Shown here one piece after another: positions 1 through 64,000 of a stretch of 64,000 nucleotides of DNA. This DNA comes from Candidatus Omnitrophota bacterium. GTDB lineage: Bacteria; Omnitrophota; Gorgyraeia; Zapsychrales; Fredricksoniimonadaceae. The stretch lies in assembly GCA_028865345.1 (NCBI GenBank), contig JAGWKL010000007.1:6089-70088 (forward strand). Reading direction: 5' to 3'. The notes under the pieces were generated by a model. That model had not been told where the DNA came from and did no database searches. It saw nothing but the letters and a program-made list of their open reading frames with translations. Position numbers and translations under genes: made by a program. How positions within the stretch are numbered: the stretch's first letter is position 1; every line of letters starts with the position of its first letter.

Positions 1-23
1 CTTTTTTATTCCCTGTTCTCATA

Positions 24-2813
24 TCACGACCCTCCGGGGCCGCTTGAGGGCGAAGAGCCGATGCTGTTGCAATCCACAAACTGGATGCAATAATCGCTGT
101 CCCCGGTCCCTGAAGAAGAAGGACAGCTCCTGGATGCCACATACCTGGCGCAGGCACGGCTTTCAACACCCAAAGGAAGCAAAGCCGAGACCGCGGCGGT
201 ACAGTTCGCCTCATTGCCATTGGCGACGGAATCAAGCTGTCCGTCGCCGTTGTCATTAAGCATAAACGCCTGGCCCAGCGCTGTCCGGTCCGTCGACAAA
301 AAGTTTCCATTTTCCCATGCCAGCCCCTGCGCTGTCTGGGGCGTGAGGCCGAATCCTATGGGCGTCGCAACCCCGTACGGCGCGTAGGCCGTAGTGGCGC
401 ACGCGCTGAAAAGATCGGAGTTTTGGTTGGTGTTGGGGTTGTTGCCGACGGCATTGGGATTGCTGAACATGAATTGCCACAAGGAACGCCCGTTGGGAAA
501 TTTAATGGAACTGCCGTGGGGCTGGTCCCAGCGCTGGACTTCAACATACACATACCCGTCACGTTGGGTGAGCTCAAAATTTTGGGTGAACCCCCAGTCA
601 GAGGTGTACGACCGGATCCACGGCAACCTGTCCTGAAATGCGCCATAGCCTTGACTGCGTCCCGGCGCATAGGCCTGGACCTTGACAAGGTGCGCGCAGC
701 CCACAGGCACCGAGTTTCCGTTACTGTCCGTGGTAGTGCACGCCGGCTGGCCGGTGGTTGACGGTTTGTCTCTCCAGCCATAAACGACCCAATTGGGCAA
801 TGCGCCGGGGGAATTTGTACTGCTCGTGCCATTCGCACGTTCGTACATGATCTGAGAGGCAGGTCCGCCATCGGCACATGCATTCCCGCTGCAAGGCTTG
901 AAGAAATTATGAAGGGCATTGTCCGCCTGGGCGGTGATGCGCTCAAGGGCCACGGCCCTGGTATAAGCGTCATTCAAATAAGCATACCTCAAAGCGAATT
1001 TCGGGGCCTCATCGGTAAACAGGGTAATATTGTCCTGCGTCCATTGGGCGAAGCTCCCCGAAGAGTTGGGGTCGCAGGATGCCGGGGCGGTGGTATACGC
1101 GGGCGGAGTGCCGCATGCCGCGTTGCTTTCAGAAGGGCATACGCAATTCCCGTTGCTGTTGCTGGGGGAACCTTTATAACACGCCAGCAGGGAGCGTCCC
1201 AGGACCGACGAAGAACACTCGCTTGGCAATGGCAGGCTCCTGGAACACGTCGAACTGCCGCATGCAACTCCACTGGCGCATTTATTTGACCCGCCGCTGC
1301 CGCAGACACTGCCGTCCGCACATCCCCCGGTCACCACATTCAGGCAGGTTTGATAATTGTAAATGGGACCGTACTTGTATTGGCCGGCCGCCCAGTCAGC
1401 ATAACTCTGCGTACAGGGAGTGCCGTCATTGCATTTATCGGCGCCTCCGCTGCCGCAGGCGCTGCCGTCTGGGCACACATTACATCTGTTGGGATCGCTG
1501 TCAAATGCAGGCGGCGATATAACGGAAGTCCCTAACACGTCAGGCTGGCACTGGTCCGGCAGGTTTGTCACGCAGCTTTTATTGACTGTCAGGGAACTCA
1601 GGCAGGCGGAATAATTGTTGGCAACCCCCGTTGCTGTTGTTATAGCCCCCGGACCCGCATTATATTGCAGGCAGGCCAGGACATGGGGCAGGTCTCCCCA
1701 ATTTCCTGTGGGGGCATTTTGGTTGATATAATATTCTTCCGTAGTGCCTGTTAAATCGGACTCTGCAGGAAGGCACCAGACAGCATTCTCAGAAAACCAG
1801 TTCTGTAAGCTGGAGGAATACTTATGGCTTACTGAACCTGCGGGTGCATAGCTGTTGGAATTAAGCCAATTTGTAATCACCGTGTTCCAGTCCTTGAGTT
1901 TATCCACCGGCGGACTGACGTAGGGATTGTAAATGCTCAACAGGCGTCCCGGGGAATTTAACTTACAGGAGTCTTTATTGCACGTACAGTCGCCTGTGCC
2001 GTTGGGACCGCTGCACACGGTGTCTCCGGCCGGGCAGCCTCCCGTGCATTGGGGGGCGATCCAGTCGGCGATCTGGTCATATTCACTGTCAAAGGTGGAA
2101 TTGGTGACATCCAGGGTTTTGGACAAAAACGCCTGGGCAAATTTATCGAAGTCCGAAAAAGTATGCAGGACACTGTTCAGGCTGGAAACGGTGCTTTGGG
2201 CAGAGGGCGGATTGGGCGGCGCCGGCGGCGGAAATGCACAGCCGGAACCGCTGCATGTGTTGTCAAACCACTCACACTCACCGTCGGGGTAGGACGATGT
2301 GCTTTCATTATACGGCCATGTCGTTGAACACATCTGGTTGTCGCCCGCTACCCAATAGTCGCCCGGACCGCTGCCCAGAGAACCGATCTGTCCATAGTAT
2401 GAAAATGTTCCGTCCAGCGCGGGATTGGAGGCATACGGGGCAGGGGGGGTGTAAAACGCCGGGTCCCCCACTTTATCGATGACGCCGTTGAATGTCGTTG
2501 ACGATGAACCCGCGCCGGCGCCGAGGTCAGCGGTTATGCTATAGGTCCCATTGGGAGCGTTTGTCCAGTCATAGGTGAAGGTATTGGTGGGGGCGCTGCT
2601 GCTGACCGAGGCCAAAACATTCCCATTATCATAGAATGTCACTTCACTGACATTGCTGTAGGTTGCGGCTGTGAGCGTGATTGTGGCCCCTGACGGATAA
2701 TTGATATAATCGCTTGACACGCAGACCGGCGTTGACGACGATGGCGTACAAGCCGCCTGCACCGGTGCCTGGGCTGAGAAAAACAAGGCCATAATCAAAA
2801 ACCAATATCGCAT
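24..2813 (-). CDS. Secreted cysteine-rich repeat protein (~929 aa), putative pilus-associated adhesin
   Basis: Track ORF 24..2984; likely true start at MRYWFLIMALFFSAQAPVQA (signal-peptide-like) 57 codons in, preceded by AAAGGAATGGGAAAT RBS-like sequence. Ser/Thr/Asn/Gly-rich with repeated C-x-DGS-x-CGSGG-x-KC-x-G-x-x-C modules. Last gene of the Tad-like locus. Confidence 0.5.
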   Translation of the reverse strand: MRYWFLIMALFFSAQAPVQAACTPSSSTPVCVSSDYINYPSGATITLTAATYSNVSEVTFYDNGNVLASVSSSAPTNTFTYDWTNAPNGTYSITADLGAGAGSSSTTFNGVIDKVGDPAFYTPPAPYASNPALDGTFSYYGQIGSLGSGPGDYWVAGDNQMCSTTWPYNESTSSYPDGECEWFDNTCSGSGCAFPPPAPPNPPSAQSTVSSLNSVLHTFSDFDKFAQAFLSKTLDVTNSTFDSEYDQIADWIAPQCTGGCPAGDTVCSGPNGTGDCTCNKDSCKLNSPGRLLSIYNPYVSPPVDKLKDWNTVITNWLNSNSYAPAGSVSHKYSSSLQNWFSENAVWCLPAESDLTGTTEEYYINQNAPTGNWGDLPHVLACLQYNAGPGAITTATGVANNYSACLSSLTVNKSCVTNLPDQCQPDVLGTSVISPPAFDSDPNRCNVCPDGSACGSGGADKCNDGTPCTQSYADWAAGQYKYGPIYNYQTCLNVVTGGCADGSVCGSGGSNKCASGVACGSSTCSRSLPLPSECSSSVLGRSLLACYKGSPSNSNGNCVCPSESNAACGTPPAYTTAPASCDPNSSGSFAQWTQDNITLFTDEAPKFALRYAYLNDAYTRAVALERITAQADNALHNFFKPCSGNACADGGPASQIMYERANGTSSTNSPGALPNWVVYGWRDKPSTTGQPACTTTDSNGNSVPVGCAHLVKVQAYAPGRSQGYGAFQDRLPWIRSYTSDWGFTQNFELTQRDGYVYVEVQRWDQPHGSSIKFPNGRSLWQFMFSNPNAVGNNPNTNQNSDLFSACATTAYAPYGVATPIGFGLTPQTAQGLAWENGNFLSTDRTALGQAFMLNDNGDGQLDSVANGNEANCTAAVSALLPLGVESRACARYVASRSCPSSSGTGDSDYCIQFVDCNSIGSSPSSGPGGS

Positions 2814-2833
2814 ATTTCCCATTCCTTTTGCCG

Positions 2834-5575
2834 CTAACTGCAAACTCCTGTGCCGAGGTTGCATGATTGTGTCGAAGTGCAACAATTGGTACTGGCGCCG
2901 CACTGGGTGGTGCCGCTGGGACACCCGCATGAGCCGCTCTGACATATTTCTTGACCCTGGCATACATGTCCGCAAGTGCCGCAATTGTTGTTATCATTCA
3001 ATGTTCCGCTGGCACAGGCACAGGCGTTGCTCTGGCATGTTTCTCCGTTTTGGCACACCTTTCCACAAGTACCGCAATTGTTGTTGTCGCCTAAATTGCC
3101 GCCGGCACATTTACATTCGCCTGTTTGGCTCCCGCTTGCCTGAGTGCCTGTAATCGTCCAGCTGGTGCCGTTAAAGGTTGTCTCGTAGCATGTTTGGCCA
3201 TTCGTGCACGCACCCGTGCCGCAGGTGACTCCGCAGGCGTCTTTGCCGCAATTGTCAATTGCAGCACAATAGGAATAATTGTTAACGATCATGGTGGTGG
3301 CATATGCGGTATATCCGCAACTATGGTCAGTCGGATTGGTGGCGCAATAGTTGGTTACAGCACCGGTTGCGCCGCCGGTATCATAAGATTGTACCTCCGA
3401 AAGAGGGGCATCGGTCGCTACAGCCGTCACGTTATAATTCCCCGCCATCGTCACTGTACAAAGCCCGGTCGTTTTGTTGGTCACACTCGTAGGGATTGCA
3501 AATTGGCCGGGATTGGTGTTGATTTGCACAATCGGAGCCGGAAACGCCGGGTTCGGCGTGAACAGGGTGTCGTCTAATGTGCTGGTGCTTCCCGTTGGAT
3601 CGGTCATATTAATATCAACCCCGGTAATGGTGCCGGGGCTGGGTTCAGAGGCTGTGGCGAGCATGCTGATTGAGGAAGAAGGTCCCGCTGTATAGATGTT
3701 CCCGCTGAAGGGCGAATTGATCACCATGGAAATGTTGGGTCCAACGACAATGGTCAGCGTGTTCGATGAAGAGCCGCTGCCGCCGGCAAGGCTGTCGGTC
3801 AGATAATTGACACAGCAATCCTCTCCCGAGCAGGAATAGGGCAGGGTCAATTGGTTTAAATCCGGAAAATCCGCGGACGAAGGAGAGTTGACTGCGGGGA
3901 CTGTGCCTCCGGAATACGTGCCTGCGACACACCAATGGTACCAGGGCTCCGGCGTCAATGTAAAATTGTTGCTTTGGGTGGTATTGATACTGTCCACCGC
4001 CGGACTGAAAAAATTCGGAGTTTTATACGCGTTTGGACTTGCCAACGGATCCGGGAATGCCGGATTGGTGTCCATCAGCCAGAAGAAGGGATAGACCCCA
4101 TTAGGGAACGCCGGTGAGGTCCCTTCGACCGTCATTCCACCCAGGGGCACTGTGGTCGGCGTTGATTGCATCAATTGCTGGTCGCGGCCGTATTGGTCCA
4201 GGAATGACAGCCCCCTGCTGTATTGTTGAAAGCCCGAATCGTAAATAAAGGGATAGGAAGAACCGTAAGGATTGTTCGATGTGCATTGCGCCGGCGCTGC
4301 CTGACCCGCATTATCCGGGTCCCCGACCAGGGCCGAACAATCCGTATTGATGTACGCGTTGGGGTTGGTGGCGCAAACATCCGGAAGGGTCCCTCCTGCG
4401 CTCACATAGGGAAGGCAGGAAGAGGGCCGCAAAGGCTTGTATGTCGTCTTTCCGTTGTCGGTGACGGCCACAGCCACCGGCTGGCAGCATGGATTGCAGT
4501 AAGGATTGCTTGTGTCCGTGCAGGAATCATTTAACTGAAAACTAAAGTCATTGTTCACCATCACCCTGCAAGAAGGTGCCGACAAGGAAGCTGAATAAGT
4601 GGTATACGCAGCGTTGCAGGAATTGCAAAGCGGATCCAACGCGACAGGCTGACCGGTATTGGGATCGGTGAGGTTACTATGCTCGTATACGTTCTGGGCG
4701 CATGTCACCTGCGCCGGTATAGGCCCTGTACAGGCAGGGTCTGCGGAATCCACGGCACAATAATCGATGCCCGCATTCGGATTGAAGCAGCTCGGGTTAA
4801 GAGGGACCCCTGTCTGGCTTGTTTTGCCATCCACGCTTCCACTGTCCGTATAATTTTGCTGGCAGGTCTGGCCGTTGATGAATTCACTCAATTGATTATA
4901 GAAAAAAACCAACTGTGGAATAAAGCCGACGTTTTTGTTCAGCATTTTCAAACGCTCGGTATAAAAAAACCCGAACCGCGAGATGGTGTCGTTGGCCCTG
5001 CCGCTGGTGACCCCGAATTTTCCATTGGCATTTTCATCGAAATAATCCGTAATATTGACCTGGTCCGTGGTCGCGCCCTGCAAAGCCGGCCCCACGGCCC
5101 CTTCATAAAACTGCTGTGTGATCGGCTGGCTTTTCTGCAACTTGTTCCATAGTTCGCACATCCCGGGCTGGATCACAGTCAACTGAAGCACCAGGGTCAC
5201 AATAGACATGACAAGGGCCAGGGTCAGGCAGGCCCCCAGAAATGTGGTCACCAGCGGAGTCGCCGATCCCCAGGAAACGATCTCTATGACTATGATGATA
5301 ATAATGACTATCACCATGATCAAATCCATCAATAAGCCGCTCATTCCCGATATCTTGTTGGTGTCCTGCAAATTCGTCTGCTTCTGCATTTCACCATAAC
5401 TGGCCACATCCGACGCAAGCAGGGATGCGGCCTGGTCGGCGTCCACGGTCAACAGGCTTTTCATCTGGGCGATGCGCCCCCAGTTGTAGGTGATGGCCAG
5501 GAAAATCAGCGCCATCGCCGATAATAAAACCAGGATGAGCGCTGTCTGTCCTTTTTTATCCGTTGTGTTCATCAT
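2834..5575 (-). CDS. Tad-domain (TadG-like) giant protein, 913 aa, with cysteine-rich C-terminal modules
   Basis: N-terminus KKGQTALILVLLSAMALIFLAITYNWGRI matches the Tad/TadG N-terminal TM-anchor pattern. Long Asn/Thr/Ser/Cys-rich extracellular region. C-terminus has duplicated NNNCGTCGxVCQxGExCQS Cys modules. Confidence 0.5.
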   Translation of the reverse strand: MMNTTDKKGQTALILVLLSAMALIFLAITYNWGRIAQMKSLLTVDADQAASLLASDVASYGEMQKQTNLQDTNKISGMSGLLMDLIMVIVIIIIIVIEIVSWGSATPLVTTFLGACLTLALVMSIVTLVLQLTVIQPGMCELWNKLQKSQPITQQFYEGAVGPALQGATTDQVNITDYFDENANGKFGVTSGRANDTISRFGFFYTERLKMLNKNVGFIPQLVFFYNQLSEFINGQTCQQNYTDSGSVDGKTSQTGVPLNPSCFNPNAGIDYCAVDSADPACTGPIPAQVTCAQNVYEHSNLTDPNTGQPVALDPLCNSCNAAYTTYSASLSAPSCRVMVNNDFSFQLNDSCTDTSNPYCNPCCQPVAVAVTDNGKTTYKPLRPSSCLPYVSAGGTLPDVCATNPNAYINTDCSALVGDPDNAGQAAPAQCTSNNPYGSSYPFIYDSGFQQYSRGLSFLDQYGRDQQLMQSTPTTVPLGGMTVEGTSPAFPNGVYPFFWLMDTNPAFPDPLASPNAYKTPNFFSPAVDSINTTQSNNFTLTPEPWYHWCVAGTYSGGTVPAVNSPSSADFPDLNQLTLPYSCSGEDCCVNYLTDSLAGGSGSSSNTLTIVVGPNISMVINSPFSGNIYTAGPSSSISMLATASEPSPGTITGVDINMTDPTGSTSTLDDTLFTPNPAFPAPIVQINTNPGQFAIPTSVTNKTTGLCTVTMAGNYNVTAVATDAPLSEVQSYDTGGATGAVTNYCATNPTDHSCGYTAYATTMIVNNYSYCAAIDNCGKDACGVTCGTGACTNGQTCYETTFNGTSWTITGTQASGSQTGECKCAGGNLGDNNNCGTCGKVCQNGETCQSNACACASGTLNDNNNCGTCGHVCQGQEICQSGSCGCPSGTTQCGASTNCCTSTQSCNLGTGVCS

Positions 5576-5835
5576 TGGCTCGAGTTCCCGTTAGTAATGC
5601 TTCCGTGATAAACCGCGGACATCGGCAAAAAATAATAATCGTCTTGAGAGTTCAACTCATTCGACGGATCCAGGCTTTTGGTCAGTGATATGTCCTGGGC
5701 CACGCGCCGGTTGGCCAGATCCAGCCCCGCCCAGCGGAAAACCATCACCAGGCCGTAAACTATGAACATGATCACCACCACCGCGAAGGTGAATTCAATG
5801 GTCGACTGAGCTTTGGTGTCCCGTACGTTCATCAA
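5572..5835 (-). CDS. TadE-like pseudopilin (87 aa)
   Basis: N-terminus TKAQSTIEFTFAVVVIMFIVYGLV is a TadE/TadF-like prepilin-like hydrophobic segment with conserved E. 4-nt overlaps with both neighbours. Confidence 0.5.
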   Translation of the reverse strand: MMNVRDTKAQSTIEFTFAVVVIMFIVYGLVMVFRWAGLDLANRRVAQDISLTKSLDPSNELNSQDDYYFLPMSAVYHGSITNGNSSQ

Positions 5836-7817
5836 TTCCCTACCTTGTACCGCCCTGATGTGTTTGTCGCCCAGAAATGCCCGCGCAAGTCTTCGATGCG
5901 GCTGCGGACAAAAATCTTGTTCTGGGAAAGATCATAACATGTCGAGGCAATGTTGGTCTGAGAACTAAAACAGTTGTTGGTTATTCCGTCGACACAAACT
6001 TCCACAGGGTTGGGGGTTTTTCCGTCATTGCCCACCGTGGCAAGCGGCGTCGTTCCGTTGCAAAACCGCCCGGTATTATTGCTCAGCTGGATGACCCGCT
6101 GTATCAGGTCGATCGAGTCCTTTTTGTTTTGGCTGCGCACAAACTGGTCGGTTTCAGGGTTATACATTTTCCCATCCTGGATCAACAAATACGTCCCCCC
6201 GCGGTTATCGGTGGCATTGGAGCTGTTCTTGGTAAAGGTAAACACCTGGGCGTTGGCCTGCAAACCGGGCTGCGGACCGCAGGAATTGGCGTCCCAAGCC
6301 CCGTCAATGTCTCCACCATCCGGATCTTCATAAGAAACCACCGGATAGCCGTTTGAGTCCGTGGAAAGATTATAAATGGTGACTTCCTTCAGCCTTCCGT
6401 CTATATCATAGGTCGGATAAACATGGTTGGAACTGCTTAGCCCGATCTCTGCCGCCGAGGTCCCTGCCGTGGCAGCCCATTGCCAGGCAACGTAGGCGCG
6501 CATGCAACTGCCGGGAGGATTGCATCCCGGATTGGGGAATTGATTTATCACGCCCGCCACCGATGTCGATGTTGCTCCATTGCTCCCATAGACCCCCATG
6601 CGCAAAAGATCATACTGCATGACCCCATTGATATTGGTGGATGCTCCAAGGCCGTCGGTGGTGGGATTGCCCCAATAATCAAGCAAAGGCATGTCCGTGG
6701 ACAGTTCTTTATTCATACAAGCTGAAGTGCCGTGCGCAGTACAAGTGGGGGCCGAAGTGCTGAAGGTCAAATTCGAAGAATTGGCCGACCCTCCCGCCCC
6801 GCCGGGATTGGCCACCAGGGTATAAAACAATTTGTATTGCCTGCTGCCCTGCTCGATAATGCCCTCGATCGCCGCTAAATATCCCACAGCCTGTTGCGCA
6901 GTGAGGTGAAATACATTTTCATAAAGCCCTTCAAACGTCGTCCACGGCGTTTGATTCCATGATGCGTTGACCGTCGCTTGAGAGGTAGCTTCATCGCACT
7001 TGCTGGTTGTCGTAGGTGAAATGACATGGGCATTGGCCAGTTCCGTGAAAATAGTACAGGCATTGTTGGCCTCTTGCAGCTCTCTTCCTGCCGTGGTGGT
7101 CGCGGTTATCGGCGCTACCGGAGGATCGTTGGTAACAAGCGCGCTTTCCTTAAGAATGCTCTGGCCTCCCCACTCCCTTTGATTGCGGCAGGTCTGGTTC
7201 ATTTTGCACTGGGCCTCGGCTTTTTGCTGGCAGTCCTGCGGATTTCCGCCGGCCGTCAGGCAATCTTCCTGCTCCTGAGCGGAAGATATCGGCTGGCTGT
7301 TTTTATCGCACATAGCGGTACCGCCCTGGCCCGGCGGATAAATGGTTTTCCCGGCAACATAAGAAGCCATGGTAAACGGGAAATGCTGCCCGTCGATATA
7401 CACATCCATGATGGGCAAACTATTGTCGATATCGGAGGGACTATTGTTATCGATGGGATAAAGAAGGTTATAGGAAAAGGTTCCCGAACCGGAGACCATG
7501 AATGGTGTGCGGTCCAAAGCCCCGTATTTGCCGAAACCGGGAACAAGTCTGTCTTCTACAAAAAGCACCGAGGCGCTGTTATGCGCGGTGACCTGCGGGC
7601 TCATGCCGGGATTGGCCTTGGAATCGTTCCACGAAGCCAGCATGGCCATGCGCATGGCCTTAAAACTGATGTCCTGCTGATAGCCGTTGCTCACAGCAGT
7701 GCGGATGATCGTCCCCAAAATAAAAATGAGGATGGCCCCGAACACGGCAAGCTCGGTGACGGCCTGTCCCGCCGCGGGTGCGGGGCCAGACGCTTTTTGA
7801 AGGTCTCGCTTGGACAT
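5832..7817 (-). CDS. TadG/TadE-like large pseudopilin (~662 aa)
   Basis: Track ORF 5832..7886. Start taken at MSKRDLQ (ATG at 7815-7817, ATGA overlap with the stop of the upstream pilin gene, AGGTAGGG RBS). N-terminus AGQAVTELAVFGAILIFILG is a TadE-like motif. Confidence 0.5.
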   Translation of the reverse strand: MSKRDLQKASGPAPAAGQAVTELAVFGAILIFILGTIIRTAVSNGYQQDISFKAMRMAMLASWNDSKANPGMSPQVTAHNSASVLFVEDRLVPGFGKYGALDRTPFMVSGSGTFSYNLLYPIDNNSPSDIDNSLPIMDVYIDGQHFPFTMASYVAGKTIYPPGQGGTAMCDKNSQPISSAQEQEDCLTAGGNPQDCQQKAEAQCKMNQTCRNQREWGGQSILKESALVTNDPPVAPITATTTAGRELQEANNACTIFTELANAHVISPTTTSKCDEATSQATVNASWNQTPWTTFEGLYENVFHLTAQQAVGYLAAIEGIIEQGSRQYKLFYTLVANPGGAGGSANSSNLTFSTSAPTCTAHGTSACMNKELSTDMPLLDYWGNPTTDGLGASTNINGVMQYDLLRMGVYGSNGATSTSVAGVINQFPNPGCNPPGSCMRAYVAWQWAATAGTSAAEIGLSSSNHVYPTYDIDGRLKEVTIYNLSTDSNGYPVVSYEDPDGGDIDGAWDANSCGPQPGLQANAQVFTFTKNSSNATDNRGGTYLLIQDGKMYNPETDQFVRSQNKKDSIDLIQRVIQLSNNTGRFCNGTTPLATVGNDGKTPNPVEVCVDGITNNCFSSQTNIASTCYDLSQNKIFVRSRIEDLRGHFWATNTSGRYKVGN

Positions 7818-8134
7818 CAGTTCCCTACCTGTGTAGTGCCCGACTTCGTTTCCAAAGTATTCGACGTATCGATCCGGCTTGTCCATTCGCCGTAGGCGCT
7901 GTTATAGCTGCCCGGAGCGACCTGGACAATGGACGTCGCATTGGACTGTGTCGCGTACAGTATATTGGAATTGACCCATTGAGGGTCATACTGGCCGCCT
8001 ATCTCATCTGACGATGATTTCCAGCGGCCCTGAATGCCCCTTTTGACATAGTCCTTCATGGCCACCAGCACTCCGAGGATGATGATCATGATCACCGTGT
8101 ATTCCAGAATTGTCTGTCCTCGTATGTTTCGCAT
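7817..8134 (-). CDS. flp: Flp-type pilin paralog 8 (105 aa)
   Basis: MRNIRG|QTILEYTVIMIIILGVLVAM: Flp prepilin motif G/XXXXEY followed by a hydrophobic helix. Confidence 0.65.
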   Translation of the reverse strand: MRNIRGQTILEYTVIMIIILGVLVAMKDYVKRGIQGRWKSSSDEIGGQYDPQWVNSNILYATQSNATSIVQVAPGSYNSAYGEWTSRIDTSNTLETKSGTTQVGN

Positions 8135-8149
8135 AGGCCTTGGTCCTTA

Positions 8150-8506
8150 TTATTGTGGTGAAAACCCTCCGTTGGTAATGGTGTTGGTCATTGTCACAGA
8201 AGCCTCACTATAACCCGTCGTCGCCATGAAATGAGTGACGCCGCTGCCATTAATATACCCCGTTTCCGCGTTCCAATCGCCGGTGGTGGCGCCCATCTGC
8301 GTATTCGATGCCAGCATAAATCCTGTCTGGGGATTGGTAAAATCCTGGTCGGCGTTCTGCTGACTGCCCACCTGGTCCGCCGTCACCTTGACCAGGCTCT
8401 GCACCCCGCGCTTGATGCCCGTGCCCATATAATAGAGCGCCACCATCACCAGGCTGACGAGGATGGCGTATTCTACTATTGTCTGTGCATTGCGGGTAAA
8501 AACCAT
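8150..8506 (-). CDS. flp: Flp-type pilin paralog 7 (118 aa), Ala at -1
   Basis: MVFTRNA|QTIVEYAILVSLVMVALYY: Flp motif with Ala instead of Gly at -1. Confidence 0.6.
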   Translation of the reverse strand: MVFTRNAQTIVEYAILVSLVMVALYYMGTGIKRGVQSLVKVTADQVGSQQNADQDFTNPQTGFMLASNTQMGATTGDWNAETGYINGSGVTHFMATTGYSEASVTMTNTITNGGFSPQ

Positions 8507-8515
8507 TCAGTCCTT

Positions 8516-8935
8516 TCATGTCGCACAACCGGTCCCGTCACTGCAACACGGCGGCGGATTGGAACTGCTGCATACCGGAGGTAATTGGTGGCTGATGGAG
8601 GATATGTTGCTTGTGTCATTCACGGAACTGATATAGACCGCTCCCAGTTCCCCTGCGCTGCCGTTTGTTATTCCTTGATGATTGTCTGAATTCCGTTGCA
8701 CATCCGAGAAGGTCTGCATGTAATACGGTTCATATCCCCAGGAAACCCCGTTGGAAGCGGCCTGGCAATTGACATCGCAGGCATTGGCCGCCATCTCGAT
8801 CGCAAAGTTCCTGGCATCATGGATCCGCGCCTCAAAGGCCCTCCTCACCAGCACGGTCATAGCTGTCAGGGCCGCAACCACTATGAAGAAAACCATGACA
8901 TGCTCTGCCAAAATCGCTTGACCTTTGTCATTCAT
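8516..8935 (-). CDS. flp: Flp-type pilin paralog 6 (~139 aa) with Cys-rich C-terminus
   Basis: Track ORF 8516..8962 begins at a TTG. Better start is ATG at 8935 (MNDKG|QAILAEH) with AAGGTGAGG RBS. Motif has H instead of Y. C-terminus PPVCSSSNPPPCCSDGTGCAT. Shares ARIHDA and YEPYYMQ motifs with the pilin at 9613..9981. Confidence 0.55.
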   Translation of the reverse strand: MNDKGQAILAEHVMVFFIVVAALTAMTVLVRRAFEARIHDARNFAIEMAANACDVNCQAASNGVSWGYEPYYMQTFSDVQRNSDNHQGITNGSAGELGAVYISSVNDTSNISSISHQLPPVCSSSNPPPCCSDGTGCAT

Positions 8936-8968
8936 GCCCCGCCTCACCTTCTCCAAAGACAAACGGCC

Positions 8969-9166
8969 TCACATCCCATTCGCCGCATTTTCCTGCAAGT
9001 AGGTGGCTGCGTTGAGCATCCCTTGGGTCGTCTGGTTGAACACGCTGTTCAAGCTGCTTTGAAAAGAACCTGTCCCCTTGCCTGTCGTGAACAGAACGAC
9101 CACCACGATCACGGCCGTGACCAGCAGGATGTATTCCACCAGGCTCTGACCTTTACGTGCGCGCAT
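8969..9166 (-). CDS. flp: Flp-type pilin paralog 5 (65 aa)
   Basis: MRARKG|QSLVEYILLVTAVIVVVVLF, canonical Flp motif; AGAGGA RBS. Confidence 0.7.
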   Translation of the reverse strand: MRARKGQSLVEYILLVTAVIVVVVLFTTGKGTGSFQSSLNSVFNQTTQGMLNAATYLQENAANGM

Positions 9167-9197
9167 GCGTTTGTCCTCTATTGACGGCCTATATCAA

Positions 9198-9223
9198 CGA
9201 GGGGGGAAGAAAATCCCCCCCTC
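9198..9223 (-). promoter_or_regulatory. Intra-operon GC hairpin between flp4 and flp5
   Basis: Perfect inverted repeat CGAGGGGGG-AAGAAAAT-CCCCCCTCG (9-bp G/C stem) in the 70-nt gap between the pilin genes at 9236..9574 and 8969..9166. Confidence 0.4.
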
Positions 9224-9235
9224 GTTTGGACTCTG

Positions 9236-9574
9236 TTAGGCGGCGGTGTTCCCTCCCCAGAATTCCTGCTGGGTGTTAAGGATGACCGAGTTCTCCGTCG
9301 TGTTGGTCGATTCACCCGACCCCAAGATGGAAGTCGAGGAATTTCCTGCGTTGAACACTTCTTCTGTATCGCTGGAAGTGTTGACGATCTTGATCACGTT
9401 GGTATTGCCGTCAGAATACTGGTCGCCGATATCGTCGGCGGCGCTCTTCAGGCGCCCCTGCACGCCGCGTTTGATATAGACCTGAAGGGTCAGCAAAGCG
9501 CCGACCACAACGACGATCATTACCGAGTATTCCAGGAAACTTTGACCGCGTTTTTGGTTAAGATATTGCAACAT
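9236..9574 (-). CDS. flp: Flp-type pilin paralog 4 (112 aa)
   Basis: MLQYLNQKRG|QSFLEYSVMIVVVVGALL; GGAGG RBS upstream. Confidence 0.7.
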   Translation of the reverse strand: MLQYLNQKRGQSFLEYSVMIVVVVGALLTLQVYIKRGVQGRLKSAADDIGDQYSDGNTNVIKIVNTSSDTEEVFNAGNSSTSILGSGESTNTTENSVILNTQQEFWGGNTAA

Positions 9575-9612
9575 AGGATTCCTCCTTAAAGATATATCGT
9601 TGAAGTCTTAGG

Positions 9613-9981
9613 TTATTCAGACTGTTGATTCCCGCTGTCATAATTACTGTACGTTTGATTCTCAGACCCGGTCCTGATCCTGTTGTTGGCGGAATCCTGT
9701 GCGACCAAGTCGTGCCCTAAGCGTTTAGCACTAACGCTGTTGCTGGATACGTCATAATTGCTCTGCATGTAATATGGCTCATACTGCGTGTCATTGCCCA
9801 GACCGATATCCGAGTTGCCGGTGGCATTGGCCATATACGTTGCTGCATCGTGGATACGGGCTTGTATGGCGCGCTGGGCATAGGTCTGCATGGCAATGAT
9901 GCCTGCGACCACCAGGGCGATCAAAAGCGCGTATTCCGCGAAGTGTTGTCCTTTTTTATTCTTAAGGAAATTTCTCAACAT
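9613..9981 (-). CDS. flp: Flp-type pilin paralog 3 (122 aa)
   Basis: MLRNFLKNKKG|QHFAEYALLIALVVAGII; GGAGG RBS. Shares ARIHDA..YEPYYMQ motifs with paralog 6. Confidence 0.7.
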   Translation of the reverse strand: MLRNFLKNKKGQHFAEYALLIALVVAGIIAMQTYAQRAIQARIHDAATYMANATGNSDIGLGNDTQYEPYYMQSNYDVSSNSVSAKRLGHDLVAQDSANNRIRTGSENQTYSNYDSGNQQSE

Positions 9982-10027
9982 AAGTTCCTCCTATATTAGT
10001 TCGTAGAGATTTTGTTTAAGCTCCTCG

Positions 10028-10276
10028 CTATTGAGTCGGATTGACACTATAGCCAGAGGGAGCGCCACTGTCGGTACTGGTGTATGCGCCATGTGAACCG
10101 GCATACTGTGACGTTTCACTGTTCATTTCCGTCACCGCCGCGTTGTAGGTGCTGTTGAGCGTGTTCTGGAACGGACCGTTTTTGCTGGTCACAAAGGCCA
10201 CAATAACGATAAGGACCGCGGTCACAACCAGGATGTATTCCACCGTGATTTGACCTCTTTTGTTCTTTATATGCAT
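10028..10276 (-). CDS. flp: Flp-type pilin paralog 2 (~82 aa)
   Basis: Track ORF 10028..10288 starts MEGIM, but GGAGGGGATTATG shows those codons are the RBS. True start is MHIKNKRG|QITVEY at 10276. Confidence 0.7.
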   Translation of the reverse strand: MHIKNKRGQITVEYILVVTAVLIVIVAFVTSKNGPFQNTLNSTYNAAVTEMNSETSQYAGSHGAYTSTDSGAPSGYSVNPTQ

Positions 10277-10348
10277 AATCCCCTCCAAAATTCCCGTACT
10301 GCATCCTCCACGTAAATTAAACGCCGTGTAAAGGAACAGGGAATATAG

Positions 10349-10504
10349 TTAATTCAACGAATCCTCAGTAATCATCTTCTGTTGGGCTTGCACGGAACGG
10401 AACACGTAGGTGCTCAACAGCGCCAAGGCTGCTGAGATCAAGGCCACGACGATCGCGTATTCGATCAAGTTTTGTGCTTTGATACCGTTTAATTTTCGGA
10501 TCAT
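10349..10504 (-). CDS. flp: Flp-type pilin paralog 1 (51 aa), not in ORF track
   Basis: Manually translated: MIRKLNGIKA|QNLIEYAIVVALISAALALLSTYVFRSVQAQQKMITEDSLN. 156 nt ATG..TAA, below the 60-aa cutoff of the track. Canonical-size Flp with Ala at -1. First gene of the pilin array. Confidence 0.6.
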   Translation of the reverse strand: MIRKLNGIKAQNLIEYAIVVALISAALALLSTYVFRSVQAQQKMITEDSLN

Positions 10505-10548
10505 CGCCCCTTACCTTTACGTGCCAGAAGATCAATTAGACCTTCCCC

Positions 10549-10567
10549 CTGCTTGTTGTTCAAGCAG
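10549..10567 (-). promoter_or_regulatory. Inverted repeat in 5' leader of first flp gene
   Basis: CTGCTTG-TTGTT-CAAGCAG (7-bp arms) about 45 nt upstream of the flp1 ATG. Confidence 0.3.
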
Positions 10568-10606
10568 GAGCGAGGAAAAACTAAAACACTAACTGGTCTT
10601 TCATCT

Positions 10607-10630
10607 ATGTAAAAGCCCCTAAGGGCTGTC
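10607..10630 (-). terminator. Putative rho-independent terminator after the 373-aa HTH gene
   Basis: On the minus strand, AGCCC-TTAG-GGGCT stem followed by TTTTACAT. Short 5-bp stem. Confidence 0.35.
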
Positions 10631-10733
10631 GGTACAATTGATGTTTACTTTGGTAGAAGTATGCCATATATAATAAAGCCTGTCAACCCCGCGGAAACAA
10701 AAATAACCCGCTCCCCGATTCGGCGACTAAAGC

Positions 10734-11855
10734 CTAATCTTTTAAAATTTCGACCTTAACCAGCCTATTTTGGTCATCATGCAGATACATCGCATTTAAT
10801 TTCTCTGCGGCTTCATTGAGCATGGTAATATTCTCATAACTATTTGTCGTTAATATGTTTATTATATTAATTTCACTGTTGACCTTGTCGAATCCTTTCA
10901 ACTTTAATATATTATCCATAACATCATCGTTTACATTATGTTGTGTAAAAAAAATGTCTTTTGCTCTCTCTGAAACATTCTTTTTATAGCTCTCCACAAA
11001 TACAATATCTTTTAACATAAAAACTCTTTTACACTCCACAATTTCATCGAAATATGCTATAACATTGTCTTTGTAATCCACTATCAAAATTTTTGTAATT
11101 TTGAGCCCGGCTTGAGCATCCATGCAAGATTTAAAAAGCATTTCATCCGAAACTCTATGAACTACCAGCGGCCGGATATTATTAATAAGCCCGTCCACTG
11201 CTTCCATGATGCAACGTTCAATGGGGAGCGGCAGATCAATAAAGACCTCCTTGTTGTTTTCCAAAACAACCTTGATCCCTTTACAGTATGTCAGGCAATA
11301 TTCCCAATCCGTTCCCTTGACGTTCTCTTCTGAGAAAATTCCTAAATCCCAAAGTGCCGCCCTTAAAAAAACCCTTCCGGCCCCGTCGTATTCCGCAGAA
11401 ATCTCAAAACTTTCGGGCTTGATTTGCCGTTCTTCTGTAATCGTCGGGGCTTTTTCTTCTTCCGTCGATCCGGGGCCGGAGGACGGAGGCTCTTTATGAA
11501 CGTTTAGATCCTGGCCGCCCGCCTCCATTTCCTGAGAAACGCCTTTTGCCGAATCCGGCAGTACGCTGACTTCAGGAATAATTGTTTCCGGCAGCAATTT
11601 GACTTGGGAAAGGCTGGCCTGAATCTGCCTCTTCTTCTCTTGAGGTATTTCAAACTTATTTTTTGGCTTACGGCCGCGAGGCGTCATGATGCCCGCCTCT
11701 TTGAGCACATCATGGACCGACGATTTGGAAAGTTTAAGTCCGAACTTTTGAGAGGCTGATTCAGCTAATTGGCGGCAGGAAGCAAGAGGGTTGGCTTGTC
11801 GCTGGTTTATGATGAATCCGACAACCTCTTCCTTTAACTTATAGGTAACACCCAT
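10734..11855 (-). CDS. Hypothetical protein with N-terminal HTH-like domain (~373 aa), AT-rich
   Basis: Track ORF 10734..11951. The first 32 codons are AT-junk overlapping the XRE gene, so start taken at MGVTYKLKEEVVGFIINQRQANPLASCRQLAE (HTH-like, ~70 aa). Then an acidic low-complexity linker and an unrecognised ~230-aa C-terminal domain. GC content far below surrounding genes. Confidence 0.4.
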   Translation of the reverse strand: MGVTYKLKEEVVGFIINQRQANPLASCRQLAESASQKFGLKLSKSSVHDVLKEAGIMTPRGRKPKNKFEIPQEKKRQIQASLSQVKLLPETIIPEVSVLPDSAKGVSQEMEAGGQDLNVHKEPPSSGPGSTEEEKAPTITEERQIKPESFEISAEYDGAGRVFLRAALWDLGIFSEENVKGTDWEYCLTYCKGIKVVLENNKEVFIDLPLPIERCIMEAVDGLINNIRPLVVHRVSDEMLFKSCMDAQAGLKITKILIVDYKDNVIAYFDEIVECKRVFMLKDIVFVESYKKNVSERAKDIFFTQHNVNDDVMDNILKLKGFDKVNSEINIINILTTNSYENITMLNEAAEKLNAMYLHDDQNRLVKVEILKD

Positions 11856-11938
11856 AAAATTCCGTTCATAATAATGTCCAGTCTGGACATTATTATAACA
11901 AAAAAATATGGAGAAACAATTTAAAAAAAGGAATGATT

Positions 11939-12217
11939 TTATATTTCCCACATAACAATATTTTCAGAACTACTTTTTGCTTCTTTGTTCTGTTTGTGGT
12001 TTGATTTGGATCGCAGAAGATTTACAGGAGTGGTTTTGAGGGCCTTGGCGAGTTTTTCAATATTCAGCAGGGTAATATTTATTTCCGCCCGCTCTATCAT
12101 TCCGATGTAATTCCGATGAAGGTCCGCAAGTTCGGCAAGTTTTTCCTGAGAAATCCCTTGCCTGCGCCGCTCCATCCGTATCTTCTTGCCGAAGCTTATA
12201 AGTAATCTTTTATTCAT
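11939..12217 (-). CDS. XRE-family helix-turn-helix transcriptional regulator (92 aa)
   Basis: RRRQGISQEKLAELADLHRNYIGMIERAEINITLLNIEKLAKAL is a classic Cro/C1-type HTH. AT-rich, co-located with the 373-aa HTH gene. Confidence 0.6.
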   Translation of the reverse strand: MNKRLLISFGKKIRMERRRQGISQEKLAELADLHRNYIGMIERAEINITLLNIEKLAKALKTTPVNLLRSKSNHKQNKEAKSSSENIVMWEI

Positions 12218-12525
12218 TGATTTCCCTAAATTTGCGTGTAGTATATATATTTACTTTCATTATTTCTACACAGCATCGTGTGGACTATTATATTAGTCAC
12301 AACATTAAGATAAGATGAAAAACAGGGTGAGGAGCAAAAGCGGAGAAAAGCGTGACTCTTCCCAAATCACGGCGTGAAATATTTAAGATCGACCAAATGA
12401 AAATGGTCTGGAAAATCGGGGACAACGAAGTCCGCTGCGACGGCGCGGTCCACTATGTCTGGGTCCCCTCTGCGGACCATGTGCAGCAAATCGGCCCCTG
12501 TGACTGCAAAAGCAAGTCCAAAAAA

Positions 12526-12861
12526 TCATAGCCGGACCTGGTCACCGATCCGTGTTTGAGAAGCAATGATGGTCCCCGCCGGCAATTCGATGGCGTAGGA
12601 TGCCCGGAAGAATACCGGCGACAGGCGGAAAGGTTTGATCCCCTCGCAAAGCCCCACCACCTTGTCCTTCCGGTCGCAAAAGATCACATCAATAGGAAAT
12701 TTCATAAAAAACATATGGATGGATTCGCAATGGGGAATGACCAGGGCGTGATTCAGGGGGAGTTGGGTCCTTCCAAGCAATCCCTTCGAACGCTGCCAGA
12801 AATTCCGGGCGGTTTCGACGGAGGAGGCAATAACGGTGTCGCGGGTTGCGTTACAGATCAT
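12526..12861 (-). CDS. DUF192 (COG1430) family protein (111 aa)
   Basis: Sequence family resemblance only. 4-nt overlap with the upstream CpaE-CpaF gene suggests translational coupling. Confidence 0.45.
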   Translation of the reverse strand: MICNATRDTVIASSVETARNFWQRSKGLLGRTQLPLNHALVIPHCESIHMFFMKFPIDVIFCDRKDKVVGLCEGIKPFRLSPVFFRASYAIELPAGTIIASQTRIGDQVRL

Positions 12862-15023
12862 ACGCCGGCGGGGGCCTCAAAAATGGTCTTGCTGATCGAA
12901 ATCCCGCGGGTGGTCAGGTCTTCAAAACATTTGGGCACATAGCCGGTGGCCGCGTATTCCCCCATGTTCCGGCCTTCTGCGTCGACGCCTTTCTGGACGA
13001 ACACAAAGATGTCCTTGATCTCCGGAAGACCTTCCACCATCTTTCCGGTCAGCTCGGAGATCTGGGTCACCTTGCGCGACCCGTCGGAAAAACGGTTGAT
13101 CTGCACAATGATGTGGATCGCTGAGGCGGCCATCTCATAAATAGCGCGCAGCGGCAGTTCGATGCCCGACAAAAGGACCATGGACGACATACGCGACAGG
13201 GTGTCCCTGGTCGTATTGGCATGCAGGGTCGTCAGGGACCCGTCGTGACCGGTATTCATGGCCTGCAGCATGTCCAGCACTTCGGGCCCGCGGCACTCGC
13301 CGATGATGATCCTGTCCGGACGCATACGCAGCGTATTGACGAAAAGCTCCCTGATCGTCACCTTGCCCCGGCCTTCGATGTTGGCCGGACGGCTTTCCAG
13401 CCTCGCCCAATGTGTTTTGACCAGGCGCAATTCCGCTGCGTCTTCGATGGTGATAATGCGTTCATTGTCCGGGATGAAATGGGAAATGATGTTCAGAAGC
13501 GTCGTTTTACCCGCGCCCGTCCCGCCGGAGACGACGATGTTCCTGCGGCCGATAACGCAGGCGTTCAGAAAATCCGCCATGGGCTGCGAAAGGCTTTTGA
13601 ACCGCGTCAGCAAGTCCTCAATGGTATAGCGGTCCTGTGAAAATTTACGCACGGTGATCATGGGCCCGTTCAGGGACAACGGCGGGATGATCGCGTTGAT
13701 ACGGGACCCGTCGGACAGGCGCGCGTCGACCATCGGGGTCGATTCGTCCACACGACGGCCTAAAGGAGCTATGATACGGTCGATCGTGGCGCGGACCTGA
13801 TCGTTGGAAATAAACCGCTTGTTGGTCAAATAAATCTTGCCGTTTTTTTCTATGAAGACCTCGTCTTTATTATTGACCATGATGTCCGTGACGCTTTCGT
13901 CGGCCAGAAAGTCTTCCAGAGGGCCAAGCCCCAAAGCTTCGTCGACGATTTCCTTGACTATTTTAGCGCGTTCCTCATGGGTGGAAAGGAAGGTCCCCGA
14001 GGCCTCCGCCAAAAGCTCGGTGACGACTTTTTCGGCGGCCCTGCGCAGGTTGGCGACTTGGGCAGGATCATTCAAGACCTCCTGCGACATTTTCTGCAGG
14101 TTCATGCGCTCAACCAAACCGTTATGCACGGCGCGCTTGACTTTAATGACCTCGTCTTCCTCTTTTTTGAAATCGACCCCGGCATCGACGCCCGCAGGCG
14201 TGATGCCGAATTTCTCCCAAAAGGCGTTGCTCTTTTGGCCCGATTCATCCCCGGTGGCACGCACCCTGAGGACATCGCTGGCCTGCACATACAGCTTATC
14301 ATCGTTGAGCGCATGGGCGATCTCAAAAAAACATTCCGACACCTTTGCCTTCGGGCTGTCCATGACACAGGGAACGCCCCGGTTGAGGGCGAGGCCCACC
14401 GTCTTGCCGTCAGAAGGTATCAAAGAGAAAACGTCGCAGGCCAGGGCTTTCTTGACCTCCTGCCAGGCGACACCGCCGCGGCTTTCGGCGCGGTTTAAAA
14501 TCAGGTTTACCATCTTCAACGGATAATGCAAGCCCTGGAGGATGTCCAGGCAGGTCTTCACCTGGTAAACCGCCAGGACATCGGGAGTGCCGACCAAAAA
14601 AATGAGGTTGGAAGAATCCAGGACGCTGATGAAGCTTTCACTGAAGGTGCTTCCTCCGTCGACAATAATGCAGTCGAATTGAGGGGCCGCCTTCTTGAAA
14701 AACAGACGCAGATTATCGGAGGTGATGTGGCCGATCTGCTGGGGGGTTCTTACCGCAGGCAGGAAACACAGGCCGCTCGGGTGGGGGATGCATTTGCCCT
14801 TCAGCGTCTCAGGCGATCTCTCCAGGTCCGCCAAAATATCGACCAGGCAAAGCGACGGTTGCAAATTCAGCATGCGCGACATGTCCTGGGAAGCCTGAAG
14901 ATTCAGGTCAACGATCAGTGTCTTTTTGCCCTTAAGGCTAAGCGCACAGGCTATATTGACGGCAATAAAGGTCTTTCCAACCCCTCCTTTGTTGCCGAAT
15001 ATGGTAATGATTCTGGCCGCCAT
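12858..15023 (-). CDS. cpaF: CpaE/TadZ-like ParA ATPase fused to CpaF/TadA secretion ATPase (721 aa)
   Basis: N-terminal ~260 aa: IITIFGNKGGVGKTFIAVNIACALS is the MinD/ParA deviant Walker A typical of CpaE/TadZ. C-terminal ~460 aa: GGTGAGKTTLLN Walker A, GECRG, TGHDGSLTTLHAN His-box are T2SS-E/CpaF/TadA hallmarks. No receiver-like domain. Confidence 0.75.
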   Translation of the reverse strand: MAARIITIFGNKGGVGKTFIAVNIACALSLKGKKTLIVDLNLQASQDMSRMLNLQPSLCLVDILADLERSPETLKGKCIPHPSGLCFLPAVRTPQQIGHITSDNLRLFFKKAAPQFDCIIVDGGSTFSESFISVLDSSNLIFLVGTPDVLAVYQVKTCLDILQGLHYPLKMVNLILNRAESRGGVAWQEVKKALACDVFSLIPSDGKTVGLALNRGVPCVMDSPKAKVSECFFEIAHALNDDKLYVQASDVLRVRATGDESGQKSNAFWEKFGITPAGVDAGVDFKKEEDEVIKVKRAVHNGLVERMNLQKMSQEVLNDPAQVANLRRAAEKVVTELLAEASGTFLSTHEERAKIVKEIVDEALGLGPLEDFLADESVTDIMVNNKDEVFIEKNGKIYLTNKRFISNDQVRATIDRIIAPLGRRVDESTPMVDARLSDGSRINAIIPPLSLNGPMITVRKFSQDRYTIEDLLTRFKSLSQPMADFLNACVIGRRNIVVSGGTGAGKTTLLNIISHFIPDNERIITIEDAAELRLVKTHWARLESRPANIEGRGKVTIRELFVNTLRMRPDRIIIGECRGPEVLDMLQAMNTGHDGSLTTLHANTTRDTLSRMSSMVLLSGIELPLRAIYEMAASAIHIIVQINRFSDGSRKVTQISELTGKMVEGLPEIKDIFVFVQKGVDAEGRNMGEYAATGYVPKCFEDLTTRGISISKTIFEAPAGV

Positions 15024-15140
15024 AATGAATTTTTATTGTACCATATTTTTTGATTTTGTCGCAGATAAAAAAGAGGTCGCTTTGCCTTCCCCCTAACTCG
15101 GGAGGTAGCGTGTCCCTTTGATGAAATTCTAATGGCAAAA

Positions 15141-15300
15141 TTCTTTCTCGGCGTCGGCTCGCAGGGGGGCAAATTTCTTTTGAACATCAGCTTGCACAGG
15201 GGTAAATTCTTTTTGGACATCAGCCTGCAAAGGGGCGAATTCTTTCTCGGCGTCGGCCCTCAGGGGAATAAATTCTTTCTCAACATCTGCCGCCTGCAGT
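15141..15300. repeat. 33-bp tandem repeat (~4.8 copies) forming 11-aa repeats in ORFs on both strands
   Basis: Units TTCTTTCTCGGCGTCGGC..CAGGGG..AAA alternate between A/B subtypes (A-B-B-A-B). Minus frame gives ADxEKEFxPLx repeats (track ORF 15129..15611). Plus frame gives GKFFLxISLxR repeats (track ORF 15132..15476, ATG start, GC3 ~74% versus ~45% on the minus frame). Confidence 0.6.
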
Positions 15301-15429
15301 TCACGGCATTGGGGCCCTTTGGCCTTATCACAGGGGCTTTGTGCGGAAGCGCCCGAAGAAATCTGTGCCCCGCAAGGGCAAGGGACGCAAAGGATCAACC
15401 AGAAAATTACTGTAGTCAGGTACAGGTAA

Positions 15430-17235
15430 TTACGAAGCAAAGCCCTTCTCCGCCGGAGATTGACCGTCAGGGTTAAAAACAATAGGAACCGTAAATTCAA
15501 GTTCTCGCTGGTCCATCCCCGGGCTAAAGGCGGCAAAAGGAGCGGCTGATTTAGCGGCCTGCATGGCGTCCTGATCCAGGACATTGCTTCCCGAAGACTG
15601 GGCCACGTCAATAGAATCCAGGGAGCCGTCTTTAAGGATATGCAGCTTCAATTTGACCGTGCCTCCCAGCTCGGCGCCGCCCACCGGCCGGGGATAAATG
15701 AGGGTCCTTGAAATCTTTTCCTGGACCATGCGTGCATACGCTGTCGCGGCCGGGAGCCCTTTCAAATTCTCAACGGGTAGGGGTGCCGGCGCTGAATAGG
15801 CCGCGGTGTATTGCGGCGCCAATGGAAAAGAAGGAGAATACGTCTCCGGATTTTCCGAGGGAGCGGTAGGAGCCGGCTTGGCCGGCCAATCGGAAACGAT
15901 GGGCGCGTGTTCATACCTCGAAACTATTTCATTCCAGGAACTGCGCTCCTCGGACGTCGGCATCACCAGTTCTTTTTGCGCGTATTTCGTTTGCGTCAGC
16001 ACCGTCGGCGTCAAAATAATGACCATTTCCGTATTGGCATCCGCGGGCTCGCTTTTGTTTCTGAAAAGCCCCCCTAAAAGCGGAATTTTAGATAAAAACG
16101 GCACATCGGTCTCATTCACGCTGTCTTCATATTTGATCAGCCCCGCCAGGGCAATGGTCTGCTTGTTGTCCATCAGCAGGTCCGTCGAAGCTGTCCGGGT
16201 GACAAAGGCCACGTTGCCCCCATTGCTGGATATGGGAGTGGCTGAATCCACGTCCCGGATGTCCACGTTTAACTGCACATCTATTTTTCCGTCTTGAATG
16301 GTCGGAGTGACCGACAGGTTGACGCCGTATTGGGCATAGGTCGTGTTATTGGTCAGGGTGCTGCCAGTGGTGCTCACTGTTGTGGATTGGATGGGGATCT
16401 CGCCGCCTACCAGGAAACTGGCAGGCTTGCCGCTTTCCACCACCAACCGCGGCTTGGAAATCAGCCTGGCCTTGCCTTCCTTGACCAAGGCATTCACCGT
16501 GGCTTCCAGCGACGTAGTGCGCATGAAGTGCCCTATCTTGAACAAATCCTTGAACTTGTCTCCCGTGGGAAGGGTTTCTCCATAGTTAAGGTTCACCTGC
16601 CCGCTGTTGCTTGTCCCGGTTGAGCCCGTTGTGCCCGAAGAAGAAGTCCCCCACGATATCCCCAATTCTCTTTCCAGGGTCACGTTGATCTCCACGATCT
16701 GCATGTCCACCTGGATCAATTCGTTGTTCTTTTCTTTCTCGACCAGATTCAACAAATTATCGCTATACGGCGTCAGGACGTCCGCCATCCGGTTTTTGTT
16801 GTCTTCAGACAAGGAGCCTGTGAGCACCACCTTGCCTATATCGAGATTTATATCTTCGGAAACCCCTTTGACGCCGGCTTCCTTCAGGAGCTCCTGCACA
16901 AGGGCCTTGAGGGCGTTGAGGTCCTGGGCGGCCACGCGAACCTTGACGCTGTGTTTGCCGCCCGCATCCCAGAAAAACAGGACCGTTGAGCCGGCTTTCT
17001 TGGCTATCAGGGAAACTTTATCGTTCTGAACGTCTGAAATGTCCGCCACCGAGGGGTCGGTCACCGAGACCCGGGTCAACCCGCTGGCAGGGACCGACTG
17101 GATGTCGCCCACCACCATGTCAATAACGTCTGCCGACTGCATATCATCGTCGGCAGATAACGGCGGCATATATGCCACTGATACCGCAAGGCCAAACGCG
17201 ACGATAAAAATTTTCCGTAAAAGGTTGGATTTCAT
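15430..17235 (-). CDS. cpaC: CpaC/RcpA-type secretin with C-terminal Pro-rich linker and TonB_C-like domain (601 aa)
   Basis: N-terminal pilus-formation domain. Secretin C-terminus (DVPFLSKIPLLGGLFRNK..TEMVIILTPTVL) ends near residue 415. Then PAKPAPTAPSENPETYSPSFPLAPQ linker and YARMVQEKISRTLIYPRPVGGAELGGTVKLKLHILKDGSLDSIDVAQSSGSNVLDQDAMQAAKSAAPFAAFSP resembling a TonB C-terminal domain. Confidence 0.7.
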   Translation of the reverse strand: MKSNLLRKIFIVAFGLAVSVAYMPPLSADDDMQSADVIDMVVGDIQSVPASGLTRVSVTDPSVADISDVQNDKVSLIAKKAGSTVLFFWDAGGKHSVKVRVAAQDLNALKALVQELLKEAGVKGVSEDINLDIGKVVLTGSLSEDNKNRMADVLTPYSDNLLNLVEKEKNNELIQVDMQIVEINVTLERELGISWGTSSSGTTGSTGTSNSGQVNLNYGETLPTGDKFKDLFKIGHFMRTTSLEATVNALVKEGKARLISKPRLVVESGKPASFLVGGEIPIQSTTVSTTGSTLTNNTTYAQYGVNLSVTPTIQDGKIDVQLNVDIRDVDSATPISSNGGNVAFVTRTASTDLLMDNKQTIALAGLIKYEDSVNETDVPFLSKIPLLGGLFRNKSEPADANTEMVIILTPTVLTQTKYAQKELVMPTSEERSSWNEIVSRYEHAPIVSDWPAKPAPTAPSENPETYSPSFPLAPQYTAAYSAPAPLPVENLKGLPAATAYARMVQEKISRTLIYPRPVGGAELGGTVKLKLHILKDGSLDSIDVAQSSGSNVLDQDAMQAAKSAAPFAAFSPGMDQRELEFTVPIVFNPDGQSPAEKGFAS

Positions 17236-17240
17236 TGAAA

Positions 17241-18089
17241 TTAAAGTTCCCTGCCGCCTCTAAAAATCTGGATCATGGGCTTGCTTTCTTCCGGCTTGGC
17301 TGTGGGCACTTCATCCGGGTTCTCAAGATCTAGCCCCTGGTTTTTCAGGACATAGTCCGCCAGGGTCTTCCATGTGTCTGCTTTGACCATTCGATGTTCC
17401 ATATCATCAGGTGAACGCAACGCCAGGTCCAGCTTGCCGTTTTTATCCGCAAATTCCAAAAGTCCTGCTTCCTGAGGACTCACCGCAAAAGTGATTTTCA
17501 GGGAATTGGCCGCCTGCTGCTTATCATAGTCGCCCAAGTCTTCCTCATTGGTATTAACGGCCAGGACCTGCAGGTCCTGGAAAACCATCGCCGTCACGGT
17601 TTGCTTATTGGCATATTGCGACGGGACGCTCATCTCGCCGATCACATCCACAAAATCCCCCGGATTGATCATGCCCCCCACGGCGGCGAGCGAATCGATC
17701 TTCACCGTCACGGCGCGCATGCCCACCGGCGTCCTTAAGGCCAGCGACGGCTTGTGGGCTTCTTTTTTGACACTCACCTGCGTCTGCGGCCGCATCTTAG
17801 ATATTTGCTGCTCGGAAATCTTCAGCGCGGCGATTTGTGTCTTTAATTGCTGTTCCTCCTGGCTTTTTTCCCGTTGCATTTCCTGCGCCAGTTGGGCCAT
17901 TTGCTGCTGGTCTTGCTGCTGGATCGCGGAGACCATTTCCTTTTCTTTGGAGGCGTACTGTTCAGCCAGGGCCTGGGTCTTGTTGTTAATCGCAGTTTGG
18001 ACGTAATTGCTGGCCAAAAACACCGCCACCAGCCCTAAGGCCAAAGCGCCGAGGATAATGAAAAGTTGCTTTTTGTTTTCGAAAGGCAA
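17241..18089 (-). CDS. cpaB: Flp pilus assembly protein CpaB/RcpC (282 aa)
   Basis: N-terminal TM (LFIILGALALGLVAVFLA), Gln-rich coiled-coil, SAF-like segment GMRAVTVKIDSLAAVGGMINPGDFVDVIG. Confidence 0.65.
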   Translation of the reverse strand: MPFENKKQLFIILGALALGLVAVFLASNYVQTAINNKTQALAEQYASKEKEMVSAIQQQDQQQMAQLAQEMQREKSQEEQQLKTQIAALKISEQQISKMRPQTQVSVKKEAHKPSLALRTPVGMRAVTVKIDSLAAVGGMINPGDFVDVIGEMSVPSQYANKQTVTAMVFQDLQVLAVNTNEEDLGDYDKQQAANSLKITFAVSPQEAGLLEFADKNGKLDLALRSPDDMEHRMVKADTWKTLADYVLKNQGLDLENPDEVPTAKPEESKPMIQIFRGGREL

Positions 18090-18116
18090 TTTTCCCTCTC
18101 TTTGTTCGGGTCTTAG

Positions 18117-19139
18117 TTACCGGCCCGTCTGGCTTGGCTGACCGACAACCTGGTCAATAAGCGTTTTGTTGTACTCGGGTTTATACTTTTCAGCCAGTTC
18201 GTTAAGGTGCTTTAACATCACCTCTTGTTGTTTTTGCTGGGTCAAGAAATAAATGATCTGGTCTTTATAATCGGTAAAAGGTTTCAGGACGCCTCCCGTC
18301 TTGGAATCGACCTTAACGATGTAATAGCCTTGCGGCCCCTTGAAAACGCCGCTGACATCCCCGGGGCCCAAATTGGCAATGGCTGTTTGCATGGCTTCAA
18401 AGGGCGCTTCTCCCGTGACGAACGGCTTTATTTTTCCCCCGACAGCCGCGTCGGACGCCTTGGATTGGGACCGGGCAAGCTGCGCAAAATCGCCGCCCTG
18501 CAGCACTTGAACCAAAATAGTTTTGGCCGTGGCTTCATCCGGGGCCACGATCTCACTGACATTCCATGTAACGGGCGTGGTCAAGTCAGATTTGTGGGCA
18601 TCATAATATGCCCTGGCATCGGATTCGGTGGCGGCCACATTCCTGGTCAGGCGGCTGACCACTTCCTGGACCATCAGCGTCCTGCGGAAATCCCTGACGG
18701 AATCCTTGATGGACTGGCTGTCACCGGCCCCGGAATCCTGCGCTTCCCGGACCAAAAGTTCCTGACGTACAAGCTGGTCCAAAACATAACTTCTGACCTT
18801 GGCATCGCTTTCCTTAAAACTTTGTTTCATGCCGGCAAGCTGCTGTTTTAAAAGGTCCAAGCGGTCATTGAATTCCTGCTGGGTCAATGTCCAATCGCCG
18901 ATGCGCACCAAAGCGTCGCCGGGTAAAGGTTCTTGGGCAACGGGCGTGCTCTTGGCAACAACTACAGGGGAAACCGGAGTGACGGGAGCGGCGGGAACGA
19001 CAGGAGCCTGTTGTTGGGAAGCTTCCTGCTTTTTACTGCCCAGCCCCAACAAATTCTGTATCTGGTCGCAACCGGTCAAAAAGACCAGCCCGGCTATCAA
19101 ACACAGAGGCCCGTACATTTTAATTGCGGGTCTTTTCAT
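18117..19139 (-). CDS. PpiC/parvulin-type peptidyl-prolyl isomerase lipoprotein (SurA/PrsA-like, 340 aa)
   Basis: Lipobox LVFLTGC. Parvulin-like GPQGYYIVKVDSK and an N-terminal chaperone-like region. First gene of the minus-strand block. Confidence 0.55.
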   Translation of the reverse strand: MKRPAIKMYGPLCLIAGLVFLTGCDQIQNLLGLGSKKQEASQQQAPVVPAAPVTPVSPVVVAKSTPVAQEPLPGDALVRIGDWTLTQQEFNDRLDLLKQQLAGMKQSFKESDAKVRSYVLDQLVRQELLVREAQDSGAGDSQSIKDSVRDFRRTLMVQEVVSRLTRNVAATESDARAYYDAHKSDLTTPVTWNVSEIVAPDEATAKTILVQVLQGGDFAQLARSQSKASDAAVGGKIKPFVTGEAPFEAMQTAIANLGPGDVSGVFKGPQGYYIVKVDSKTGGVLKPFTDYKDQIIYFLTQQKQQEVMLKHLNELAEKYKPEYNKTLIDQVVGQPSQTGR

Positions 19140-19262
19140 TCATTCCTCCTCAAATGTCCTTCAAGTATACCTGCTTTTTTTAAAAAAGCAAGGTCCCGGG
19201 CCTGATTCGCCCGTCGGATTTAAGATTTTTTTGTTGTAACCCATTCTCTCTCAATAAATAAA

Positions 19263-19291
19263 ATCATATATGAAGATTTTATGAGGGTCAA
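19263..19291 (-). promoter_or_regulatory. Candidate sigma70-like promoter for the Tad-like operon
   Basis: On the minus strand TTGACC -17 nt- TATGAT. It is ~115 nt upstream of the PPIase start, in a 227-nt AT-rich gap. Confidence 0.3.
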
Positions 19292-19366
19292 CGAAAAATC
19301 GAAATATTTCGCCTTCCTGGATCCGGAGGCAGATCCACCGGTCCCTCGGCAGGCGGACTATCATCT

Positions 19367-20371
19367 TTACGATAGAATAAGCTCAGATACGGCCCTTTTT
19401 TCCGCCAAAAGCTCCTCCAGGGTTGCTTTGATCTTAGCAAGGGCAAATTCATTATGTTGAATGCCCTGAACTACGGAACATTGGCCGCCGTCTGAACGCA
19501 AAGGAAGCCCGAACATGAGTCCGGGTTCGACGCCATAGCTGCCGTCCGAAGGGACCGCGGCTGAAAAAAACTCTCCTGCCGGTGTCGGGGTGATGATGGA
19601 ACGCACGGTGTCGATGACCGCATTGGCCGCAGATGCCGCAGATGAAAGGCCGCGGGCCTTGATGACGGCGGCCCCCCGTTTCTGCACGCCTTCAATGAAG
19701 GAGCCCTTAAGCCATGCTTCGTCCTTGATTACGTCGACGGACGGACGGCCGTCGACGGTCGCATGATAAAAGTCCGGGTACTGGGTGGCCGAATGGTTGC
19801 CCCAAATGGCCACGTTCCTTACCCGCCCGACGGGAACCCCGGCTTTTTGGGCCAGCTGGGCTGCCGCCCGGTGGGCGTCGAGCATAGTCATGGCAAAAAA
19901 ATTCTTTGCAGGGATGTTCTTACAAACGCTCTTGGCTATATAGGCGTTGGTATTGCAGGGATTGCCGACGACCAGGACTTTGGCGGTGGGCTTGGCGCTT
20001 TCAGACAACGCCTTGCCCTGCACCGTAAAAACGCCCCCGTTGATTTTCAGCAGATCGCCGCGTTCCATCCCCTCTTTGCGCGGCACGCTGCCGACAAGCA
20101 GGGCCCAATCGACATCTTTAAAAGCGGCCTTCGCATCCGCGGACACGGAGACTGAACGCAACAAAGGAAACGCGCAATCCTCCAGTTCCATGATGACGCC
20201 GTTGAGCGCCGGCAAAGCTTTTTCCAGTTCCAATAGTTTCAAGTCGATTTCCGTATCACTGCCGAACATTTCTCCGGCGGCAATACGAAATAAAAGCGCA
20301 TAACCGATCTGCCCCGCCGCTCCTGTCACGGCAACTTTAATGCGTTTAGACATATTCACCCCTTTTTCCAT
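19367..20371 (-). CDS. mdh: Malate dehydrogenase (NAD-dependent)
   Basis: [22 protein letters not shown] Rossmann motif, IWGNHS, MDH-type active-site region. True start may be MSKRIK at 20353. Confidence 0.8.
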
Positions 20372-20403
20372 TTGGCCGGATTGACAGGCACTCGAAAGAC
20401 GGT

Positions 20404-21198
20404 TTATTTTATAATTCCCGGCAAAGACTGCCTTGCTTTTTTGACTTCCCGAAGATCAATCTGCCCAAAAACAATTTCCTGGCCCTTCGGCGAGCCGCAG
20501 GCCGTGACCTCGCCCCACGGCGAGACGATCATGCTGTGGCCATGCGCCTCTATGCCGCGGCCGTCTGTACCGACCTGGGCGGGCGCCAGCACATAGGCCA
20601 AATTTTCAATGGCCCGGGCGCGCAGCAGGGTTTCCCAGTGGGCCTGGCCGGTTTTTTTGGTAAAACACGACGGCACTGTTAAAACCTCGACCCCTCGGCG
20701 GGCATACCGTTGATAGAGACCGGGAAAGCGTACATCGTAACAGATCGAGAGCCCGGCCCTGAATTCCCCTATTTTGACCGTCGTGATTTTGTTCCCCGGA
20801 AGGAAACTGCCCGCCTCCCGGATTATTTTATCACCGAGACGGGCATCGAATAAATGGATTTTGCGGTATTTGGCGGAAATGCTCCCGCCGGAGTCAATAA
20901 CGACTGAAGTGTTGTAGGCGTATCCGGCGCCTGCTTTCTCTATAATAGAACCCAACAAAAGACAGGCTTTATATTTTTGAGCTAAAGGAAAGAAGGCCCT
21001 GACCGAAGGGCCGGGCACCGGCTCGGCGGCTTCTTGAAGGATCTGTTTGTTATCGGCCCCGGCGCGGAAATTAAAAACTTCCGGCAAAAGAACAAACCGG
21101 GCGCCTTGGGCAAGCGCCTCTTGAACCATGCCTGTGGCGCGTTTAAGATTGTCCGCTTTGTCTTGGGCCGAGCAAAACTGTATGAGAGCTACCTTCAA
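20404..21198 (-). CDS. Carbon-nitrogen hydrolase family protein
   Basis: MKVALIQF..EVF, catalytic-triad-like E/K/C context (CYD) of the nitrilase superfamily. Confidence 0.6.
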
Positions 21199-21232
21199 GA
21201 TTCCCTGTTTTTTGGTTATCGCGAGGTTTATT

Positions 21233-21904
21233 TTAATGCGTCGCAGGAGCCTGCGCCCCGGCTTTTAGGGACGCTTTCAGCATTTCACCATATTCTTTAT
21301 AGCAACTTGTATAGAAAGACCGCTTCTTGAGCCCTGCACGCCAGGCCGTTAATTTAGGATAAGCGCTGAGATCAATTCGGGCCATCTCCGCAGGCTCCAG
21401 CAGGGCCATGAGGACAATGTCGGCCAGCGATATCTCATCGGCGACAATATATTCGTGCCGGGCCAATTGGTTCTCAATGACAGGAAAATATTGCTTCAAA
21501 AATTCCAGACCGTCGGTGATGGCTTTGTCATTGACGGGGAGGCCCCTCAAAGGCGCAAACAGGCGGTTAAAAACCACCGGGATGAAATTGGCGCCGATGT
21601 GCAGGGTGGCATAATCGATCCATTGGTCGACGAGAGCGCGCGCCTTTGTGTCTTTGGGATAAAGGGATGAGCCGTGTTTGTCGCAAAGGTACTTGCAGAT
21701 GGCATTGCTTTCAAATAAATAAAAGCCGTCATCGTCCATGGCGGGGACCTTGCCTACGGGATTGATCTTCAAAAACCATTCACTTTTTTGCTCGCGTTCC
21801 CGCAAATTGAGGTGCCGCCACGTATAATCCAATCCCAAAAAGCTTGCCGTTAAACGGGCCTTGATGGCCGGGCCTGACAGGTCTGAGCCGTAGATGGTGA
21901 GCAT
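21233..21904 (-). CDS. Glutathione S-transferase family protein
   Basis: N-terminal thioredoxin-like GST fold (SGPAIKARL..PVGKVPAM..ESNAI) plus C-terminal helical domain. Confidence 0.6.
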   Translation of the reverse strand: MLTIYGSDLSGPAIKARLTASFLGLDYTWRHLNLREREQKSEWFLKINPVGKVPAMDDDGFYLFESNAICKYLCDKHGSSLYPKDTKARALVDQWIDYATLHIGANFIPVVFNRLFAPLRGLPVNDKAITDGLEFLKQYFPVIENQLARHEYIVADEISLADIVLMALLEPAEMARIDLSAYPKLTAWRAGLKKRSFYTSCYKEYGEMLKASLKAGAQAPATH

Positions 21905-21975
21905 ATTCCCTCCTTAGATAGCGGCGCCGCGAAAGCTGCCGGCGGGCAGGCAGACACCGCCTTCCTTGAATTGAG

Positions 21976-22053
21976 TGGCGACCCCAACGGGATTTGAACC
22001 CGTGCTGCGAGCTTGAAAAGCTCGTGTCCTGACCAGGCTAGACGATGGGGTCG
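21976..22053 (-). tRNA. tRNA-Glu: tRNA-Glu (anticodon TTC), CCA encoded
   Basis: Cloverleaf folded by hand: acceptor CGACCCC/GGGGTCG, anticodon loop TTTTCAA, T-loop TTCAAAT. Confidence 0.75.
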
Positions 22054-22121
22054 ATAAAGTTGCCCGACTGGAGTGGTTATTATATTGCCCCGGCTTTTTT
22101 CGTCAAGTGAAAACGAGGGCC

Positions 22122-24578
22122 TCATTCCTCTTCATGGACGACCACATGGGCAATGGAAGAAACCTTGTCCCCCGCATCCAGGGATATCAGGCGCACCCCC
22201 ACCGCGCTGCGGCCGGTCTCGCGGATCTCGGAGGGGGACGATCGCACGACCATTCCCTGCTTTGTAACGGCCATGATCTCGTCGGCATCGGAAACCGCCA
22301 TCACGCCCACAACCGGGCCGTTCTTGTCCGTGAGCTTGACGTTGATGATCCCCTTGCCTGCGCGGGACTGGGTGCGGTACTCCGCAAAGTCCGAACGCTT
22401 GGCATAGCCCAGTTCACAGACAGTCAATAGTTTGGCCCCGGTCTTGTCGATGTCCGGCACAAAGACCAGCATGCCGACGACAAAATCGCCCTTTTCCAGG
22501 CTGATGCCGCGAACGCCCTTGGCCGCCCGGCCCATGTCGCGCAATTGCTTCTCGGGGAACCGCAAAGACCCCCCTTCCCGCGTGGCCAGAAAAACATCTT
22601 CCTTGCCGTTGCTTAACCCGACCCCGATGAGCTCATCGCCTTTTTCCAGGCCGATCCCGACGATGCCGCCTTTGCGCGGATTATTGTACGCCGAGATCTT
22701 GGTTTTCTTGACCAGGCCCTGTCTGGTGGCAAACACCAAAAACTGGTCTTCCCTGAATTCCTTGACCGCCACAATGGCGCTGATCTTCTCCTCCGGCTTG
22801 AAGGAAAGCAGGTTTACGATGGCCTTGCCGCGGGCCGCGCGGGACGCCACCGGAATTTCATAAACTTTGAGCCAGCGCACGGTGCCGGCATTGGAAAAGA
22901 TCAGTAAGAAATCCTTGGAAGAAGCCACGAACATCCGTTCCACAAAATCCTCTTCCGAGGTGGTCATGGCCGTGACCCCTTTGCCTCCGCGCTTCTGGGA
23001 ACGGTAGGCATCGACGGACAGGCGCTTGACATACCCTTTGTTGCTGATGGTGATGGCCATGTCTTCGTCGGCGATCATGTCTTCTATTTCGATGTCCTCC
23101 GCCTTGGCCGCGATCTCCGTGCGCCTCTCGTCGGCATACTTCTTCTTGACCTCGCCTAATTCTTCCTTGATGATGCCGTCCACCCGTTTTTCGGAAGCCA
23201 AAATGGCACGGTAATTGTCAATGTCTTTCAAAAGCTGCTGGTATTCCGCCTCTATCTTGTCGCGCTCCAGGGCGGCCAGGCGCTGCAATTGCATTTCCAA
23301 AATGGCCTGGGCCTGGGGACCGGAGAGATCGAACTTCCTGACCAGGGCTTCCTTGGCGTCGGCGGTCGTCTTGGAGGCGCGGATGGTCTTGATGATCTCA
23401 TCTAGATGCTTGAAGGCGATCCTCAAGCCCTCCAGGATATGCGCCCGACGCAGGGCCTTGTCCAGGTCGAACTGCGTCCGCCGGCGGATAACGGCGCGGC
23501 GATGGGAAATATAGTGGCCCATCAGCTGTTTTAAATTCAATACATGCGGGGACTTGTTGACCAAGGCCAGGTTGATGATGCCGAAAGTGACCTCCATCTG
23601 GGTGTGCTTAAAAAGATAGTTCAGGACGATGTTGGCGTCCGCGTCCCGCCGCAGTTCTATGACGACCCGGATGCCGTCCTTGTCGCTTTCGTCGCGGATG
23701 TCCGTAATGCCGTCGATCTGCTTGTTCTGCACCAAGTCCGCCATGGTCGAGATCAAATTGGCTTTGTTGACCTGGTACGGGACCTCGGTAATGATGATGG
23801 CCTCCCTGTTGCCTTTTTGCTGTTCGATGCTGGCGCGGGCGCGCAGTGTCACCTTGCCGCGGCCGGTATTATAGGCATCGATAAACCCTTCCCTGCCGCA
23901 GATGATCCCTCCCGTGGGAAAATCAGGGCCCTTGACGAATTTTGTCAGCTCTTTGACCGAAGCTTCGGGATTGTCCAGCAAATGCACGATGGCCTCCACA
24001 ACTTCCCCCAGGTTGTGGGGAGCCATATTGGTGGCCATGCCCACGGCGATGCCCGAAGAGCCATTGACCAGCAAATTGGGGATCAAGCCAGGGAGGATGT
24101 CCGGTTCTTCCAGGGAGCCGTCAAAATTGGGACTGAAGTCCACGGTCTGTTTTTCAATGTCATTGAGCATCTCCTCGGCGACGCTGTCCATGCGCGCCTC
24201 GGTGTAGCGCATGGCCGCGGCCGCGTCCCCGTCAATGGACCCGAAATTGCCCTGCCCGTCGATCAAGGGATAGCGCAAAGAGAAATCCTGGACCATGCGC
24301 ACCATGGTGTCGTAAACCGCCGTGTCCCCGTGCGGATGGTATTTGCCCAGCACTTCTCCGACGATACGGGCGCTTTTCTTATAAGGCTTGTTGTGCTCAA
24401 GGCTCAACTCCTTCATCGCATAAAGGATGCGCCGGTGCACGGGCTTGAGACCGTCGCGCACGTCAGGAAGGGCGCGCCCGACGATAACGGACATGGAATA
24501 CGAGAGGTAGGAATTCTTCATCTCCTCTTCTATATAAACCGGGAGGACTCTTTCTTTTTTGTTCAAATCGCGTGACAT
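22122..24578 (-). CDS. gyrA: DNA gyrase subunit A
   Basis: AMRYTEARM active-site region, QRRGGKG, C-terminal beta-pinwheel repeats; 818 aa. Confidence 0.95.
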
Positions 24579-24593
24579 GAAGCGGCCTTTCTA

Positions 24594-27044
<2,451 letters not shown>

Positions 27045-27311
27045 CTATCTGTTTTCCACTTTAAAATTGATCTTCACGATCGACGGAAACTCCTTTTGAA
27101 GCGCCTGTAATAACTTCTCCCTGTTTAAATTAAGCCTGATCAGGCACAGAGAATTTTGGGCGCTCACCGTCAGACATCCGTCCTTGAATCCCGTTGCCTT
27201 GCTGTACTTGTCTCCTGATATTCTTTCCCAACCGCCCGCGATGTCCCCCAAAAGCAAAGGCCTTGACATTTGTTCCATGACACGCCGAACAATATCTTTC
27301 ATCGGATCCAT
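27045..27311 (-). CDS. DUF721 domain protein (DciA-like?)
   Basis: 88-aa protein between gyrB and dnaN, the classic DUF721 position. Weak sequence basis. Confidence 0.4.
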   Translation of the reverse strand: MDPMKDIVRRVMEQMSRPLLLGDIAGGWERISGDKYSKATGFKDGCLTVSAQNSLCLIRLNLNREKLLQALQKEFPSIVKINFKVENR

Positions 27312-27315
27312 GGGT

Positions 27316-28410
27316 TTAGAGTCTCATCGGGAGGGCTAAATACAAATACTCTTTGAGCCGCAGCACGCAGGGCTTGTCGGGTCCCAAAAACTCCATCGGC
27401 ACATATTCATCATTGATATTTTTAAGTACGTCGATAAAAAATTGCGGGTTGAAGCCCACGATCAATTCCTGGTGGCCGTATTCAACGGACACTTCTTCCC
27501 GTGATTCACCCACATCCGGCGTTATTTTGGAAATCACCAGCTTGTCCTTGAAAAGTTCGAATTTAATGGCCTGGAAATCGGGAGTGGAAAGCAGGTTAGC
27601 CCGCCGTATCGCGGCCAAAAGATCCTGGGTCCTGACCTTGGCTTTGGTATTGATCTCCTTGGGGATGACCTGCTTATAATTAGGGAATTCCCCTTCGATA
27701 ACACGGGTGGCGATCAAAACACCGTCGATATCGAACAAAACTTGGGTCGCGCCGTAAGTAATGCTGACCTGACCTTCTTCTTTCAGGTTCCGGTTGATTT
27801 CATTGACGGCTTTGATGGGAACAATAATATGAAAATCTTTGGATGTGGGATGCACCAATTTCTTTTCCATTTTGGCCAGGCGCCTGCCGTCGGTGGCCAC
27901 CATGCGTACCAAGTCCCCCGCCACTTCCAGCAAAAGACCGTTCAACACATACCGCGATTCCTCGTACGAAACCGCAAAATGCGTCAACCCGATCATTTCT
28001 TTAAGATCTTTTTGATTGATCAAAACAGCGTCTTTATCTTTAAATTCCGGAAATTTCGGAAATTCCTCTTTAGGCAGGCCGTTAAGTTTAAACCGGCAAT
28101 TAAGACCCTCGATATCGATTTGATTGTTCTTGCGCGCCGTGATCACCACCTCCCCGTTCGGTAATTCACGAACAATATCGCCCAGGCGCTTGGCAGGAAT
28201 GGTGATGGCGCCTTGTTCATAAACATGCACAGGCAATTCACAGGATATTCCGATATCCAAATCCGTAGTATTTAATTTTAATAAATTCTCTTTTGTTTCT
28301 AAAAGCATATTAGATAATATCGGTAAAGTTGCTTTAGGTGAAACAATATTACTTACCGTTGCAATCGCAGCCTGGAGTTCTTCTTTATTCGTCTTGATTT
28401 TCATATGCAC
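27316..28410 (-). CDS. dnaN: DNA polymerase III beta sliding clamp
   Basis: 364 aa, three-domain clamp pattern, synteny dnaA-dnaN. Confidence 0.9.
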   Translation of the reverse strand: MHMKIKTNKEELQAAIATVSNIVSPKATLPILSNMLLETKENLLKLNTTDLDIGISCELPVHVYEQGAITIPAKRLGDIVRELPNGEVVITARKNNQIDIEGLNCRFKLNGLPKEEFPKFPEFKDKDAVLINQKDLKEMIGLTHFAVSYEESRYVLNGLLLEVAGDLVRMVATDGRRLAKMEKKLVHPTSKDFHIIVPIKAVNEINRNLKEEGQVSITYGATQVLFDIDGVLIATRVIEGEFPNYKQVIPKEINTKAKVRTQDLLAAIRRANLLSTPDFQAIKFELFKDKLVISKITPDVGESREEVSVEYGHQELIVGFNPQFFIDVLKNINDEYVPMEFLGPDKPCVLRLKEYLYLALPMRL

Positions 28411-28576
28411 AACCCTCTATATAGTGCTGTTCGTTTAAAGTTCGCAAACTTAGAAGTAATCATATTAGTTGTTGTGGATAAGTTGGACCAGAAACAAAAT
28501 ATCTAATAATTTCAACAACTTACAATTATTAACACCTGTGGACAACTTTGGGATAATACAAATTATTTATCCACAA
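28411..28576. promoter_or_regulatory. DnaA-box cluster (oriC candidate, dnaA-dnaN spacer)
   Basis: AT-rich. TGTGGATAA (~28473), TGTGGACAA (~28537), TTATCCACA (~28567) are perfect or 1-mismatch DnaA boxes. Confidence 0.45.
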
Positions 28577-29923
28577 TTATGCCGCAAGAATAGCACTTAA
28601 ATGATCAATCCCCTTTTTAACTTCCGGGGCCAAGATTAAACTTTTTTCCATTTTTTTATAAGCATGCAAAACAGTGGTGTGATCTTTGCCGCCAAAAGCA
28701 GCACCGATCTCCGGCAAGGAGTGTGTTGTCAATTTGCGCGTCAGGTACATGGCCACCTGCCGAGGCAAGACTACATTTTTATTGCGTTTTTTATTTTTTA
28801 AATCCGCCAGGGGGATATTGTAGTAAGCGGCCACTTCTTTCTGCACCATGTCCACGCTGATCGTTTTGATCGTTTCTTTGACCATGTCCTTCAACACCTG
28901 TTTGGCCACATTCAAAGAAATCATTTTATCTTCCAGCAACGCGTAAGCGACCACCCTGATCAAGGCCCCTTCCAGCTCGCGGATATTGGTTTTGATTTCC
29001 TGGGCTATAAATAATACCACATCATCAGGGACCGTGACAGACTCAAGCTCCAATTTTTTGCGTAAAATCGCGACCCTGGTTTCATAATCCGGAGGCTGGA
29101 TATCCGTGACCAGGCCCCAGGCAAAACGCGATACCAGGCGTTCTTCCAGGTTGGAAATCTCCTTGGGGGGCCGGTCGGAACAAATGATGATTTGTTTATG
29201 ATGGTCATGCAGGGTGTTGAATGTGTGGAAAAATTCTTCCTGGGTGGACATTTTTCCGGCGATAAAATGAATGTCGTCGATCAAAAGAATGTCGACATTG
29301 CGGTATTTCTGGCGGAAACTTTCAGAAGAATGGTGCCGGATGGAGTTGATCAGTTCGTTGGTGAACTGTTCCGACGACAAATAACAGATCTTAAGGCCGG
29401 GGTTCTTTTTTTGGGCCCCATGGGAGATGGCCTGCAACAGGTGTGTTTTGCCCAGGCCCACGGGGCCGTAAATAAAAAACGGATTGTAGGCCTTGGCCGG
29501 GTTCTCCGCCACGGCCTGGGCCGCCGCAAAGGCAAAACGGTTGCTGTTGCCCACCACGAAATTTTCGAAAAGGAACCGCGGATTTATGTGCAGGTCCGCA
29601 GTCGCAGGCGCGAAAGATTTTTCGATCAGGGTGAGTTTTTGCTGGGTGTTCTTGTTCAGAAGCTGGGAGTTGACGGCAAATTCAATGTTGATCCCCTGCC
29701 CTGCTTCGGTGCGCAGACAGCGTTCAATAATGGCGCGGTAACGCTCGTCGATCCAATTCTTAAAATACTCATCCGGCGCCTGGATTGTCAAGGTGCCGGG
29801 GTTGTTTTCACAAATTTTCAGATGGGAGAACCACGTGTCGTAGGAAGTTTCCCCTATAGCGGCCTTAATGGGATTTTGGGCCTTTTGCCAGACGTCGATC
29901 AGGGTCATTGTGGACGGGGTCAC
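28577..29923 (-). CDS. dnaA: Chromosomal replication initiator DnaA
   Basis: GPVGLGKTHLLQAI Walker A, sensor motifs, C-terminal DNA-binding domain (AFGGKDHTTVLHAYKK). Confidence 0.95.
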   Translation of the reverse strand: MTPSTMTLIDVWQKAQNPIKAAIGETSYDTWFSHLKICENNPGTLTIQAPDEYFKNWIDERYRAIIERCLRTEAGQGINIEFAVNSQLLNKNTQQKLTLIEKSFAPATADLHINPRFLFENFVVGNSNRFAFAAAQAVAENPAKAYNPFFIYGPVGLGKTHLLQAISHGAQKKNPGLKICYLSSEQFTNELINSIRHHSSESFRQKYRNVDILLIDDIHFIAGKMSTQEEFFHTFNTLHDHHKQIIICSDRPPKEISNLEERLVSRFAWGLVTDIQPPDYETRVAILRKKLELESVTVPDDVVLFIAQEIKTNIRELEGALIRVVAYALLEDKMISLNVAKQVLKDMVKETIKTISVDMVQKEVAAYYNIPLADLKNKKRNKNVVLPRQVAMYLTRKLTTHSLPEIGAAFGGKDHTTVLHAYKKMEKSLILAPEVKKGIDHLSAILAA

Positions 29924-30255
29924 AGGTTATTCACAGCTGTGGATTAAAGTTAAAAACAGCCACGCTCGTGGCTGTATTAGACTTTTGTCAAGTTTCGATG
30001 GGCATTATAACAAAGCCGTGTTTGATTGCAACCGTTTTTTCTTAAGCGCAAGTGCCGGAAGGCGTTTTTACCGTCAAAAAACATATTCCCTGTTGTTTTG
30101 TTTGGCGGAGGGTTGACTCTTTTTGTTGACTTGATTCATTCCTGTGTTATAATCTCCGAACTAATATTCCCCTGTCCCTTCGATATCGTAAGGCGGTGTT
30201 GTTGCGAACGGGGTTTTGGCACAGTTCCATCAAATATTTCAGAAAGTAAAGTTTA
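29924..30255. promoter_or_regulatory. dnaA upstream region with DnaA boxes (second oriC/autoregulation candidate)
   Basis: TTATTCACA (29927-35) and TGTGGATTA (29938-46), each one mismatch from consensus. Divergent to rpmH. Confidence 0.35.
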
Positions 30256-30393
30256 ATGAAGAAACATCTAAAAACACCGACCAATATTGTTGGGAAAAAA
30301 AGACACGGATTCCGTAAGCGCATGGCGACTTCCGACGGTAGAAAAGTGCTCAGCCGTCGACGCGCCAAAGGCCGCCGTAAACTTATCCCCTAA
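30256..30393 (+). CDS. rpmH: 50S ribosomal protein L34 (45 aa, not in ORF track)
   Basis: [45 protein letters not shown] hand-translated; hallmark L34 sequence. Confidence 0.85.
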
Positions 30394-30401
30394 AGATCTC
30401 T

Positions 30402-30623
30402 TTGGCTATCATGGTTAAAAATTTTCTGATTTCAGGCATCAAAGCCTATCAGTGTATAAGCCGTGCTTTTCCATTTAGGAATTGCCGGTTTTACCCCTCA
30501 TGTTCCCAATACGCCATCGAGGCCATCGAGAGCTTCGGCGTCTGGCAGGGAATGAAAAAAGCAGTCCTTCGCCTTTTGCGTTGCTCTCCTGCGACAGACG
30601 GCGGATATGACCCTGTAAGGTAA
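30402..30623 (+). CDS. yidD: Membrane protein insertion efficiency factor YidD
   Basis: YQCISRAFPFRNCRFYPSCSQYAIEAIESFG is the YidD signature. Directly follows rpmH with no rnpA in between. Confidence 0.8.
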   Translation: MAIMVKNFLISGIKAYQCISRAFPFRNCRFYPSCSQYAIEAIESFGVWQGMKKAVLRLLRCSPATDGGYDPVR

Positions 30624-30626
30624 ATC

Positions 30627-32207
30627 ATGGAACGCAATACCCTCTTAGCCATTATTTTATCCGCGGTAATTTTATTTGCTTATCAGGCTTTTTTTGTTCC
30701 ACCCAAGCCAACGACAGTGGTAAACGCACAACTTAGGCAAACAGCCGTTGTCAAAAACACCCCGGAATCACCTTCCCATGTAAAATATTCAGAACCCACA
30801 AAAGCAGTAAAAAAGTCAATAAACTATAAGATAGAAGCCATAAACTCCATATTTTCATACTCAGATGTGGGCGGACTGCTCCACAAAATAGATTTTTTAG
30901 GAAACGTTCCGTTTCCAATTGAAGACGTTGTAACAATTAATGGATTCAACAACGTTTCTTATGATGGGAAAAAGCTGAATGACAAAACGATTTATTTTTC
31001 ATACAAAGGCAGAGAATGGCAGATCGCAAAAACATATTCCATGAAGGACGGTAATTTAATAAATATTAGAATGGAAATTAAAAATGTATCTAAAATTTCC
31101 ATTCTGACAGATTTTGTTATTAAAACTTTTGAAATTAATCAAAGCGACGTATCCCCTAAAGACGGCAGACAAAATGGTTTGAATGAATATTCAATATATG
31201 GGGACAATAAAATCTTATTGCGTAGGGATAACGCGGTTAAATTTAATGATAAAAATGATAATAATGGAACGGCAAAAATTGGTTGGGTTGGATTTAGAGA
31301 TCACTATCAAGCGCTGATCGTTAAGCCTAAGTTTGCTGCAAGTTTTTATAAAATTAAAGCCGTAAATGATAAGCAATTAAACATTTACATAAAACCTAAG
31401 GGTATAAATTTGGCACCTGGGCAAAGCGTGGCCTATGATTTCGATGTTTATGCAGGTCCTCAAAATCCATGGCTCATGAAGAAATACGGGGATGATTTCG
31501 AGAAAATAATAGTCTTTAGCAAATTTTGGTTTTATGAATGGCCGGCTCAATTGATTTACCATTTAATTTATGTTTTTCACGGCATATTTAAAAGCTGGGG
31601 GATAGCCATTATTTTGATGGGAATAACATTTTATGCGGCGGCATACCCATTAACTATGAAAAGCATGGTATCCATGCGAAAAATGCAGGAAATCCAACCC
31701 AAGGTCAAAGCGTTGCAGGAAAAATATAAAAATGATCCCCAAAAGGCACAAGCAGAGATGATGGAGCTTTATCGTCGAGAAAAAATAAACCCAATGAGCG
31801 GATGCCTGCCATTTTTAATTCAAATGCCGTTTTTTTATGCATTGCTTCAAATTATGTGGAGAGCGCAATATTTTCAAGGACAGCATTTTTTATGGATCAA
31901 AGACTTGACCGAACCGGACCGGCTAATAATTTTACCTTTTTCTTTGCCTTTTTTTGGCAACGAAGTTAATATATTACCAATAATAACGGGGATATTATTT
32001 TACGTGCAGCAGGTGATATCCAGTAAGAATACAGTAGCAACCGATGAACAGCAGGTTATGCAGCAGAAGATGATGAGATATTTTTTACCGATCATGATGA
32101 CGGTCATGTTTTATAAATTTGCCAGCGCATGGGCATTATATTTTCTGGTCTACTACACATTTGCAACGATCACGCAATGGAAAATTTCTAAACTGCCCAA
32201 AAAATGA
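30627..32207 (+). CDS. yidC: Membrane protein insertase YidC
   Basis: N-terminal TM, large periplasmic domain, conserved C-terminal 5-TM core (PLTMKSMVSMRKMQEIQPKVKALQEKYKNDPQK..GCLPFLIQMPFFYAL). Confidence 0.9.
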   Translation: MERNTLLAIILSAVILFAYQAFFVPPKPTTVVNAQLRQTAVVKNTPESPSHVKYSEPTKAVKKSINYKIEAINSIFSYSDVGGLLHKIDFLGNVPFPIEDVVTINGFNNVSYDGKKLNDKTIYFSYKGREWQIAKTYSMKDGNLINIRMEIKNVSKISILTDFVIKTFEINQSDVSPKDGRQNGLNEYSIYGDNKILLRRDNAVKFNDKNDNNGTAKIGWVGFRDHYQALIVKPKFAASFYKIKAVNDKQLNIYIKPKGINLAPGQSVAYDFDVYAGPQNPWLMKKYGDDFEKIIVFSKFWFYEWPAQLIYHLIYVFHGIFKSWGIAIILMGITFYAAAYPLTMKSMVSMRKMQEIQPKVKALQEKYKNDPQKAQAEMMELYRREKINPMSGCLPFLIQMPFFYALLQIMWRAQYFQGQHFLWIKDLTEPDRLIILPFSLPFFGNEVNILPIITGILFYVQQVISSKNTVATDEQQVMQQKMMRYFLPIMMTVMFYKFASAWALYFLVYYTFATITQWKISKLPKK

Positions 32208-32395
32208 ATATGAGCAGTAAACCAAAAATAAAAGAATTTGAGGGAAATACCATTGACGAAGCCATTAATAAAGCCGTATTAAAATTAGGAATTCCAAAAG
32301 ACAGGCTGAATATTAAAATAGTTTGTGAAGAAAAACGCGGACTTTTTGGGATGCAGGGGGCTAAAACAGCTAAAATAAAGGTGTCTGTAAAATAA
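32204..32395 (+). CDS. Jag/KhpB N-terminal-domain-only protein (63 aa)
   Basis: Position after yidC and Jag_N-like sequence (EFEGNTIDEAINKAVLKLGIPKDRLNIKIV). Lacks KH/R3H domains. Confidence 0.45.
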   Translation: MNMSSKPKIKEFEGNTIDEAINKAVLKLGIPKDRLNIKIVCEEKRGLFGMQGAKTAKIKVSVK

Positions 32396-32435
32396 TGCCA
32401 GTTTCACGTGGAACTTATTTGGAAGGACAGGCTGT

Positions 32436-33224
32436 ATGGCAAAAACGATAGCTGTTTGTAATCAGAAAGGAGGGACTGGAAAAACCACAACAACGATCAA
32501 TCTTGCGTCAGCGTTGGCCGTTTTAGGAAAGAATGTACTTATCGTTGACATGGATCCTCAGGGAAATGCCGGAAGCGGAGTAGGGGTTAATAAAAACGAG
32601 ATCAAAGATTCCCTATATGATGTGCTCATACACCGCATTTTGATCACGCAGGCTCTTGTAAAAACAAATTTTAGTAAACTCGAAATCATTCCTTGCAATA
32701 TCAATTTGACAGGGGCAGAGATAGAGCTCGTCGGTGTTTTGTCCAGAGAAACCAGGCTAAAAAAAGCATTGGAACCAATTAAAAAGAATTACGATTTTAT
32801 TTTTATAGATTCCCCGCCATCTCTAGGGCTTTTAACATTAAACACTTTAGTCGCTGCTGATTCCATATTAATTCCAATTCAATGTGAATTTTATGCCTTG
32901 GAAGGGGTGTCCCAACTATTAAATACTATTACGCTTGTGAAAGATGGCCTTAATCCTGATCTGCATATTGAAGGGGTATTAATGACCATGGCAGACTTTA
33001 GGACAAATTTAACTAATGAGGTTATAGGTGAAATCAAGAATTATTTTAAAGAAAAAGTTTATAACTCTATTATTCCCAGGAACATAAGATTAAGTGAGGC
33101 CCCAAGCTTCGGTAAGCCTATTAATTTTTATGACAGCGTATCAGCTGGTGCTGTAAAGTACAGAGAATTGGCAGAAGAATTTTTAATAGCCAACGGAAAA
33201 GCACAGCAGCCTACTAGCATTTAA
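32436..33224 (+). CDS. parA: Chromosome partitioning ATPase ParA/Soj
   Basis: IAVCNQKGGTGKTTTTINLA deviant Walker A; synteny with parB. Confidence 0.9.
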   Translation: MAKTIAVCNQKGGTGKTTTTINLASALAVLGKNVLIVDMDPQGNAGSGVGVNKNEIKDSLYDVLIHRILITQALVKTNFSKLEIIPCNINLTGAEIELVGVLSRETRLKKALEPIKKNYDFIFIDSPPSLGLLTLNTLVAADSILIPIQCEFYALEGVSQLLNTITLVKDGLNPDLHIEGVLMTMADFRTNLTNEVIGEIKNYFKEKVYNSIIPRNIRLSEAPSFGKPINFYDSVSAGAVKYRELAEEFLIANGKAQQPTSI

Positions 33225-33286
33225 AAATGTGACAATTGGCCACCATGTTTTTGGCAGTCAAATGGTAACGTTTTTGGAGATTCAGA

Positions 33287-34150
33287 ATGGAAAATAAAGC
33301 CTTAGGAAAGGGATTATCAGCTCTTATATCAAAAAAGCCGTCAATAGACAAGGAAGTTTCCAGTTTGGAAATTAAATCGCAAGACATTGCATATATAGAA
33401 ACAATTTCCATTCTGGATAACAGGTTCCAACCAAGACAAAAATATGACAACGCAAAACAAGAAGAGCTAAAAGCTTCCATAAAAGAAAAAGGCATATTGC
33501 AGCCAATCCTGGTTCGTTCTTATAAAGAAGGATATGAAGTCGTTGCCGGAGAAAGGCGTTTAAAAGCGGCAAAAGCCATTGGTCTTAAACAAGTTCCGGT
33601 AATTATCAAAAACGTTACGGATAGAGAGGCTCTGGTATTGGCTCTGGTAGAAAATATACAGCGAGAAGAATTAAATGCCATAGAGGAAGCGCAGGGGTTT
33701 AAGCGCCTGTTAGAAGAATTTCAATTCACTCAAGAAGCAGTTGCCGAGGCTGTCGGAAAAGACCGTACGACAGTGACAAATTTATTGCGTCTTTTGCGGC
33801 TACCCGAAGAGATCCAAAAACACGTGGCTGATGCCAGACTTTCCATGGGCCATGCCAGGGCCTTGTTGGGCATAGAAGATGCCTCTACGCAGAGAAAAAT
33901 GGCTCAAGTTATTATAAATAAGGGCCTTTCCGTTAGACAGGTTGAAGATCTGGTTAAGAACACCAGACCACAGGGTAAAAAACCGACAGTTAAAATAAAA
34001 AACCGGGACATCGAAATTCTGGAAGAAGAACTTAGAAAGATTTTGGGTACGAAGGTTTTCGTTGAAGACAGGAAGGGCAAGGGGAAGATGGTCATCGAAT
34101 ATTATACATTGGATGATCTGGACCGTATTTTAGGGGTATTACGTAAATGA
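33287..34150 (+). CDS. parB: Chromosome partitioning protein ParB/Spo0J
   Basis: ParB box GERRLKAAK, HTH, C-terminal dimerisation. Confidence 0.9.
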   Translation: MENKALGKGLSALISKKPSIDKEVSSLEIKSQDIAYIETISILDNRFQPRQKYDNAKQEELKASIKEKGILQPILVRSYKEGYEVVAGERRLKAAKAIGLKQVPVIIKNVTDREALVLALVENIQREELNAIEEAQGFKRLLEEFQFTQEAVAEAVGKDRTTVTNLLRLLRLPEEIQKHVADARLSMGHARALLGIEDASTQRKMAQVIINKGLSVRQVEDLVKNTRPQGKKPTVKIKNRDIEILEEELRKILGTKVFVEDRKGKGKMVIEYYTLDDLDRILGVLRK

Positions 34151-34629
34151 GTTTGACGGTCCTCAAGCCGGACACTCGCAGTTGCTCGGAGTCGGCGCTG
34201 GTTTTGATCAAGCCCGACGGCATGCACAAAGGCATTGTTGGAGAGGTGATCGGGGCCTTTTCAGCCGGCGGTTTAAAGTTGATCGGCTTGAAATTGGTGA
34301 AGGTTTCCGGTGCGCTCGCCCGGGCCCATTATAGGCATTTGGCGACGAAGAAATTTTTTAAAGAAATTGTCAGTTACTTAATGGGGGATTTGCACGGCAA
34401 GAATCCCGTCGTGGCAATGGTATATACAGGCAAAGACGCAGTGGCTGCCTGCCGCAGGATCGCCGGAAGCACCAATCCGGAAGAGGCCGATCCGAAATCC
34501 GTGCGGGGGAAATTCGGGCGCGTCACCACCAAGGGAGTTTTTGAAAACCTGGTGCATGTTTCGTCTGACACCAAGGAGGCCCGCCGGGAAATTACGTTGT
34601 GGTTTAAAAAAAGCGAGCTTTTGGCTTAA
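34147..34629 (+). CDS. ndk: Nucleoside diphosphate kinase
   Basis: LVLIKPDG..NxxHxSD-like HVSSD; 160 aa. Confidence 0.8.
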   Translation: MSLTVLKPDTRSCSESALVLIKPDGMHKGIVGEVIGAFSAGGLKLIGLKLVKVSGALARAHYRHLATKKFFKEIVSYLMGDLHGKNPVVAMVYTGKDAVAACRRIAGSTNPEEADPKSVRGKFGRVTTKGVFENLVHVSSDTKEARREITLWFKKSELLA

Positions 34630-34640
34630 GGAAAAAAACT

Positions 34641-35462
34641 ATGATCACAGGCATGACAGGGTTTGGAGCGGGGGAGATCTCTTTCGGTAAAGTCAGGGGG
34701 ATCATCGAGGTCAAAACGGTCAATCACCGTTACCTGGACGTGGCGTTCTATCTTCCGGCCGGGTTCTCGTCGCTGGAAGACAAGATCCAGAAGAACATCG
34801 TCAAAAGCATCAAGCGCGGCAGGGTCACGGTTTCCGTCAAGATCACGGAAAAGCCGCATACGGAAATCACCCTGAACCAACAGGCGGTCAAACGCTATCT
34901 GGACTTTGCGGGTGCCTTAAGCCAAAAGCACCGCTTAAGGAACGATATCGCCGTAGCGGACATCATGAGGCTGCCGGGGGTGGTGGAGGCCAGGGAGGTT
35001 TTTGTCCAGCCGGCGGAGATATGGCCTGTTCTGGAGAGGGCTTTGCAGAAAGCCGTGGCTGAAGTGGCGGCCATGCGTCGGCGGGAAGGCCGGGCCCTGG
35101 GAACCGACATCAGCGGGCTGCTCAAGCGTATGACATTGCAAATAGGGCTCATCAAAAAACGCATTAATGACCTTCTGAAAGAAAGCAAAGATAAAATGAC
35201 GCCGGAAGAATTTTCTTCTTATCAAAAAGGCAATGATATTCACGAAGAGCTTGCCCGGCTGGACCATTATATCGATGAGGCCAAAACGCTTTTAAGGCAG
35301 ACCGAAGGCGCAGGCAAGAAGCTTGATTTCATCGCCCAGGAAATGCAGCGGGAGGCCAACACCGTCGGCTCCAAGGTCCAGGACAAGATCGTGGGGGCTT
35401 CCGTCATTGCCATTAAGGCTAAGGTCGAGAAAATTCGCGAACAGTCCAACAATGTCGAATAG
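34641..35462 (+). CDS. yicC: YicC family stress-induced protein
   Basis: MTGFG start, YicC-like N and C-terminal (DUF1732) pattern; 273 aa. Confidence 0.7.
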   Translation: MITGMTGFGAGEISFGKVRGIIEVKTVNHRYLDVAFYLPAGFSSLEDKIQKNIVKSIKRGRVTVSVKITEKPHTEITLNQQAVKRYLDFAGALSQKHRLRNDIAVADIMRLPGVVEAREVFVQPAEIWPVLERALQKAVAEVAAMRRREGRALGTDISGLLKRMTLQIGLIKKRINDLLKESKDKMTPEEFSSYQKGNDIHEELARLDHYIDEAKTLLRQTEGAGKKLDFIAQEMQREANTVGSKVQDKIVGASVIAIKAKVEKIREQSNNVE

Positions 35463-36093
35463 AATGCCCGCCCTTCCCAAGGCCAAGATCGTCATTATTT
35501 CCGGGCCGTCGGGGTGCGGGAAAACGACCCTGCACAAAGCCCTGCTGGCAAGCCCTGCATTAAAGGGGAAGTTGGTAAAGACCATCTCCGCTACGACCAG
35601 GCAAAAGAGGCCCGGAGAGCGCCATGGCCGGGAATACTTGTTTTTAAGCCCGCAGTCCTTTGAGGAAAAGATCAAGAAGGGATATTTTCTCGAGTGGCAA
35701 AAGGTTTTTGACCATTATTACGGGACACCAAAAAAACGGGCACAGGCGCTGATCAACAAAGGGACCAATGTTCTTTTGTGCATCGATGTCAATGGGGCCA
35801 AGGCCGTGGCTGGGGAGTTTCCGGGACGCGCCTTGAGGATTTTTATCAAACCCCCTTCGATGAAGGTCTTGGCCCACCGGCTTAAGGCCAGAGGGTCTGA
35901 GAGCAGGGAAACCTTGAAGAAACGTTTAAACGTGGCCCGCAGGGAGATGCGGGAAGCCGTGAATTACGACCATGTGATTGTCAACGGTGACTTAAAGAAA
36001 GCTTTGGGGCAATTGAAGAAGATCGTCTGCAGCGAAGTATTGGGTGTCTCAGGGTCCGGGGGCAGGTCTTTGAGTCGGGGGACAGCCACCTGA
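35452..36093 (+). CDS. gmk: Guanylate kinase
   Basis: ISGPSGCGKTTL P-loop and GMP-binding motifs. Start at MSNRMP (35452) or MPALPK (35464). The track ORF from 35323 is an over-extension. Confidence 0.85.
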   Translation: MSNRMPALPKAKIVIISGPSGCGKTTLHKALLASPALKGKLVKTISATTRQKRPGERHGREYLFLSPQSFEEKIKKGYFLEWQKVFDHYYGTPKKRAQALINKGTNVLLCIDVNGAKAVAGEFPGRALRIFIKPPSMKVLAHRLKARGSESRETLKKRLNVARREMREAVNYDHVIVNGDLKKALGQLKKIVCSEVLGVSGSGGRSLSRGTAT

Positions 36094-36219
36094 ATTCCAT
36101 GGACAACATCCGGCGGATATGTTATAAAAATAATTTTCCCGTATCTAAGGGAAAGGCGGGCCTGTCCGCAGACCAGGCGATGTTTTATAAACTTATGAAG
36201 GCATCATTGAGGAGGGGGC

Positions 36220-36471
36220 ATGTATATGTCTTATCAGCCGCTTGAAGAATTATTGCCTAAAGCGGGCAACAGCGTTTACCGCTTGGTACGATTGGCTTCC
36301 GTTCGGGCCACGGAACTGGCGGGCACGGGCGTCAAGTTAGTGAGCGTTCCCGCCGAACAAAAGTTAGCGACGACGGCTCTGGATGAAATCCGCGCCGGTA
36401 AAGTCATAGGAAAAGCGGCCGGCGACCACAAGGAAGGAAAATCCAAAAAGCATGACAAGTCTCAAAACTAA
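36220..36471 (+). CDS. rpoZ: DNA-directed RNA polymerase omega subunit
   Basis: YRLVRLASVRATEL motif; gmk-rpoZ synteny. Confidence 0.8.
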   Translation: MYMSYQPLEELLPKAGNSVYRLVRLASVRATELAGTGVKLVSVPAEQKLATTALDEIRAGKVIGKAAGDHKEGKSKKHDKSQN

Positions 36472-36997
36472 ACATGTTGTGCTGGGGGTTTGCGGCAGCA
36501 TCGCGGCATACAAAGCAGGGGATATCATCCGACGTCTGCAGGAGAGGAATTGCGAAGTAACAGTGATCATGACCTGCGAAGCTTTGCAATTCATAACGCC
36601 CTTGACCCTGGCCACCTTGTCCGGCAAAAATGTTTACAGCGATATGTTTGATAAATATTTCTGGCGCATGGCGCATATCGAACTTTCCCGCGCCGCAGAC
36701 GCGGTGCTTATAGCCCCGGCGACGGCCAACATCATCGGAAAGTTGGCCAACGGACTGGCCGACGACCTTTTGACCACCTTTGTGGTCACCTGCCGTGCTC
36801 CGGTCTTCATTGCTCCGGCGATGAATGATGATATGTACGCCAACGGTATGGTCAGGGACAATTGCGCCAGGCTTAAGAAACACGGCTTTAAATTCATTGA
36901 ACCTGTGAGGGGCAAGCTGGCCTGCGGCGACGTTGGTGTCGGACACCTGGCGGAAGTCGAAACAATCGTCAAAACCATCCTTAAAGAATTCAAATGA
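36452..36997 (+). CDS. coaC: Phosphopantothenoylcysteine decarboxylase (standalone CoaC flavoprotein, 181 aa)
   Basis: HVVLGVCGSIAAYKAGDIIRRLQE..FITPLTLATLSG matches the CoaBC N-terminal flavoprotein domain. No CoaB domain; ORF ends 16 nt before tRNA-Cys. Confidence 0.65.
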   Translation: MTSLKTKHVVLGVCGSIAAYKAGDIIRRLQERNCEVTVIMTCEALQFITPLTLATLSGKNVYSDMFDKYFWRMAHIELSRAADAVLIAPATANIIGKLANGLADDLLTTFVVTCRAPVFIAPAMNDDMYANGMVRDNCARLKKHGFKFIEPVRGKLACGDVGVGHLAEVETIVKTILKEFK

Positions 36998-37013
36998 AAG
37001 CCGGCGCGACACT

Positions 37014-37088
37014 GGCGTGGTAGCCAAGTGGTAAGGCAGTGGTCTGCAAAACCACTATTCAGCGGTTCGATTCCGCTCCACGCCTCCA
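37014..37088 (+). tRNA. tRNA-Cys: tRNA-Cys (GCA), CCA encoded
   Basis: Hand-folded: acceptor GGCGTGG/CCACGCC, anticodon loop CTGCAAA. Confidence 0.75.
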
Positions 37089-37116
37089 GATTTTTAGGAA
37101 AGTGATTTTATGGCAG

Positions 37117-37199
37117 GGGCGGGTGGCGGAACTGGTATACGCGCAGGACTTAAAATCCTGTGGCCGTAAGGTCATGAGGGTTCAATTCCCTCCCCGCCC
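37117..37199 (+). tRNA. tRNA-Leu: tRNA-Leu (TAA), long variable arm
   Basis: Acceptor GGGCGGG/CCCGCCC, anticodon loop CTTAAAA, long variable arm. Confidence 0.7.
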
Positions 37200-37217
37200 A
37201 TAAAAGTGAGATTTTAA

Positions 37218-37294
37218 GGACTCATAGCTCAGCTGGTTAGAGCGCATCCTTGACATGGATGAGGTCAGAGGTTCGATCCCTCTTGAGTCCACCA
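37218..37294 (+). tRNA. tRNA-Val: tRNA-Val (GAC), CCA encoded
   Basis: GGACTCATAGCTCAGCTGGTTAGAGC D-arm, anticodon loop TTGACAT, GGTTCGATCC T-arm. Confidence 0.8.
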
Positions 37295-37299
37295 GAATT

Positions 37300-39030
37300 A
37301 TGGATTACAGCCGGGACATAGACAAGTTAAGGCACACCTGCGCACATGTGATGGCGCAGGCGGTGGTGGAGCTTTGGCCCCAGGCCAAGGTCACCATCGG
37401 GCCCGCCATCGATACGGGCTTTTATTATGATTTTGACAAGAAAGAGCCGTTCACCGACGAGGACTTACGCAAGATCGAGAAGGGCATGGAGAAGATCGTG
37501 CGCAGAGACCTGCCGATGAAGCAGTCCTTCATGAAACGCGAGGAGGCCCGGGATTTTTTTACCTCACGCCACGAGCCCTACAAGGTGGAATTGATCGATG
37601 GTATTCCTGACCAGGAAGTTTCCATTTACAAAACCGGCGATGAATTCATAGACCTTTGCAAAGGCCCGCATGTGGCCTCGACGGGGAAGATCAAGGCTTT
37701 TAAGCTGCTTTCGGTGGCAGGCGCATATTGGCGCGGAGACGAAACCAAGCCCATGCTGCAGCGTATCTACGGCACGGCCTTTTTTTCCCAACAAGAGCTC
37801 GATGCGTATTTAAAGATGCTCGAGGAGGCCAATAAGCGCGACCACCGCAAAATTGCCGCCCAGCTCGATCTTTTTCACATCTATCACGAAACCGCCGGCG
37901 CAGGTCTTGTTTTTTATCATCCCAACGGGGCGATGCTGCGCAAGACCATCGAAGATTATTTGCGCGCGCAGCATTTAAAACACGGCTATCAGCTCGTCAT
38001 GACCCCGAATATCCTCAAAGGAAAGCTGTGGGACATTTCAGGCCATGCCGAGAATTACCGCGCCAACATGTATTATTTTAAGGTCGACGACGAGGAATAT
38101 GCGGTCAAGCCCATGAATTGCCCGGCGCACATTCTTATTTATAAATCCCAAACGCGTTCATACCGCGATCTGCCGGTAAAGTATTTTGAACTGGGCACGG
38201 TTTACCGTCAGGAAAAGGCCGGGGTCCTGCACGGGCTTTTGCGCGTGCGCGGGTTCACCCAGGACGATGCGCACATCTTCCTAAGGCCTGAACAGATCAA
38301 GCAGGAAGTCGTGGGGGTCATTGATTTCGTTTTTGAGGTGATGAATGATTTCGGTTTTCACGATTTGCATATCGAGCTTTCCACCAGACCGGAGAAATTT
38401 ATGGGCTCCATTGCCAATTGGGACAAGGCGACGGACGCATTAAAAGAGGCGCTGGAGGCCAAGGATTTAAAGTACGATATCAACGAAGGCGACGGTGCTT
38501 TTTATGGCCCGAAGATAGACATTAAATTAAATGACGCCATCGGCCGCCAATGGCAGTGCGGGACGATCCAGTGCGATTTTCTTTTGCCTGAGCGGTTTGG
38601 CTTGAGCTTTGTGGATGAAACGGGTTCCCCGTCGCCCCTGGTCATGCTTCATAGGGCGATCTTGGGCAGCCTGGAGAGGTTCATCGGCACCTTGATCGAG
38701 CATTATGCGGGGAATTTGCCTTTATGGCTGGCCCCTAACCAGGCGGTGATCATTCCAATCAAGAATGAACACCGGGATTTTGCCGGGAAGGTCAGGACGG
38801 TCTTACAGCAGGCGGAGGTGCGCGTCGTCGTCGATGATCGCAATGAATCGTTGTCCAAACGCATCCGGGAGGCGTCGGTCAAAAAAATACCATATCACCT
38901 GATCATCGGGGATAAAGAAGTGCAGTCCTCTCAGGTGGCGGTGCGCCTGCAAAACGGCAGCGACTTGGGGCCCATGGGCCTCGAGGGCCTTCTGGACAGG
39001 CTGAAGCAGCAGATTATTGACAAGAAATAG
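37300..39030 (+). CDS. thrS: Threonyl-tRNA synthetase (577 aa, lacks N-terminal TGS domain)
   Basis: Track ORF starts inside tRNA-Val; first ATG after the tRNA is 37300 (MDYSRDI). Editing-domain HxxxH (RHTCAHV), class II motifs. No N1/TGS domain. Confidence 0.85.
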   Translation: MDYSRDIDKLRHTCAHVMAQAVVELWPQAKVTIGPAIDTGFYYDFDKKEPFTDEDLRKIEKGMEKIVRRDLPMKQSFMKREEARDFFTSRHEPYKVELIDGIPDQEVSIYKTGDEFIDLCKGPHVASTGKIKAFKLLSVAGAYWRGDETKPMLQRIYGTAFFSQQELDAYLKMLEEANKRDHRKIAAQLDLFHIYHETAGAGLVFYHPNGAMLRKTIEDYLRAQHLKHGYQLVMTPNILKGKLWDISGHAENYRANMYYFKVDDEEYAVKPMNCPAHILIYKSQTRSYRDLPVKYFELGTVYRQEKAGVLHGLLRVRGFTQDDAHIFLRPEQIKQEVVGVIDFVFEVMNDFGFHDLHIELSTRPEKFMGSIANWDKATDALKEALEAKDLKYDINEGDGAFYGPKIDIKLNDAIGRQWQCGTIQCDFLLPERFGLSFVDETGSPSPLVMLHRAILGSLERFIGTLIEHYAGNLPLWLAPNQAVIIPIKNEHRDFAGKVRTVLQQAEVRVVVDDRNESLSKRIREASVKKIPYHLIIGDKEVQSSQVAVRLQNGSDLGPMGLEGLLDRLKQQIIDKK

Positions 39031-39103
39031 AATTTAGAGATAATAGAGCGCTCTTAAAGCGGGCTAAGTCCAGGGTCAGGGACAAGAAATCTTTCAAGGA
39101 GGG

Positions 39104-39616
39104 GTGACTATTTTAAAGAACATCCGGATCAACAATCAAATTCGTGCTAAGGAAGTCAGGGTGATCGGGCCCAATTCCGAGCAGTTGGGGGTCGTGAATA
39201 TCAACAGGGCATTTGAACTGGCCGGCGAATACGGGCTTGATCTGATCGAAGTGGCCCCTACAGCCAATCCTCCGGTGTGCCGGATCATAGATTTCAGTAA
39301 ATACAAATATGACCAGCAGAAAAAAGAACGCAAAGTCAAAAAGCACCAGCATATAACCCATTTAAAACAGATCAGGATCAAGCCTCATATCGACGATCAT
39401 GACCTGGAGATCAAGATGCGCCAGGCCATTGCCTTTTTGAGCAAGAAGGACAAGGTCAAGATCAACATGATGTTCCAGGGCAGGGAAATGAGCTTCAGGG
39501 ACCGCTGGAAAGCGGTTCTGGAAAAAGTGGTGGCGGCGACCGCCGAGCACGCCACTGTCGAGAAAGCGCCGGTGGCTGAGGGACGCATTGTTTCGATGGT
39601 CTTGTCACCTAAATAG
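39104..39616 (+). CDS. infC: Translation initiation factor IF-3
   Basis: INxxIRAKEVRVIGPNSEQLGV N-domain and C-domain. Start codon probably non-ATG, as usual for infC. Confidence 0.85.
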   Translation: MTILKNIRINNQIRAKEVRVIGPNSEQLGVVNINRAFELAGEYGLDLIEVAPTANPPVCRIIDFSKYKYDQQKKERKVKKHQHITHLKQIRIKPHIDDHDLEIKMRQAIAFLSKKDKVKINMMFQGREMSFRDRWKAVLEKVVAATAEHATVEKAPVAEGRIVSMVLSPK

Positions 39617-39638
39617 GACGAAGGAAGGTAAAAAAATT

Positions 39639-39851
39639 ATGGCAAAAAAGAGAAAATTAAAAACTAAGAAAGCCGCGGTCAAGCGGTTGCGTCAGACCCG
39701 CAAAGGTCTTTTAAAAAAACGCAATGCCGGGCGCCAGCATATTTTGGGCAAGAAAACCCGTAAACATAAACGCCAGTTGCGCCACAGCGGATACGTATCA
39801 GCGACGGACGCCAAGCGTATAAGAAAGGTGTTGCCGTATGGTACGCATTAA
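39639..39851 (+). CDS. rpmI: 50S ribosomal protein L35
   Basis: MAKKRKLKTKKAAVKRLRQT; AAGGAAGG RBS. Track ORF 39588 is over-extended. Confidence 0.8.
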   Translation: MAKKRKLKTKKAAVKRLRQTRKGLLKKRNAGRQHILGKKTRKHKRQLRHSGYVSATDAKRIRKVLPYGTH

Positions 39852-40227
39852 AAGCAATGTGTATGCGCATAAGCGCAAGAAACGCGTCCTTAAAGAGGCC
39901 AAGGGCCAGTTCGGTAACCGCAGCAAGCGGTACAAAGAAGCGATCAAGTCCCTGATCGCTTCCCGCCAGTATGCCTATTTTGACCGCAAAAAGAAGAAGG
40001 GCGACTACAGGAGCCTGTGGATCGTCCGCTTGAATGCCGCATGCCGGGAAGCAGGGATTTCCTACAGCCGTTTTATCAGCGGTCTGAAAAAGGCAAATAT
40101 CGCCCTTGACCGCAAAGTGCTGGCTGACCTGGCGGTGACCCAGCCGGAAGTTTTTAATCAGCTCATTGAGCAAACCAAAACAGAGAGCCCGAAGGCGGCG
40201 GCGAAGAAAGCAGCGAAAAAAGCTTAG
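39838..40227 (+). CDS. rplT: 50S ribosomal protein L20
   Basis: infC-rpmI-rplT operon; RSKRYKEAIKSLIASRQYAYFDRKKKKGDYRSLWIVRLNAA. Confidence 0.85.
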   Translation: MVRIKSNVYAHKRKKRVLKEAKGQFGNRSKRYKEAIKSLIASRQYAYFDRKKKKGDYRSLWIVRLNAACREAGISYSRFISGLKKANIALDRKVLADLAVTQPEVFNQLIEQTKTESPKAAAKKAAKKA

Positions 40228-40250
40228 CAGCAGCGTTCTTTCGAAATTAA

Positions 40251-40289
40251 GGGGACACAATGCTTAAACCGTTTAAGTATTGTGTCCCC
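40251..40289 (+). terminator. Long hairpin (terminator/attenuator) between rplT and pheS; member of GGGGACAC palindrome family
   Basis: GGGGACACAATGCTTAAAC-C-GTTTAAGTATTGTGTCCCC, 19-bp arms with one mismatch. Confidence 0.5.
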
Positions 40290-40305
40290 TTAATTCTTAT
40301 CTTAG

Positions 40306-41328
40306 GTGCATGTAATGCCTTGGAATTTTCAAGAGATCGAAGCCCGGATCAAAACCGAGGTTCAAACTGTGGGGACGCCGCAGGAACTGGAGGCTTTCCG
40401 CCTGAAGTATTTAGGCAAAAAAGGCCTTGTCCATGCCGTGTTTGCGTCGTTGGGCCAGGCGGCAGGGCAGGAGAAGGCGGCCATCGGCAAAGGCGCCAAT
40501 GATTTAAAAAAGCTCGTCGAGGAATTGATCGAAGCTAAAGCCGGCTGGGTCAAAGCAGCCGAGAAATTTGAAGAACGGGCGGATATTTCTCTTCCAGGCG
40601 CCGGCCAGGCCCTGGGGCACACGCATCTTTTGACACAGACCATGCAGGAGATCACCTTGATCTTTGAGCGCATGGGATTTATCACCGTCGAGACCCCTGA
40701 AATAGAGACGGAATTCCACAATTTTACCGGATTAAACATTCCCGTCGACCATCCTTCCAGAGACGCTTTTGATACTTTTTATTTGGATGCCGAAGACCCT
40801 TCGGCGAAAGGCCGCCGCCTTTTGTTGCGCAGCCATACTTCGCCGGGACAGGTGAGGATCATGAAGGAACATAAGCCGCCTTTGGCGGTCATTGTCCCCG
40901 GCCGCGTATACCGTCCTGATGCGGTGGATGCCAGCCATTCGTTCATGTTCCATCAGGTGGAGGGGCTATTGGTCGATGAAAAAGTGTCGTTCTGTGAGCT
41001 CAAAGGCCTGCTGCAGGAATTCTGCCGCCGGTTCTTCGGCCCCAAGGTCGTTATGCGCTTCCGTCCGCACTTTTTCCCATTTACCGAGCCTTCGGCGGAA
41101 GTGGACATCGATGCCGGAATTTTAGGAATTGAACGTAAAAAATGGCTGGAAATCCTGGGCTGCGGCATGGTCAATCCCAGGGTGTTTGAAGCGGTGGGAT
41201 ATTCCAAGGGCAAATACAAAGGCCTGGCCTTTGGCATGGGTGTTGAGCGTATGGCCATGCTCAAATACGGTATCAATGATATCCGTTTGTTTTATGAAAA
41301 CGATGTGCGGTTCCTGAGGCAGTTTTAA
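40306..41328 (+). CDS. pheS: Phenylalanyl-tRNA synthetase alpha subunit
   Basis: Class II core motifs (FRPHFFPFTEPSAEVD, GCGMV). Confidence 0.9.
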   Translation: MHVMPWNFQEIEARIKTEVQTVGTPQELEAFRLKYLGKKGLVHAVFASLGQAAGQEKAAIGKGANDLKKLVEELIEAKAGWVKAAEKFEERADISLPGAGQALGHTHLLTQTMQEITLIFERMGFITVETPEIETEFHNFTGLNIPVDHPSRDAFDTFYLDAEDPSAKGRRLLLRSHTSPGQVRIMKEHKPPLAVIVPGRVYRPDAVDASHSFMFHQVEGLLVDEKVSFCELKGLLQEFCRRFFGPKVVMRFRPHFFPFTEPSAEVDIDAGILGIERKKWLEILGCGMVNPRVFEAVGYSKGKYKGLAFGMGVERMAMLKYGINDIRLFYENDVRFLRQF

Positions 41329-41331
41329 CTT

Positions 41332-43356
41332 ATGAAACTATCTCTCAACTGGTTAAAAGATTATATCGACCCTAAATTGTCGACGGATGAACTGGCCGAG
41401 CGCCTGACCATGGCCGGCCTGGAAGTGGAAGCGGTGGAAGCCCGCGGCAGGGACATGGTTTTGGAGATGGAGATCACGCCCAATCGCCCGGACTGTTTGA
41501 GTGTTTTAGGGCTGGGCCGGGAGATCAGCGCTATTACAGGCCGGGCCCTCAAATGCCCCAAGATCAGGGAGCACAAGACCGTAACGCTAAAGGACCTCGT
41601 CCGGATCGAAAATAAAAAAGACTGCTGCCGGTATATCGCGACCCTGATGAGGGGCGCCCGGATCAAGGATGCCCCCACAGAGATGAAGGCGCGCCTCGAG
41701 GCCATGGGTATCAACGTGATCAATAATGCCGTGGACATCACCAATTTCGTCCTGATGGAAACGGGCCAGCCCCTGCATGTTTTTGATTATGATAAATTGT
41801 CGGGCGGCAAGATCATCGTGCGCCGGGCCAGGGCAGGGGAAAGCATCATAACCCTCGACGGCGTTGAACGCAAACTGGACCCCGAAATTTTAGTGGTCGC
41901 AGATGCCGAAAAGCCGGTGGCCATCGCCGGGATCATGGGCGGACAGGATGCGCAGATCACCGCGCAGACAAAAAACATTTTACTCGAAAGCGCTCATTTC
42001 GAGATGGGGATCGTGCGCAGGGCCTGCCGCAGACTGGGGCTTAGGAGCGAATCCTCATACCGTTTTGAACGCAACGTGGATCTCGACGGAGTTTTGACCG
42101 GTGCCGGTCGGGCCGTTGATCTGCTTTTGCAGACGACAGGCGGACATTTGGGCGGACGCGCGGAAATCTTTTCTAAAACAAGAATTTCCAGGCCTAAGAT
42201 AAAGGTCAGGATTTCCGGCGTTAAGGAGCTTCTTGGCATCGAAGTTGCTCCCGCAAAAGTTAAGGGCTGGCTCGTCCAATTGGGATTTAAAGCGGCGATC
42301 AAGGCGGGTATTTTGACGGTCGTCCCTCCGTCCAACCGCGCGGACGTGGCTCAGGAAGCGGATGTGATCGAAGAGGTCGCCCGCATGGTGGGTTTTGACC
42401 GGTTGCCTGCTCAAATACCGGTCATCAAATCAGCCAATATCACCGTCGACGCAAGGCCCCGGGAAATTAAAACGGATATTCGCCGGGCCCTGACAGCGGC
42501 CGGGATGGATGAGATTATTACCCTGTCCATGATCAATGCCGCGACCCTTGTCAAAACAAACATCACACAAATGCCGGGCATCAAGATCTTCAACCCGCTT
42601 TCCCAGGACCAGGAACTGATGCGTCCGGTGTTGCTGCCGTCGTTCCTGCAGGTGGCGGCCACCAACATGAACCGCGGCCAAAAGAATTTGCGGTTTTTCG
42701 AAATCGGCAAAACGTATTTCCAGGGCAAAGAAAGGGACGCTTTGGGAGTTTTCTTGACGGGCCGGCGGACGCATGATTGGCGGGCATCGGAGAAAGAGCA
42801 AGTCGATATCTTTGATTTAAAAGGCGCCCTGGAGCGCGTTTTTCAAATAACAGGGACCGGCGCGGGGTATGAAGACGTTGCGATACCTGCCTTTGACCCC
42901 GGTTGCGCCGCATACATCGCAGTCAACGGAAAGCAGATAGGGATTATGGGCAGGGTGAACAGAAGCGTGTTAAATAATTGGGACATCAAACATCAGGACA
43001 TTTATTTTGCCGCGCTTTTTCTGGATGAGATTTTGTCCGCGTCCCATAAGGCGGTGCGCTACGAGCCCATTTCGGAATTCCCGGCCATCGTCAGGGACGT
43101 GTCCCTGGCGGTTGACAAAAGCGTTCCTTACAAAAAGATCGAAGACATTTGCAGGCAACAGGGAGGGGAGATTTTAAAATCCGTTCAATTTATAGAGCAG
43201 TATTCAGGAGACAAGATCCAGCCGGGCTGCAAGGGAATTGTGTTTTCCTGCCGCTACCAATCTTCCAGCCGGACCCTGCGGGAAGACGAGGTCACACAGG
43301 CCCATGAACGCCTTGTACAGGCGTTGTCCCGCGATTTAAATGCCGTCCGCCGGTAA
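41332..43356 (+). CDS. pheT: Phenylalanyl-tRNA synthetase beta subunit (674 aa, short form)
   Basis: MKLSLNWLKDYID N-terminus, B3/4 and B5 domains, C-terminal FDX-ACB-like region. Confidence 0.9.
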   Translation: MKLSLNWLKDYIDPKLSTDELAERLTMAGLEVEAVEARGRDMVLEMEITPNRPDCLSVLGLGREISAITGRALKCPKIREHKTVTLKDLVRIENKKDCCRYIATLMRGARIKDAPTEMKARLEAMGINVINNAVDITNFVLMETGQPLHVFDYDKLSGGKIIVRRARAGESIITLDGVERKLDPEILVVADAEKPVAIAGIMGGQDAQITAQTKNILLESAHFEMGIVRRACRRLGLRSESSYRFERNVDLDGVLTGAGRAVDLLLQTTGGHLGGRAEIFSKTRISRPKIKVRISGVKELLGIEVAPAKVKGWLVQLGFKAAIKAGILTVVPPSNRADVAQEADVIEEVARMVGFDRLPAQIPVIKSANITVDARPREIKTDIRRALTAAGMDEIITLSMINAATLVKTNITQMPGIKIFNPLSQDQELMRPVLLPSFLQVAATNMNRGQKNLRFFEIGKTYFQGKERDALGVFLTGRRTHDWRASEKEQVDIFDLKGALERVFQITGTGAGYEDVAIPAFDPGCAAYIAVNGKQIGIMGRVNRSVLNNWDIKHQDIYFAALFLDEILSASHKAVRYEPISEFPAIVRDVSLAVDKSVPYKKIEDICRQQGGEILKSVQFIEQYSGDKIQPGCKGIVFSCRYQSSSRTLREDEVTQAHERLVQALSRDLNAVRR

Positions 43357-43358
43357 GT

Positions 43359-43829
43359 TCAATTTTGTTTAAATTGTCTTTTTACCCCGGGCCGGGTAAA
43401 AAAGTAGATCAGTAAAAGCCCAAAGATGACATCGATGGACCTTTGGATGATCAGGGCTGGCCATACAAAATCGGAGAAGCTGAATGGAAAAATGCTGCCC
43501 AGGGTTTGGTCCAGGTATTGGGCATGAAGGGCGTAGGCGGCATAAGGGTGTTTCAAGTTGACAAGCAAGACCACAAAAAGGCTGTTGAAGACCGCCAGCT
43601 TTCTGCACCATTCATTCAATTTCAGTATGCCGATCCCGGCGACAAGCCCCAAAAGTTTAATGATCCAGGAAACCCCATAGCGCAGGTCAATGATGCCGGG
43701 AGGGTATTGCCCGAAAAGATAGGCATAATGTTTATAGCCCCCCAAGGCCAGGGCGGTCATTTGATATAAGGAACCCAGTATCAGCAGCCAGCCCCAGACA
43801 GTGACCCCGTTAGATCTGGTGTTTACCAT
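43359..43829 (-). CDS. Hypothetical integral membrane protein (156 aa)
   Basis: Four predicted hydrophobic helices; no recognisable family. Confidence 0.35.
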   Translation of the reverse strand: MVNTRSNGVTVWGWLLILGSLYQMTALALGGYKHYAYLFGQYPPGIIDLRYGVSWIIKLLGLVAGIGILKLNEWCRKLAVFNSLFVVLLVNLKHPYAAYALHAQYLDQTLGSIFPFSFSDFVWPALIIQRSIDVIFGLLLIYFFTRPGVKRQFKQN

Positions 43830-43888
43830 TGCTTTAAAGAATATCTTGTTTTCCGGTTCTTATCTATGATAAACTTTTTTTAAAATAC

Positions 43889-44674
43889 ATGGATAAAAAA
43901 TTCAAGCGCGTCCTTATCACCGGAGCAACGGGCCAATTGGGAAGCCGTCTTGTTTCCAGCGGATTGTTCCCCGGCCCCCTGACACCCTCCCGACGTCAAC
44001 TGGACCTTTGCGAGGACGAAAGCGTCAGGGAATATTTCCAGGCGCATTCTTTTGATGCGGTGATCCACACGGCGGCCCTGGCCAGGATGCGCGATTGCCA
44101 CCGCAACCCCGCCCTGGCCCTGGAGACGAACATGACGGGCACCTTGCGGCTGGTCAGGGCGACGCTGGACAAAGAAAAGAAAATAAAAAAAACACTGAGG
44201 TTCGTTTATATTTCCACCGACGGGGTGTATGCCGGCGTTCGCGGACGCTACAAAGAGACGGATGCAGCCATTCCATATAATCATTACGGCTGGACAAAGC
44301 TGGGAGGCGAATGCGCGGTCCATTTATTGAGGGACCATTGCATTGTCCGCACCCGGTATTTTGACCCGGGCGACCTGCCGTTCACGAAGTACACCGCGGA
44401 TGCGTATAATTCAGGCATCCCCTTGGACGAACTGGTCAAAGCCATTTACGGACTTTTATATTCGGAATTTTCAGGCACGGTGAATGTGGGCGGCAGGCGC
44501 GGCTCGGACTACGGGCGGTACAGAAAATATAAAACAGCCGTTAAGCCCTGCCTTTTAAAAGAAATCCAGAAAAAGACCCCATTTATCCTCTCCCGCGATG
44601 CTTCTTTAAATTGCGGTCTTTGGAGAAAAATAAATCCCTATGGTGCTTACCGTTATCGTTCCTTTCCATCATGA
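43889..44674 (+). CDS. NAD(P)-dependent sugar epimerase/reductase (RmlD-like)
   Basis: VLITGATGQLGSRL Rossmann motif, YxxxK-type region. Short SDR sugar reductase. Confidence 0.55.
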   Translation: MDKKFKRVLITGATGQLGSRLVSSGLFPGPLTPSRRQLDLCEDESVREYFQAHSFDAVIHTAALARMRDCHRNPALALETNMTGTLRLVRATLDKEKKIKKTLRFVYISTDGVYAGVRGRYKETDAAIPYNHYGWTKLGGECAVHLLRDHCIVRTRYFDPGDLPFTKYTADAYNSGIPLDELVKAIYGLLYSEFSGTVNVGGRRGSDYGRYRKYKTAVKPCLLKEIQKKTPFILSRDASLNCGLWRKINPYGAYRYRSFPS

Positions 44675-45356
44675 AGGGCAAAACATGGCCTCAACCCTCC
44701 GGGGCCTTCAAGGGGTTTTGAATGTTCCCCATGAAATTCTGCTTATCCATGACGATAAAGAAGAACCTGCCCTGCCCTTTGTTAAACCTATTCAGGCAAA
44801 GGACGCCTCCATGCAGATCCTGTTGAATGCCTGCTTGCCCGGCGTTGCCGGCGCCATCAGGACCGGACTGGAAAGGGCAAGAGGACAATATGTTCTTTTT
44901 CTCGTCGCAGATGATCAAGGACCGCTGGCCATCATTAACCCGATGCTTGATTTAATGCGCAGGGGCTATGACGTGGTCTCCGGGACACGTTATGCCGGCA
45001 GCGGGGGCGTTTCAGGGGGAGGATTTTGGGCCAACGCGGCCTCGGCCTGGGGCAACCGGACCTTTGGGTTGTTGGCCTCCAGCCAATTCTCCGACGCGAC
45101 ATGCGGCATCAAAATGTTCCGTAAAGAAATTCTCCAGGGAGCCCCATTCAACGCCGGGGCAGGCTGGGCTGTTGTATTTGAGCTTGCCGTCAGGGCCGAG
45201 CGGCAGGGGCTTAAGGTCGCGGAAATACCGTATGTCTCTTACAATCGCGTTGAGGGCGGGATGTCTCATTTTAAAATAGGGCCGCGGATGCTTGGCTATG
45301 GGAAAATATTCTTAAGGGAAGCGGTCAATCTCAGGTTTAGGAAAACACATGCCTGA
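44640..45356 (+). CDS. Family 2 glycosyltransferase (Dpm1/polyprenyl-phosphate sugar synthase-like)
   Basis: LTVIVPFHHEGQN..LIHDDKEE (DxD region) typical of GT2 Dpm1-like enzymes. Confidence 0.55.
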   Translation: MVLTVIVPFHHEGQNMASTLRGLQGVLNVPHEILLIHDDKEEPALPFVKPIQAKDASMQILLNACLPGVAGAIRTGLERARGQYVLFLVADDQGPLAIINPMLDLMRRGYDVVSGTRYAGSGGVSGGGFWANAASAWGNRTFGLLASSQFSDATCGIKMFRKEILQGAPFNAGAGWAVVFELAVRAERQGLKVAEIPYVSYNRVEGGMSHFKIGPRMLGYGKIFLREAVNLRFRKTHA

Positions 45357-46593
45357 ACATGTTTTAATAAAGCACTGTCAAATCTGTCAGGGGCCGACGC
45401 AGGAGGCTCTGTCCTTGGGTGATCTCCCCCTTGTGGACTGCTTAATGGAGCCGTCGGATGTCCATGCCCCTGTTGCGCGGTATCCGGCCAACCTGCAGCA
45501 CTGTCCTTCCTGCCGGCTCGCCCAACTGGGTTGCATTGTTGATAATCGATTGCGTTTTCCCCCGGAGTATCCGTATACCAGCGCCACGACGAAAATATTA
45601 CGGGACAATTTTTCTCAATTGGCCCTGGAGACGGGGGAGTTTACCGCATTAAATACGGACGATTTGGTCCTGGACATCGGATGCAATGACGGTACATTGC
45701 TGAAGAATTTCAAAGACCGGACGAAGGTGTTGGGTGTGACCCCTGAGGACATGGGACAAGCGGCCCTTCAGCAGGGGATCGACGTGATCCAGGCCTATTT
45801 TACGCCCGCCGCAAGGCAGGAAATCCTGCGGCGCCATGGACAGGCGACGGTCGTCCTTGCCGCCAACGTGCTGGCCCATTTCGACGATATCAACAGGGCC
45901 GTCGATGACATCAAACAGCTGTTGAAGCCTCACGGCCTTTTTATTTCGGAATCGGGGTATCTTTTTGACATGCTCGAAGGGCTGCAGTATGATTCCATCC
46001 ACCACGAACATCTGCGTTATTATTCATTGGCGAGCCTGAAGGTCCTTTTTGACAGGCATGGCCTTCAGATCATCCACGCCGCAAAAATAAACACGCATGG
46101 AGGATCCTTGCGTGTTTATGCCGCCTTTCAGGGGAAATACCCCGTGCGTTCAAGCGTGGCGGCGATTTTGAAGGAAGAAGCGGACAAAAATCTCATTTTC
46201 CTGCTCGATGATTTCCATCGGAGGGCCGGAGAACATAAAAGCTGTTTATCCCGGCTGTTGCGCGGGCTTAAAAGCAGACATAAGACCATTCAAGGCATCG
46301 GAGCGCCGGGACGCGCGACTGTGCTTATGAATTATGCGGGGATCGACAATGCCATCCTCGATGGGGTGGCCGAAATCGAAGGTTCGCACAAGATCGGCAA
46401 GATCATTCCGGGCACGGGGGTCAGGATCGTCTTGCAACAGGAATTTTTTAAAAATCAACCTGATTATGCTCTGATGCTTTCCTGGCATATCGCCGGAGAA
46501 CTTATGCCGAAACTTAAAATGCAGGGGTTCCGGGGGGACTTCATATTGCCGTTGCCTAAACCAGTTCTTATCAGCAGCCAGGATGCCGGATGA
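45349..46593 (+). CDS. SAM-dependent C-methyltransferase with N-terminal zinc-ribbon (NDP-hexose C-methyltransferase-like)
   Basis: CQICQG..CPSCRL zinc ribbon, VLDIGCNDGTLL SAM motif I, C-terminal C-methyltransferase-like domain. Confidence 0.5.
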   Translation: MPEHVLIKHCQICQGPTQEALSLGDLPLVDCLMEPSDVHAPVARYPANLQHCPSCRLAQLGCIVDNRLRFPPEYPYTSATTKILRDNFSQLALETGEFTALNTDDLVLDIGCNDGTLLKNFKDRTKVLGVTPEDMGQAALQQGIDVIQAYFTPAARQEILRRHGQATVVLAANVLAHFDDINRAVDDIKQLLKPHGLFISESGYLFDMLEGLQYDSIHHEHLRYYSLASLKVLFDRHGLQIIHAAKINTHGGSLRVYAAFQGKYPVRSSVAAILKEEADKNLIFLLDDFHRRAGEHKSCLSRLLRGLKSRHKTIQGIGAPGRATVLMNYAGIDNAILDGVAEIEGSHKIGKIIPGTGVRIVLQQEFFKNQPDYALMLSWHIAGELMPKLKMQGFRGDFILPLPKPVLISSQDAG

Positions 46594-47327
46594 GCGGACA
46601 GGACAGCCTGCAGGAGATTGCTTTTTTTGACGAGTTTACCCGCAGCAGGGATTACGACAGCCTGATGCCCCGTGGCTACCGGGCCATTATCAAAGCCTTC
46701 TGTGAGTGTTTGGGGCCGAGGCGTTCACAGGTGCGCACGGCCGTGGACCTAGGCTGCGGGACAGGCTCTTTTACCCGGCGGTTTTTTCAGCAGGACGGCT
46801 TGGTGGGTGTGGGGGTCGATATTTCTTTTCAAGCCGTTCGAAGGGCCGCATCCAATAACGACGGGATCCATTATTTCGTTTCCGACATCAGCCGCACGGC
46901 CATCAAAGACGGGTCCGTGGATCTGGTGGTTTTTTCCGGCGTGCTGCACCATTTTCCGGATATGACAGCCTGTCTCAATGAGGCCCGCAGGATCTTAAGA
47001 AAAGGAGGGATGTTCCTATCCTATGACCCGCATATCCACAATCCCTGCATGTGGCTTTACCGGCATCCCCGGTCGCCTTTTTATTCAAAAGCGGGAAAAA
47101 CAGCCAATGAGAGACTCCTTTCCAAACAGGAAATGCAGGAAGCTTTGCATAAATCCGGATTCATCAACATCAAAACCTTGGCCATCAGCGGAGTGGCCAT
47201 CTCTTATTTGGAATCGCCGGCGGCCCGGAGGTTTCTGGCTTTTTACAATGCCTTTGAATACCTGCTGGGGTTGCTGCCTGTTTCCAGAAGCATAGGGTCT
47301 TTCTTGATTTGCTATGCGGAAAAATAA
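46590..47327 (+). CDS. Class I SAM-dependent methyltransferase
   Basis: AVDLGCGTGSFT motif I, VDLVVFSGVLHH motif. Confidence 0.55.
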   Translation: MSGQDSLQEIAFFDEFTRSRDYDSLMPRGYRAIIKAFCECLGPRRSQVRTAVDLGCGTGSFTRRFFQQDGLVGVGVDISFQAVRRAASNNDGIHYFVSDISRTAIKDGSVDLVVFSGVLHHFPDMTACLNEARRILRKGGMFLSYDPHIHNPCMWLYRHPRSPFYSKAGKTANERLLSKQEMQEALHKSGFINIKTLAISGVAISYLESPAARRFLAFYNAFEYLLGLLPVSRSIGSFLICYAEK

Positions 47328-47512
47328 GCGTATAATATATCCAGCCCTGCGCTGTGCGATAGGATCCAGGATGTATTGAACCACAAAACAATACACAGGG
47401 AGCCGGTCACCTGTCGGCGTGGCCTTCGAGCCAGCCTCACACTGGCGCCCACTTGAGAATGATGGTTCTCATTTACACCAGGTCCAACGGCAGAGGCGGG
47501 GTTTTTTTAAAA

Positions 47513-47534
47513 GGGGACACAGTACTGTGTCCCC
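47513..47534. terminator. Perfect 22-nt palindrome GGGGACACAGTACTGTGTCCCC flanked by T/A runs (bidirectional terminator-like)
   Basis: Preceded by GGGGTTTTTTTAAAA and followed by TTTTCC. Same arm sequence as the elements at 40251, 54123 and 56437. Confidence 0.5.
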
Positions 47535-47547
47535 TTTTCCTACTTAA

Positions 47548-48858
47548 ATGTCTACTTTGTTTTCTTCAGATGAAACAATCATTCCCTCGGATGCGCCCTT
47601 AAGCGCCCGTATGCGGCCGCGCTCCATAGAAGAGTATGTAGGCCAGCGGCATATTTTAGGGGAAGGCAAACTGCTCAAGCGCGCCATCGAAGCGGACAGG
47701 ATCTCTTCGCTCATTCTTTACGGCCCTCCGGGAGCCGGAAAAACAAGCCTGGCCCTGTGCATTGCCCACAGGACTAATGCGCATTTTGAACGGATCAACG
47801 CGGTGTCCTCCAATGTTGAAGAGATGCGCAAGATCATTGCTGCGGCCCAACACCGCCGGGGCACGGCAGGCCGCAAGACCATTGTTTTTATCGATGAGAT
47901 CCACCGGTTTAACAAGGCCCAACAGGATGTGCTGATGCCGGACATCGAAGAGGGCAATATCATCCTGATCGGCGCGACCGTTTTTAACCCTTTCTTTGCC
48001 TTGGTGGCCCCGCTGCTGTCGCGCTCATTGATTTTTGAACTTGATCCCCTGGCCCCGGAAGACCTGATGACCTTGATGCGGCGCGCCATTGCCGACAAAG
48101 AAAAGGGTTTAGGGGCCTTGCCTGTTGACATCGATGATGATGCTCTTGCCTTCTTGTCGTCCATCAGCGACGGTGATGCCAGAAAGGCGCTTAACGCCCT
48201 GGAAGTGGCGGTCCTGACAAGCGTTAAATCCGCCGACGGGCGTATTCACATCACCATGGCCACGGCCCAGGAGTCCATCCAGAAAAAACAAGTGAATTAT
48301 GACCGGGACGGCGACGCCCACTATGATACGATCTCCGCTTTTATCAAATCCATGCGTGGCTCAGATCCGGATGCTGCACTTTATTGGATGGCCAAGATGA
48401 TCTATGCCGGGGAAGACCCGCGGTTTATCGCCCGGCGTGTTGTGATCTGCGCTTCGGAAGATGTGGGTAATGCGGACCCGCAGGCGCTGGTCGTGGCCAA
48501 TGCCGCCCTCCAGGCCGCGGAATTTGTCGGCCTTCCGGAAGCGCGCATCATTCTGGCGCAGGCAGCCGTTTATGTGGCGTGCGCTCCTAAATCCAATGCC
48601 GTTTATGTTGGGATCGACCGGGCCTTGGACGATGTGAAAAACAGACGCACGCAGGAAGTCCCGGCGCACCTGAAAGACGCCCATTATAAAGGGGCGGACA
48701 AGCTGGAGCATGGAAAAGGATATAAATACGCCCACAACTACCCGCAACACCACGTGCAACAGGAGTATATGCCGGACAAAGCCGTTTATTATGAGCCCAC
48801 CCTGCAAGGGTATGAGGCCAGGATCAAAGAGAGAATGGACAAATTAAAGAAAAAATGA
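47548..48858 (+). CDS. rarA: Replication-associated recombination protein A (RarA/MgsA AAA+ ATPase)
   Basis: LYGPPGAGKTSLA Walker A, IVFIDEIHRFNK, sensor motifs, MgsA C-terminal domain. Confidence 0.85.
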   Translation: MSTLFSSDETIIPSDAPLSARMRPRSIEEYVGQRHILGEGKLLKRAIEADRISSLILYGPPGAGKTSLALCIAHRTNAHFERINAVSSNVEEMRKIIAAAQHRRGTAGRKTIVFIDEIHRFNKAQQDVLMPDIEEGNIILIGATVFNPFFALVAPLLSRSLIFELDPLAPEDLMTLMRRAIADKEKGLGALPVDIDDDALAFLSSISDGDARKALNALEVAVLTSVKSADGRIHITMATAQESIQKKQVNYDRDGDAHYDTISAFIKSMRGSDPDAALYWMAKMIYAGEDPRFIARRVVICASEDVGNADPQALVVANAALQAAEFVGLPEARIILAQAAVYVACAPKSNAVYVGIDRALDDVKNRRTQEVPAHLKDAHYKGADKLEHGKGYKYAHNYPQHHVQQEYMPDKAVYYEPTLQGYEARIKERMDKLKKK

Positions 48859-48874
48859 TAGTATAGCCGCACAC

Positions 48875-49426
48875 ATGAAGGACAAAAGCTCTTTAAGAGC
48901 GTATTATTTAAAGCTTCTTGGAGAGCAGGACAAAGAGCAATGTGCGCGTAAAAGCCATTTGGTTGCGGAGCAATTTTGGCAATTGCCGTCCGTCCAAAAG
49001 GCCCGCCACATTCTTTTTTATGTATCCATGCCGGGAGAGGTGGATACTTCAGCGATGATTCACAAGGCTTTTTATCTCGGTAAAAGGGTGGCATTACCCA
49101 TTGTTGAACAAAATCAAAGGAAGCTAATTCCTACATTCATCTCATCCATGGAAGATGTCCATAAGGGCGCATACGGTATTCCGGAACCTTATTTTGATCC
49201 CCAAAAGACAGCTGCCGCTAAGGACCTCGATGCGGCGGTCGTGCCGGGCCTGGCGTTTGACAGGCTCCATCACCGTTTGGGGCGCGGGGCCGGGTATTAC
49301 GACCGCTTTTTGAGCACGCTTCCGGACAGGGTGACGACGATCGGCCTTGCCTTTGATTTTCAACTCACCGAAAGCCTTCCTACTGAGGCGCATGATATGC
49401 CCCTCAGCCAAGTCATCGCAGCCTAA
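48875..49426 (+). CDS. 5-formyltetrahydrofolate cyclo-ligase
   Basis: MTHFS pattern (VVPGLAFDRLHHRLGRGAGYYDRFL); 183 aa. Confidence 0.7.
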   Translation: MKDKSSLRAYYLKLLGEQDKEQCARKSHLVAEQFWQLPSVQKARHILFYVSMPGEVDTSAMIHKAFYLGKRVALPIVEQNQRKLIPTFISSMEDVHKGAYGIPEPYFDPQKTAAAKDLDAAVVPGLAFDRLHHRLGRGAGYYDRFLSTLPDRVTTIGLAFDFQLTESLPTEAHDMPLSQVIAA

Positions 49427-49453
49427 TAATCTCATTTTCAAGGAAGGATCGCC

Positions 49454-51025
49454 ATGGAAGTCAATACACTCGGGCAGGCATTTATTTTTGTTTTTGCCGC
49501 CATCGTCTGCGTTATTGTCGGGTTTTTCCTCAACCGTCTCCTCGGCCGCCAGCGCCTGGATCAGGCGCATAAAGACGCCGGGGGCATCAGAGAATTGGCC
49601 CAGCGCGAGGCGCAGGCCATCCGCAAGGAGGCCGAACTGCAGGCCAAGGACCTGTTGCTTAAAATGCGACAGGATTTTGAGAAGGAGACCAAGGAACGGC
49701 GTGAAGAACTCAGCGGCATGGAAAAGCGTGTTTTGCAACGCGAGGAAAATCTTGACAAACGCGTTGACCTGCTGGAGAAAAAGGAAAAGGACATGTCCAT
49801 GCGTCTGGAGGCGCTGGCGCGCAACGAGGCCGGCTTTAAACAAAGAGATGAGGAGTTGACCAAGGTCCTGGCCCAGGAGAAGGAAAGGCTTTATACCATT
49901 GCCAACCTTTCCCCCCAGGATGCCAGGCAGATCCTTTTGGCCCGTCTTGAAGAGGAATTGTTGAACGAAAAAGCCGTACGCCTGCGCCATATCAATGAGG
50001 AGATCAAGGAAACTTCGGAGAAGAAAGCGCGCGAGATCATCAGCACCGCCATTCAGCGCTGCGCTTCCGATCACACGGCGGAGACCACGATTTCGGTCGT
50101 CCCGCTGCCTTCGGATGAAATGAAGGGACGCATCATCGGACGCGAGGGCAGGAACATCCGCACCCTGGAACAAGCCACGGGCGTTGATATCATCATTGAT
50201 GACACGCCTGAAGCGGTGACGATCTCGGGTTTTGACATGATGCGCCGCGAGATCGCGCGCATAGCCCTGGAGCAGCTCATCGCGGATGGGCGCATCCATC
50301 CCGGACGCATCGAAGAGGTCGTGGAAAAGGCCAAGGCCGAGATCGAAAAGAAGATCAAAGAGGAAGGTGAGCGCGCGGCCCTTGAGCTTGGGATCCACGG
50401 CATGCATCCGGAGCTCATTAAACTGGTGGGGCGCCTGCGTTACCGTACGTCTTTCGGGCAGAACGGCCTCAACCATTCCATTGAGGTGGCCAAGCTGATG
50501 GGCATCATGGCGCACCAGATCGGCGTCGATGTCAAGACCGCCAAGCGCGCCGGATTATTGCATGATATCGGCAAGGTGGTTTCTTCCGATGTGGAAGAAG
50601 GCACGCACGCCATCGTGGGTGCCCGCTTGGCGCGCAAATACGGCGAATCGGAAGATGTGGCCTATGCCGTGGAAAGCCACCACGGCGAAGTGGAAATGAA
50701 CACGGTCTATGGGATCCTGGTTTCCGCGGCGGATGCCATCAGCGCCTCGCGTCCCGGCGCCCGCGCCGAGAGCATGGAGACATACGTCAAGCGCCTGGAG
50801 AACCTGGAAAAAATTTCCAATTCGTTTAAAGGGGTGGAAAAGTCCTACGCCCTGCAGGCCGGCCGCGAAATAAGGGTCGTGGTGATGCCGGAGAAGGTCA
50901 ATGACGATGAGGCCGTGGTGATGGCCCGGGACATCCGCAAGAAGATCGAAGAAGAGATGGAATATCCAGGCCACATCAAGGTCATGGTGGTACGGGAGAT
51001 CCGGGCTGTGGAATATGCCAAATAG
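49454..51025 (+). CDS. rny: Ribonuclease Y
   Basis: N-terminal TM, coiled-coil, KH domain ([15 protein letters not shown]), HD domain (LLHDIGK). Confidence 0.85.
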
Positions 51026-51082
51026 AATCAAGCGCAGCGAACGAGCCCAAGGGCTGTTTGATGCACTGCGAGGGTATGCGCT

Positions 51083-51937
51083 ATGAATATATTATGCATA
51101 GGTGATATCGTCGGACGTCCCGGAAGGGAAGCGGTGGCCGCGCTATTGCCGAAAATGAAAAAAGAACATGCCATCGATCTGGTGGTCGCCAACGCCGAGA
51201 ACGCCTCCGGCGGCGCCGGGCTTATCCCCAAAAATGCCGATGAGATTCTGGGCATGGGTGTTGATGTGATGACGATGGGAGACCATGTTTGGGACAAGCC
51301 GGAAATATTTGGTTATTTACAGGAGCGCAGGGAAAACATCATCCGTCCGGCTAATTTTCCGGAAGGAGTGCCGGGTTTCGGATGGACCGTGGTGACGGCC
51401 TCCAACGGCGTCCGGGTCGGCATAATAAATCTTTTAGGCCGTACCTTTATGCGGTATAATGTTTTTTGTCCTTTTTTGACGTTGGAATCCATAGTGTCTA
51501 AGATCAGGGACCAGGCGTCTGTGATCATTGTCGATATGCATGCGGAAGCCACCAGTGAAAAGGTGGCGCTGGGCCATTTTGCAGACGGGAAAGCTTCCCT
51601 GGTATTCGGCACGCACACGCATATACAGACAGCCGATGAAAAAATTTTGCCCCAAAAGACGGCGTATATCACGGATGTGGGCATGAGCGGTCCTTATGAT
51701 TCAGTCATCGGTCAGGACAAGGTGAAAATCATCAACCGTTTTCTGACCAGCATGCCGCATAAATTTGAAGTGGCCCAGTCCTCCGGGACTGTCCACGGGG
51801 TGATCGTCAAGGTGGACGCCCGGACCGGAAGGGCGGAAGCGGTGAGGCGGGTTTCGCAAGAATCACCGATGGCACAACCGGCTGCTAAAGCCCCGTCTAC
51901 GGCGGGACGAAAGGCCGCTTCCGACAATGGAAATTAA
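51083..51937 (+). CDS. ymdB: YmdB-like metallophosphoesterase (TIGR00282 family)
   Basis: MNILCIGDIVGRPGR..VVANAENASGG motif; conserved rny-ymdB pairing. Confidence 0.8.
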   Translation: MNILCIGDIVGRPGREAVAALLPKMKKEHAIDLVVANAENASGGAGLIPKNADEILGMGVDVMTMGDHVWDKPEIFGYLQERRENIIRPANFPEGVPGFGWTVVTASNGVRVGIINLLGRTFMRYNVFCPFLTLESIVSKIRDQASVIIVDMHAEATSEKVALGHFADGKASLVFGTHTHIQTADEKILPQKTAYITDVGMSGPYDSVIGQDKVKIINRFLTSMPHKFEVAQSSGTVHGVIVKVDARTGRAEAVRRVSQESPMAQPAAKAPSTAGRKAASDNGN

Positions 51938-51995
51938 GGAAAGCGGCACTTCGAATCAATGGAAAAGCATAATGGAATTATAAGGAAGGAGTGAT

Positions 51996-52388
51996 ATGTC
52001 TTGGGAAGGGATTGACCGCAGAAAATTTCCCAGAGTGTTGTATCCGTGCCTGGTCAAGGTCATCTCCGCCGACCGCCGCCAGGAAGCCCTGCTGACCCAT
52101 ACGGAAAATATCGGGATGGGGGGCTTGAGCGTCACCGTCAAGCATGAGATCAAGCTGTTCACGCCCATGGAGATGGAAGTTGACCTTTTGGACCTCGAAG
52201 AGCACATTACTCCCAAAGGCAAGGTGGTTTGGAATGTGAGGCGTAAATCCATCGAAGAAATAAAACCCATGTTTTATGATATCGGCATCGAATTCACGGA
52301 AATCTCCAAGAAAGACCATGAGCGCTTGAGGGAAAACCTTCAGAGGCTCATTGAAAAAGGGGTCAAGGTCTCAAAGCCGTTTATCTAA
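51996..52388 (+). CDS. PilZ domain protein (c-di-GMP binding)
   Basis: RRKFPR (RxxxR) and ENIGMGG (D/NxSxxG-like) PilZ motifs. Confidence 0.55.
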   Translation: MSWEGIDRRKFPRVLYPCLVKVISADRRQEALLTHTENIGMGGLSVTVKHEIKLFTPMEMEVDLLDLEEHITPKGKVVWNVRRKSIEEIKPMFYDIGIEFTEISKKDHERLRENLQRLIEKGVKVSKPFI

Positions 52389-52404
52389 AAATAAAAGCTG
52401 TTTT

Positions 52405-52764
52405 ATGTTTGACGCCAACCGCAGAAAATACCCCAGGGCCAATTTTCCGTGCCAGTTGACAATGTGGCTCGCCGACGGGGCGAGTGACACAATATTGGTT
52501 GAAACAACCAATATTGGGGCCGGAGGCGTGTGCGTGCAGATCAACCGGGGGATCGATCTGGGGGCGCAGGTGGATATTCAGGTCCATTTTAAGAATCCGA
52601 CAACCCCCTTCAAATGCCGTGGAATCGTGGTGCGTTCACGGAAGGTCTCGGAGACGCAATATGATATCGGCATTCAGTTTGAACCTTTGGGTGAATTGAA
52701 AAGCGCGTTTCTGGATGGAAAAGTGTCCGAGCTCATAGAGTTGGAGAACAAGAGAAAAAGCTGA
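52405..52764 (+). CDS. PilZ domain protein (second tandem copy)
   Basis: NRRKYPR and TNIGAGG motifs. Start adjusted to MFDANRR, since the track ORF 52351 overlaps the previous gene. Confidence 0.55.
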   Translation: MFDANRRKYPRANFPCQLTMWLADGASDTILVETTNIGAGGVCVQINRGIDLGAQVDIQVHFKNPTTPFKCRGIVVRSRKVSETQYDIGIQFEPLGELKSAFLDGKVSELIELENKRKS

Positions 52765-54035
52765 TGGTCCGCGTACGGTTTGCCCCTTCTCCAACAGGAT
52801 TCTTACATATCGGTTCCGCCCGTACCGCGCTTTTTAACTGGATGGTGGCCCGTGCCCAAGGCGGAAAATTCATCCTGCGCATCGAGGACACAGACCAAGT
52901 CCGCTCCAAGACGGAATTTCTCGAAGAGATCCTTGAGAGCATGAAGTGGCTGGGCCTGACCTGGGACGAGTATTACAAGCAAAGCGACCGTTTTGACATC
53001 TACCGCCAATATGCCGGCAAGCTGCTCTCCGAAGGCAAGGCTTATCAGGACGGGGCCGCCGTTGTCCTGAAGGTCCCTCAAAAATCCATCAAGCTCTATG
53101 ATCTGATCCGCGGCGAGATCGTCGTCGACACCAAGGAGATCAAGGACCAGGTGCTGATGAAGTCCGACGGGTCGCCGACCTACAGTTTTGCCTGCGTGGT
53201 GGATGATGCCCTTATGGAGATGACCTGTATTATCCGCGGGGAAGACCATATCTCCAACACGCCCAAACAAATGTTGATCTATGAAGCGCTGGACTTCAAG
53301 ATCCCCAAATTTGCGCATCTGCCGTTGATCCTGGATCCCGAGGGCGGGCGCATGTCCAAAAGGGCCGGGGCCACGGCGGTTTCGGAATACCGCACCCAGG
53401 GGTTTTTGCCGCAAGCCATTGTCAATTATCTTATGCTCCTGGGCTGGTCACCCGGAAACAACCAGGAGAAGGTGTCCATGGCCTCGGCGCTCAAGACATT
53501 TTCTATAAAGAAGGTCAATAAAGCCGGGGCGGCATTTTCATTTGAAAAACTTCAATGGCTCAACAGCCAATATATCCGGGAAATGGATACAGCCAGGCTT
53601 GCAGAAGCGTTAAGGCCATTGGTTGCGGCAAGGTATCCGCAAGCAGATCTTCAAGGGGCTGATTTTGAGCGTATGGTACAATTATATAAAGGACGCATGA
53701 ATACGCTGGCGGATTTTCTGGATTGGACGGATTATATATTCACTGACCTTGTCCCTTTTGATCCTGAGGCAAAGGCCGCGCATTTGACCCGGGACATGGG
53801 CAAAGAATTTGATGTGCTGGCACAACAGCTGGGCGCCGTCGATGATTTTAACGCCAAGACTGCGGAAGAAACCTTTCGTTCGGTGGTCGCAGGACTTGGC
53901 ATTGAGGCCGGTACCCTGGTCCATCCTGTAAGGGTGGCCCTGACGGGCCGTGCCGTGGGGCCGGGCCTGTTTGACACCATGGCGGTTTTGGGCAAAGAAA
54001 GGACCATCCGCCGACTGAAAGAAGGGTTTCATTGA
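52764..54035 (+). CDS. gltX: Glutamyl-tRNA synthetase (short, 423 aa)
   Basis: HIGSARTALFNW (HIGH) and KMSKR motifs. Shorter than typical GluRS. Confidence 0.85.
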   Translation: MVRVRFAPSPTGFLHIGSARTALFNWMVARAQGGKFILRIEDTDQVRSKTEFLEEILESMKWLGLTWDEYYKQSDRFDIYRQYAGKLLSEGKAYQDGAAVVLKVPQKSIKLYDLIRGEIVVDTKEIKDQVLMKSDGSPTYSFACVVDDALMEMTCIIRGEDHISNTPKQMLIYEALDFKIPKFAHLPLILDPEGGRMSKRAGATAVSEYRTQGFLPQAIVNYLMLLGWSPGNNQEKVSMASALKTFSIKKVNKAGAAFSFEKLQWLNSQYIREMDTARLAEALRPLVAARYPQADLQGADFERMVQLYKGRMNTLADFLDWTDYIFTDLVPFDPEAKAAHLTRDMGKEFDVLAQQLGAVDDFNAKTAEETFRSVVAGLGIEAGTLVHPVRVALTGRAVGPGLFDTMAVLGKERTIRRLKEGFH

Positions 54036-54039
54036 TTAT

Positions 54040-54113
54040 TGCCTTGTCGTCTAATGGTAGGACATGAGATTCTGGATCTCAGTATCTTGGTTCGAGTCCA
54101 AGCGAGGCAACCA
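54040..54113 (+). tRNA. tRNA-Gln: tRNA-Gln (CTG), CCA encoded
   Basis: Hand-folded: acceptor TGCCTTG/CGAGGCA (one GU), anticodon stem TGAGA/TCTCA, loop TTCTGGA, T-loop TTCGAGT. Confidence 0.7.
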
Positions 54114-54122
54114 GTTTTTAAA

Positions 54123-54150
54123 AGGGGACACTTTAAAGTGTCCCCCTTTT
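54123..54150 (+). terminator. Rho-independent terminator, GGGGACAC palindrome family
   Basis: GGGGACACTTTAAAGTGTCCCC followed by CTTTTTTT; upstream TTTTTAAAA (bidirectional). Confidence 0.6.
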
Positions 54151-54275
54151 TTTAGCCAGGCGGCACTTCAAAGAAAACACCGGCGGAGGTGTAAATTGAG
54201 GGACAAAATCCGGATTTTGTATTAGAATAAGGAACTTTTTATAATGATTTTTTGTCTAAATAATGGGATGAACGG

Positions 54276-54836
54276 ATGGACATCGCCCAAGATATTTTGA
54301 TCAGGGCTTCCCGGGGTGAAGCCCAGGCCTTTGAAGAGGTTTATAAAGCAACCAGCGGCTTTGTCTATAACGTGGCTTTGCGGATCGTTAACAATAGAGA
54401 AGACGCCCTGGAAGTGGCCCAGGAGGTTTTTTTGATCGTCCATGACAAGCTTAAAACGTTCCGGTTTGAGTCTTCCTTTAAGACCTGGGTCTACAGGATC
54501 ACGGCCAATACGGCCATCAATTTTGCCAAAAAGAATTCCAGGCTTAAGTCTGTGCCTTTTGAAGAGTCTTTGATGGAGCCTCCGGCGGAAAATGAAGCTC
54601 TTACACAGATGGACCAGGAATACCACAACCGGCTTGTTGAAAAGCTGTTGGGTGAACTTAATTGTGAACAAAGGGCGTGTGTGGTGCTGAGGGACATTCA
54701 GGGGTTAAGTTATGAGGAGATGGCGCAGGCGCTGAACATCAATATCAATACGGTGCGTTCCCGGCTCAAAAGGGCGCGGGAGAAATTGTTGAGCTTAAAG
54801 CAATCGGTGGATTATGAAAAAGTGCGGACATTTTAA
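54276..54836 (+). CDS. ECF-type RNA polymerase sigma-70 factor
   Basis: Region 2 (YRIT-like WVYRITANTAINF) and region 4 HTH (LSYEEMAQALNININTVRSRL). Confidence 0.8.
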   Translation: MDIAQDILIRASRGEAQAFEEVYKATSGFVYNVALRIVNNREDALEVAQEVFLIVHDKLKTFRFESSFKTWVYRITANTAINFAKKNSRLKSVPFEESLMEPPAENEALTQMDQEYHNRLVEKLLGELNCEQRACVVLRDIQGLSYEEMAQALNININTVRSRLKRAREKLLSLKQSVDYEKVRTF

Positions 54837-55296
54837 AGATTTGATCCTCACGGATTATATAGACGGCCGGCTGGATAAAAATGCCGTTGCGGCCTTAGAA
54901 AGCCATTTGCTTGAATGCAGTGATTGCAGCGCTTTTTTTAAAGAAGTCAAGAATACGGCGGTATCTCCTTTCCATCGGGCCTTGCAGCAGCCCCCTCCTG
55001 CCGGGCTATGGGAGGCGGTGAAGCAGGCAGTAGAACAGGAAGAACAGCCGGGGTTTGGGGAGAATTTCATTAACGGATTAAAGGGTTGGATGGTTTTTCC
55101 AAGACTGGTACCGGTTGCGGCGACACTTGTGCTGATGCTTTTGGCGGGAGGGGTTTCTTTGACGACCCTGCAGGCCGACCGGGCCCAGGAGAAGGCGGAT
55201 GCCGCGTACTTGGTTTCGCTGTTCAATGCAGGCGGAGGCGCATCGTCGTCGGACAATACCAGCCTGGGAACGCCCATTGAGAAATATTTTCTTTAG
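54814..55296 (+). CDS. Anti-sigma factor (zinc-finger type), membrane-spanning
   Basis: HLLECSDCSAFF zinc-finger anti-sigma motif, central TM (VAATLVLMLLAGGV). Overlaps the sigma gene. Confidence 0.55.
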   Translation: MKKCGHFKDLILTDYIDGRLDKNAVAALESHLLECSDCSAFFKEVKNTAVSPFHRALQQPPPAGLWEAVKQAVEQEEQPGFGENFINGLKGWMVFPRLVPVAATLVLMLLAGGVSLTTLQADRAQEKADAAYLVSLFNAGGGASSSDNTSLGTPIEKYFL

Positions 55297-55308
55297 AGGA
55301 GGGAATAT

Positions 55309-55764
55309 ATGCCAAGCGTTAAAAAAATTTTATTTTGTTTTTTAAGTTCATCCCTGTTGATGGCCGTGCCGTTGGCGCTGGCCCAGGACGCCCCCGGTCA
55401 CGAAGGGCACTTCCCCAATGCCCGCATGGAAAAGCGCATCCATGAAGTTTTTAACCAGCTTGGCCTGACAGAAGAACAAAAGAAGGAACTGCAAGCCAAT
55501 AAAGAAAAATATCGCCCAAGAATAATCAGCGAACACCGGCAGATGAGGGCGGTCATGGAAGCTCTCAGGAAGGAATTGATGAAGCCCCGGTTAAATATGG
55601 CCAGGATCCATCAGCTCCACAACCGGACCAAGGACCTGATGTCTCAAATGGAAGACGACAGGCTTACCTCGATCCTCGCGGTCAGGGTGATCCTGACCCA
55701 GGGGCAGTTTACAAAATTCGTCAACCTGATGGAGCAATTTAAGCATGAGCGCCATGAGAAGTGA
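55309..55764 (+). CDS. Periplasmic Spy/CpxP-family (LTxxQ-motif) protein
   Basis: Signal peptide, LGLTEEQKKELQ LTxxQ motif, helical; 151 aa. Confidence 0.5.
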   Translation: MPSVKKILFCFLSSSLLMAVPLALAQDAPGHEGHFPNARMEKRIHEVFNQLGLTEEQKKELQANKEKYRPRIISEHRQMRAVMEALRKELMKPRLNMARIHQLHNRTKDLMSQMEDDRLTSILAVRVILTQGQFTKFVNLMEQFKHERHEK

Positions 55765-55765
55765 A

Positions 55766-56419
55766 TTAGAGCGGAGCCCTTTTATGTTTGAAAAATTCCA
55801 GGAAGGCCGGTATCAGAGAAATGCCGACGATCACTAAAATGACCCAGGAAAAGTTATGCCGCACAAAAGGCAGGTTACCGAAGAAAAACCCGCTTAAGAC
55901 CCCTACCAAAACCCAGGCCGTTCCCCCGATAATGTTATAGATTGTGAATTTGGCATACGGCATGCCGCCTACCCCCGCCAGGAAAGGAGCAAAGGTCCGG
56001 ATGATGGGCATAAACCGCGTGATGATGATGGTCTTGGCCCCGTATTTTTCGAAAAAGGCATGCGTACGCTTGATGTAGTTCTGGTTGACAAAAGGCCCGG
56101 CGCGGTGACTCGTAACTTCGTCGGCCAGGAATACGCCGATCGCATAATTGAGCATGTTGCCGCCGACGGCGGCAAGCGTGAGGCCTACGACCAGCAGCCC
56201 TAATTGCAGGGTGCCGGAGGCGGCCATGGCCCCCAGGACAAAAAGCAGGGAATCCCCAGGCAGAAAAGGCGTCACCACCAGGCCGGTTTCACAAAAAATG
56301 ATGACAAACATGATGAGGTAGGTCCATACCCCGTAATGGATGACGATGGCCCCCAGGTGGCGGTCCAGATGGAGCAGAAAATCGGCGTACTGGTGCAGTA
56401 AGGGCATGGGGGACATCAT
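55766..56419 (-). CDS. DedA/SNARE-associated family membrane protein
   Basis: DedA signature G(x)2F(x)3R-like region (ITRFMPIIRTFAPFLAGVGGMPYAKF), multiple TMs; 217 aa. Confidence 0.7.
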   Translation of the reverse strand: MMSPMPLLHQYADFLLHLDRHLGAIVIHYGVWTYLIMFVIIFCETGLVVTPFLPGDSLLFVLGAMAASGTLQLGLLVVGLTLAAVGGNMLNYAIGVFLADEVTSHRAGPFVNQNYIKRTHAFFEKYGAKTIIITRFMPIIRTFAPFLAGVGGMPYAKFTIYNIIGGTAWVLVGVLSGFFFGNLPFVRHNFSWVILVIVGISLIPAFLEFFKHKRAPL

Positions 56420-56436
56420 AACAGAAAAAGGAAAAA

Positions 56437-56458
56437 GGAGACACTTTAAAGTGTCTCC
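56437..56458. promoter_or_regulatory. Palindrome GGAGACACTTTAAAGTGTCTCC in divergent promoter region (variant of GGGGACAC family)
   Basis: Between the dedA start (56419, minus) and the hypothetical gene (56479, plus). Compensatory G>A/C>T changes keep the palindrome. Confidence 0.4.
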
Positions 56459-56478
56459 TTTTCGCGTATAATGAAAGA

Positions 56479-57141
56479 ATGCGTACGGTCCGCTTTCTTT
56501 TTATTGTTTTGTGTTTGGTCGCGGCGGGTTTCTGGTTGTTTCGGCAGATGGACCGGCAGCATGTCTATCAAGAGATGCTGGAGAGGCTCCAGGCGGAATC
56601 ACGGGCGGCTGAGGTGCTGGTGACCGCGGTCCATGTCGATCCCCGGACCCATCGCCGCATGACCACCATCAAGTTCGTCGAAGTAGACAGCGAAGGCCGC
56701 CCCATGCCGCCAAAATATTTTACCTTCAGCGGCGATTTGATCCAGTTTGAGTCCCTCGTGGTGCGCTTTGAAGACAAATTTGTGGCCGCCGGCGACCGGT
56801 TCAGGGGCAGGAGCGTTTATTTGTTCTGGAAGGCATTCTGGCTCGACGGGCCACATACGGAAGAATACCCCATCACCCAAGTCAATCAGATTCCCGGCGG
56901 GTATAAAATTCCGGGAAGGACGAGCGGGTTCGAAAACAGGTTTTGGAAGGATTTTTGGCAATACGCCTTTGATGAAATCAAGGCCGGGAAGGCGGGCGTC
57001 AAAAGCGTGCAGGTCGAAGCGCCGGGGGTCATTTTTATTCCCGGGTATTTGTATACGATTCATATCGAGCACGACGGCGGATTGCGGATCGACGCCAAAC
57101 CTTTGGACCCGATTTTGCGCGGGGAGAGGATTCCGGCGTAA
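56479..57141 (+). CDS. Hypothetical membrane-anchored protein (220 aa)
   Basis: N-terminal TM, Trp/Phe-rich soluble domain; no family recognised. Confidence 0.35.
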   Translation: MRTVRFLFIVLCLVAAGFWLFRQMDRQHVYQEMLERLQAESRAAEVLVTAVHVDPRTHRRMTTIKFVEVDSEGRPMPPKYFTFSGDLIQFESLVVRFEDKFVAAGDRFRGRSVYLFWKAFWLDGPHTEEYPITQVNQIPGGYKIPGRTSGFENRFWKDFWQYAFDEIKAGKAGVKSVQVEAPGVIFIPGYLYTIHIEHDGGLRIDAKPLDPILRGERIPA

Positions 57142-57159
57142 GGATCATGGGAGGATTCT

Positions 57160-57879
57160 ATGAAGGCACAAACAATTGAATATAAACAGGCAGGCACCCT
57201 TTGCGAAGGATATTTGGCCTATGACGACAGCCGCAATGATAAACGACCGGGCATATTGGTTGTGCATGAATGGAAAGGCCTGGATGGTTATGCCCGCCGG
57301 CGCACGGAAATGCTCTCCCGGCTGGGATACGTTGCCTTTGCCGCGGATATTTACGGCAAGGGCATACGTCCTCAAACGGTCCCTGAGGCCGCAGCCATGG
57401 CCGGGAAATTCAGAGGAGAAGACAGGTCCCTTTTAAGGGGCCGCGTCAATGCGGGACTGGATGTTTTAAGGTCCCAGCCCCAGGTGGATCCGTTGCGGTT
57501 GGCCGCCATCGGTTATTGTTTCGGAGGGACCGCTGTCCTGGAATTGGACCGAAGCGGTACGGATGTCAAAGGCATTGTCAGTTTTCACGGCGGGCTGAAC
57601 ACGCCCAAGCCGCAAGATGCGGAAAATATCAAGGCCAGGATCCTTGTTTTGCACGGGGAGGCGGACCCCTTTGTCAAACCGGAAGAAGTGGCGGCCTTTG
57701 AGAAAGAAATGAAGGCGGCACGCCTCGAGTACCGCCTGGTCAAATACCCGGGCGCCCAGCACGGGTTCAGCAACCCGGAAAATAAGGGGGACAACCCGCC
57801 GGGCGCTTGTTATCAGGAAGCCGCGGACAAGGGTTCATGGGACCAGATGCAGAAATTTTTTAAGGAGATTTTTATATAG
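57160..57879 (+). CDS. Dienelactone hydrolase family protein
   Basis: GYCFGG nucleophile elbow, HGFSN C-terminal His; 239 aa. Confidence 0.7.
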   Translation: MKAQTIEYKQAGTLCEGYLAYDDSRNDKRPGILVVHEWKGLDGYARRRTEMLSRLGYVAFAADIYGKGIRPQTVPEAAAMAGKFRGEDRSLLRGRVNAGLDVLRSQPQVDPLRLAAIGYCFGGTAVLELDRSGTDVKGIVSFHGGLNTPKPQDAENIKARILVLHGEADPFVKPEEVAAFEKEMKAARLEYRLVKYPGAQHGFSNPENKGDNPPGACYQEAADKGSWDQMQKFFKEIFI

Positions 57880-57914
57880 CAATTGGGACAAATTGTGCTA
57901 CTATTCAATACATT

Positions 57915-59045
57915 ATGAAAATCCATGAATACCAGGCAAGAAATTTGTTTGCCCAATACGGCATTCCCGTGGCGGCCGGGGACGTGGCCCAAACACCCGA
58001 GGAAGCGTTGAGCATAGCCCGCAAGGCCGGGTTGCCAGTGGTTGTCAAGGCCCAGGTGCTGGTCGGCGGCCGCGGCAAGGCCGGCGGTGTCAAGGTTGTC
58101 GACAATGAAGCTGACCTTGTTTCTGAGTTTAACCGCATCAAGCAGCTGAATATCAAGGGTTATACGGTGGAACGCCTGTTAATTGCCAAGGCGGTGGACA
58201 TCAGGAAGGAATATTATCTGGCTGTGACCATCGACAATATCAAGGGCGATGTGGTTGTCATCGCTTGCGCTGACGGCGGGGTAGAGATCGAAGAGACCGC
58301 CAAGACCCATCCGGAGAGGATCATTAAATTTTATATGCAGGGGGCCAAGGAGCTTGATGAGGCCCGCTGGGCCCCGGTGGCGGCACAATTATTCGATGAT
58401 CTGCGCCTGCGCAAGAGTGTTACCGCCATCCTGCAAAAATTGCTTAAACTGTTCTTCGAGAAAGACTGTTCCCTGGCGGAGATCAATCCTTTTGTCATCA
58501 ACGGCGAGGGCAATTTAATGGCCGTGGACGCCAAGGTCATCATTGACGACAATGCCCTGGACCGCCAACCGGAAGCGGCGGCCTTGAGGGACATGAAATA
58601 TGAAGACCCTGATGAACTGGAAGCCAAGACCAAGGGATTAAGTTTTGTGAAGCTGGAAGGCAATGTCGGCTGCATTGTCAATGGGGCTGGCCTGGCAATG
58701 GGCACCATGGACGGGGTCAACCTGCTGGGCGGCCGACCGGCCAATTTTTTGGACGTGGGGGGATCTTCCAATCCGGAAAAAGTCCTCAATGCCCTCAAGA
58801 TCATCTTGCGCAATAAAGACGTCAAGGTCATTCTGATCAATATTTTCGGCGGCATCACCCGTTGCGATGATATCGCCAACGGCATATTGACCGCGCTCAA
58901 GCAGATACAGATCCATGTGCCCATGGTCATCCGTTTGACTGGGACCAATGAAAAAGAAGCCAAGGAGCTCCTGACATCGGCAGGTTTGAGGACGTTTAGC
59001 TCCATGAGACAGGCTGTTACAGAGGCGGTGAAGGCGACCAAATAA
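57915..59045 (+). CDS. sucC: Succinyl-CoA synthetase beta subunit
   Basis: [15 protein letters not shown]-grasp, GGRGKAGGV; 376 aa. Confidence 0.9.
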
Positions 59046-59046
59046 T

Positions 59047-59916
59047 ATGTCCATCCTTATTGATCAAAATACCAAGGTCATTGTTCAGGGCATCACCGGC
59101 CGCGACGGGTCTTTCCATGCCAGGCAGATGCTGGAATACGGCACCAAGGTCGTCGGCGGCGTGACGCCGGGCAAGGGCGGCCAGGAGATCAGCGGCATCC
59201 CTGTTTTTAATTCCGTCGAAGAAGCGAGGCGACAGACCGGATGCAATGCGGCAGTCATTTATGTGCCTGCCAAATTCGCCAAAAGCGCAGTTCTGGAAGA
59301 TATTGCCGCCGGTATTCCGCTCATTGTTTGCATCACCGAAGGGATCCCGGTGTTGGACATGGTGGAAGTCAAAAAAGCGTTGAGGAACACCCAGATCCGT
59401 TTGATCGGCCCCAATTGCCCGGGCTTGATCTCGCCGGGAAAGTCCAAGATCGGCATCATGCCCGGCCATATCCATAAGCCCGGGGATGTCGGCGTTATTT
59501 CACGTTCGGGGACCCTGACCTATGAAGTGGTTTTTAATTTGACGGCCAACGGCTTGGGTCAATCGACCTGTGTGGGCTTGGGCGGGGACCCTATTATCGG
59601 CACCAGGTTCGTGGATGTGCTTAAGATGTTCCAGGAAGATCCGGGCACCCGTGCCATTGTGATGGTGGGTGAGATCGGCGGCGGGGATGAACAACTGGCT
59701 GCGGACTACATCAAGAGATTTATCACCAAACCCGTTGTGTCTTTTATCGCCGGACGCACGGCGCCCGCGGGCAAGCGCATGGGGCACGCGGGAGCCATCA
59801 TTTCGTCAGGCGATTCCACCGCAGAAGCCAAAATACAGATCTTGCGCGATGCCGGCGTTGTCGTCGTTGATTTTCCCGATGAGATTCCCCAGGCCTTAGC
59901 GGCCAGTTTGAAATAA
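59047..59916 (+). CDS. sucD: Succinyl-CoA synthetase alpha subunit
   Basis: [10 protein letters not shown], active-site His region [10 protein letters not shown]; 289 aa. Confidence 0.9.
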
Positions 59917-59925
59917 GTTTATTCC

Positions 59926-60957
59926 ATGAGCCATCCTTTTTCCTTGTCTAATGTCAAAAACATTATCGCCATTTCTTCCTGCAAAGGCGGGGTGGGCAAG
60001 TCGACCATTGCCTCTGCCCTGGCCCTGGAGCTGGCTTCCCGCGGCTTGAAAACGGGCCTTTTGGACGCGGACATCTATGGCCCGTCCCTGCCTTCCTTTT
60101 TCCAATTGCACGAGGCCAAGGTGCAGGCCAATGAATTCAAGCTGCTGGTGCCCGTGGAACACCAGGGGCTCAAACTTATGTCCTTCGGGTTTCTGTTGGG
60201 AGATGCGCCGGCCGTGATGCGCGGGCCCATTGTCACGCGCTATATCCAGCAGCTGCTTTTTCAGACGGATTGGGGCCGGCTGGATTTTTTGGTGCTGGAC
60301 ATGCCGCCCGGCACCGGGGACGTCCAGTTGACGATCACCCAGTCTGTCAAATTGACCGGTGCGGTCATCGTGACCACCCATCACAACCTTTCCCTGGTGG
60401 ACACGGCCCGAGGCATTCTGATGTTTGAAAAGGTCCAGGTGCCGATCTTGGGGGTCGTCGAGAACATGGCGTATTTTACTTGCCCCGACACTGGGAAAAA
60501 ATACTATATTTTCGGAGAGCAAAAAGCCGGGGCCTTGTCCAAGCGTTTTGGGGTCAAGACCCTCGTGGAGATCCCCATCCTGGAGGCCATGTCAGGCGAC
60601 ATGGCTGCCTTCAAGCCCAATGAATATATCAGAAAGGCGGCAGACGGATTGCTGCAGGCTGTCGATAATATGCAGTCGTTCCAGACAGAGTTAAAGGACG
60701 CCGGTTTTCGCGACGGCCGGGTGGTGCTGGTATTCAGCGACGGCAGGGAACTGTCGGCCGACGCCTTCGACCTGCGCGCCAACTGCCAGTGCGCGGTGTG
60801 CGTCTCGGAAACCACCGGCCAAAGGCTGACGGACGTCCAAAAGATCCCCCCGGACGTCAACCCTGCCGAGATCCTGCCCCTGGGCAATTACGCAGTCGGC
60901 ATCACCTGGAGCGACGGCCATTCCTCAGGGATTTATCCGTACCATCTTTTTAAGTAG
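59926..60957 (+). CDS. mrp: Mrp/ApbC/NBP35 Fe-S cluster carrier ATPase with C-terminal DUF971-like extension
   Basis: SCKGGVGKST Walker A, CPDTGKKYY CxxC motif; ~90-aa C-terminal CQCAVC-containing domain. Confidence 0.75.
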   Translation: MSHPFSLSNVKNIIAISSCKGGVGKSTIASALALELASRGLKTGLLDADIYGPSLPSFFQLHEAKVQANEFKLLVPVEHQGLKLMSFGFLLGDAPAVMRGPIVTRYIQQLLFQTDWGRLDFLVLDMPPGTGDVQLTITQSVKLTGAVIVTTHHNLSLVDTARGILMFEKVQVPILGVVENMAYFTCPDTGKKYYIFGEQKAGALSKRFGVKTLVEIPILEAMSGDMAAFKPNEYIRKAADGLLQAVDNMQSFQTELKDAGFRDGRVVLVFSDGRELSADAFDLRANCQCAVCVSETTGQRLTDVQKIPPDVNPAEILPLGNYAVGITWSDGHSSGIYPYHLFK

Positions 60958-61013
60958 TTTTTGCCGCTCGTAAATGGTAAAATCCAAACAAACTTAGAAA
61001 GGGAGGCGCAGCC

Positions 61014-61775
61014 ATGTTTTTTTCAATCCCCATCATTCTTGTCATCCTTTTTTTGTCCATCCGCATCGTCCAGCAGTATCAGACCGGAGTGGTGTTCCAA
61101 TTGGGCAGGTATTCCCGGACCCTGCAGCCGGGGTTGAATTTTATCATCCCGCTGATTGAGGATGCCAGGATCGTGGACATGAGGGTTTTGACCACGGACG
61201 TCCCCAAGCAGCAGGCGATCACCAAGGACAATGTGCCGGTATCCATCAACGGAGTCGTTTATTTTCAAGTGACCGACGCGATGTCGGCGGTCATCAAGGT
61301 TCAGAATTATCTTTACGCGGTCTCCCAGTATGCCCAGGCGGCCCTGCGTGACGTAGTGGGCGGCATGAGTTTTGACGACCTTTTGGCTGAGCGCCAGAAG
61401 ATCGGCGACGAGATCGAGAACATCATCCAAAAACAGGCCCAAAGCTGGGGGTTGTTGGTGTCGGCGATCAAGATTTTAGACATTGACGTGCCGCAGGAGT
61501 TGAAGGAAATGATGTCCAGGCAGGCTTCGGCGGAACGGGAGAAACGCGCCACGATCACCAAGGCCGAAGGCGACAAGATGGCCGCCATCAACCTGGCTGC
61601 CGCGGCCAAGACCATGGCCGAGTCTCCGGGCGCCATGCAGTTAAGAACCCTTCAGACCTTGGACAGTCTCGGGCCATCCCCCTCCAACACGGTTGTGGTT
61701 GCCGTTCCCGTGGATATTTTGACGTCCATCAAGGTGCTGGCGACCAAAATCAACAATGGCGAGCCCCTGTTATAG
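61014..61775 (+). CDS. SPFH/band-7 (stomatin/prohibitin-like) membrane protein
   Basis: N-terminal TM, IVQQYQTGVVFQLGRY, SPFH core, coiled-coil EREKRATITKAEGDK. Confidence 0.75.
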   Translation: MFFSIPIILVILFLSIRIVQQYQTGVVFQLGRYSRTLQPGLNFIIPLIEDARIVDMRVLTTDVPKQQAITKDNVPVSINGVVYFQVTDAMSAVIKVQNYLYAVSQYAQAALRDVVGGMSFDDLLAERQKIGDEIENIIQKQAQSWGLLVSAIKILDIDVPQELKEMMSRQASAEREKRATITKAEGDKMAAINLAAAAKTMAESPGAMQLRTLQTLDSLGPSPSNTVVVAVPVDILTSIKVLATKINNGEPLL

Positions 61776-61777
61776 AG

Positions 61778-62884
61778 ATGAAAAGGCCCAAGCACCTTAA
61801 AAATATTTTCATCTCGGCGATCCACCAAAACGCCGGCAAGACGACCGTGGCCCTGGGGCTTTTCAAGAATTTCCAGGAACGCAAGATCAAGACCGCTTTT
61901 ATGAAGCCGGTGGGCCAGGAGACCGTCACCTTTGAAGAAAAGCCCATCGACAAAGACACCTACCTGATCGGCGAGGTCTATCACTGCAAGAAGCATATCA
62001 AGGACATGAGTCCGATCACCGTCGGCCGTGGATATACGGAAAAATATATCCTCGAGCCTGAAAAACAACAATTGCAGGAAAAGATACTAAAGTCTTTTCA
62101 GACCATCACCCGCGGCAAGGATGCCATCATCGTGGAGGGTACCGGGCATGCGGGGGTGGGATCGGTCATCGATTGCTCGAACGCGGACGTGGCAGCCCTG
62201 CTGGGTGCTCGCGCGATCATTATCTCCGGCGGCGGCATCGGCCGCGCCATCGACGAAATTATGCTCAACAAAGCGCTGTTCGATCTGTGCAAGGTGCCTT
62301 TGGTGGGGGTCATCATCAACAAGGTGAGGCCCGAAAAACTGGAAAAGGTCAAGGCGATTGTGGGTAAGGGCTTGAGTCAAAAAGGCATCCGTCTCCTGGG
62401 TGTTATCCCGGAAAAAGAGCTGCTCAGCGCCCCGACTGTCGCGCAGGTCAAGGAAAGGCTTGACCTGAAAGTGTTTTCCGGTGAAGAGAATCTCAACAGC
62501 CGGGTCCATGACGCCATCGTCGCGGCCATGGAGCCGTACAACATGATCGGGCATTTGCGCGACGGCGCCTTGGTCATCACTTCAGGCGACCGCGTGGACA
62601 ACATGCTGGTGGCGGTTTCTTCCTATTTGCTGCAGGAGGGCCGGGCCGTCAAGGTGGCCGGCCTTATCCTGACCGGAGGACTGACCCCGGACCATAAAAT
62701 TGCAGGACTGCTCAAAGACAGCCGTATCCCGGTTTTGTATTGCGACCAGGATACCTACACCATTGCCGCAGCCATCGAGAACATGACGCCCAAGATCCAA
62801 AAAACCGACCGCGACAAGATCCTGGAGGCCAGGCGGGTGGTCAAGGACCATGTGAATGTGGATATGATCCTGGAGAATTCATAA
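61778..62884 (+). CDS. DRTGG / CobQ-like AAA-domain protein (phosphotransacetylase N-terminal-region-like, 368 aa)
   Basis: IFISAIHQNAGKTTVALGL P-loop and DRTGG-like C-terminal half (LVITSGDRVDNML). No catalytic Pta domain. Confidence 0.45.
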   Translation: MKRPKHLKNIFISAIHQNAGKTTVALGLFKNFQERKIKTAFMKPVGQETVTFEEKPIDKDTYLIGEVYHCKKHIKDMSPITVGRGYTEKYILEPEKQQLQEKILKSFQTITRGKDAIIVEGTGHAGVGSVIDCSNADVAALLGARAIIISGGGIGRAIDEIMLNKALFDLCKVPLVGVIINKVRPEKLEKVKAIVGKGLSQKGIRLLGVIPEKELLSAPTVAQVKERLDLKVFSGEENLNSRVHDAIVAAMEPYNMIGHLRDGALVITSGDRVDNMLVAVSSYLLQEGRAVKVAGLILTGGLTPDHKIAGLLKDSRIPVLYCDQDTYTIAAAIENMTPKIQKTDRDKILEARRVVKDHVNVDMILENS

Positions 62885-62973
62885 AGAGAGTTGACTATTT
62901 TTTGATCCTCGTTTAAAGTAATTGAGCTTGGGGACCTGTCTCCAGGCTCGGGGACTGATGAAAAGATACGGCT

Positions 62974-63327
62974 ATGTTAGAATATATCGCTGTCATATTT
63001 GCTTTTTTATTCGCCTTAGGTCTATCGGCCCTGCTGTTGACCCTGCCGAAATTTTTGGCCCCTAATCTTCCCAGCGACATCAAATCCAGGCCTTTTGAAT
63101 GCGGCAAGGAACCGTTTGCCCTGCCGGGCGGCAACATGCCGGTGCATTTTTATATTGTGGCCATGCTCTTTATTATTTTCGATGTCGAGATGGTTTTTCT
63201 TTTTCCCTGGGCTGTGCTGTTTAGGAAACTGGGTATCTTCGGCCTTGCGGAAATGGCGGTTTTTCTGGGATTTGTGGTTTTGGGTTTTCTTTACGTGTTG
63301 AAGAAGCGGGCCCTGGCATGGGAGTAA
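62974..63327 (+). CDS. nuoA: NADH-quinone oxidoreductase subunit A
   Basis: 3-TM, PFECG motif; 117 aa; nuoABC order. Confidence 0.8.
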   Translation: MLEYIAVIFAFLFALGLSALLLTLPKFLAPNLPSDIKSRPFECGKEPFALPGGNMPVHFYIVAMLFIIFDVEMVFLFPWAVLFRKLGIFGLAEMAVFLGFVVLGFLYVLKKRALAWE

Positions 63328-63331
63328 GCAT

Positions 63332-63898
63332 ATGTCTGCCTTAAATTCACCGACAGGTTTCATCACTTCAAGCTTCAAGCACGCCTTGGGCTGGGCGCGG
63401 AAATTTTCCATATTTCAATATCCGTTCGTGACGGCCTGTTGCGGCATGGAGTATATGGCCACCAACTGTGCCCATTATGACCAGGACCGGTTTGGCGCGG
63501 GTTTTCCCCGTTTTTCGCCCCGACAGTCGGACGTGCTTTTTGTGGTGGGCACCATCAGCCAAAAAATGGCGCCGGTCCTAAAAACGGTTTATGATCAGAT
63601 GTGCGAACCCAAATGGGTGGTGGCCTTCGGGGTGTGCACCTGCACCGGCGGTTTTTATGACAATTATGCAACGGTGATGGGGATCGATACCATCATTCCG
63701 GTCGATATTTATATCCCCGGCTGTCCGCCGCGTCCGGAAAATGTGCTGGACGGATTGATCAAGCTCCAGGAGAAGATCCAACGCGGCGAGCAATCGAGGA
63801 CATTGTATGACCCTCACACCAAAACCGGCCGGCCTGTGGAATTGCAGGGCGGCTATACCATCGAGGGGCATATCAAACATATAGAAGCCAAATCATGA
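63332..63898 (+). CDS. nuoB: NADH-quinone oxidoreductase subunit B
   Basis: CCGMEY, GxCTxxGG, CPP Fe-S ligands. Confidence 0.9.
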   Translation: MSALNSPTGFITSSFKHALGWARKFSIFQYPFVTACCGMEYMATNCAHYDQDRFGAGFPRFSPRQSDVLFVVGTISQKMAPVLKTVYDQMCEPKWVVAFGVCTCTGGFYDNYATVMGIDTIIPVDIYIPGCPPRPENVLDGLIKLQEKIQRGEQSRTLYDPHTKTGRPVELQGGYTIEGHIKHIEAKS

Positions 63899-64000
63899 CG
63901 CCTTTAGCAAGAGTCCAGGAACGATTTTCCACGCAGATCATAGAGACGCACAGCTTTCGGGGGGATGAGACGGCGGTCATCCGTCCAGAGGCTCTGCGGC
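63898..64000 (+). CDS. nuoC: NADH-quinone oxidoreductase subunit C (5' fragment, runs off window)
   Basis: ATGA overlap with nuoB; MTPLARVQERF; truncated by window end. Confidence 0.45.

Follow-up and report, generated by a model that had tools for sequence, protein, structure and literature searches.

Secretins assemble as 12–15-mer outer-membrane pores, whose positioning and bracing are solved system by system, through pilotins, AMIN domains, TsaP, CpaD or GspAB. Pilotins are lipoproteins carried by the Lol pathway, the wall binding of AMIN and LysM domains is experimentally supported, and the T2SS-T3SS_pil_N (pil_N) domain is typical of Tad/Flp secretins. Omnitrophota are for the most part ultra-small bacteria with a presumed predatory or parasitic way of life that depends on Tad pili. 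The Tad secretin RcpA closes with a random coil of 17 residues, the final four of which bind the pilotin TadD, a TPR lipoprotein, at the barrel periphery (PMC10499894). In Caulobacter, the gene just downstream of cpaC encodes CpaD, an essential OmpA-like protein that is a predicted peptidoglycan binder and forms spokes around the secretin (PMC13170226). Further, while the secretin ExeD assembles, its periplasmic domain is bound by ExeB, a TonB-like protein (PMC4098917). In the Omnitrophota locus described here, the same task may fall to a TonB-type domain that is fused to the pore itself, an arrangement that appears to be phylum-wide.

The analysed window is a 64-kb stretch of DNA, and all genes and domains located below lie on its minus strand. 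The gene of interest (15430–17235) is one uninterrupted open reading frame of 601 aa, with no stop or frameshift when the sequence is read through, and it encodes in order a signal peptide, a pil_N domain, an N1-like domain, a secretin barrel, a short helix, a linker and a TonB C-terminal (TonB_C) domain. The signal peptide (residues 1–28; 17152–17235) has a hydrophobic segment at residues 5–23, upstream of a cleavage site predicted after LSA (MKSNLLRKIFIVAFGLAVSVAYMPPLSA/DDD, where the slash marks the site), and the alignment shows the N-terminal pattern MK..FLKK...LSA/DE to be common to family members. The NCBI gene model is 579 aa long and starts at M23, so that the signal peptide is lost. 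This architecture is abundant in databases, where it is named 'TonB family protein' or 'pilus assembly protein CpaC'.

The protein is a Tad-type (CpaC/RcpA) secretin, the outer-membrane part of the Tad (Flp) pilus machinery in Omnitrophota, and is assigned as such because of its pil_N domain and the cpaB, tadZ-tadA and Flp-like pilin genes around it. In particular, the pil_N beta-sandwich (residues 35–101; 16933–17133) matches Pfam PF13629 with 43.6 bits (cutoff 23) and is modelled by AF2 with a pLDDT above 90. The adjoining N1/N3-like alpha-beta ring-building domain (residues 105–168; 16732–16923) was identified from its AF2 elements (helix 106–120, strands 125–130 and 135–142, helix 144–160 and strand 161–167; pLDDT ~90) and from its alignment to secretin N-domains in PDB matches. 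The beta-barrel core (residues 173–413; 15997–16719) scores 133.5 bits with the Pfam Secretin model PF00263 (cutoff 27.5), which covers residues 249–413 and profile positions 1–168 of 169. PDB sequence matches include 8jvb (6e-35) and RcpA 8odn (4e-22), and a Foldseek search with the full-length AF2 model matched 9wfd/8jvb, GspD, InvG, PilQ and RcpA. The initial annotation, made from the sequence by a model, had described a complete secretin with its conserved C-terminal motif at about residue 415; the motif (VPFLSKIPLLGGLFRNK...TEMVIILTPTVL) indeed stops at ~413–416. As the RcpA ring is C13/C14, and the closest solved secretin (8jvb/9wfd) comprises 28 chains in 2 entries, read as ~14 per entry, we infer that the Omnitrophota secretin has 13–14 subunits per ring.

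Beyond the barrel, where other Tad secretins end in a short pilotin-binding coil, the chain continues through a linker into the TonB_C domain. A short helix occupies the S-domain position (residues 420–447, 'VMPT..E....YEHEPL'; 15895–15978), with an AF2 helix at residues 428–440 (pLDDT ~85); its conservation (34% mean identity) is confined to the nearer clade and does not extend to distant clades. The following Pro/Ala-rich linker (residues 448–495; 15751–15894) is predicted to be disordered, with a pLDDT below 50 across residues 449–492. The whole spacer had been described as some 60 Pro/Ala-rich residues; its composition was recognised correctly (14 Pro and 10 Ala in 82 residues, or 17% and 12%), but its length is ~80 residues (414–495). 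Across 72 orthologues, the distance from the barrel end to the TonB_C helix ranges from 33 to 234 aa, with a median of 64 aa, and the linker may be Pro/Ala-rich, Lys/Ala/Glu-rich or acidic. At the other end of the domain, a C-terminal tail with low pLDDT (residues 589–601, '...QSPAEKGFAS', plus the stop codon; 15430–15471) corresponds to a conserved '...AEKVIASY' in close relatives and to 'QTVVA(A/S)Y' or 'LDSFLKNVAKHK' in other clades, while further members have no tail. The tail was considered as a universal functional motif and rejected, being clade-specific and degenerate in this protein ('AEKGFAS').

The TonB_C domain itself (residues 496–588; 15472–15750) has the layout of N-terminal helix, YP motif, beta1-beta2, SSG, helix and beta3. 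It matches Pfam TonB_C PF03544 with 49.6 bits (cutoff 24.6, E 5e-13, residues 514–588), Pfam TonB_2 with 27.3 bits (cutoff 22) and the NCBIfam model TIGR01352 tonB_Cterm with 59.9 bits (cutoff 27.1), while PDB sequence matches of the segment are to the C-terminal domain (CTD) of Helicobacter pylori TonB. AF2 assigns a pLDDT of 88–97 over the domain in the full-length model, and residues 494–601 modelled alone have a pLDDT of 84.7 and a pTM of 0.74. All 26 of the 26 top Foldseek PDB matches of this model are TonB-CTD, TolA-III, HasB or FusB; the best structural match is the H. pylori TonB CTD, its extra N-terminal helix included, and TolA-III structures fit less well than TonB CTDs. Moreover, 13 residues of the domain are invariant across 57 homologues, P584 and I585 in beta3 among them. 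The proposed TonB_C identity is thereby borne out by Pfam, NCBIfam, PDB sequence and AF2/Foldseek results, and a Pfam scan for the two domains together places both Secretin and TonB_C above their curated cutoffs. AF2 gave the TonB_C domain no confident placement on the rest of the monomer (full-length pTM 0.39). Overall, the TonB-type C-terminal domain of the protein is genuine and is joined to the pore by a flexible tether, and from solved secretin structures we infer that this C-terminus is periplasmic.

The protein is nevertheless not a TonB, and "TonB family protein" is a misleading name for it at NCBI: it has no membrane anchor, and there are no ExbBD genes among the window ORFs scanned. 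It does share the TonB_C domain and a Pro-rich spacer with TonB transducers, and other orthologues have charged spacers. However, apart from the cleavable signal peptide, after which come 400 residues of secretin, it has no hydrophobic segment, so that a TonB-type transmembrane anchor is absent, and the full-length TolA model TIGR02794 scores 23.4 bits, below its cutoff of 59.45. Neither the ORFs scanned across the 64-kb window nor the conserved locus include exbB, exbD, tolQ or tolR, and the scanned window ORFs also lack a TonB-dependent receptor; the presence of a true TonB system close by was accordingly rejected.

The same data bear on whether the secretin could be energy-coupled, with its TonB_C domains receiving or transmitting force from an Exb-, Tol- or Agl-type motor driven by the proton-motive force (PMF), such that gating or pilus dynamics would use the PMF as well as the ATPase. 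The domain belongs to the TonB/TolA class, which to our knowledge is used in every known PMF-to-outer-membrane transducer, and the long Lys/Ala/Glu-rich linkers of some orthologues look by eye like TolA domain II. We nonetheless regard such coupling as very improbable: with a cleavable signal peptide in place of a TonB-type transmembrane helix, the protein can make no ExbB/ExbD contact of its own, the motor genes are missing from the scanned ORFs and the conserved locus, and the arrangement is upside down, since it is the outer membrane that holds the anchor.

A fusion of this kind could also be an artefact, in which a frameshift, a misassembly or a chimeric gene call joins a secretin to a separate tonB-like gene. 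In favour of this, a few database entries have TonB_C as a separate short gene (P0123, P0121–P0126), and the database holds secretins lacking it (P0080 and P0101). However, the ORF in the window is continuous, and within the comparative set, the best 80 GTDB species-level loci, nearly all labelled Omnitrophota or bearing placeholder names, the fusion is an intact single ORF in 77 independent species loci; the exceptions are two error-ridden assemblies and one run of Ns. The entry P0123 lies on a nanopore contig where cpaB, the secretin and the DUF192 gene are all broken, and the other short entries are on contigs 0.7–3.5 kb long. As TonB_C-less secretins, P0080 and P0101 were rejected, being frameshifted or truncated; the C-terminus of P0080 results from reading the TonB_C region out of frame, and an identical peptide is seen in locus L033. 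An artefact thus has a negligible probability and, on the comparative data, is already refuted, which upholds the original reading of one gene rather than two.

The expectation that related genomes carry the same fusion also held in all of these best 80 loci, where alignments to the query reach residue ~587–601 in 80 of 80 cases, at identities of 29–72%. Further, the three-domain architecture was present in nearly all of the top 120 database matches for two queries that are 29% identical to one another. Mean identity in the orthologue alignment is 60% for the barrel, 53% for TonB_C and 21% for the linker, and pairwise distances of the barrel correlate with those of TonB_C (r = 0.74, Mantel p ~0.001) and with those of the N-domains (r = 0.79). 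By these comparisons, the TonB_C part is evidently under purifying selection and has diverged in step with the barrel, and the alignments indicate that the fusion is real, ancient and found across the phylum Omnitrophota. A word-indexed database search with the TonB_C segment alone returned only six fragments. The domain architecture of 142 representative matches was scored with local HMMs, and 13 of the 76 secretin representatives have two tandem TonB_C copies. Three related TonB_C copies are also found in a TolC-like OEP protein.

The gene order at the locus is conserved as PPIase, cpaB, secretin-TonB_C, tadZ-tadA fusion, DUF192 and pilins, and synteny of the cpaB/tadZ/tadA context is kept in 71–79 of the best 80 related loci. 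The cpaB/rcpC gene for the Flp pilus assembly protein (17241–18089) lies 5 bp upstream of the secretin, matches TIGR03177 with 113.3 bits (cutoff 71) as well as Pfam RcpC, and adjoins the secretin in 78 of 80 related loci. The first gene of the putative operon encodes a SurA/PrsA-like PPIase lipoprotein (18117–19139; Pfam Rotamase_2, Rotamase and SurA_N), preceded by a promoter-like site at 19291–19263 and found in 70 of 80 related loci; its lipobox is LTGC, with Asp at position +2 in 38 of 46 lipobox-bearing orthologues. Downstream, the 721-aa tadZ(cpaE)-tadA(cpaF) fusion (12858–15023) joins a ParA/MinD-like ATPase (Pfam CbiA/AAA_31/ParA at residues 4–240) to the Tad secretion ATPase (T2SSE at 364–640), scores 320 bits with TIGR03819, under that model's cutoff of 373, and occurs as a single reading frame in 69 of 71 related loci. 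The gap between the secretin and tadZ-tadA, which varies between loci, was considered as the site of a conserved partner gene and rejected, as other loci have unrelated insertions there (L012 has an AAA ATPase, L005 an OMP-like ORF). A DUF192 protein (12526–12861; PF02643, 72.3 bits) is a conserved downstream partner, its gene being found in 59 of 80 related loci. Eight small Flp/TadE-like pilin ORFs follow (7817–10504), recognised in translation by class-III signal peptides with G/xxxxEY-type N-termini, two of the eight having weak Pfam Class_IIIsignal matches. Finally, three large ORFs of 684, 913 and 986 aa (24–7886), characterised by their N-terminal sequences and hydrophobic segments, have no Pfam match except Big_7, and a look-up of the 913-aa protein gave no record; homologues are downstream in 36 and 19 related loci, and the first two, with pseudopilin-like N-terminal hydrophobic segments, may be pilus-associated. 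The tadB, tadC and prepilin peptidase genes are absent from the 64-kb window, and since tadB and tadC are missing there, further Tad genes are clearly elsewhere in the genome.

This inventory informs whether the TonB_C domain might, as the initial annotation suggested, substitute for a pilotin, replacing TadD as an assembly chaperone that delivers the monomer to the outer membrane or nucleates the ring and has no role after assembly. The module is placed exactly where RcpA has its TadD-binding tip, no TadD-like or TPR-type TadD gene is present among the locus and window ORFs scanned, and the TonB-like ExeB is needed only for ExeD assembly (PMC4098917). The absence of tadD says little, though, because tadB, tadC and the prepilin peptidase gene are absent from the window too. 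Moreover, the TonB_C domain has no lipid anchor and cannot take the Lol route of pilotins, the conserved PPIase lipoprotein chaperone encoded directly upstream is a better assembly-factor candidate, and some Tad secretins, that of Caulobacter being an example, have no need for the TadD orthologue (PMC13170226). Overall, we consider a pilotin substitute unlikely.

In the role that we propose instead, one that the initial annotation also put forward, the TonB_C domain is a cis-encoded tether that fastens the pore to peptidoglycan or to a periplasmic partner; this is the likeliest of the readings considered and stands about an even chance of being correct. Because the ring has 13–14 subunits, each assembled pore would hang 13–14 TonB_C domains in the periplasm, on tethers of ~5–10 nm or more. 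These domains would attach the pore either to the cell-wall layer or to a periplasmic face of the pilus machine, making contact through the edge strand and sheet that their fold leaves exposed. The anchor would position the secretin and brace it when the pilus pulls on it during extension and retraction, a job that separate proteins do in other bacteria. Such a role is plausible in light of the variable linker, the tandem-copy relatives and the analogy with CpaD, AMIN domains and ExeAB. In particular, wall-binding modules such as the AMIN domains of PilQ often occur in tandem as well; tandem copies and variable linkers are also compatible with binding to a protein partner. Peptidoglycan binding by TonB CTDs has been described in older work, and by count from the sequence the module here is slightly acidic and not obviously a peptidoglycan binder.

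If the partner is a protein, the contact could be beta-augmentation, where the TonB_C domain takes up a short strand, the 'box', from one specific protein in the manner of TonB and TolA CTDs, and either links the pore to the inner-membrane platform or closes the domains into a collar. The YP motif, SSG and beta3 with its invariant P584 and I585 are all kept; beta3 is the last strand in both AF2 models, with no strand of the linker or tail predicted to pair with the sheet; and tails resembling a Ton box are conserved within clades. Precedents include the TonB_C-like motifs of GltG and GltJ and their TonB-box-like partner in Myxococcus gliding (PMC9389320), the hypothesised TonB-style binding of ExeB to a secretin N0 strand (PMC4098917) and the packing of CpaI on the CpaC N-domain by donor-strand-like complementation (PMC13170226). 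On the other side, the tails are clade-specific, missing from many members and degenerate here, and the very wide range of linker lengths speaks against a partner at a fixed distance. No conserved box-like motif is present in the linkers of CpaB (71 orthologues) or the PPIase (62 orthologues), regions that are unconserved in these alignments, and both linkers were rejected as sources of a TonB box. The N-terminal strand 'DVIDMVVG' of the secretin was likewise rejected as a Ton box; the folded pil_N domain begins with this strand (AF2 pLDDT >90 from residues 41–50 onward), which is ordinary for its family. Specific strand capture is possible but doubtful. A more speculative extension, which we consider quite unlikely, is that the 13–14 tethered domains form a mechanical coupling device rather than a passive wall anchor, binding box strands of a component linked to the inner membrane, which a 5:2 ion motor might drive, or joining one another by their own tails into a collar. 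Pore gating, or the passing on of force when these predatory or episymbiotic nanobacteria retract their pili, would then rely on TonB-style strand capture from the outer membrane inwards, as in an inverted TonB system.

With this fusion, the known uses of the TonB_C fold are no longer limited to energy transducers anchored in the inner membrane. The secretin-TonB_C fusion appears to be undescribed, with no description found in the literature searched; this agrees with the initial annotation, which knew of no characterised example, but the architecture itself is common in databases under other names. Recognising it corrects a systematic misannotation, as NCBI records call these secretins "TonB family protein". 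A 2026 Omnitrophota preprint reports "TonB-domain" genes beside Tad and secretion loci, which are probably this gene, and the fusion could serve as a marker of Omnitrophota Tad loci. Further, its soluble domain of ~100 residues offers a handle for ligand fishing.

Among known systems, RcpA-TadD of Pseudomonas aeruginosa (8odn) shares with the present secretin a pil_N-like N-domain and barrel, rcpC/cpaB and tadZ/tadA neighbours, and an accessory function attached to the C-terminus, which comes out at the edge of the barrel; here, however, the C-terminus runs ~190 residues further, into the linker and TonB_C domain, and TadD is absent from the scanned window ORFs. CpaC-CpaD of Caulobacter crescentus likewise has a module, in its case wall-anchoring, encoded immediately 3′ of the barrel sequence, and CpaD surrounds the secretin in the periplasm (PMC13170226), but CpaD is a separate OmpA-like lipoprotein, whereas the TonB_C domain is fused and unlipidated and its wall binding is putative. 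In type IVa pili, secretins are also directed to peptidoglycan, by PilQ AMIN domains in variable copy number or by the bound LysM protein TsaP, with a role in anchoring and localisation; the AMIN domains have another fold and sit at the opposite, N-terminal end of the protein, and wall binding by TonB_C is hypothetical. In ExeA-ExeB (GspA-GspB), a TonB-like, Pro-rich periplasmic protein contacts the secretin ExeD within a complex linked to peptidoglycan (PMC4098917), but ExeB is separate, anchored in the inner membrane and acts in trans on a T2SS secretin, while the domain here belongs to the secretin chain itself and is anchored from the outer membrane. Finally, TonB, TolA, HasB and GltG-GltJ have the same CTD fold, signature motifs and an extended low-complexity spacer; the Omnitrophota protein differs in having no N-terminal transmembrane helix and no ExbB/ExbD in the window, and its anchor is an outer-membrane beta-barrel multimer.

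The secretin-TonB_C fusion is real and conserved. It is encoded by a single ORF of 601 codons on the minus strand (15430-17235), and direct reading of the DNA at the junction between the secretin and its C-terminal part finds neither a stop codon nor a change of frame. Pfam places T2SS-T3SS_pil_N at residues 35-101 (43.6 bits), the Secretin family at residues 249-413 (133.5 bits) and TonB_C at residues 514-588 (49.6 bits, cutoff 24.6), all above their curated cutoffs; TonB_2 also exceeds its cutoff (27.3 bits), as does the NCBIfam tonB_Cterm domain model (59.9 bits, cutoff 27.1), and the full-length NCBIfam models for GspD, PilQ, MshL and SctC all score far below their own cutoffs. The initial annotation, which had assigned a secretin and a TonB_C-like domain to one gene and proposed a Pfam scan for Secretin and TonB_C as the check, is therefore borne out by the domain scores and the uninterrupted ORF; the spacer between barrel and TonB_C, which it had put at about 60 residues, measures about 80, including 14 Pro and 10 Ala. 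The first 28 residues form a typical signal peptide, which is lost from the NCBI gene model of the identical protein because that model begins at Met23.

In a search of a 5.8-billion-protein collection with the window protein as query, the best 120 matches (39-100% identity) carry pil_N, Secretin and TonB_C; the exceptions are contig-end fragments without pil_N and two entries, frameshifted or truncated, without TonB_C. A second query, the member from related locus L080 that is 29% identical to the window protein, returned 1,810 matches, and the top 120 all combine Secretin with TonB_C and, in all but three, with pil_N. Further, 454 stretches of GTDB species-representative genomes encode relatives. 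The fusion recurs in these related genomes, where the initial annotation had suggested looking for it: in the best 80 loci (29-72% identity), every match runs through TonB_C to residue ~587-601, and a reading-frame check shows an unbroken ORF spanning both secretin and TonB_C in 77, the exceptions being two frameshift-riddled assemblies and one run of Ns. Judged by source labels, and for the best 80 of the 454 GTDB relatives, the fusion is restricted to Omnitrophota; the source organisms are named Omnitrophota or Omnitrophica, save for MAG names that are placeholders or probably wrong labels (Planctomycetales, Elusimicrobia, Elulimicrobium and Deltaproteobacteria), where synteny is identical. 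One database protein that resembled a stand-alone TonB_C gene (P0123) was rejected as an error product, because its nanopore contig splits cpaB, the secretin and DUF192 alike.

The window was matched to an Omnitrophota MAG (GCA_028870875.1, contig JAGWOQ010000011.1). The gene lies inside a minus-strand Tad locus, and the order mdh, PPIase, cpaB, secretin-TonB_C, tadZ-tadA, DUF192, pilins is conserved across the best 80 loci. In the window, the locus begins with a SurA/PrsA-like PPIase lipoprotein gene (18117-19139), which is kept directly upstream of cpaB in 70 of 80 loci and whose product has Asp right after the lipobox Cys in 38 of 46 orthologues, an inner-membrane retention signal by the E. 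coli rule. This lipoprotein may be a chaperone devoted to the secretin or pilins, or its position could be mere gene-order conservation beside mdh. The cpaB/rcpC gene (17241-18089) ends 5 bp ahead of the secretin start, and a 405-bp gap separates the secretin from a 721-aa tadZ-tadA fusion (12858-15023), with a tadZ/cpaE ParA/MinD-like part at residues 4-240 and a tadA/cpaF T2SSE ATPase at 364-640. Of 71 related Omnitrophota loci, 69 encode the latter fusion as one ORF; in well-studied Tad systems tadZ and tadA are separate genes, and the N-terminal receiver-like domain usual in TadZ seems to be missing here. Across the ORFs scanned in the 64-kb window, neither tadB, tadC, a TPR-type tadD nor a prepilin peptidase was found; tadB and tadC are probably encoded elsewhere, since TadBC is reported in many Omnitrophota genomes (Seymour et al.).

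In the gap, NCBI calls a 103-aa ORF (15129-15440, minus strand) with an 11-nt overlap at the secretin stop; its C-terminal half consists of 11-residue repeats (ADxxKEFxPLx), which reflect a tandem repeat of 33 bp in the DNA (15166-15245, 2.4 copies, 82% match). Also present in the gap are a weak hairpin resembling a terminator (15380-15366) and, for tadZ-tadA, a promoter-like site (15062-15035); in other species the gap spans 40-150 bp or holds unrelated insertions. Downstream of tadZ-tadA, between DUF192 and the pilin genes, all on the minus strand, lies a low-GC insertion (10734-12217, about 42% GC), probably a mobile or foreign segment, which encodes a 92-aa XRE-type HTH protein and a 405-aa protein bearing a weak HTH of the transposase type. 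Next come eight small consecutive Flp/TadE-like pilin ORFs with class-III signal peptides (7817-10504) and, beyond them, three large ORFs (24-7886) of 684, 913 and 986 aa with almost no Pfam matches, the first two having pseudopilin-like N-termini; these large proteins may form the pilus tip or act as adhesins in a predatory or episymbiotic way of life. The locus lies within about 10 kb of an apparent chromosomal origin region (27316-34150) with dnaN, a 448-aa ORF (28577-29923) that may be dnaA judging by its position, a low-GC stretch at 30-34 kb, yidC, parA and parB, and with gyrB and gyrA on its other side. Because the V. archaeovorus Tad locus occupies nt 12382-29832 of its genome (Seymour et al.), a location near the origin appears conserved.

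Mean identity to the window protein is 60% for the secretin barrel, 58% for pil_N, 53% for TonB_C, 44% for the N1-like domain, 34% for the post-barrel helix, 30% for the tail and 21% for the linker, and thirteen TonB_C positions are invariant across 57 sequences. Pairwise distances in the barrel and TonB_C are correlated (r=0.74, Mantel p about 0.001), similarly to those in the barrel and N-domains (r=0.79), which fits one old fusion followed by vertical inheritance. The linker varies from 33 to 234 residues across orthologues (median 64). Some linkers are rich in Pro and Ala and others strongly acidic, and a third, Lys/Ala/Glu-rich type looks by eye like TolA domain II. When the TonB_C profile was run with HMMER against the full set of 1.84 billion cluster representatives, 90 matches reached E≤1e-30. 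The best 150 matches, sorted with local HMMs and Pfam spot checks, include 63 secretins with one TonB_C, 13 secretins with two in tandem, and 36 proteins with 3-7 tandem copies and no secretin, whose high rank reflects the summed bit scores of their copies. The two-copy secretins include P0249, P0252, P0253, P0263 and P0307, some reaching 1,045-1,091 aa; P0245, P0257, P0266, P0274 and others have 3-7 copies and no other Pfam domain. One of the 36, P0281 (related locus L081, 6001-8391; GCA_053938405.1), is an outer-membrane channel of the TolC-like OEP type preceded by three N-terminal TonB_C domains. Outer-membrane channels may thus more widely carry TonB_C as a repeated module. The variable tether, the occasional tandem duplication and the second channel family with the same module are, we infer, typical of anchoring modules, and they support our preferred reading, to which we give an even chance: TonB_C would anchor or brace the pore in the periplasm, in cis.

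The whole protein was modelled with AlphaFold2 on 57 homologues. The model is confident for the N-domains and for TonB_C (pLDDT 88-95 at residues 520-590), with lower and mixed confidence in the barrel (10-residue block means of 57-89); it predicts a short helix directly after the barrel (428-440) and disorder at residues 449-492. By Foldseek, this model resembles secretin cryo-EM structures, and the best solved relatives by sequence are an Acidithiobacillus caldus secretin (8jvb/9wfd, 6e-35) and RcpA, the Tad secretin of Pseudomonas (8odn, 4e-22). Modelled alone, residues 494-601 (pLDDT 84.7, pTM 0.74) adopt a helix, beta1, beta2, helix, beta3 topology, and the top 26 Foldseek PDB matches are only TonB C-terminal domains, TolA domain III, HasB and FusB. 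The best is the Helicobacter pylori TonB C-terminal domain, which shares an extra N-terminal helix and is likewise the nearest solved relative by sequence. Strand capture is known for TonB, TolA and GltG/J, and the main alternative, a somewhat unlikely one, is that TonB_C binds one particular partner protein by capturing a box-like strand in it; a search of the CpaB and PPIase linkers found no conserved strand of this kind. The C-terminal tails EKVIASY and QTVVAAY are Ton-box-like but clade-specific, and degenerate in the window protein.

The protein is not a TonB. TonB couples to ExbB/ExbD through an N-terminal transmembrane helix, whereas the window protein has no such helix and is anchored by its secretin barrel in the outer membrane; the ORFs scanned across the 64 kb include no exbB, exbD, tolQ/R or TonB-dependent receptor. 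A PMF-coupled role for TonB_C is accordingly very improbable, the NCBI label "TonB family protein" is misleading, and the JGI name "pilus assembly protein CpaC" is closer. The main Omnitrophota genomic study covers Tad systems and RcpA phylogeny and leaves TonB unmentioned (PMC10066038); a 2026 preprint describes genes of "TonB-domain content", probably secretin-TonB_C although not called secretins, that flank giant-protein loci also bearing secretion and pilus genes. The literature searched holds no description of the architecture and, in keeping with the initial annotation, which knew of none, no characterised fusion; as far as that literature shows, it is present in databases yet unrecognised and uncharacterised.

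In solved secretins, the C-terminal S-domain exits on the periplasmic outside of the barrel. In P. aeruginosa RcpA this domain takes the form of a random coil, and the pilotin TadD is bound by its four C-terminal residues (PMC10499894); the Caulobacter TadD orthologue is dispensable (PMC13170226); that TonB_C substitutes for a pilotin is improbable, and both this and the PMF-coupled role rank below the anchor and the partner-strand readings. As an anchor, the 13-14 TonB_C copies expected per secretin ring would bind the wall layer or the periplasmic face of the Tad machine. In Caulobacter, the gene immediately after cpaC encodes the essential, OmpA-like CpaD, which is predicted to bind peptidoglycan and surrounds the secretin with spokes (PMC13170226), and in Aeromonas the TonB-like ExeB and the peptidoglycan-binding ExeA contact the periplasmic domains of the ExeD secretin during assembly (PMC4098917). 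The Omnitrophota protein carries a flexibly tethered TonB_C domain at the position where the S-domain emerges. Overall, secretin-TonB_C is not a new kind of system; it belongs to the known kind in which an accessory module for anchoring or assembly accompanies a secretin.

Follow-up and report, generated by a model that had tools for sequence, protein, structure and literature searches.

Four related palindromes, all intergenic, are spread over 16 kb of the window, by which is meant the whole 64-kb stretch of DNA analysed here. Copy 1 (full palindrome 40245..40295, core 40251-40289; AATTAA-GGGGACACAATGCTTAAAC-C-GTTTAAGTATTGTGTCCCC-TTAATT) has long arms of 19 nt with a single G/A difference, equivalent to a G-U pair in RNA, and lies between rplT (stop at 40227) and pheS, 24 nt past the rplT stop. 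Copy 2, of the short form (extended 47509..47538, core 47513-47534; AAAA-GGGGACAC-AGTACT-GTGTCCCC-TTTT), is found immediately 3' of the T-run ending a 6S RNA gene, and 10 nt ahead of the rarA ATG (47548). Copy 3 (extended 54120..54150, core 54124-54145) is the canonical 22-mer GGGGACACTTTAAAGTGTCCCC, flanked by AAAA and CTTTTTTT and with five C on its right arm, and adjoins the 3' side of tRNA-Gln(ctg), at the end of gltX-tRNA-Gln. Copy 4, a variant (extended 56433..56462, core 56437-56458; AAAA-GGAGACAC-TTTAAA-GTGTCTCC-TTTT), is placed within the 71-nt gap between dedA/VTT (minus strand, start at 56407 or 56419) and a divergent 220-aa ORF (plus strand, 56479). The 6S RNA gene 5' of copy 2 (ssrS, 47341..47506, plus strand; Rfam RF00013, scoring 52.4 bits where the gathering threshold is 46.4), which is context and not part of the repeat, had been overlooked in the first-pass annotation.

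The stem common to all four palindromes is GGRGACAC/GTGTCYCC, flanked by AAAA/TTTT in copies 2-4 and by TTAA/TTAA in copy 1. None of 100 dinucleotide-preserving shuffles contained any match to GGGGACAC-N(0-25)-GTGTCCCC or GGAGACAC...GTGTCTCC. One further GGGGACAC half-site occurs in the window (24322, minus strand, within a gene), and no degenerate copies were found there. The four related palindromes claimed in the first-pass annotation are all present, at the coordinates it gave for copies 1, 2 and 4, and one base further along for copy 3 (54124-54145, not 54123-54144); the gene contexts that it assigned (rplT/pheS, rarA, tRNA-Gln and the divergent dedA gap) are correct for every copy. The compensatory changes that it reported for copy 4 are also seen, both arms being altered to GGAG/CTCC by G>A and C>T changes that leave pairing intact.

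When folded as RNA, copy 1 gave -34 kcal/mol (z -10.4), copy 2 -20.6 kcal/mol, copy 3 -18.4 kcal/mol, and copy 4 -19.6 / -19.7 kcal/mol on its two strands, each copy in this range of -18 to -34 kcal/mol beating 200 of 200 shuffles. The stems, of 9-13 bp or 24 bp, are followed by T-runs, giving the G+C-rich stem, short loop and T-run of an intrinsic terminator, and a terminator consensus scan picked out the plus strand of copies 1 and 3 and the minus strand of copy 4. Three of the four copies lie 3' of a gene (rplT, 6S RNA and tRNA-Gln). Since the hairpin stands between an A-run and a T-run in most copies, the transcript is shaped as an intrinsic terminator in either direction, and no A-run/T-run asymmetry was detected relative to the direction of the upstream gene (6.21 vs 6.33 of 10 nt, p 0.47). 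Across the family, 63 copies were in tandem, 16 in convergent, and 11 in divergent gaps, against a background of 523, 76 and 71, with no depletion in divergent gaps. Many copies are only 6-30 nt ahead of the next start codon, where efficient termination would cut operons.

Numerous further copies were found in relatives and metagenomes; the first-pass annotation had named their absence as grounds for refutation. In a scan of metagenome contigs, the 22-mer GGGGACACTTTAAAGTGTCCCC was present in at least 120 loci, with at least 128 copies at non-orthologous sites, and was absent from viral contigs. In this metagenome set, its flanks are palindromic (A5/T5 in ~75% of copies, AAGATG/CATCTT or AAGAAG/CTTCTT in the others), the outer stem is variable yet still complementary, and the arms read GGGG/CCCC in 125 copies, GGGG/CTCC in 2 and GGAG/CTCC in 1. 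Sample Ga0206863, the source of an Omnitrophota MAG, contained at least 8 exact copies on 7 contigs. Within reference genomes, the TTTAAA-loop form was seen in Omnitrophota MAGs only; the source organism of the window likewise belongs to an Omnitrophota MAG lineage. A looser pattern, AAGGGGACAC...GTGTCCCCYT, gave single matches across many unrelated phyla among the matches listed in the genome scan.

Copy density was 4 per 64 kb in the window and ~1 per 40-100 kb in the flanking DNA of other loci. The insertion places are intergenic, mostly a few to a few tens of bases past a stop codon or stable-RNA gene, and the genes beside them have no common function. In 929 kb, 283 half-sites lay inside palindromes, and lone half-sites were near chance (43 vs 28.5 expected), with no over-representation of single half-sites of the DNA-uptake type. 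Since each unit is a perfect palindrome, its orientation is undefinable. No GTAG or CGTC tag was found at the palindrome ends of the family, where the flanks are A-/T-runs or AAGATG/CATCTT. All four copies in the window are singlets, with no inverted-doublet (REPIN) arrangement; in the family's Aminicenantes relatives (L154, L227), hairpins do form doublets, spaced by 73-83 nt. The 22-mer had no match in the literature searched.

For comparison of orthologous sites, three syntenic relatives were used (L372, L373 and L374), with RarA 83-85% identical to that of the window. Site 1 has a decayed orthologue of copy 1 in L372, and an unrelated native terminator in L373 and L374. None of the three has a copy at site 2, and in L372 and L374 a block of ~30 nt is cleanly missing without target duplication, the 6S T-run leading straight into rarA; the 6S RNA gene and its upstream TATAAT are kept in L372-L374. 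Site 3 is empty in L372, which has a different native terminator there, and in L373, and the copy of L374 lies further downstream from tRNA-Gln. Elsewhere, the same 22-mer is found 3' of tRNA-Gln in L295, and L344 has a near-copy (3 C) directly 3' of tRNA-Gln plus an exact 22-mer further downstream. Site 4 was comparable in L372 only, and the orthologous dedA|p220 gap there is without a copy. The repeats thus show presence/absence at orthologous sites without target-site duplication, as expected of a REP/REPIN-RAYT system. Since orthologous sites are empty in relatives, the repeats of the window are, as judged from this comparison, mobile and not conserved operators, and the conserved dimeric protein-binding site proposed in the first-pass annotation is not borne out, copy 4, like most other copies, lacking conservation between orthologous positions. 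Since relatives have ordinary terminators at the positions of copies 1 and 3, these two copies most likely now terminate the infC-rpmI-rplT and gltX-tRNA-Gln transcripts. The shape of the hairpins, together with these native terminators, makes it plausible that family members serve as exapted terminators.

The association with a RAYT/IS200-like transposase, suggested as a check in the first-pass annotation, was found. A Y1/HUH transposase ORF of ~195 aa is bracketed on both sides by family hairpins in seven separate loci (L288, L292, L342, L362, L363 with an ACTAGT loop, L353, and the Aminicenantes locus L154 with a CTGCAG loop). The transposase matches Pfam PF01797 (E 2e-10), and its best NCBIfam model is NF047646, REP-associated tyrosine transposase (REP_Tyr_transpos), although the curated cut-off of that model was not reached (51.4 vs 80 bits). 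Against PDB, a profile of 28 homologues matched 4ER8, E. coli TnpA-REP, best (E 2.8e-6), with ISDra2 TnpA ranking below it. More distant homologues in L366, L370 and L365 lie between inverted half-sites with the same foot. The RAYT gene of L365, a close relative, shares a 1.29-Mb contig with a RarA of 83% identity to that of the window, and is bracketed by left and right ends (TTAAGGGGACACAATACTTAA / TTAAGTATTGTGTCCCCTTAA) equal to the arms of copy 1, which also match a gene-less copy in L304. Over 833 kb of metagenome loci, ~130 hairpins were counted against 4 transposase genes. Omnitrophota, Aminicenantes, one Deltaproteobacteria MAG and one 65%-GC contig have the family foot as well as homologous transposases, and some transposase copies are in variable regions next to RHS, IS110, IS1595 and toxin-antitoxin genes. 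No RAYT gene lies within the 64-kb window, and the source MAGs account for none of the closest RAYT homologues; the source genome would presumably carry one elsewhere.

The four palindromes are very probably gene-less copies of a REP-type repeat family tied to RAYT, and shaped as terminators. The REP-like genomic repeat favoured in the first-pass annotation is in keeping with the further copies, the hairpin-flanked RAYT, the L365 ends equal to copy 1, and the empty orthologous sites. Each hairpin consists of a conserved foot of 8 bp, GGGGACAC/GTGTCCCC, below a top that varies, being either a palindromic loop of 6 nt (such as TTTAAA or AGTACT) or an extended upper stem of the kind seen in copy 1. 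On the model of the IS200/IS605 transposases and of TnpA-REP from E. coli, the RAYT, a REP-associated Y1/HUH tyrosine transposase of IS200-like fold, would spread the family by recognising the folded hairpin in single-stranded DNA, cutting it, and rejoining it elsewhere without target duplication. Copy 2 would be an addition placed downstream of the terminator that the 6S RNA already has, and copy 4, which has no evident role, probably entered its divergent promoter gap recently.

These repeats might instead be MITE-like, gene-less derivatives of active, horizontally moving insertion sequences of the IS200/IS605 type, and so selfish rather than partners of a single-copy, vertically inherited (domesticated) RAYT. 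In L366, L370 and L365 the transposase between inverted half-sites resembles an insertion sequence with terminal repeats, copy 1 resembles both ends of such an element joined, and the taxonomic spread of foot and transposase, the variable regions holding some of the genes, and the score under the NCBIfam RAYT cut-off all fit this account. It is nevertheless unlikely, since gene-less hairpins far exceed transposase genes, the top NCBIfam model is RAYT, and the profile is nearer to TnpA-REP than to the IS200/IS605 TnpA structures.

Ordinary intrinsic terminators, made alike by chance or convergence through their G-rich stems and A/T runs, would require no common origin or mobility, and would suit the three copies at 3' ends, the fit of the hairpins to the terminator consensus, and the single matches of the looser pattern in many unrelated phyla among those listed. 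This explanation is contradicted by the recurrence of an identical 22-mer, loop included, at non-orthologous sites, by the hairpins on both sides of the transposase gene in seven loci, and by relatives in which the corresponding positions are empty or taken by a different native terminator; with no copy in any shuffle, and copy 4 within a divergent gap, it is highly improbable. We give still less credence to a dimeric-protein operator, or a DNA-uptake-type signal in inverted pairs, conserved since a host protein reads the duplex. The perfect DNA palindrome with its 6-nt centre, the overlap of copy 4 with what are likely the -35 regions of a divergent promoter pair, and a sequence invariant across species are what an operator would show, but the orthologous sites are not conserved (including the L372 dedA|p220 gap), the neighbouring genes are without common function, and, in contrast to uptake sequences, half-sites on their own occur about as often as by chance. 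The outer stem varies but stays complementary, and together with the long-stem top of copy 1 fits a hairpin, not an operator of fixed spacing.

The hairpin family is new, and the kind of element, a REP-type repeat with a RAYT, is already known. REP/REPIN-RAYT systems include E. coli REP/BIME with TnpA-REP and the P. fluorescens REPINs, and occur in Enterobacteria and Pseudomonas (PMC3116915, PMC3479197, PMC5581495), their signature being a single transposase per genome with tens of repeats, and a transposase tree matching the species tree (PMC5581495). Classical REPs have a conserved GTAG or CGTC tetranucleotide at one palindrome end, and untagged REP-like stem-loop families are described in M. 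tuberculosis, D. radiodurans, Bordetella, Brucella and cyanobacteria (PMC3733652). In common with REP/REPIN-RAYT, the present family consists of short extragenic palindromes in many copies, usually placed just past stop codons, between or after genes, with the same palindromes on either side of a Y1/HUH transposase gene, which is far outnumbered by gene-less copies, and with presence/absence between related genomes and no target duplication. It differs in having no GTAG or CGTC tag, in its perfect, orientation-less unit with a palindromic loop, in A-run/T-run flanks that give an intrinsic-terminator shape lacking in classical REPs, in singlets rather than doublets in the window, in an 8-bp foot common to several phyla where classical REPs are lineage-specific, and in a transposase under the NCBIfam RAYT cut-off. 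It shares palindromic extragenic repeats without a conserved terminal tetranucleotide with the untagged stem-loops, but has a demonstrable flanking RAYT-type gene.

IS200/IS605 elements (IS608, ISDra2) share with it the Y1/HUH fold (PF01797, with weak profile matches to ISDra2 TnpA), hairpins at both ends of the transposase gene, and no target duplication, whereas the hairpins of the present family are mostly dispersed without a gene, its left and right hairpins are identical perfect palindromes, and the closest solved relative of its transposase is TnpA-REP and not an IS transposase. The DNA uptake sequences of Neisseria, in inverted pairs, and Correia elements double as terminators; uptake sequences are mostly single copies, many within genes, and Correia elements are 100-150 bp with a TA duplication. 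Both resemble the present family in being dispersed, sequence-conserved repeats with hairpins downstream of genes that can act as terminators, but single half-sites are here at chance level, and the units are 22-50 nt with no duplication.

To our knowledge, work on REP-RAYT systems has been confined almost entirely to Proteobacteria, and a clear example is now available from Omnitrophota, a candidate phylum that is uncultured. It has relatives in Aminicenantes and in further groups, and shows the unusual traits of a missing GTAG/CGTC tag, perfect symmetry and a built-in terminator shape. The common 8-bp foot with interchangeable tops offers a concrete guess at the recognition target of the transposase. 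For annotation, family hairpins should not be taken for operators or conserved regulatory sites, and they account for assembly breaks and apparently 'conserved' intergenic 22-mers in Omnitrophota MAGs. A more tentative reading, which we consider possible, is that of a 'portable terminator', a RAYT-mobilised, perfectly symmetric REP forming a bidirectional intrinsic terminator (A-run, GGGGACAC foot, short top, T-run) that has repeatedly replaced native terminators of Omnitrophota, as after rplT and tRNA-Gln, and whose 8-bp foot would owe its conservation in several phyla to recognition by a single transposase clade. If so, a mobile element would supply part of the terminators of this lineage.

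All four palindromes described in the first-pass annotation were present in the window sequence, with the coordinates of copy 3 one base off. Copy 1 (core 40251-40289, full palindrome 40245-40295) lies between rplT and pheS, copy 2 (core 47513-47534, extended 47509-47538) between the 6S RNA gene and rarA, copy 3 (core 54124-54145, extended 54120-54150) on the 3' side of tRNA-Gln, and copy 4 (core 56437-56458, extended 56433-56462, GGAG/CTCC instead of GGGG/CCCC) in the gap between dedA and a 220-aa ORF. The palindromes are built on an 8-bp foot, GGGGACAC/GTGTCCCC, and a top that is either a 6-nt palindromic loop or a longer upper stem, foot plus TTTAAA making a 22-mer. Neither palindrome pattern was matched in 100 dinucleotide-preserving shuffles, and a search of the window for degenerate copies returned nothing besides the four; outside them, the GGGGACAC half-site occurred once in the window, within a gene at 24322. 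RNA fold energies of copies 1, 2, 3 and 4 were -34, -20.6, -18.4 and -19.6 kcal/mol, each beating 200 of 200 shuffles, and no Rfam family was found at the window hairpins at gathering thresholds. The window matched contigs of three NCBI MAGs at 99.4-99.7% identity, and its RarA carries the annotation 'Candidatus Omnitrophica bacterium'. Its G+C content was 0.42-0.46 from about 28000 to 36000 versus about 0.53 elsewhere, and both GC and AT skew flipped sign around 28-32 kb; this low-G+C stretch is possibly an island, or else marks a strand switch.

The first-pass annotation had proposed a genome-wide count of further copies. Such copies proved numerous in metagenome contigs, where the exact 22-mer was found at least 128 times at at least 120 loci and no more than a handful would be expected by chance. 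The generic pattern suggested there gave at least 120 scattered single matches on viral contigs, which are noise and uninformative about the family; the exact 22-mer was not found in viral contigs, which gives no sign of phage origin. When a flanked pattern was searched on genome contigs, many phyla were represented among the matches listed, with TTTAAA copies in Omnitrophota and a CTGCAG family in Aminicenantes. Although the loop was unspecified in the query, four of the five Omnitrophota-MAG matches listed were exactly GGGGACAC-TTTAAA-GTGTCCCC, as in copy 3, and Omnitrophota-MAG copies occupied non-orthologous places (3' of tRNA-Leu and a thioredoxin-like gene, in the icd-lipB gap, and downstream of tRNA-Gln).

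Within the metagenome set, 125 copies carried GGGG/CCCC, two GGGG/CTCC and one GGAG/CTCC. The flanks extended the palindrome: roughly 75% of copies have A5/T5 and the others AAGATG/CATCTT, AAGAAG/CTTCTT or similar; because these alternatives still continue the palindrome, the outer stem is variable yet complementary. Conservation was not seen past about 32 nt, and no target-site duplication was found, the flanks being inverted rather than direct repeats. Lone half-sites were near chance (43 observed versus 28.5 expected, with 283 within palindromes), so the unit is the hairpin and not the 8-mer. NrdR, CRP-type and other operators, integron attC sites, CRISPR repeats and MITEs with target duplications were rejected on the grounds of spacing, size, housekeeping neighbours and the inverted orientation of the flanks. 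No paper containing the 22-mer was found in the literature library searched. Several 22-mer loci (L242 at 6586-8970, L249, L267 and L290) also carried a second, unrelated hairpin repeat, GTCATTCCCGCGAAAGCGGGAATCCA.

At several loci, two copies about 690 nt apart enclosed an ORF of about 195 aa with the features MPRTSRVIVPGIPHHIIQRGNRKQ...NHVHLI...RYVERNPVRANL... This ORF matched PF01797 (Y1_Tnp) above the Pfam cut-off (E 2e-10), and its top NCBIfam model was NF047646, 'REP-associated tyrosine transposase' (RAYT), at 51 bits, short of the curated cut-off of 80. The single sequence had no match in the PDB; a profile of 28 homologues was best matched by E. coli TnpA-REP (4ER8, E 2.8e-6), with ISDra2 TnpA behind. 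The RAYT/IS200-like association anticipated by the first-pass annotation was recovered in seven loci, identified by tblastn and homologue look-ups, where family hairpins lie on both sides of the transposase gene: L288, L292, L342 and L362 with a TTTAAA loop, L363 with an ACTAGT loop, L353 on a 65%-GC contig, and L154 in an Aminicenantes MAG with a CTGCAG loop. Distant homologues (58-62% identity) were enclosed by inverted half-sites bearing the common foot, CCGGGGACACGTAC...GTACGTGTCCCCCG in an Omnitrophica WOR_2 MAG and AATTCCGGGGACACAGTAC...GTATTGTGTCCCCGGAATT in a Deltaproteobacteria MAG. Across the transposase clade, half-sites and hairpins thus keep the foot constant while the hairpin top changes.

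The RAYT ORFs of L288 (387-971), L292, L342 and L362 (2760-3341) end in '...EKGTL*' within the downstream hairpin, their stop codon being the TAA of the TTTAAA loop, and about seven further crude ORFs in metagenome loci stop at this TAA, so either strand of the element can provide a stop codon. The RAYT of L154 is 54% identical to the Omnitrophota type, with a common foot and a different loop and phylum. GGGGACAC-CTGCAG-GTGTCCCC reached 6-7 copies per 8 kb in L154, L227, L234 and L135 (Aminicenantes/Acidobacteria MAGs), often paired 73-83 nt apart as REPIN-like doublets; L154 has 6 copies per 8 kb, some of which form such pairs. Multi-copy nested palindromes on the same foot were also seen in Tepidisphaeraceae (L125, L130, L166, L188, L191), Allosphingosinicella (L221, L239) and an Acidobacteriota MAG (L160, L165, L237), with long family-specific upper stems (gacccttaatattaagggtc, gtactttttcgcgaaaaagtac, tcccctttttggaaaagggga).

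Intergenic regions of the window were compared with those of three relatives, L372 (RarA 85% identical), L373 and L374 (both 83%), in which gene order is conserved from thrS to gltX and beyond. At site 1, L372 holds a decayed copy with a mutated left foot, an altered top and an intact right arm; its place is taken in L373 and L374 by a terminator of unrelated sequence, GCCCCGC...GCGGGGC followed by a T-run. At site 2, the terminal G-rich stem and T-run of 6S RNA lead directly to rarA in L372 and L374, relative to which a block of ~30 nt, AAAAGGGGACACAGTACTGTGTCCCCTTTT, has been added in the window without duplication. At site 3, a native terminator (GGCGCA...TGCGCC-T6) is present in L372 and the family is absent from L373; in L374 the tRNA is followed at once by a different hairpin, and a family copy lies about 100 nt beyond. 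A family hairpin is kept behind tRNA-Gln in other relatives (GltX 78% identical): L295 has the exact 22-mer, and L344 a near-copy that is one base shorter. No family copy was found in the dedA gap of L372, corresponding to site 4. Gain and loss between close relatives rules out conserved operators and ancient fixed terminators, and the conserved dimeric protein-binding site offered earlier as an alternative is not supported; the turnover fits transposition without target duplication. In L373 (ERZ25039480 contig_16581, 1.29 Mb), pheS, pheT and other genes are broken into several short ORFs, which suggests long-read frameshift errors and not real pseudogenes.

No RAYT was present in the 64-kb window. 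The source MAGs were sought among the closest RAYT homologues, and the two closest NCBI homologues examined came from other assemblies. One homologue, P0013, shares a 1.29-Mb contig with a RarA 83% identical to that of the window, and its element ends, TTAAAGGGACACAATACTTAA and TTAAGTATTGTGTCCCCTTAA, are essentially the arms of copy 1 (ATTAAGGGGACACAATGCTTAA...TTAAGTATTGTGTCCCCTTAAT), for which reason copy 1 looks like both ends of the P0013 element minus the gene. A gene-less long-form copy adjoins a short 22-mer in L304.

The short unit comprises an A-run, a 9-bp G+C-rich stem, a UUAA tetraloop and a T-run (the stem of copy 1 is 24 bp), and this order of A-run, G+C-rich hairpin and T-run is how intrinsic terminators that work in both directions are classically built. 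A terminator consensus scan flagged copies 1, 3 and 4. Copy 1 is separated by 24 nt from the rplT stop and by 10-20 nt from pheS, and copy 3 lies downstream of tRNA-Gln(ctg) at the end of gltX. Since ordinary terminators occupy exactly sites 1 and 3 in relatives, and no other strong hairpin occurs at these sites in the window, copies 1 and 3 are most likely the current terminators of infC-rpmI-rplT and gltX-tRNA-Gln. Copy 2 does precede rarA, as annotated, with the 6S RNA gene (ssrS, 47341-47506, plus strand; RF00013, 52.4 bits, gathering score 46.4) missing from that description directly upstream, flanked by a methyltransferase gene and rarA. Its -10 box, TATAAT at 47331-47336, and the gene itself are kept in L372-L374. 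The 5-formyltetrahydrofolate cyclo-ligase gene, the usual partner of 6S RNA, follows rarA at 48875-49426.

Family-wide placement, approximate because genes were called by a crude longest-ORF heuristic, was 63 tandem, 16 convergent and 11 divergent, versus 523/76/71 for all same-locus intergenic gaps, with no depletion from divergent gaps seen. On these crude calls the median spacing was 17 nt to the preceding stop codon and 30 nt to the following start. In tandem pairs the T-run was not longer on the transcription-downstream side, A-run and T-run being symmetric with respect to the upstream gene (p 0.47). Terminator-specific placement was thus not seen in these statistics, which fit insertion into any intergenic DNA with the A/T flanks carried along, so that terminator use would be opportunistic. 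With the next gene 10-30 nt away (pheS, rarA), termination would be partial, or the hairpin would mainly affect RNA stability.

The divergent setting reported for copy 4 was confirmed, its 71-nt gap separating a minus-strand DedA/VTT gene from a plus-strand 220-aa ORF without a Pfam match. The copy overlaps candidate -35 regions of two possible promoters, with candidate -10 elements TATAAT (56467-56472, plus strand, ending 6 nt before the ATG at 56479) and TATGAT (56420-56415, minus strand, ending 7 nt before the ATG at 56407). Both genes (window 56405-56481) may be leaderless. Two metagenome copies have a like layout of hairpin, 8-9 nt, (TG)TATAAT, 7-8 nt and ATG. We read copy 4 as a recent, tolerated insertion. 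Its G>A/C>T pair change preserves the stem, and the one-sided GGGG/CTCC form occurred twice in the metagenome set; these observations would agree with selection acting to keep the hairpin, in cases too few for a test.

The REP-like interpretation of the first-pass annotation, including its RAYT prediction, is supported by the family copies, the flanking transposase and the empty sites in relatives. Among known systems, the family comes closest to REP/REPIN-RAYT (PMC3116915, PMC3479197, PMC5581495): the repeat is palindromic and extragenic, it flanks a Y1 transposase, gene-less copies are in excess, and presence or absence goes without duplication. It differs in lacking the GTAG/CGTC tag (PMC3733652), in the absence of doublets among the window copies, and in a transposase that falls under the NCBIfam equivalog threshold. 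A reasonable variant reading is an IS200/IS605-like element that moves horizontally and has MITE-like derivatives, in that the transposases lie between inverted half-sites, the family is spread across phyla, and IS110, IS1595, RHS and toxin-antitoxin genes are neighbours. The REP-RAYT kind is already known and the hairpin family is new, its less usual traits being a perfectly symmetric unit shaped like a terminator, a foot that stays conserved under a changing top, and occurrence across phyla.
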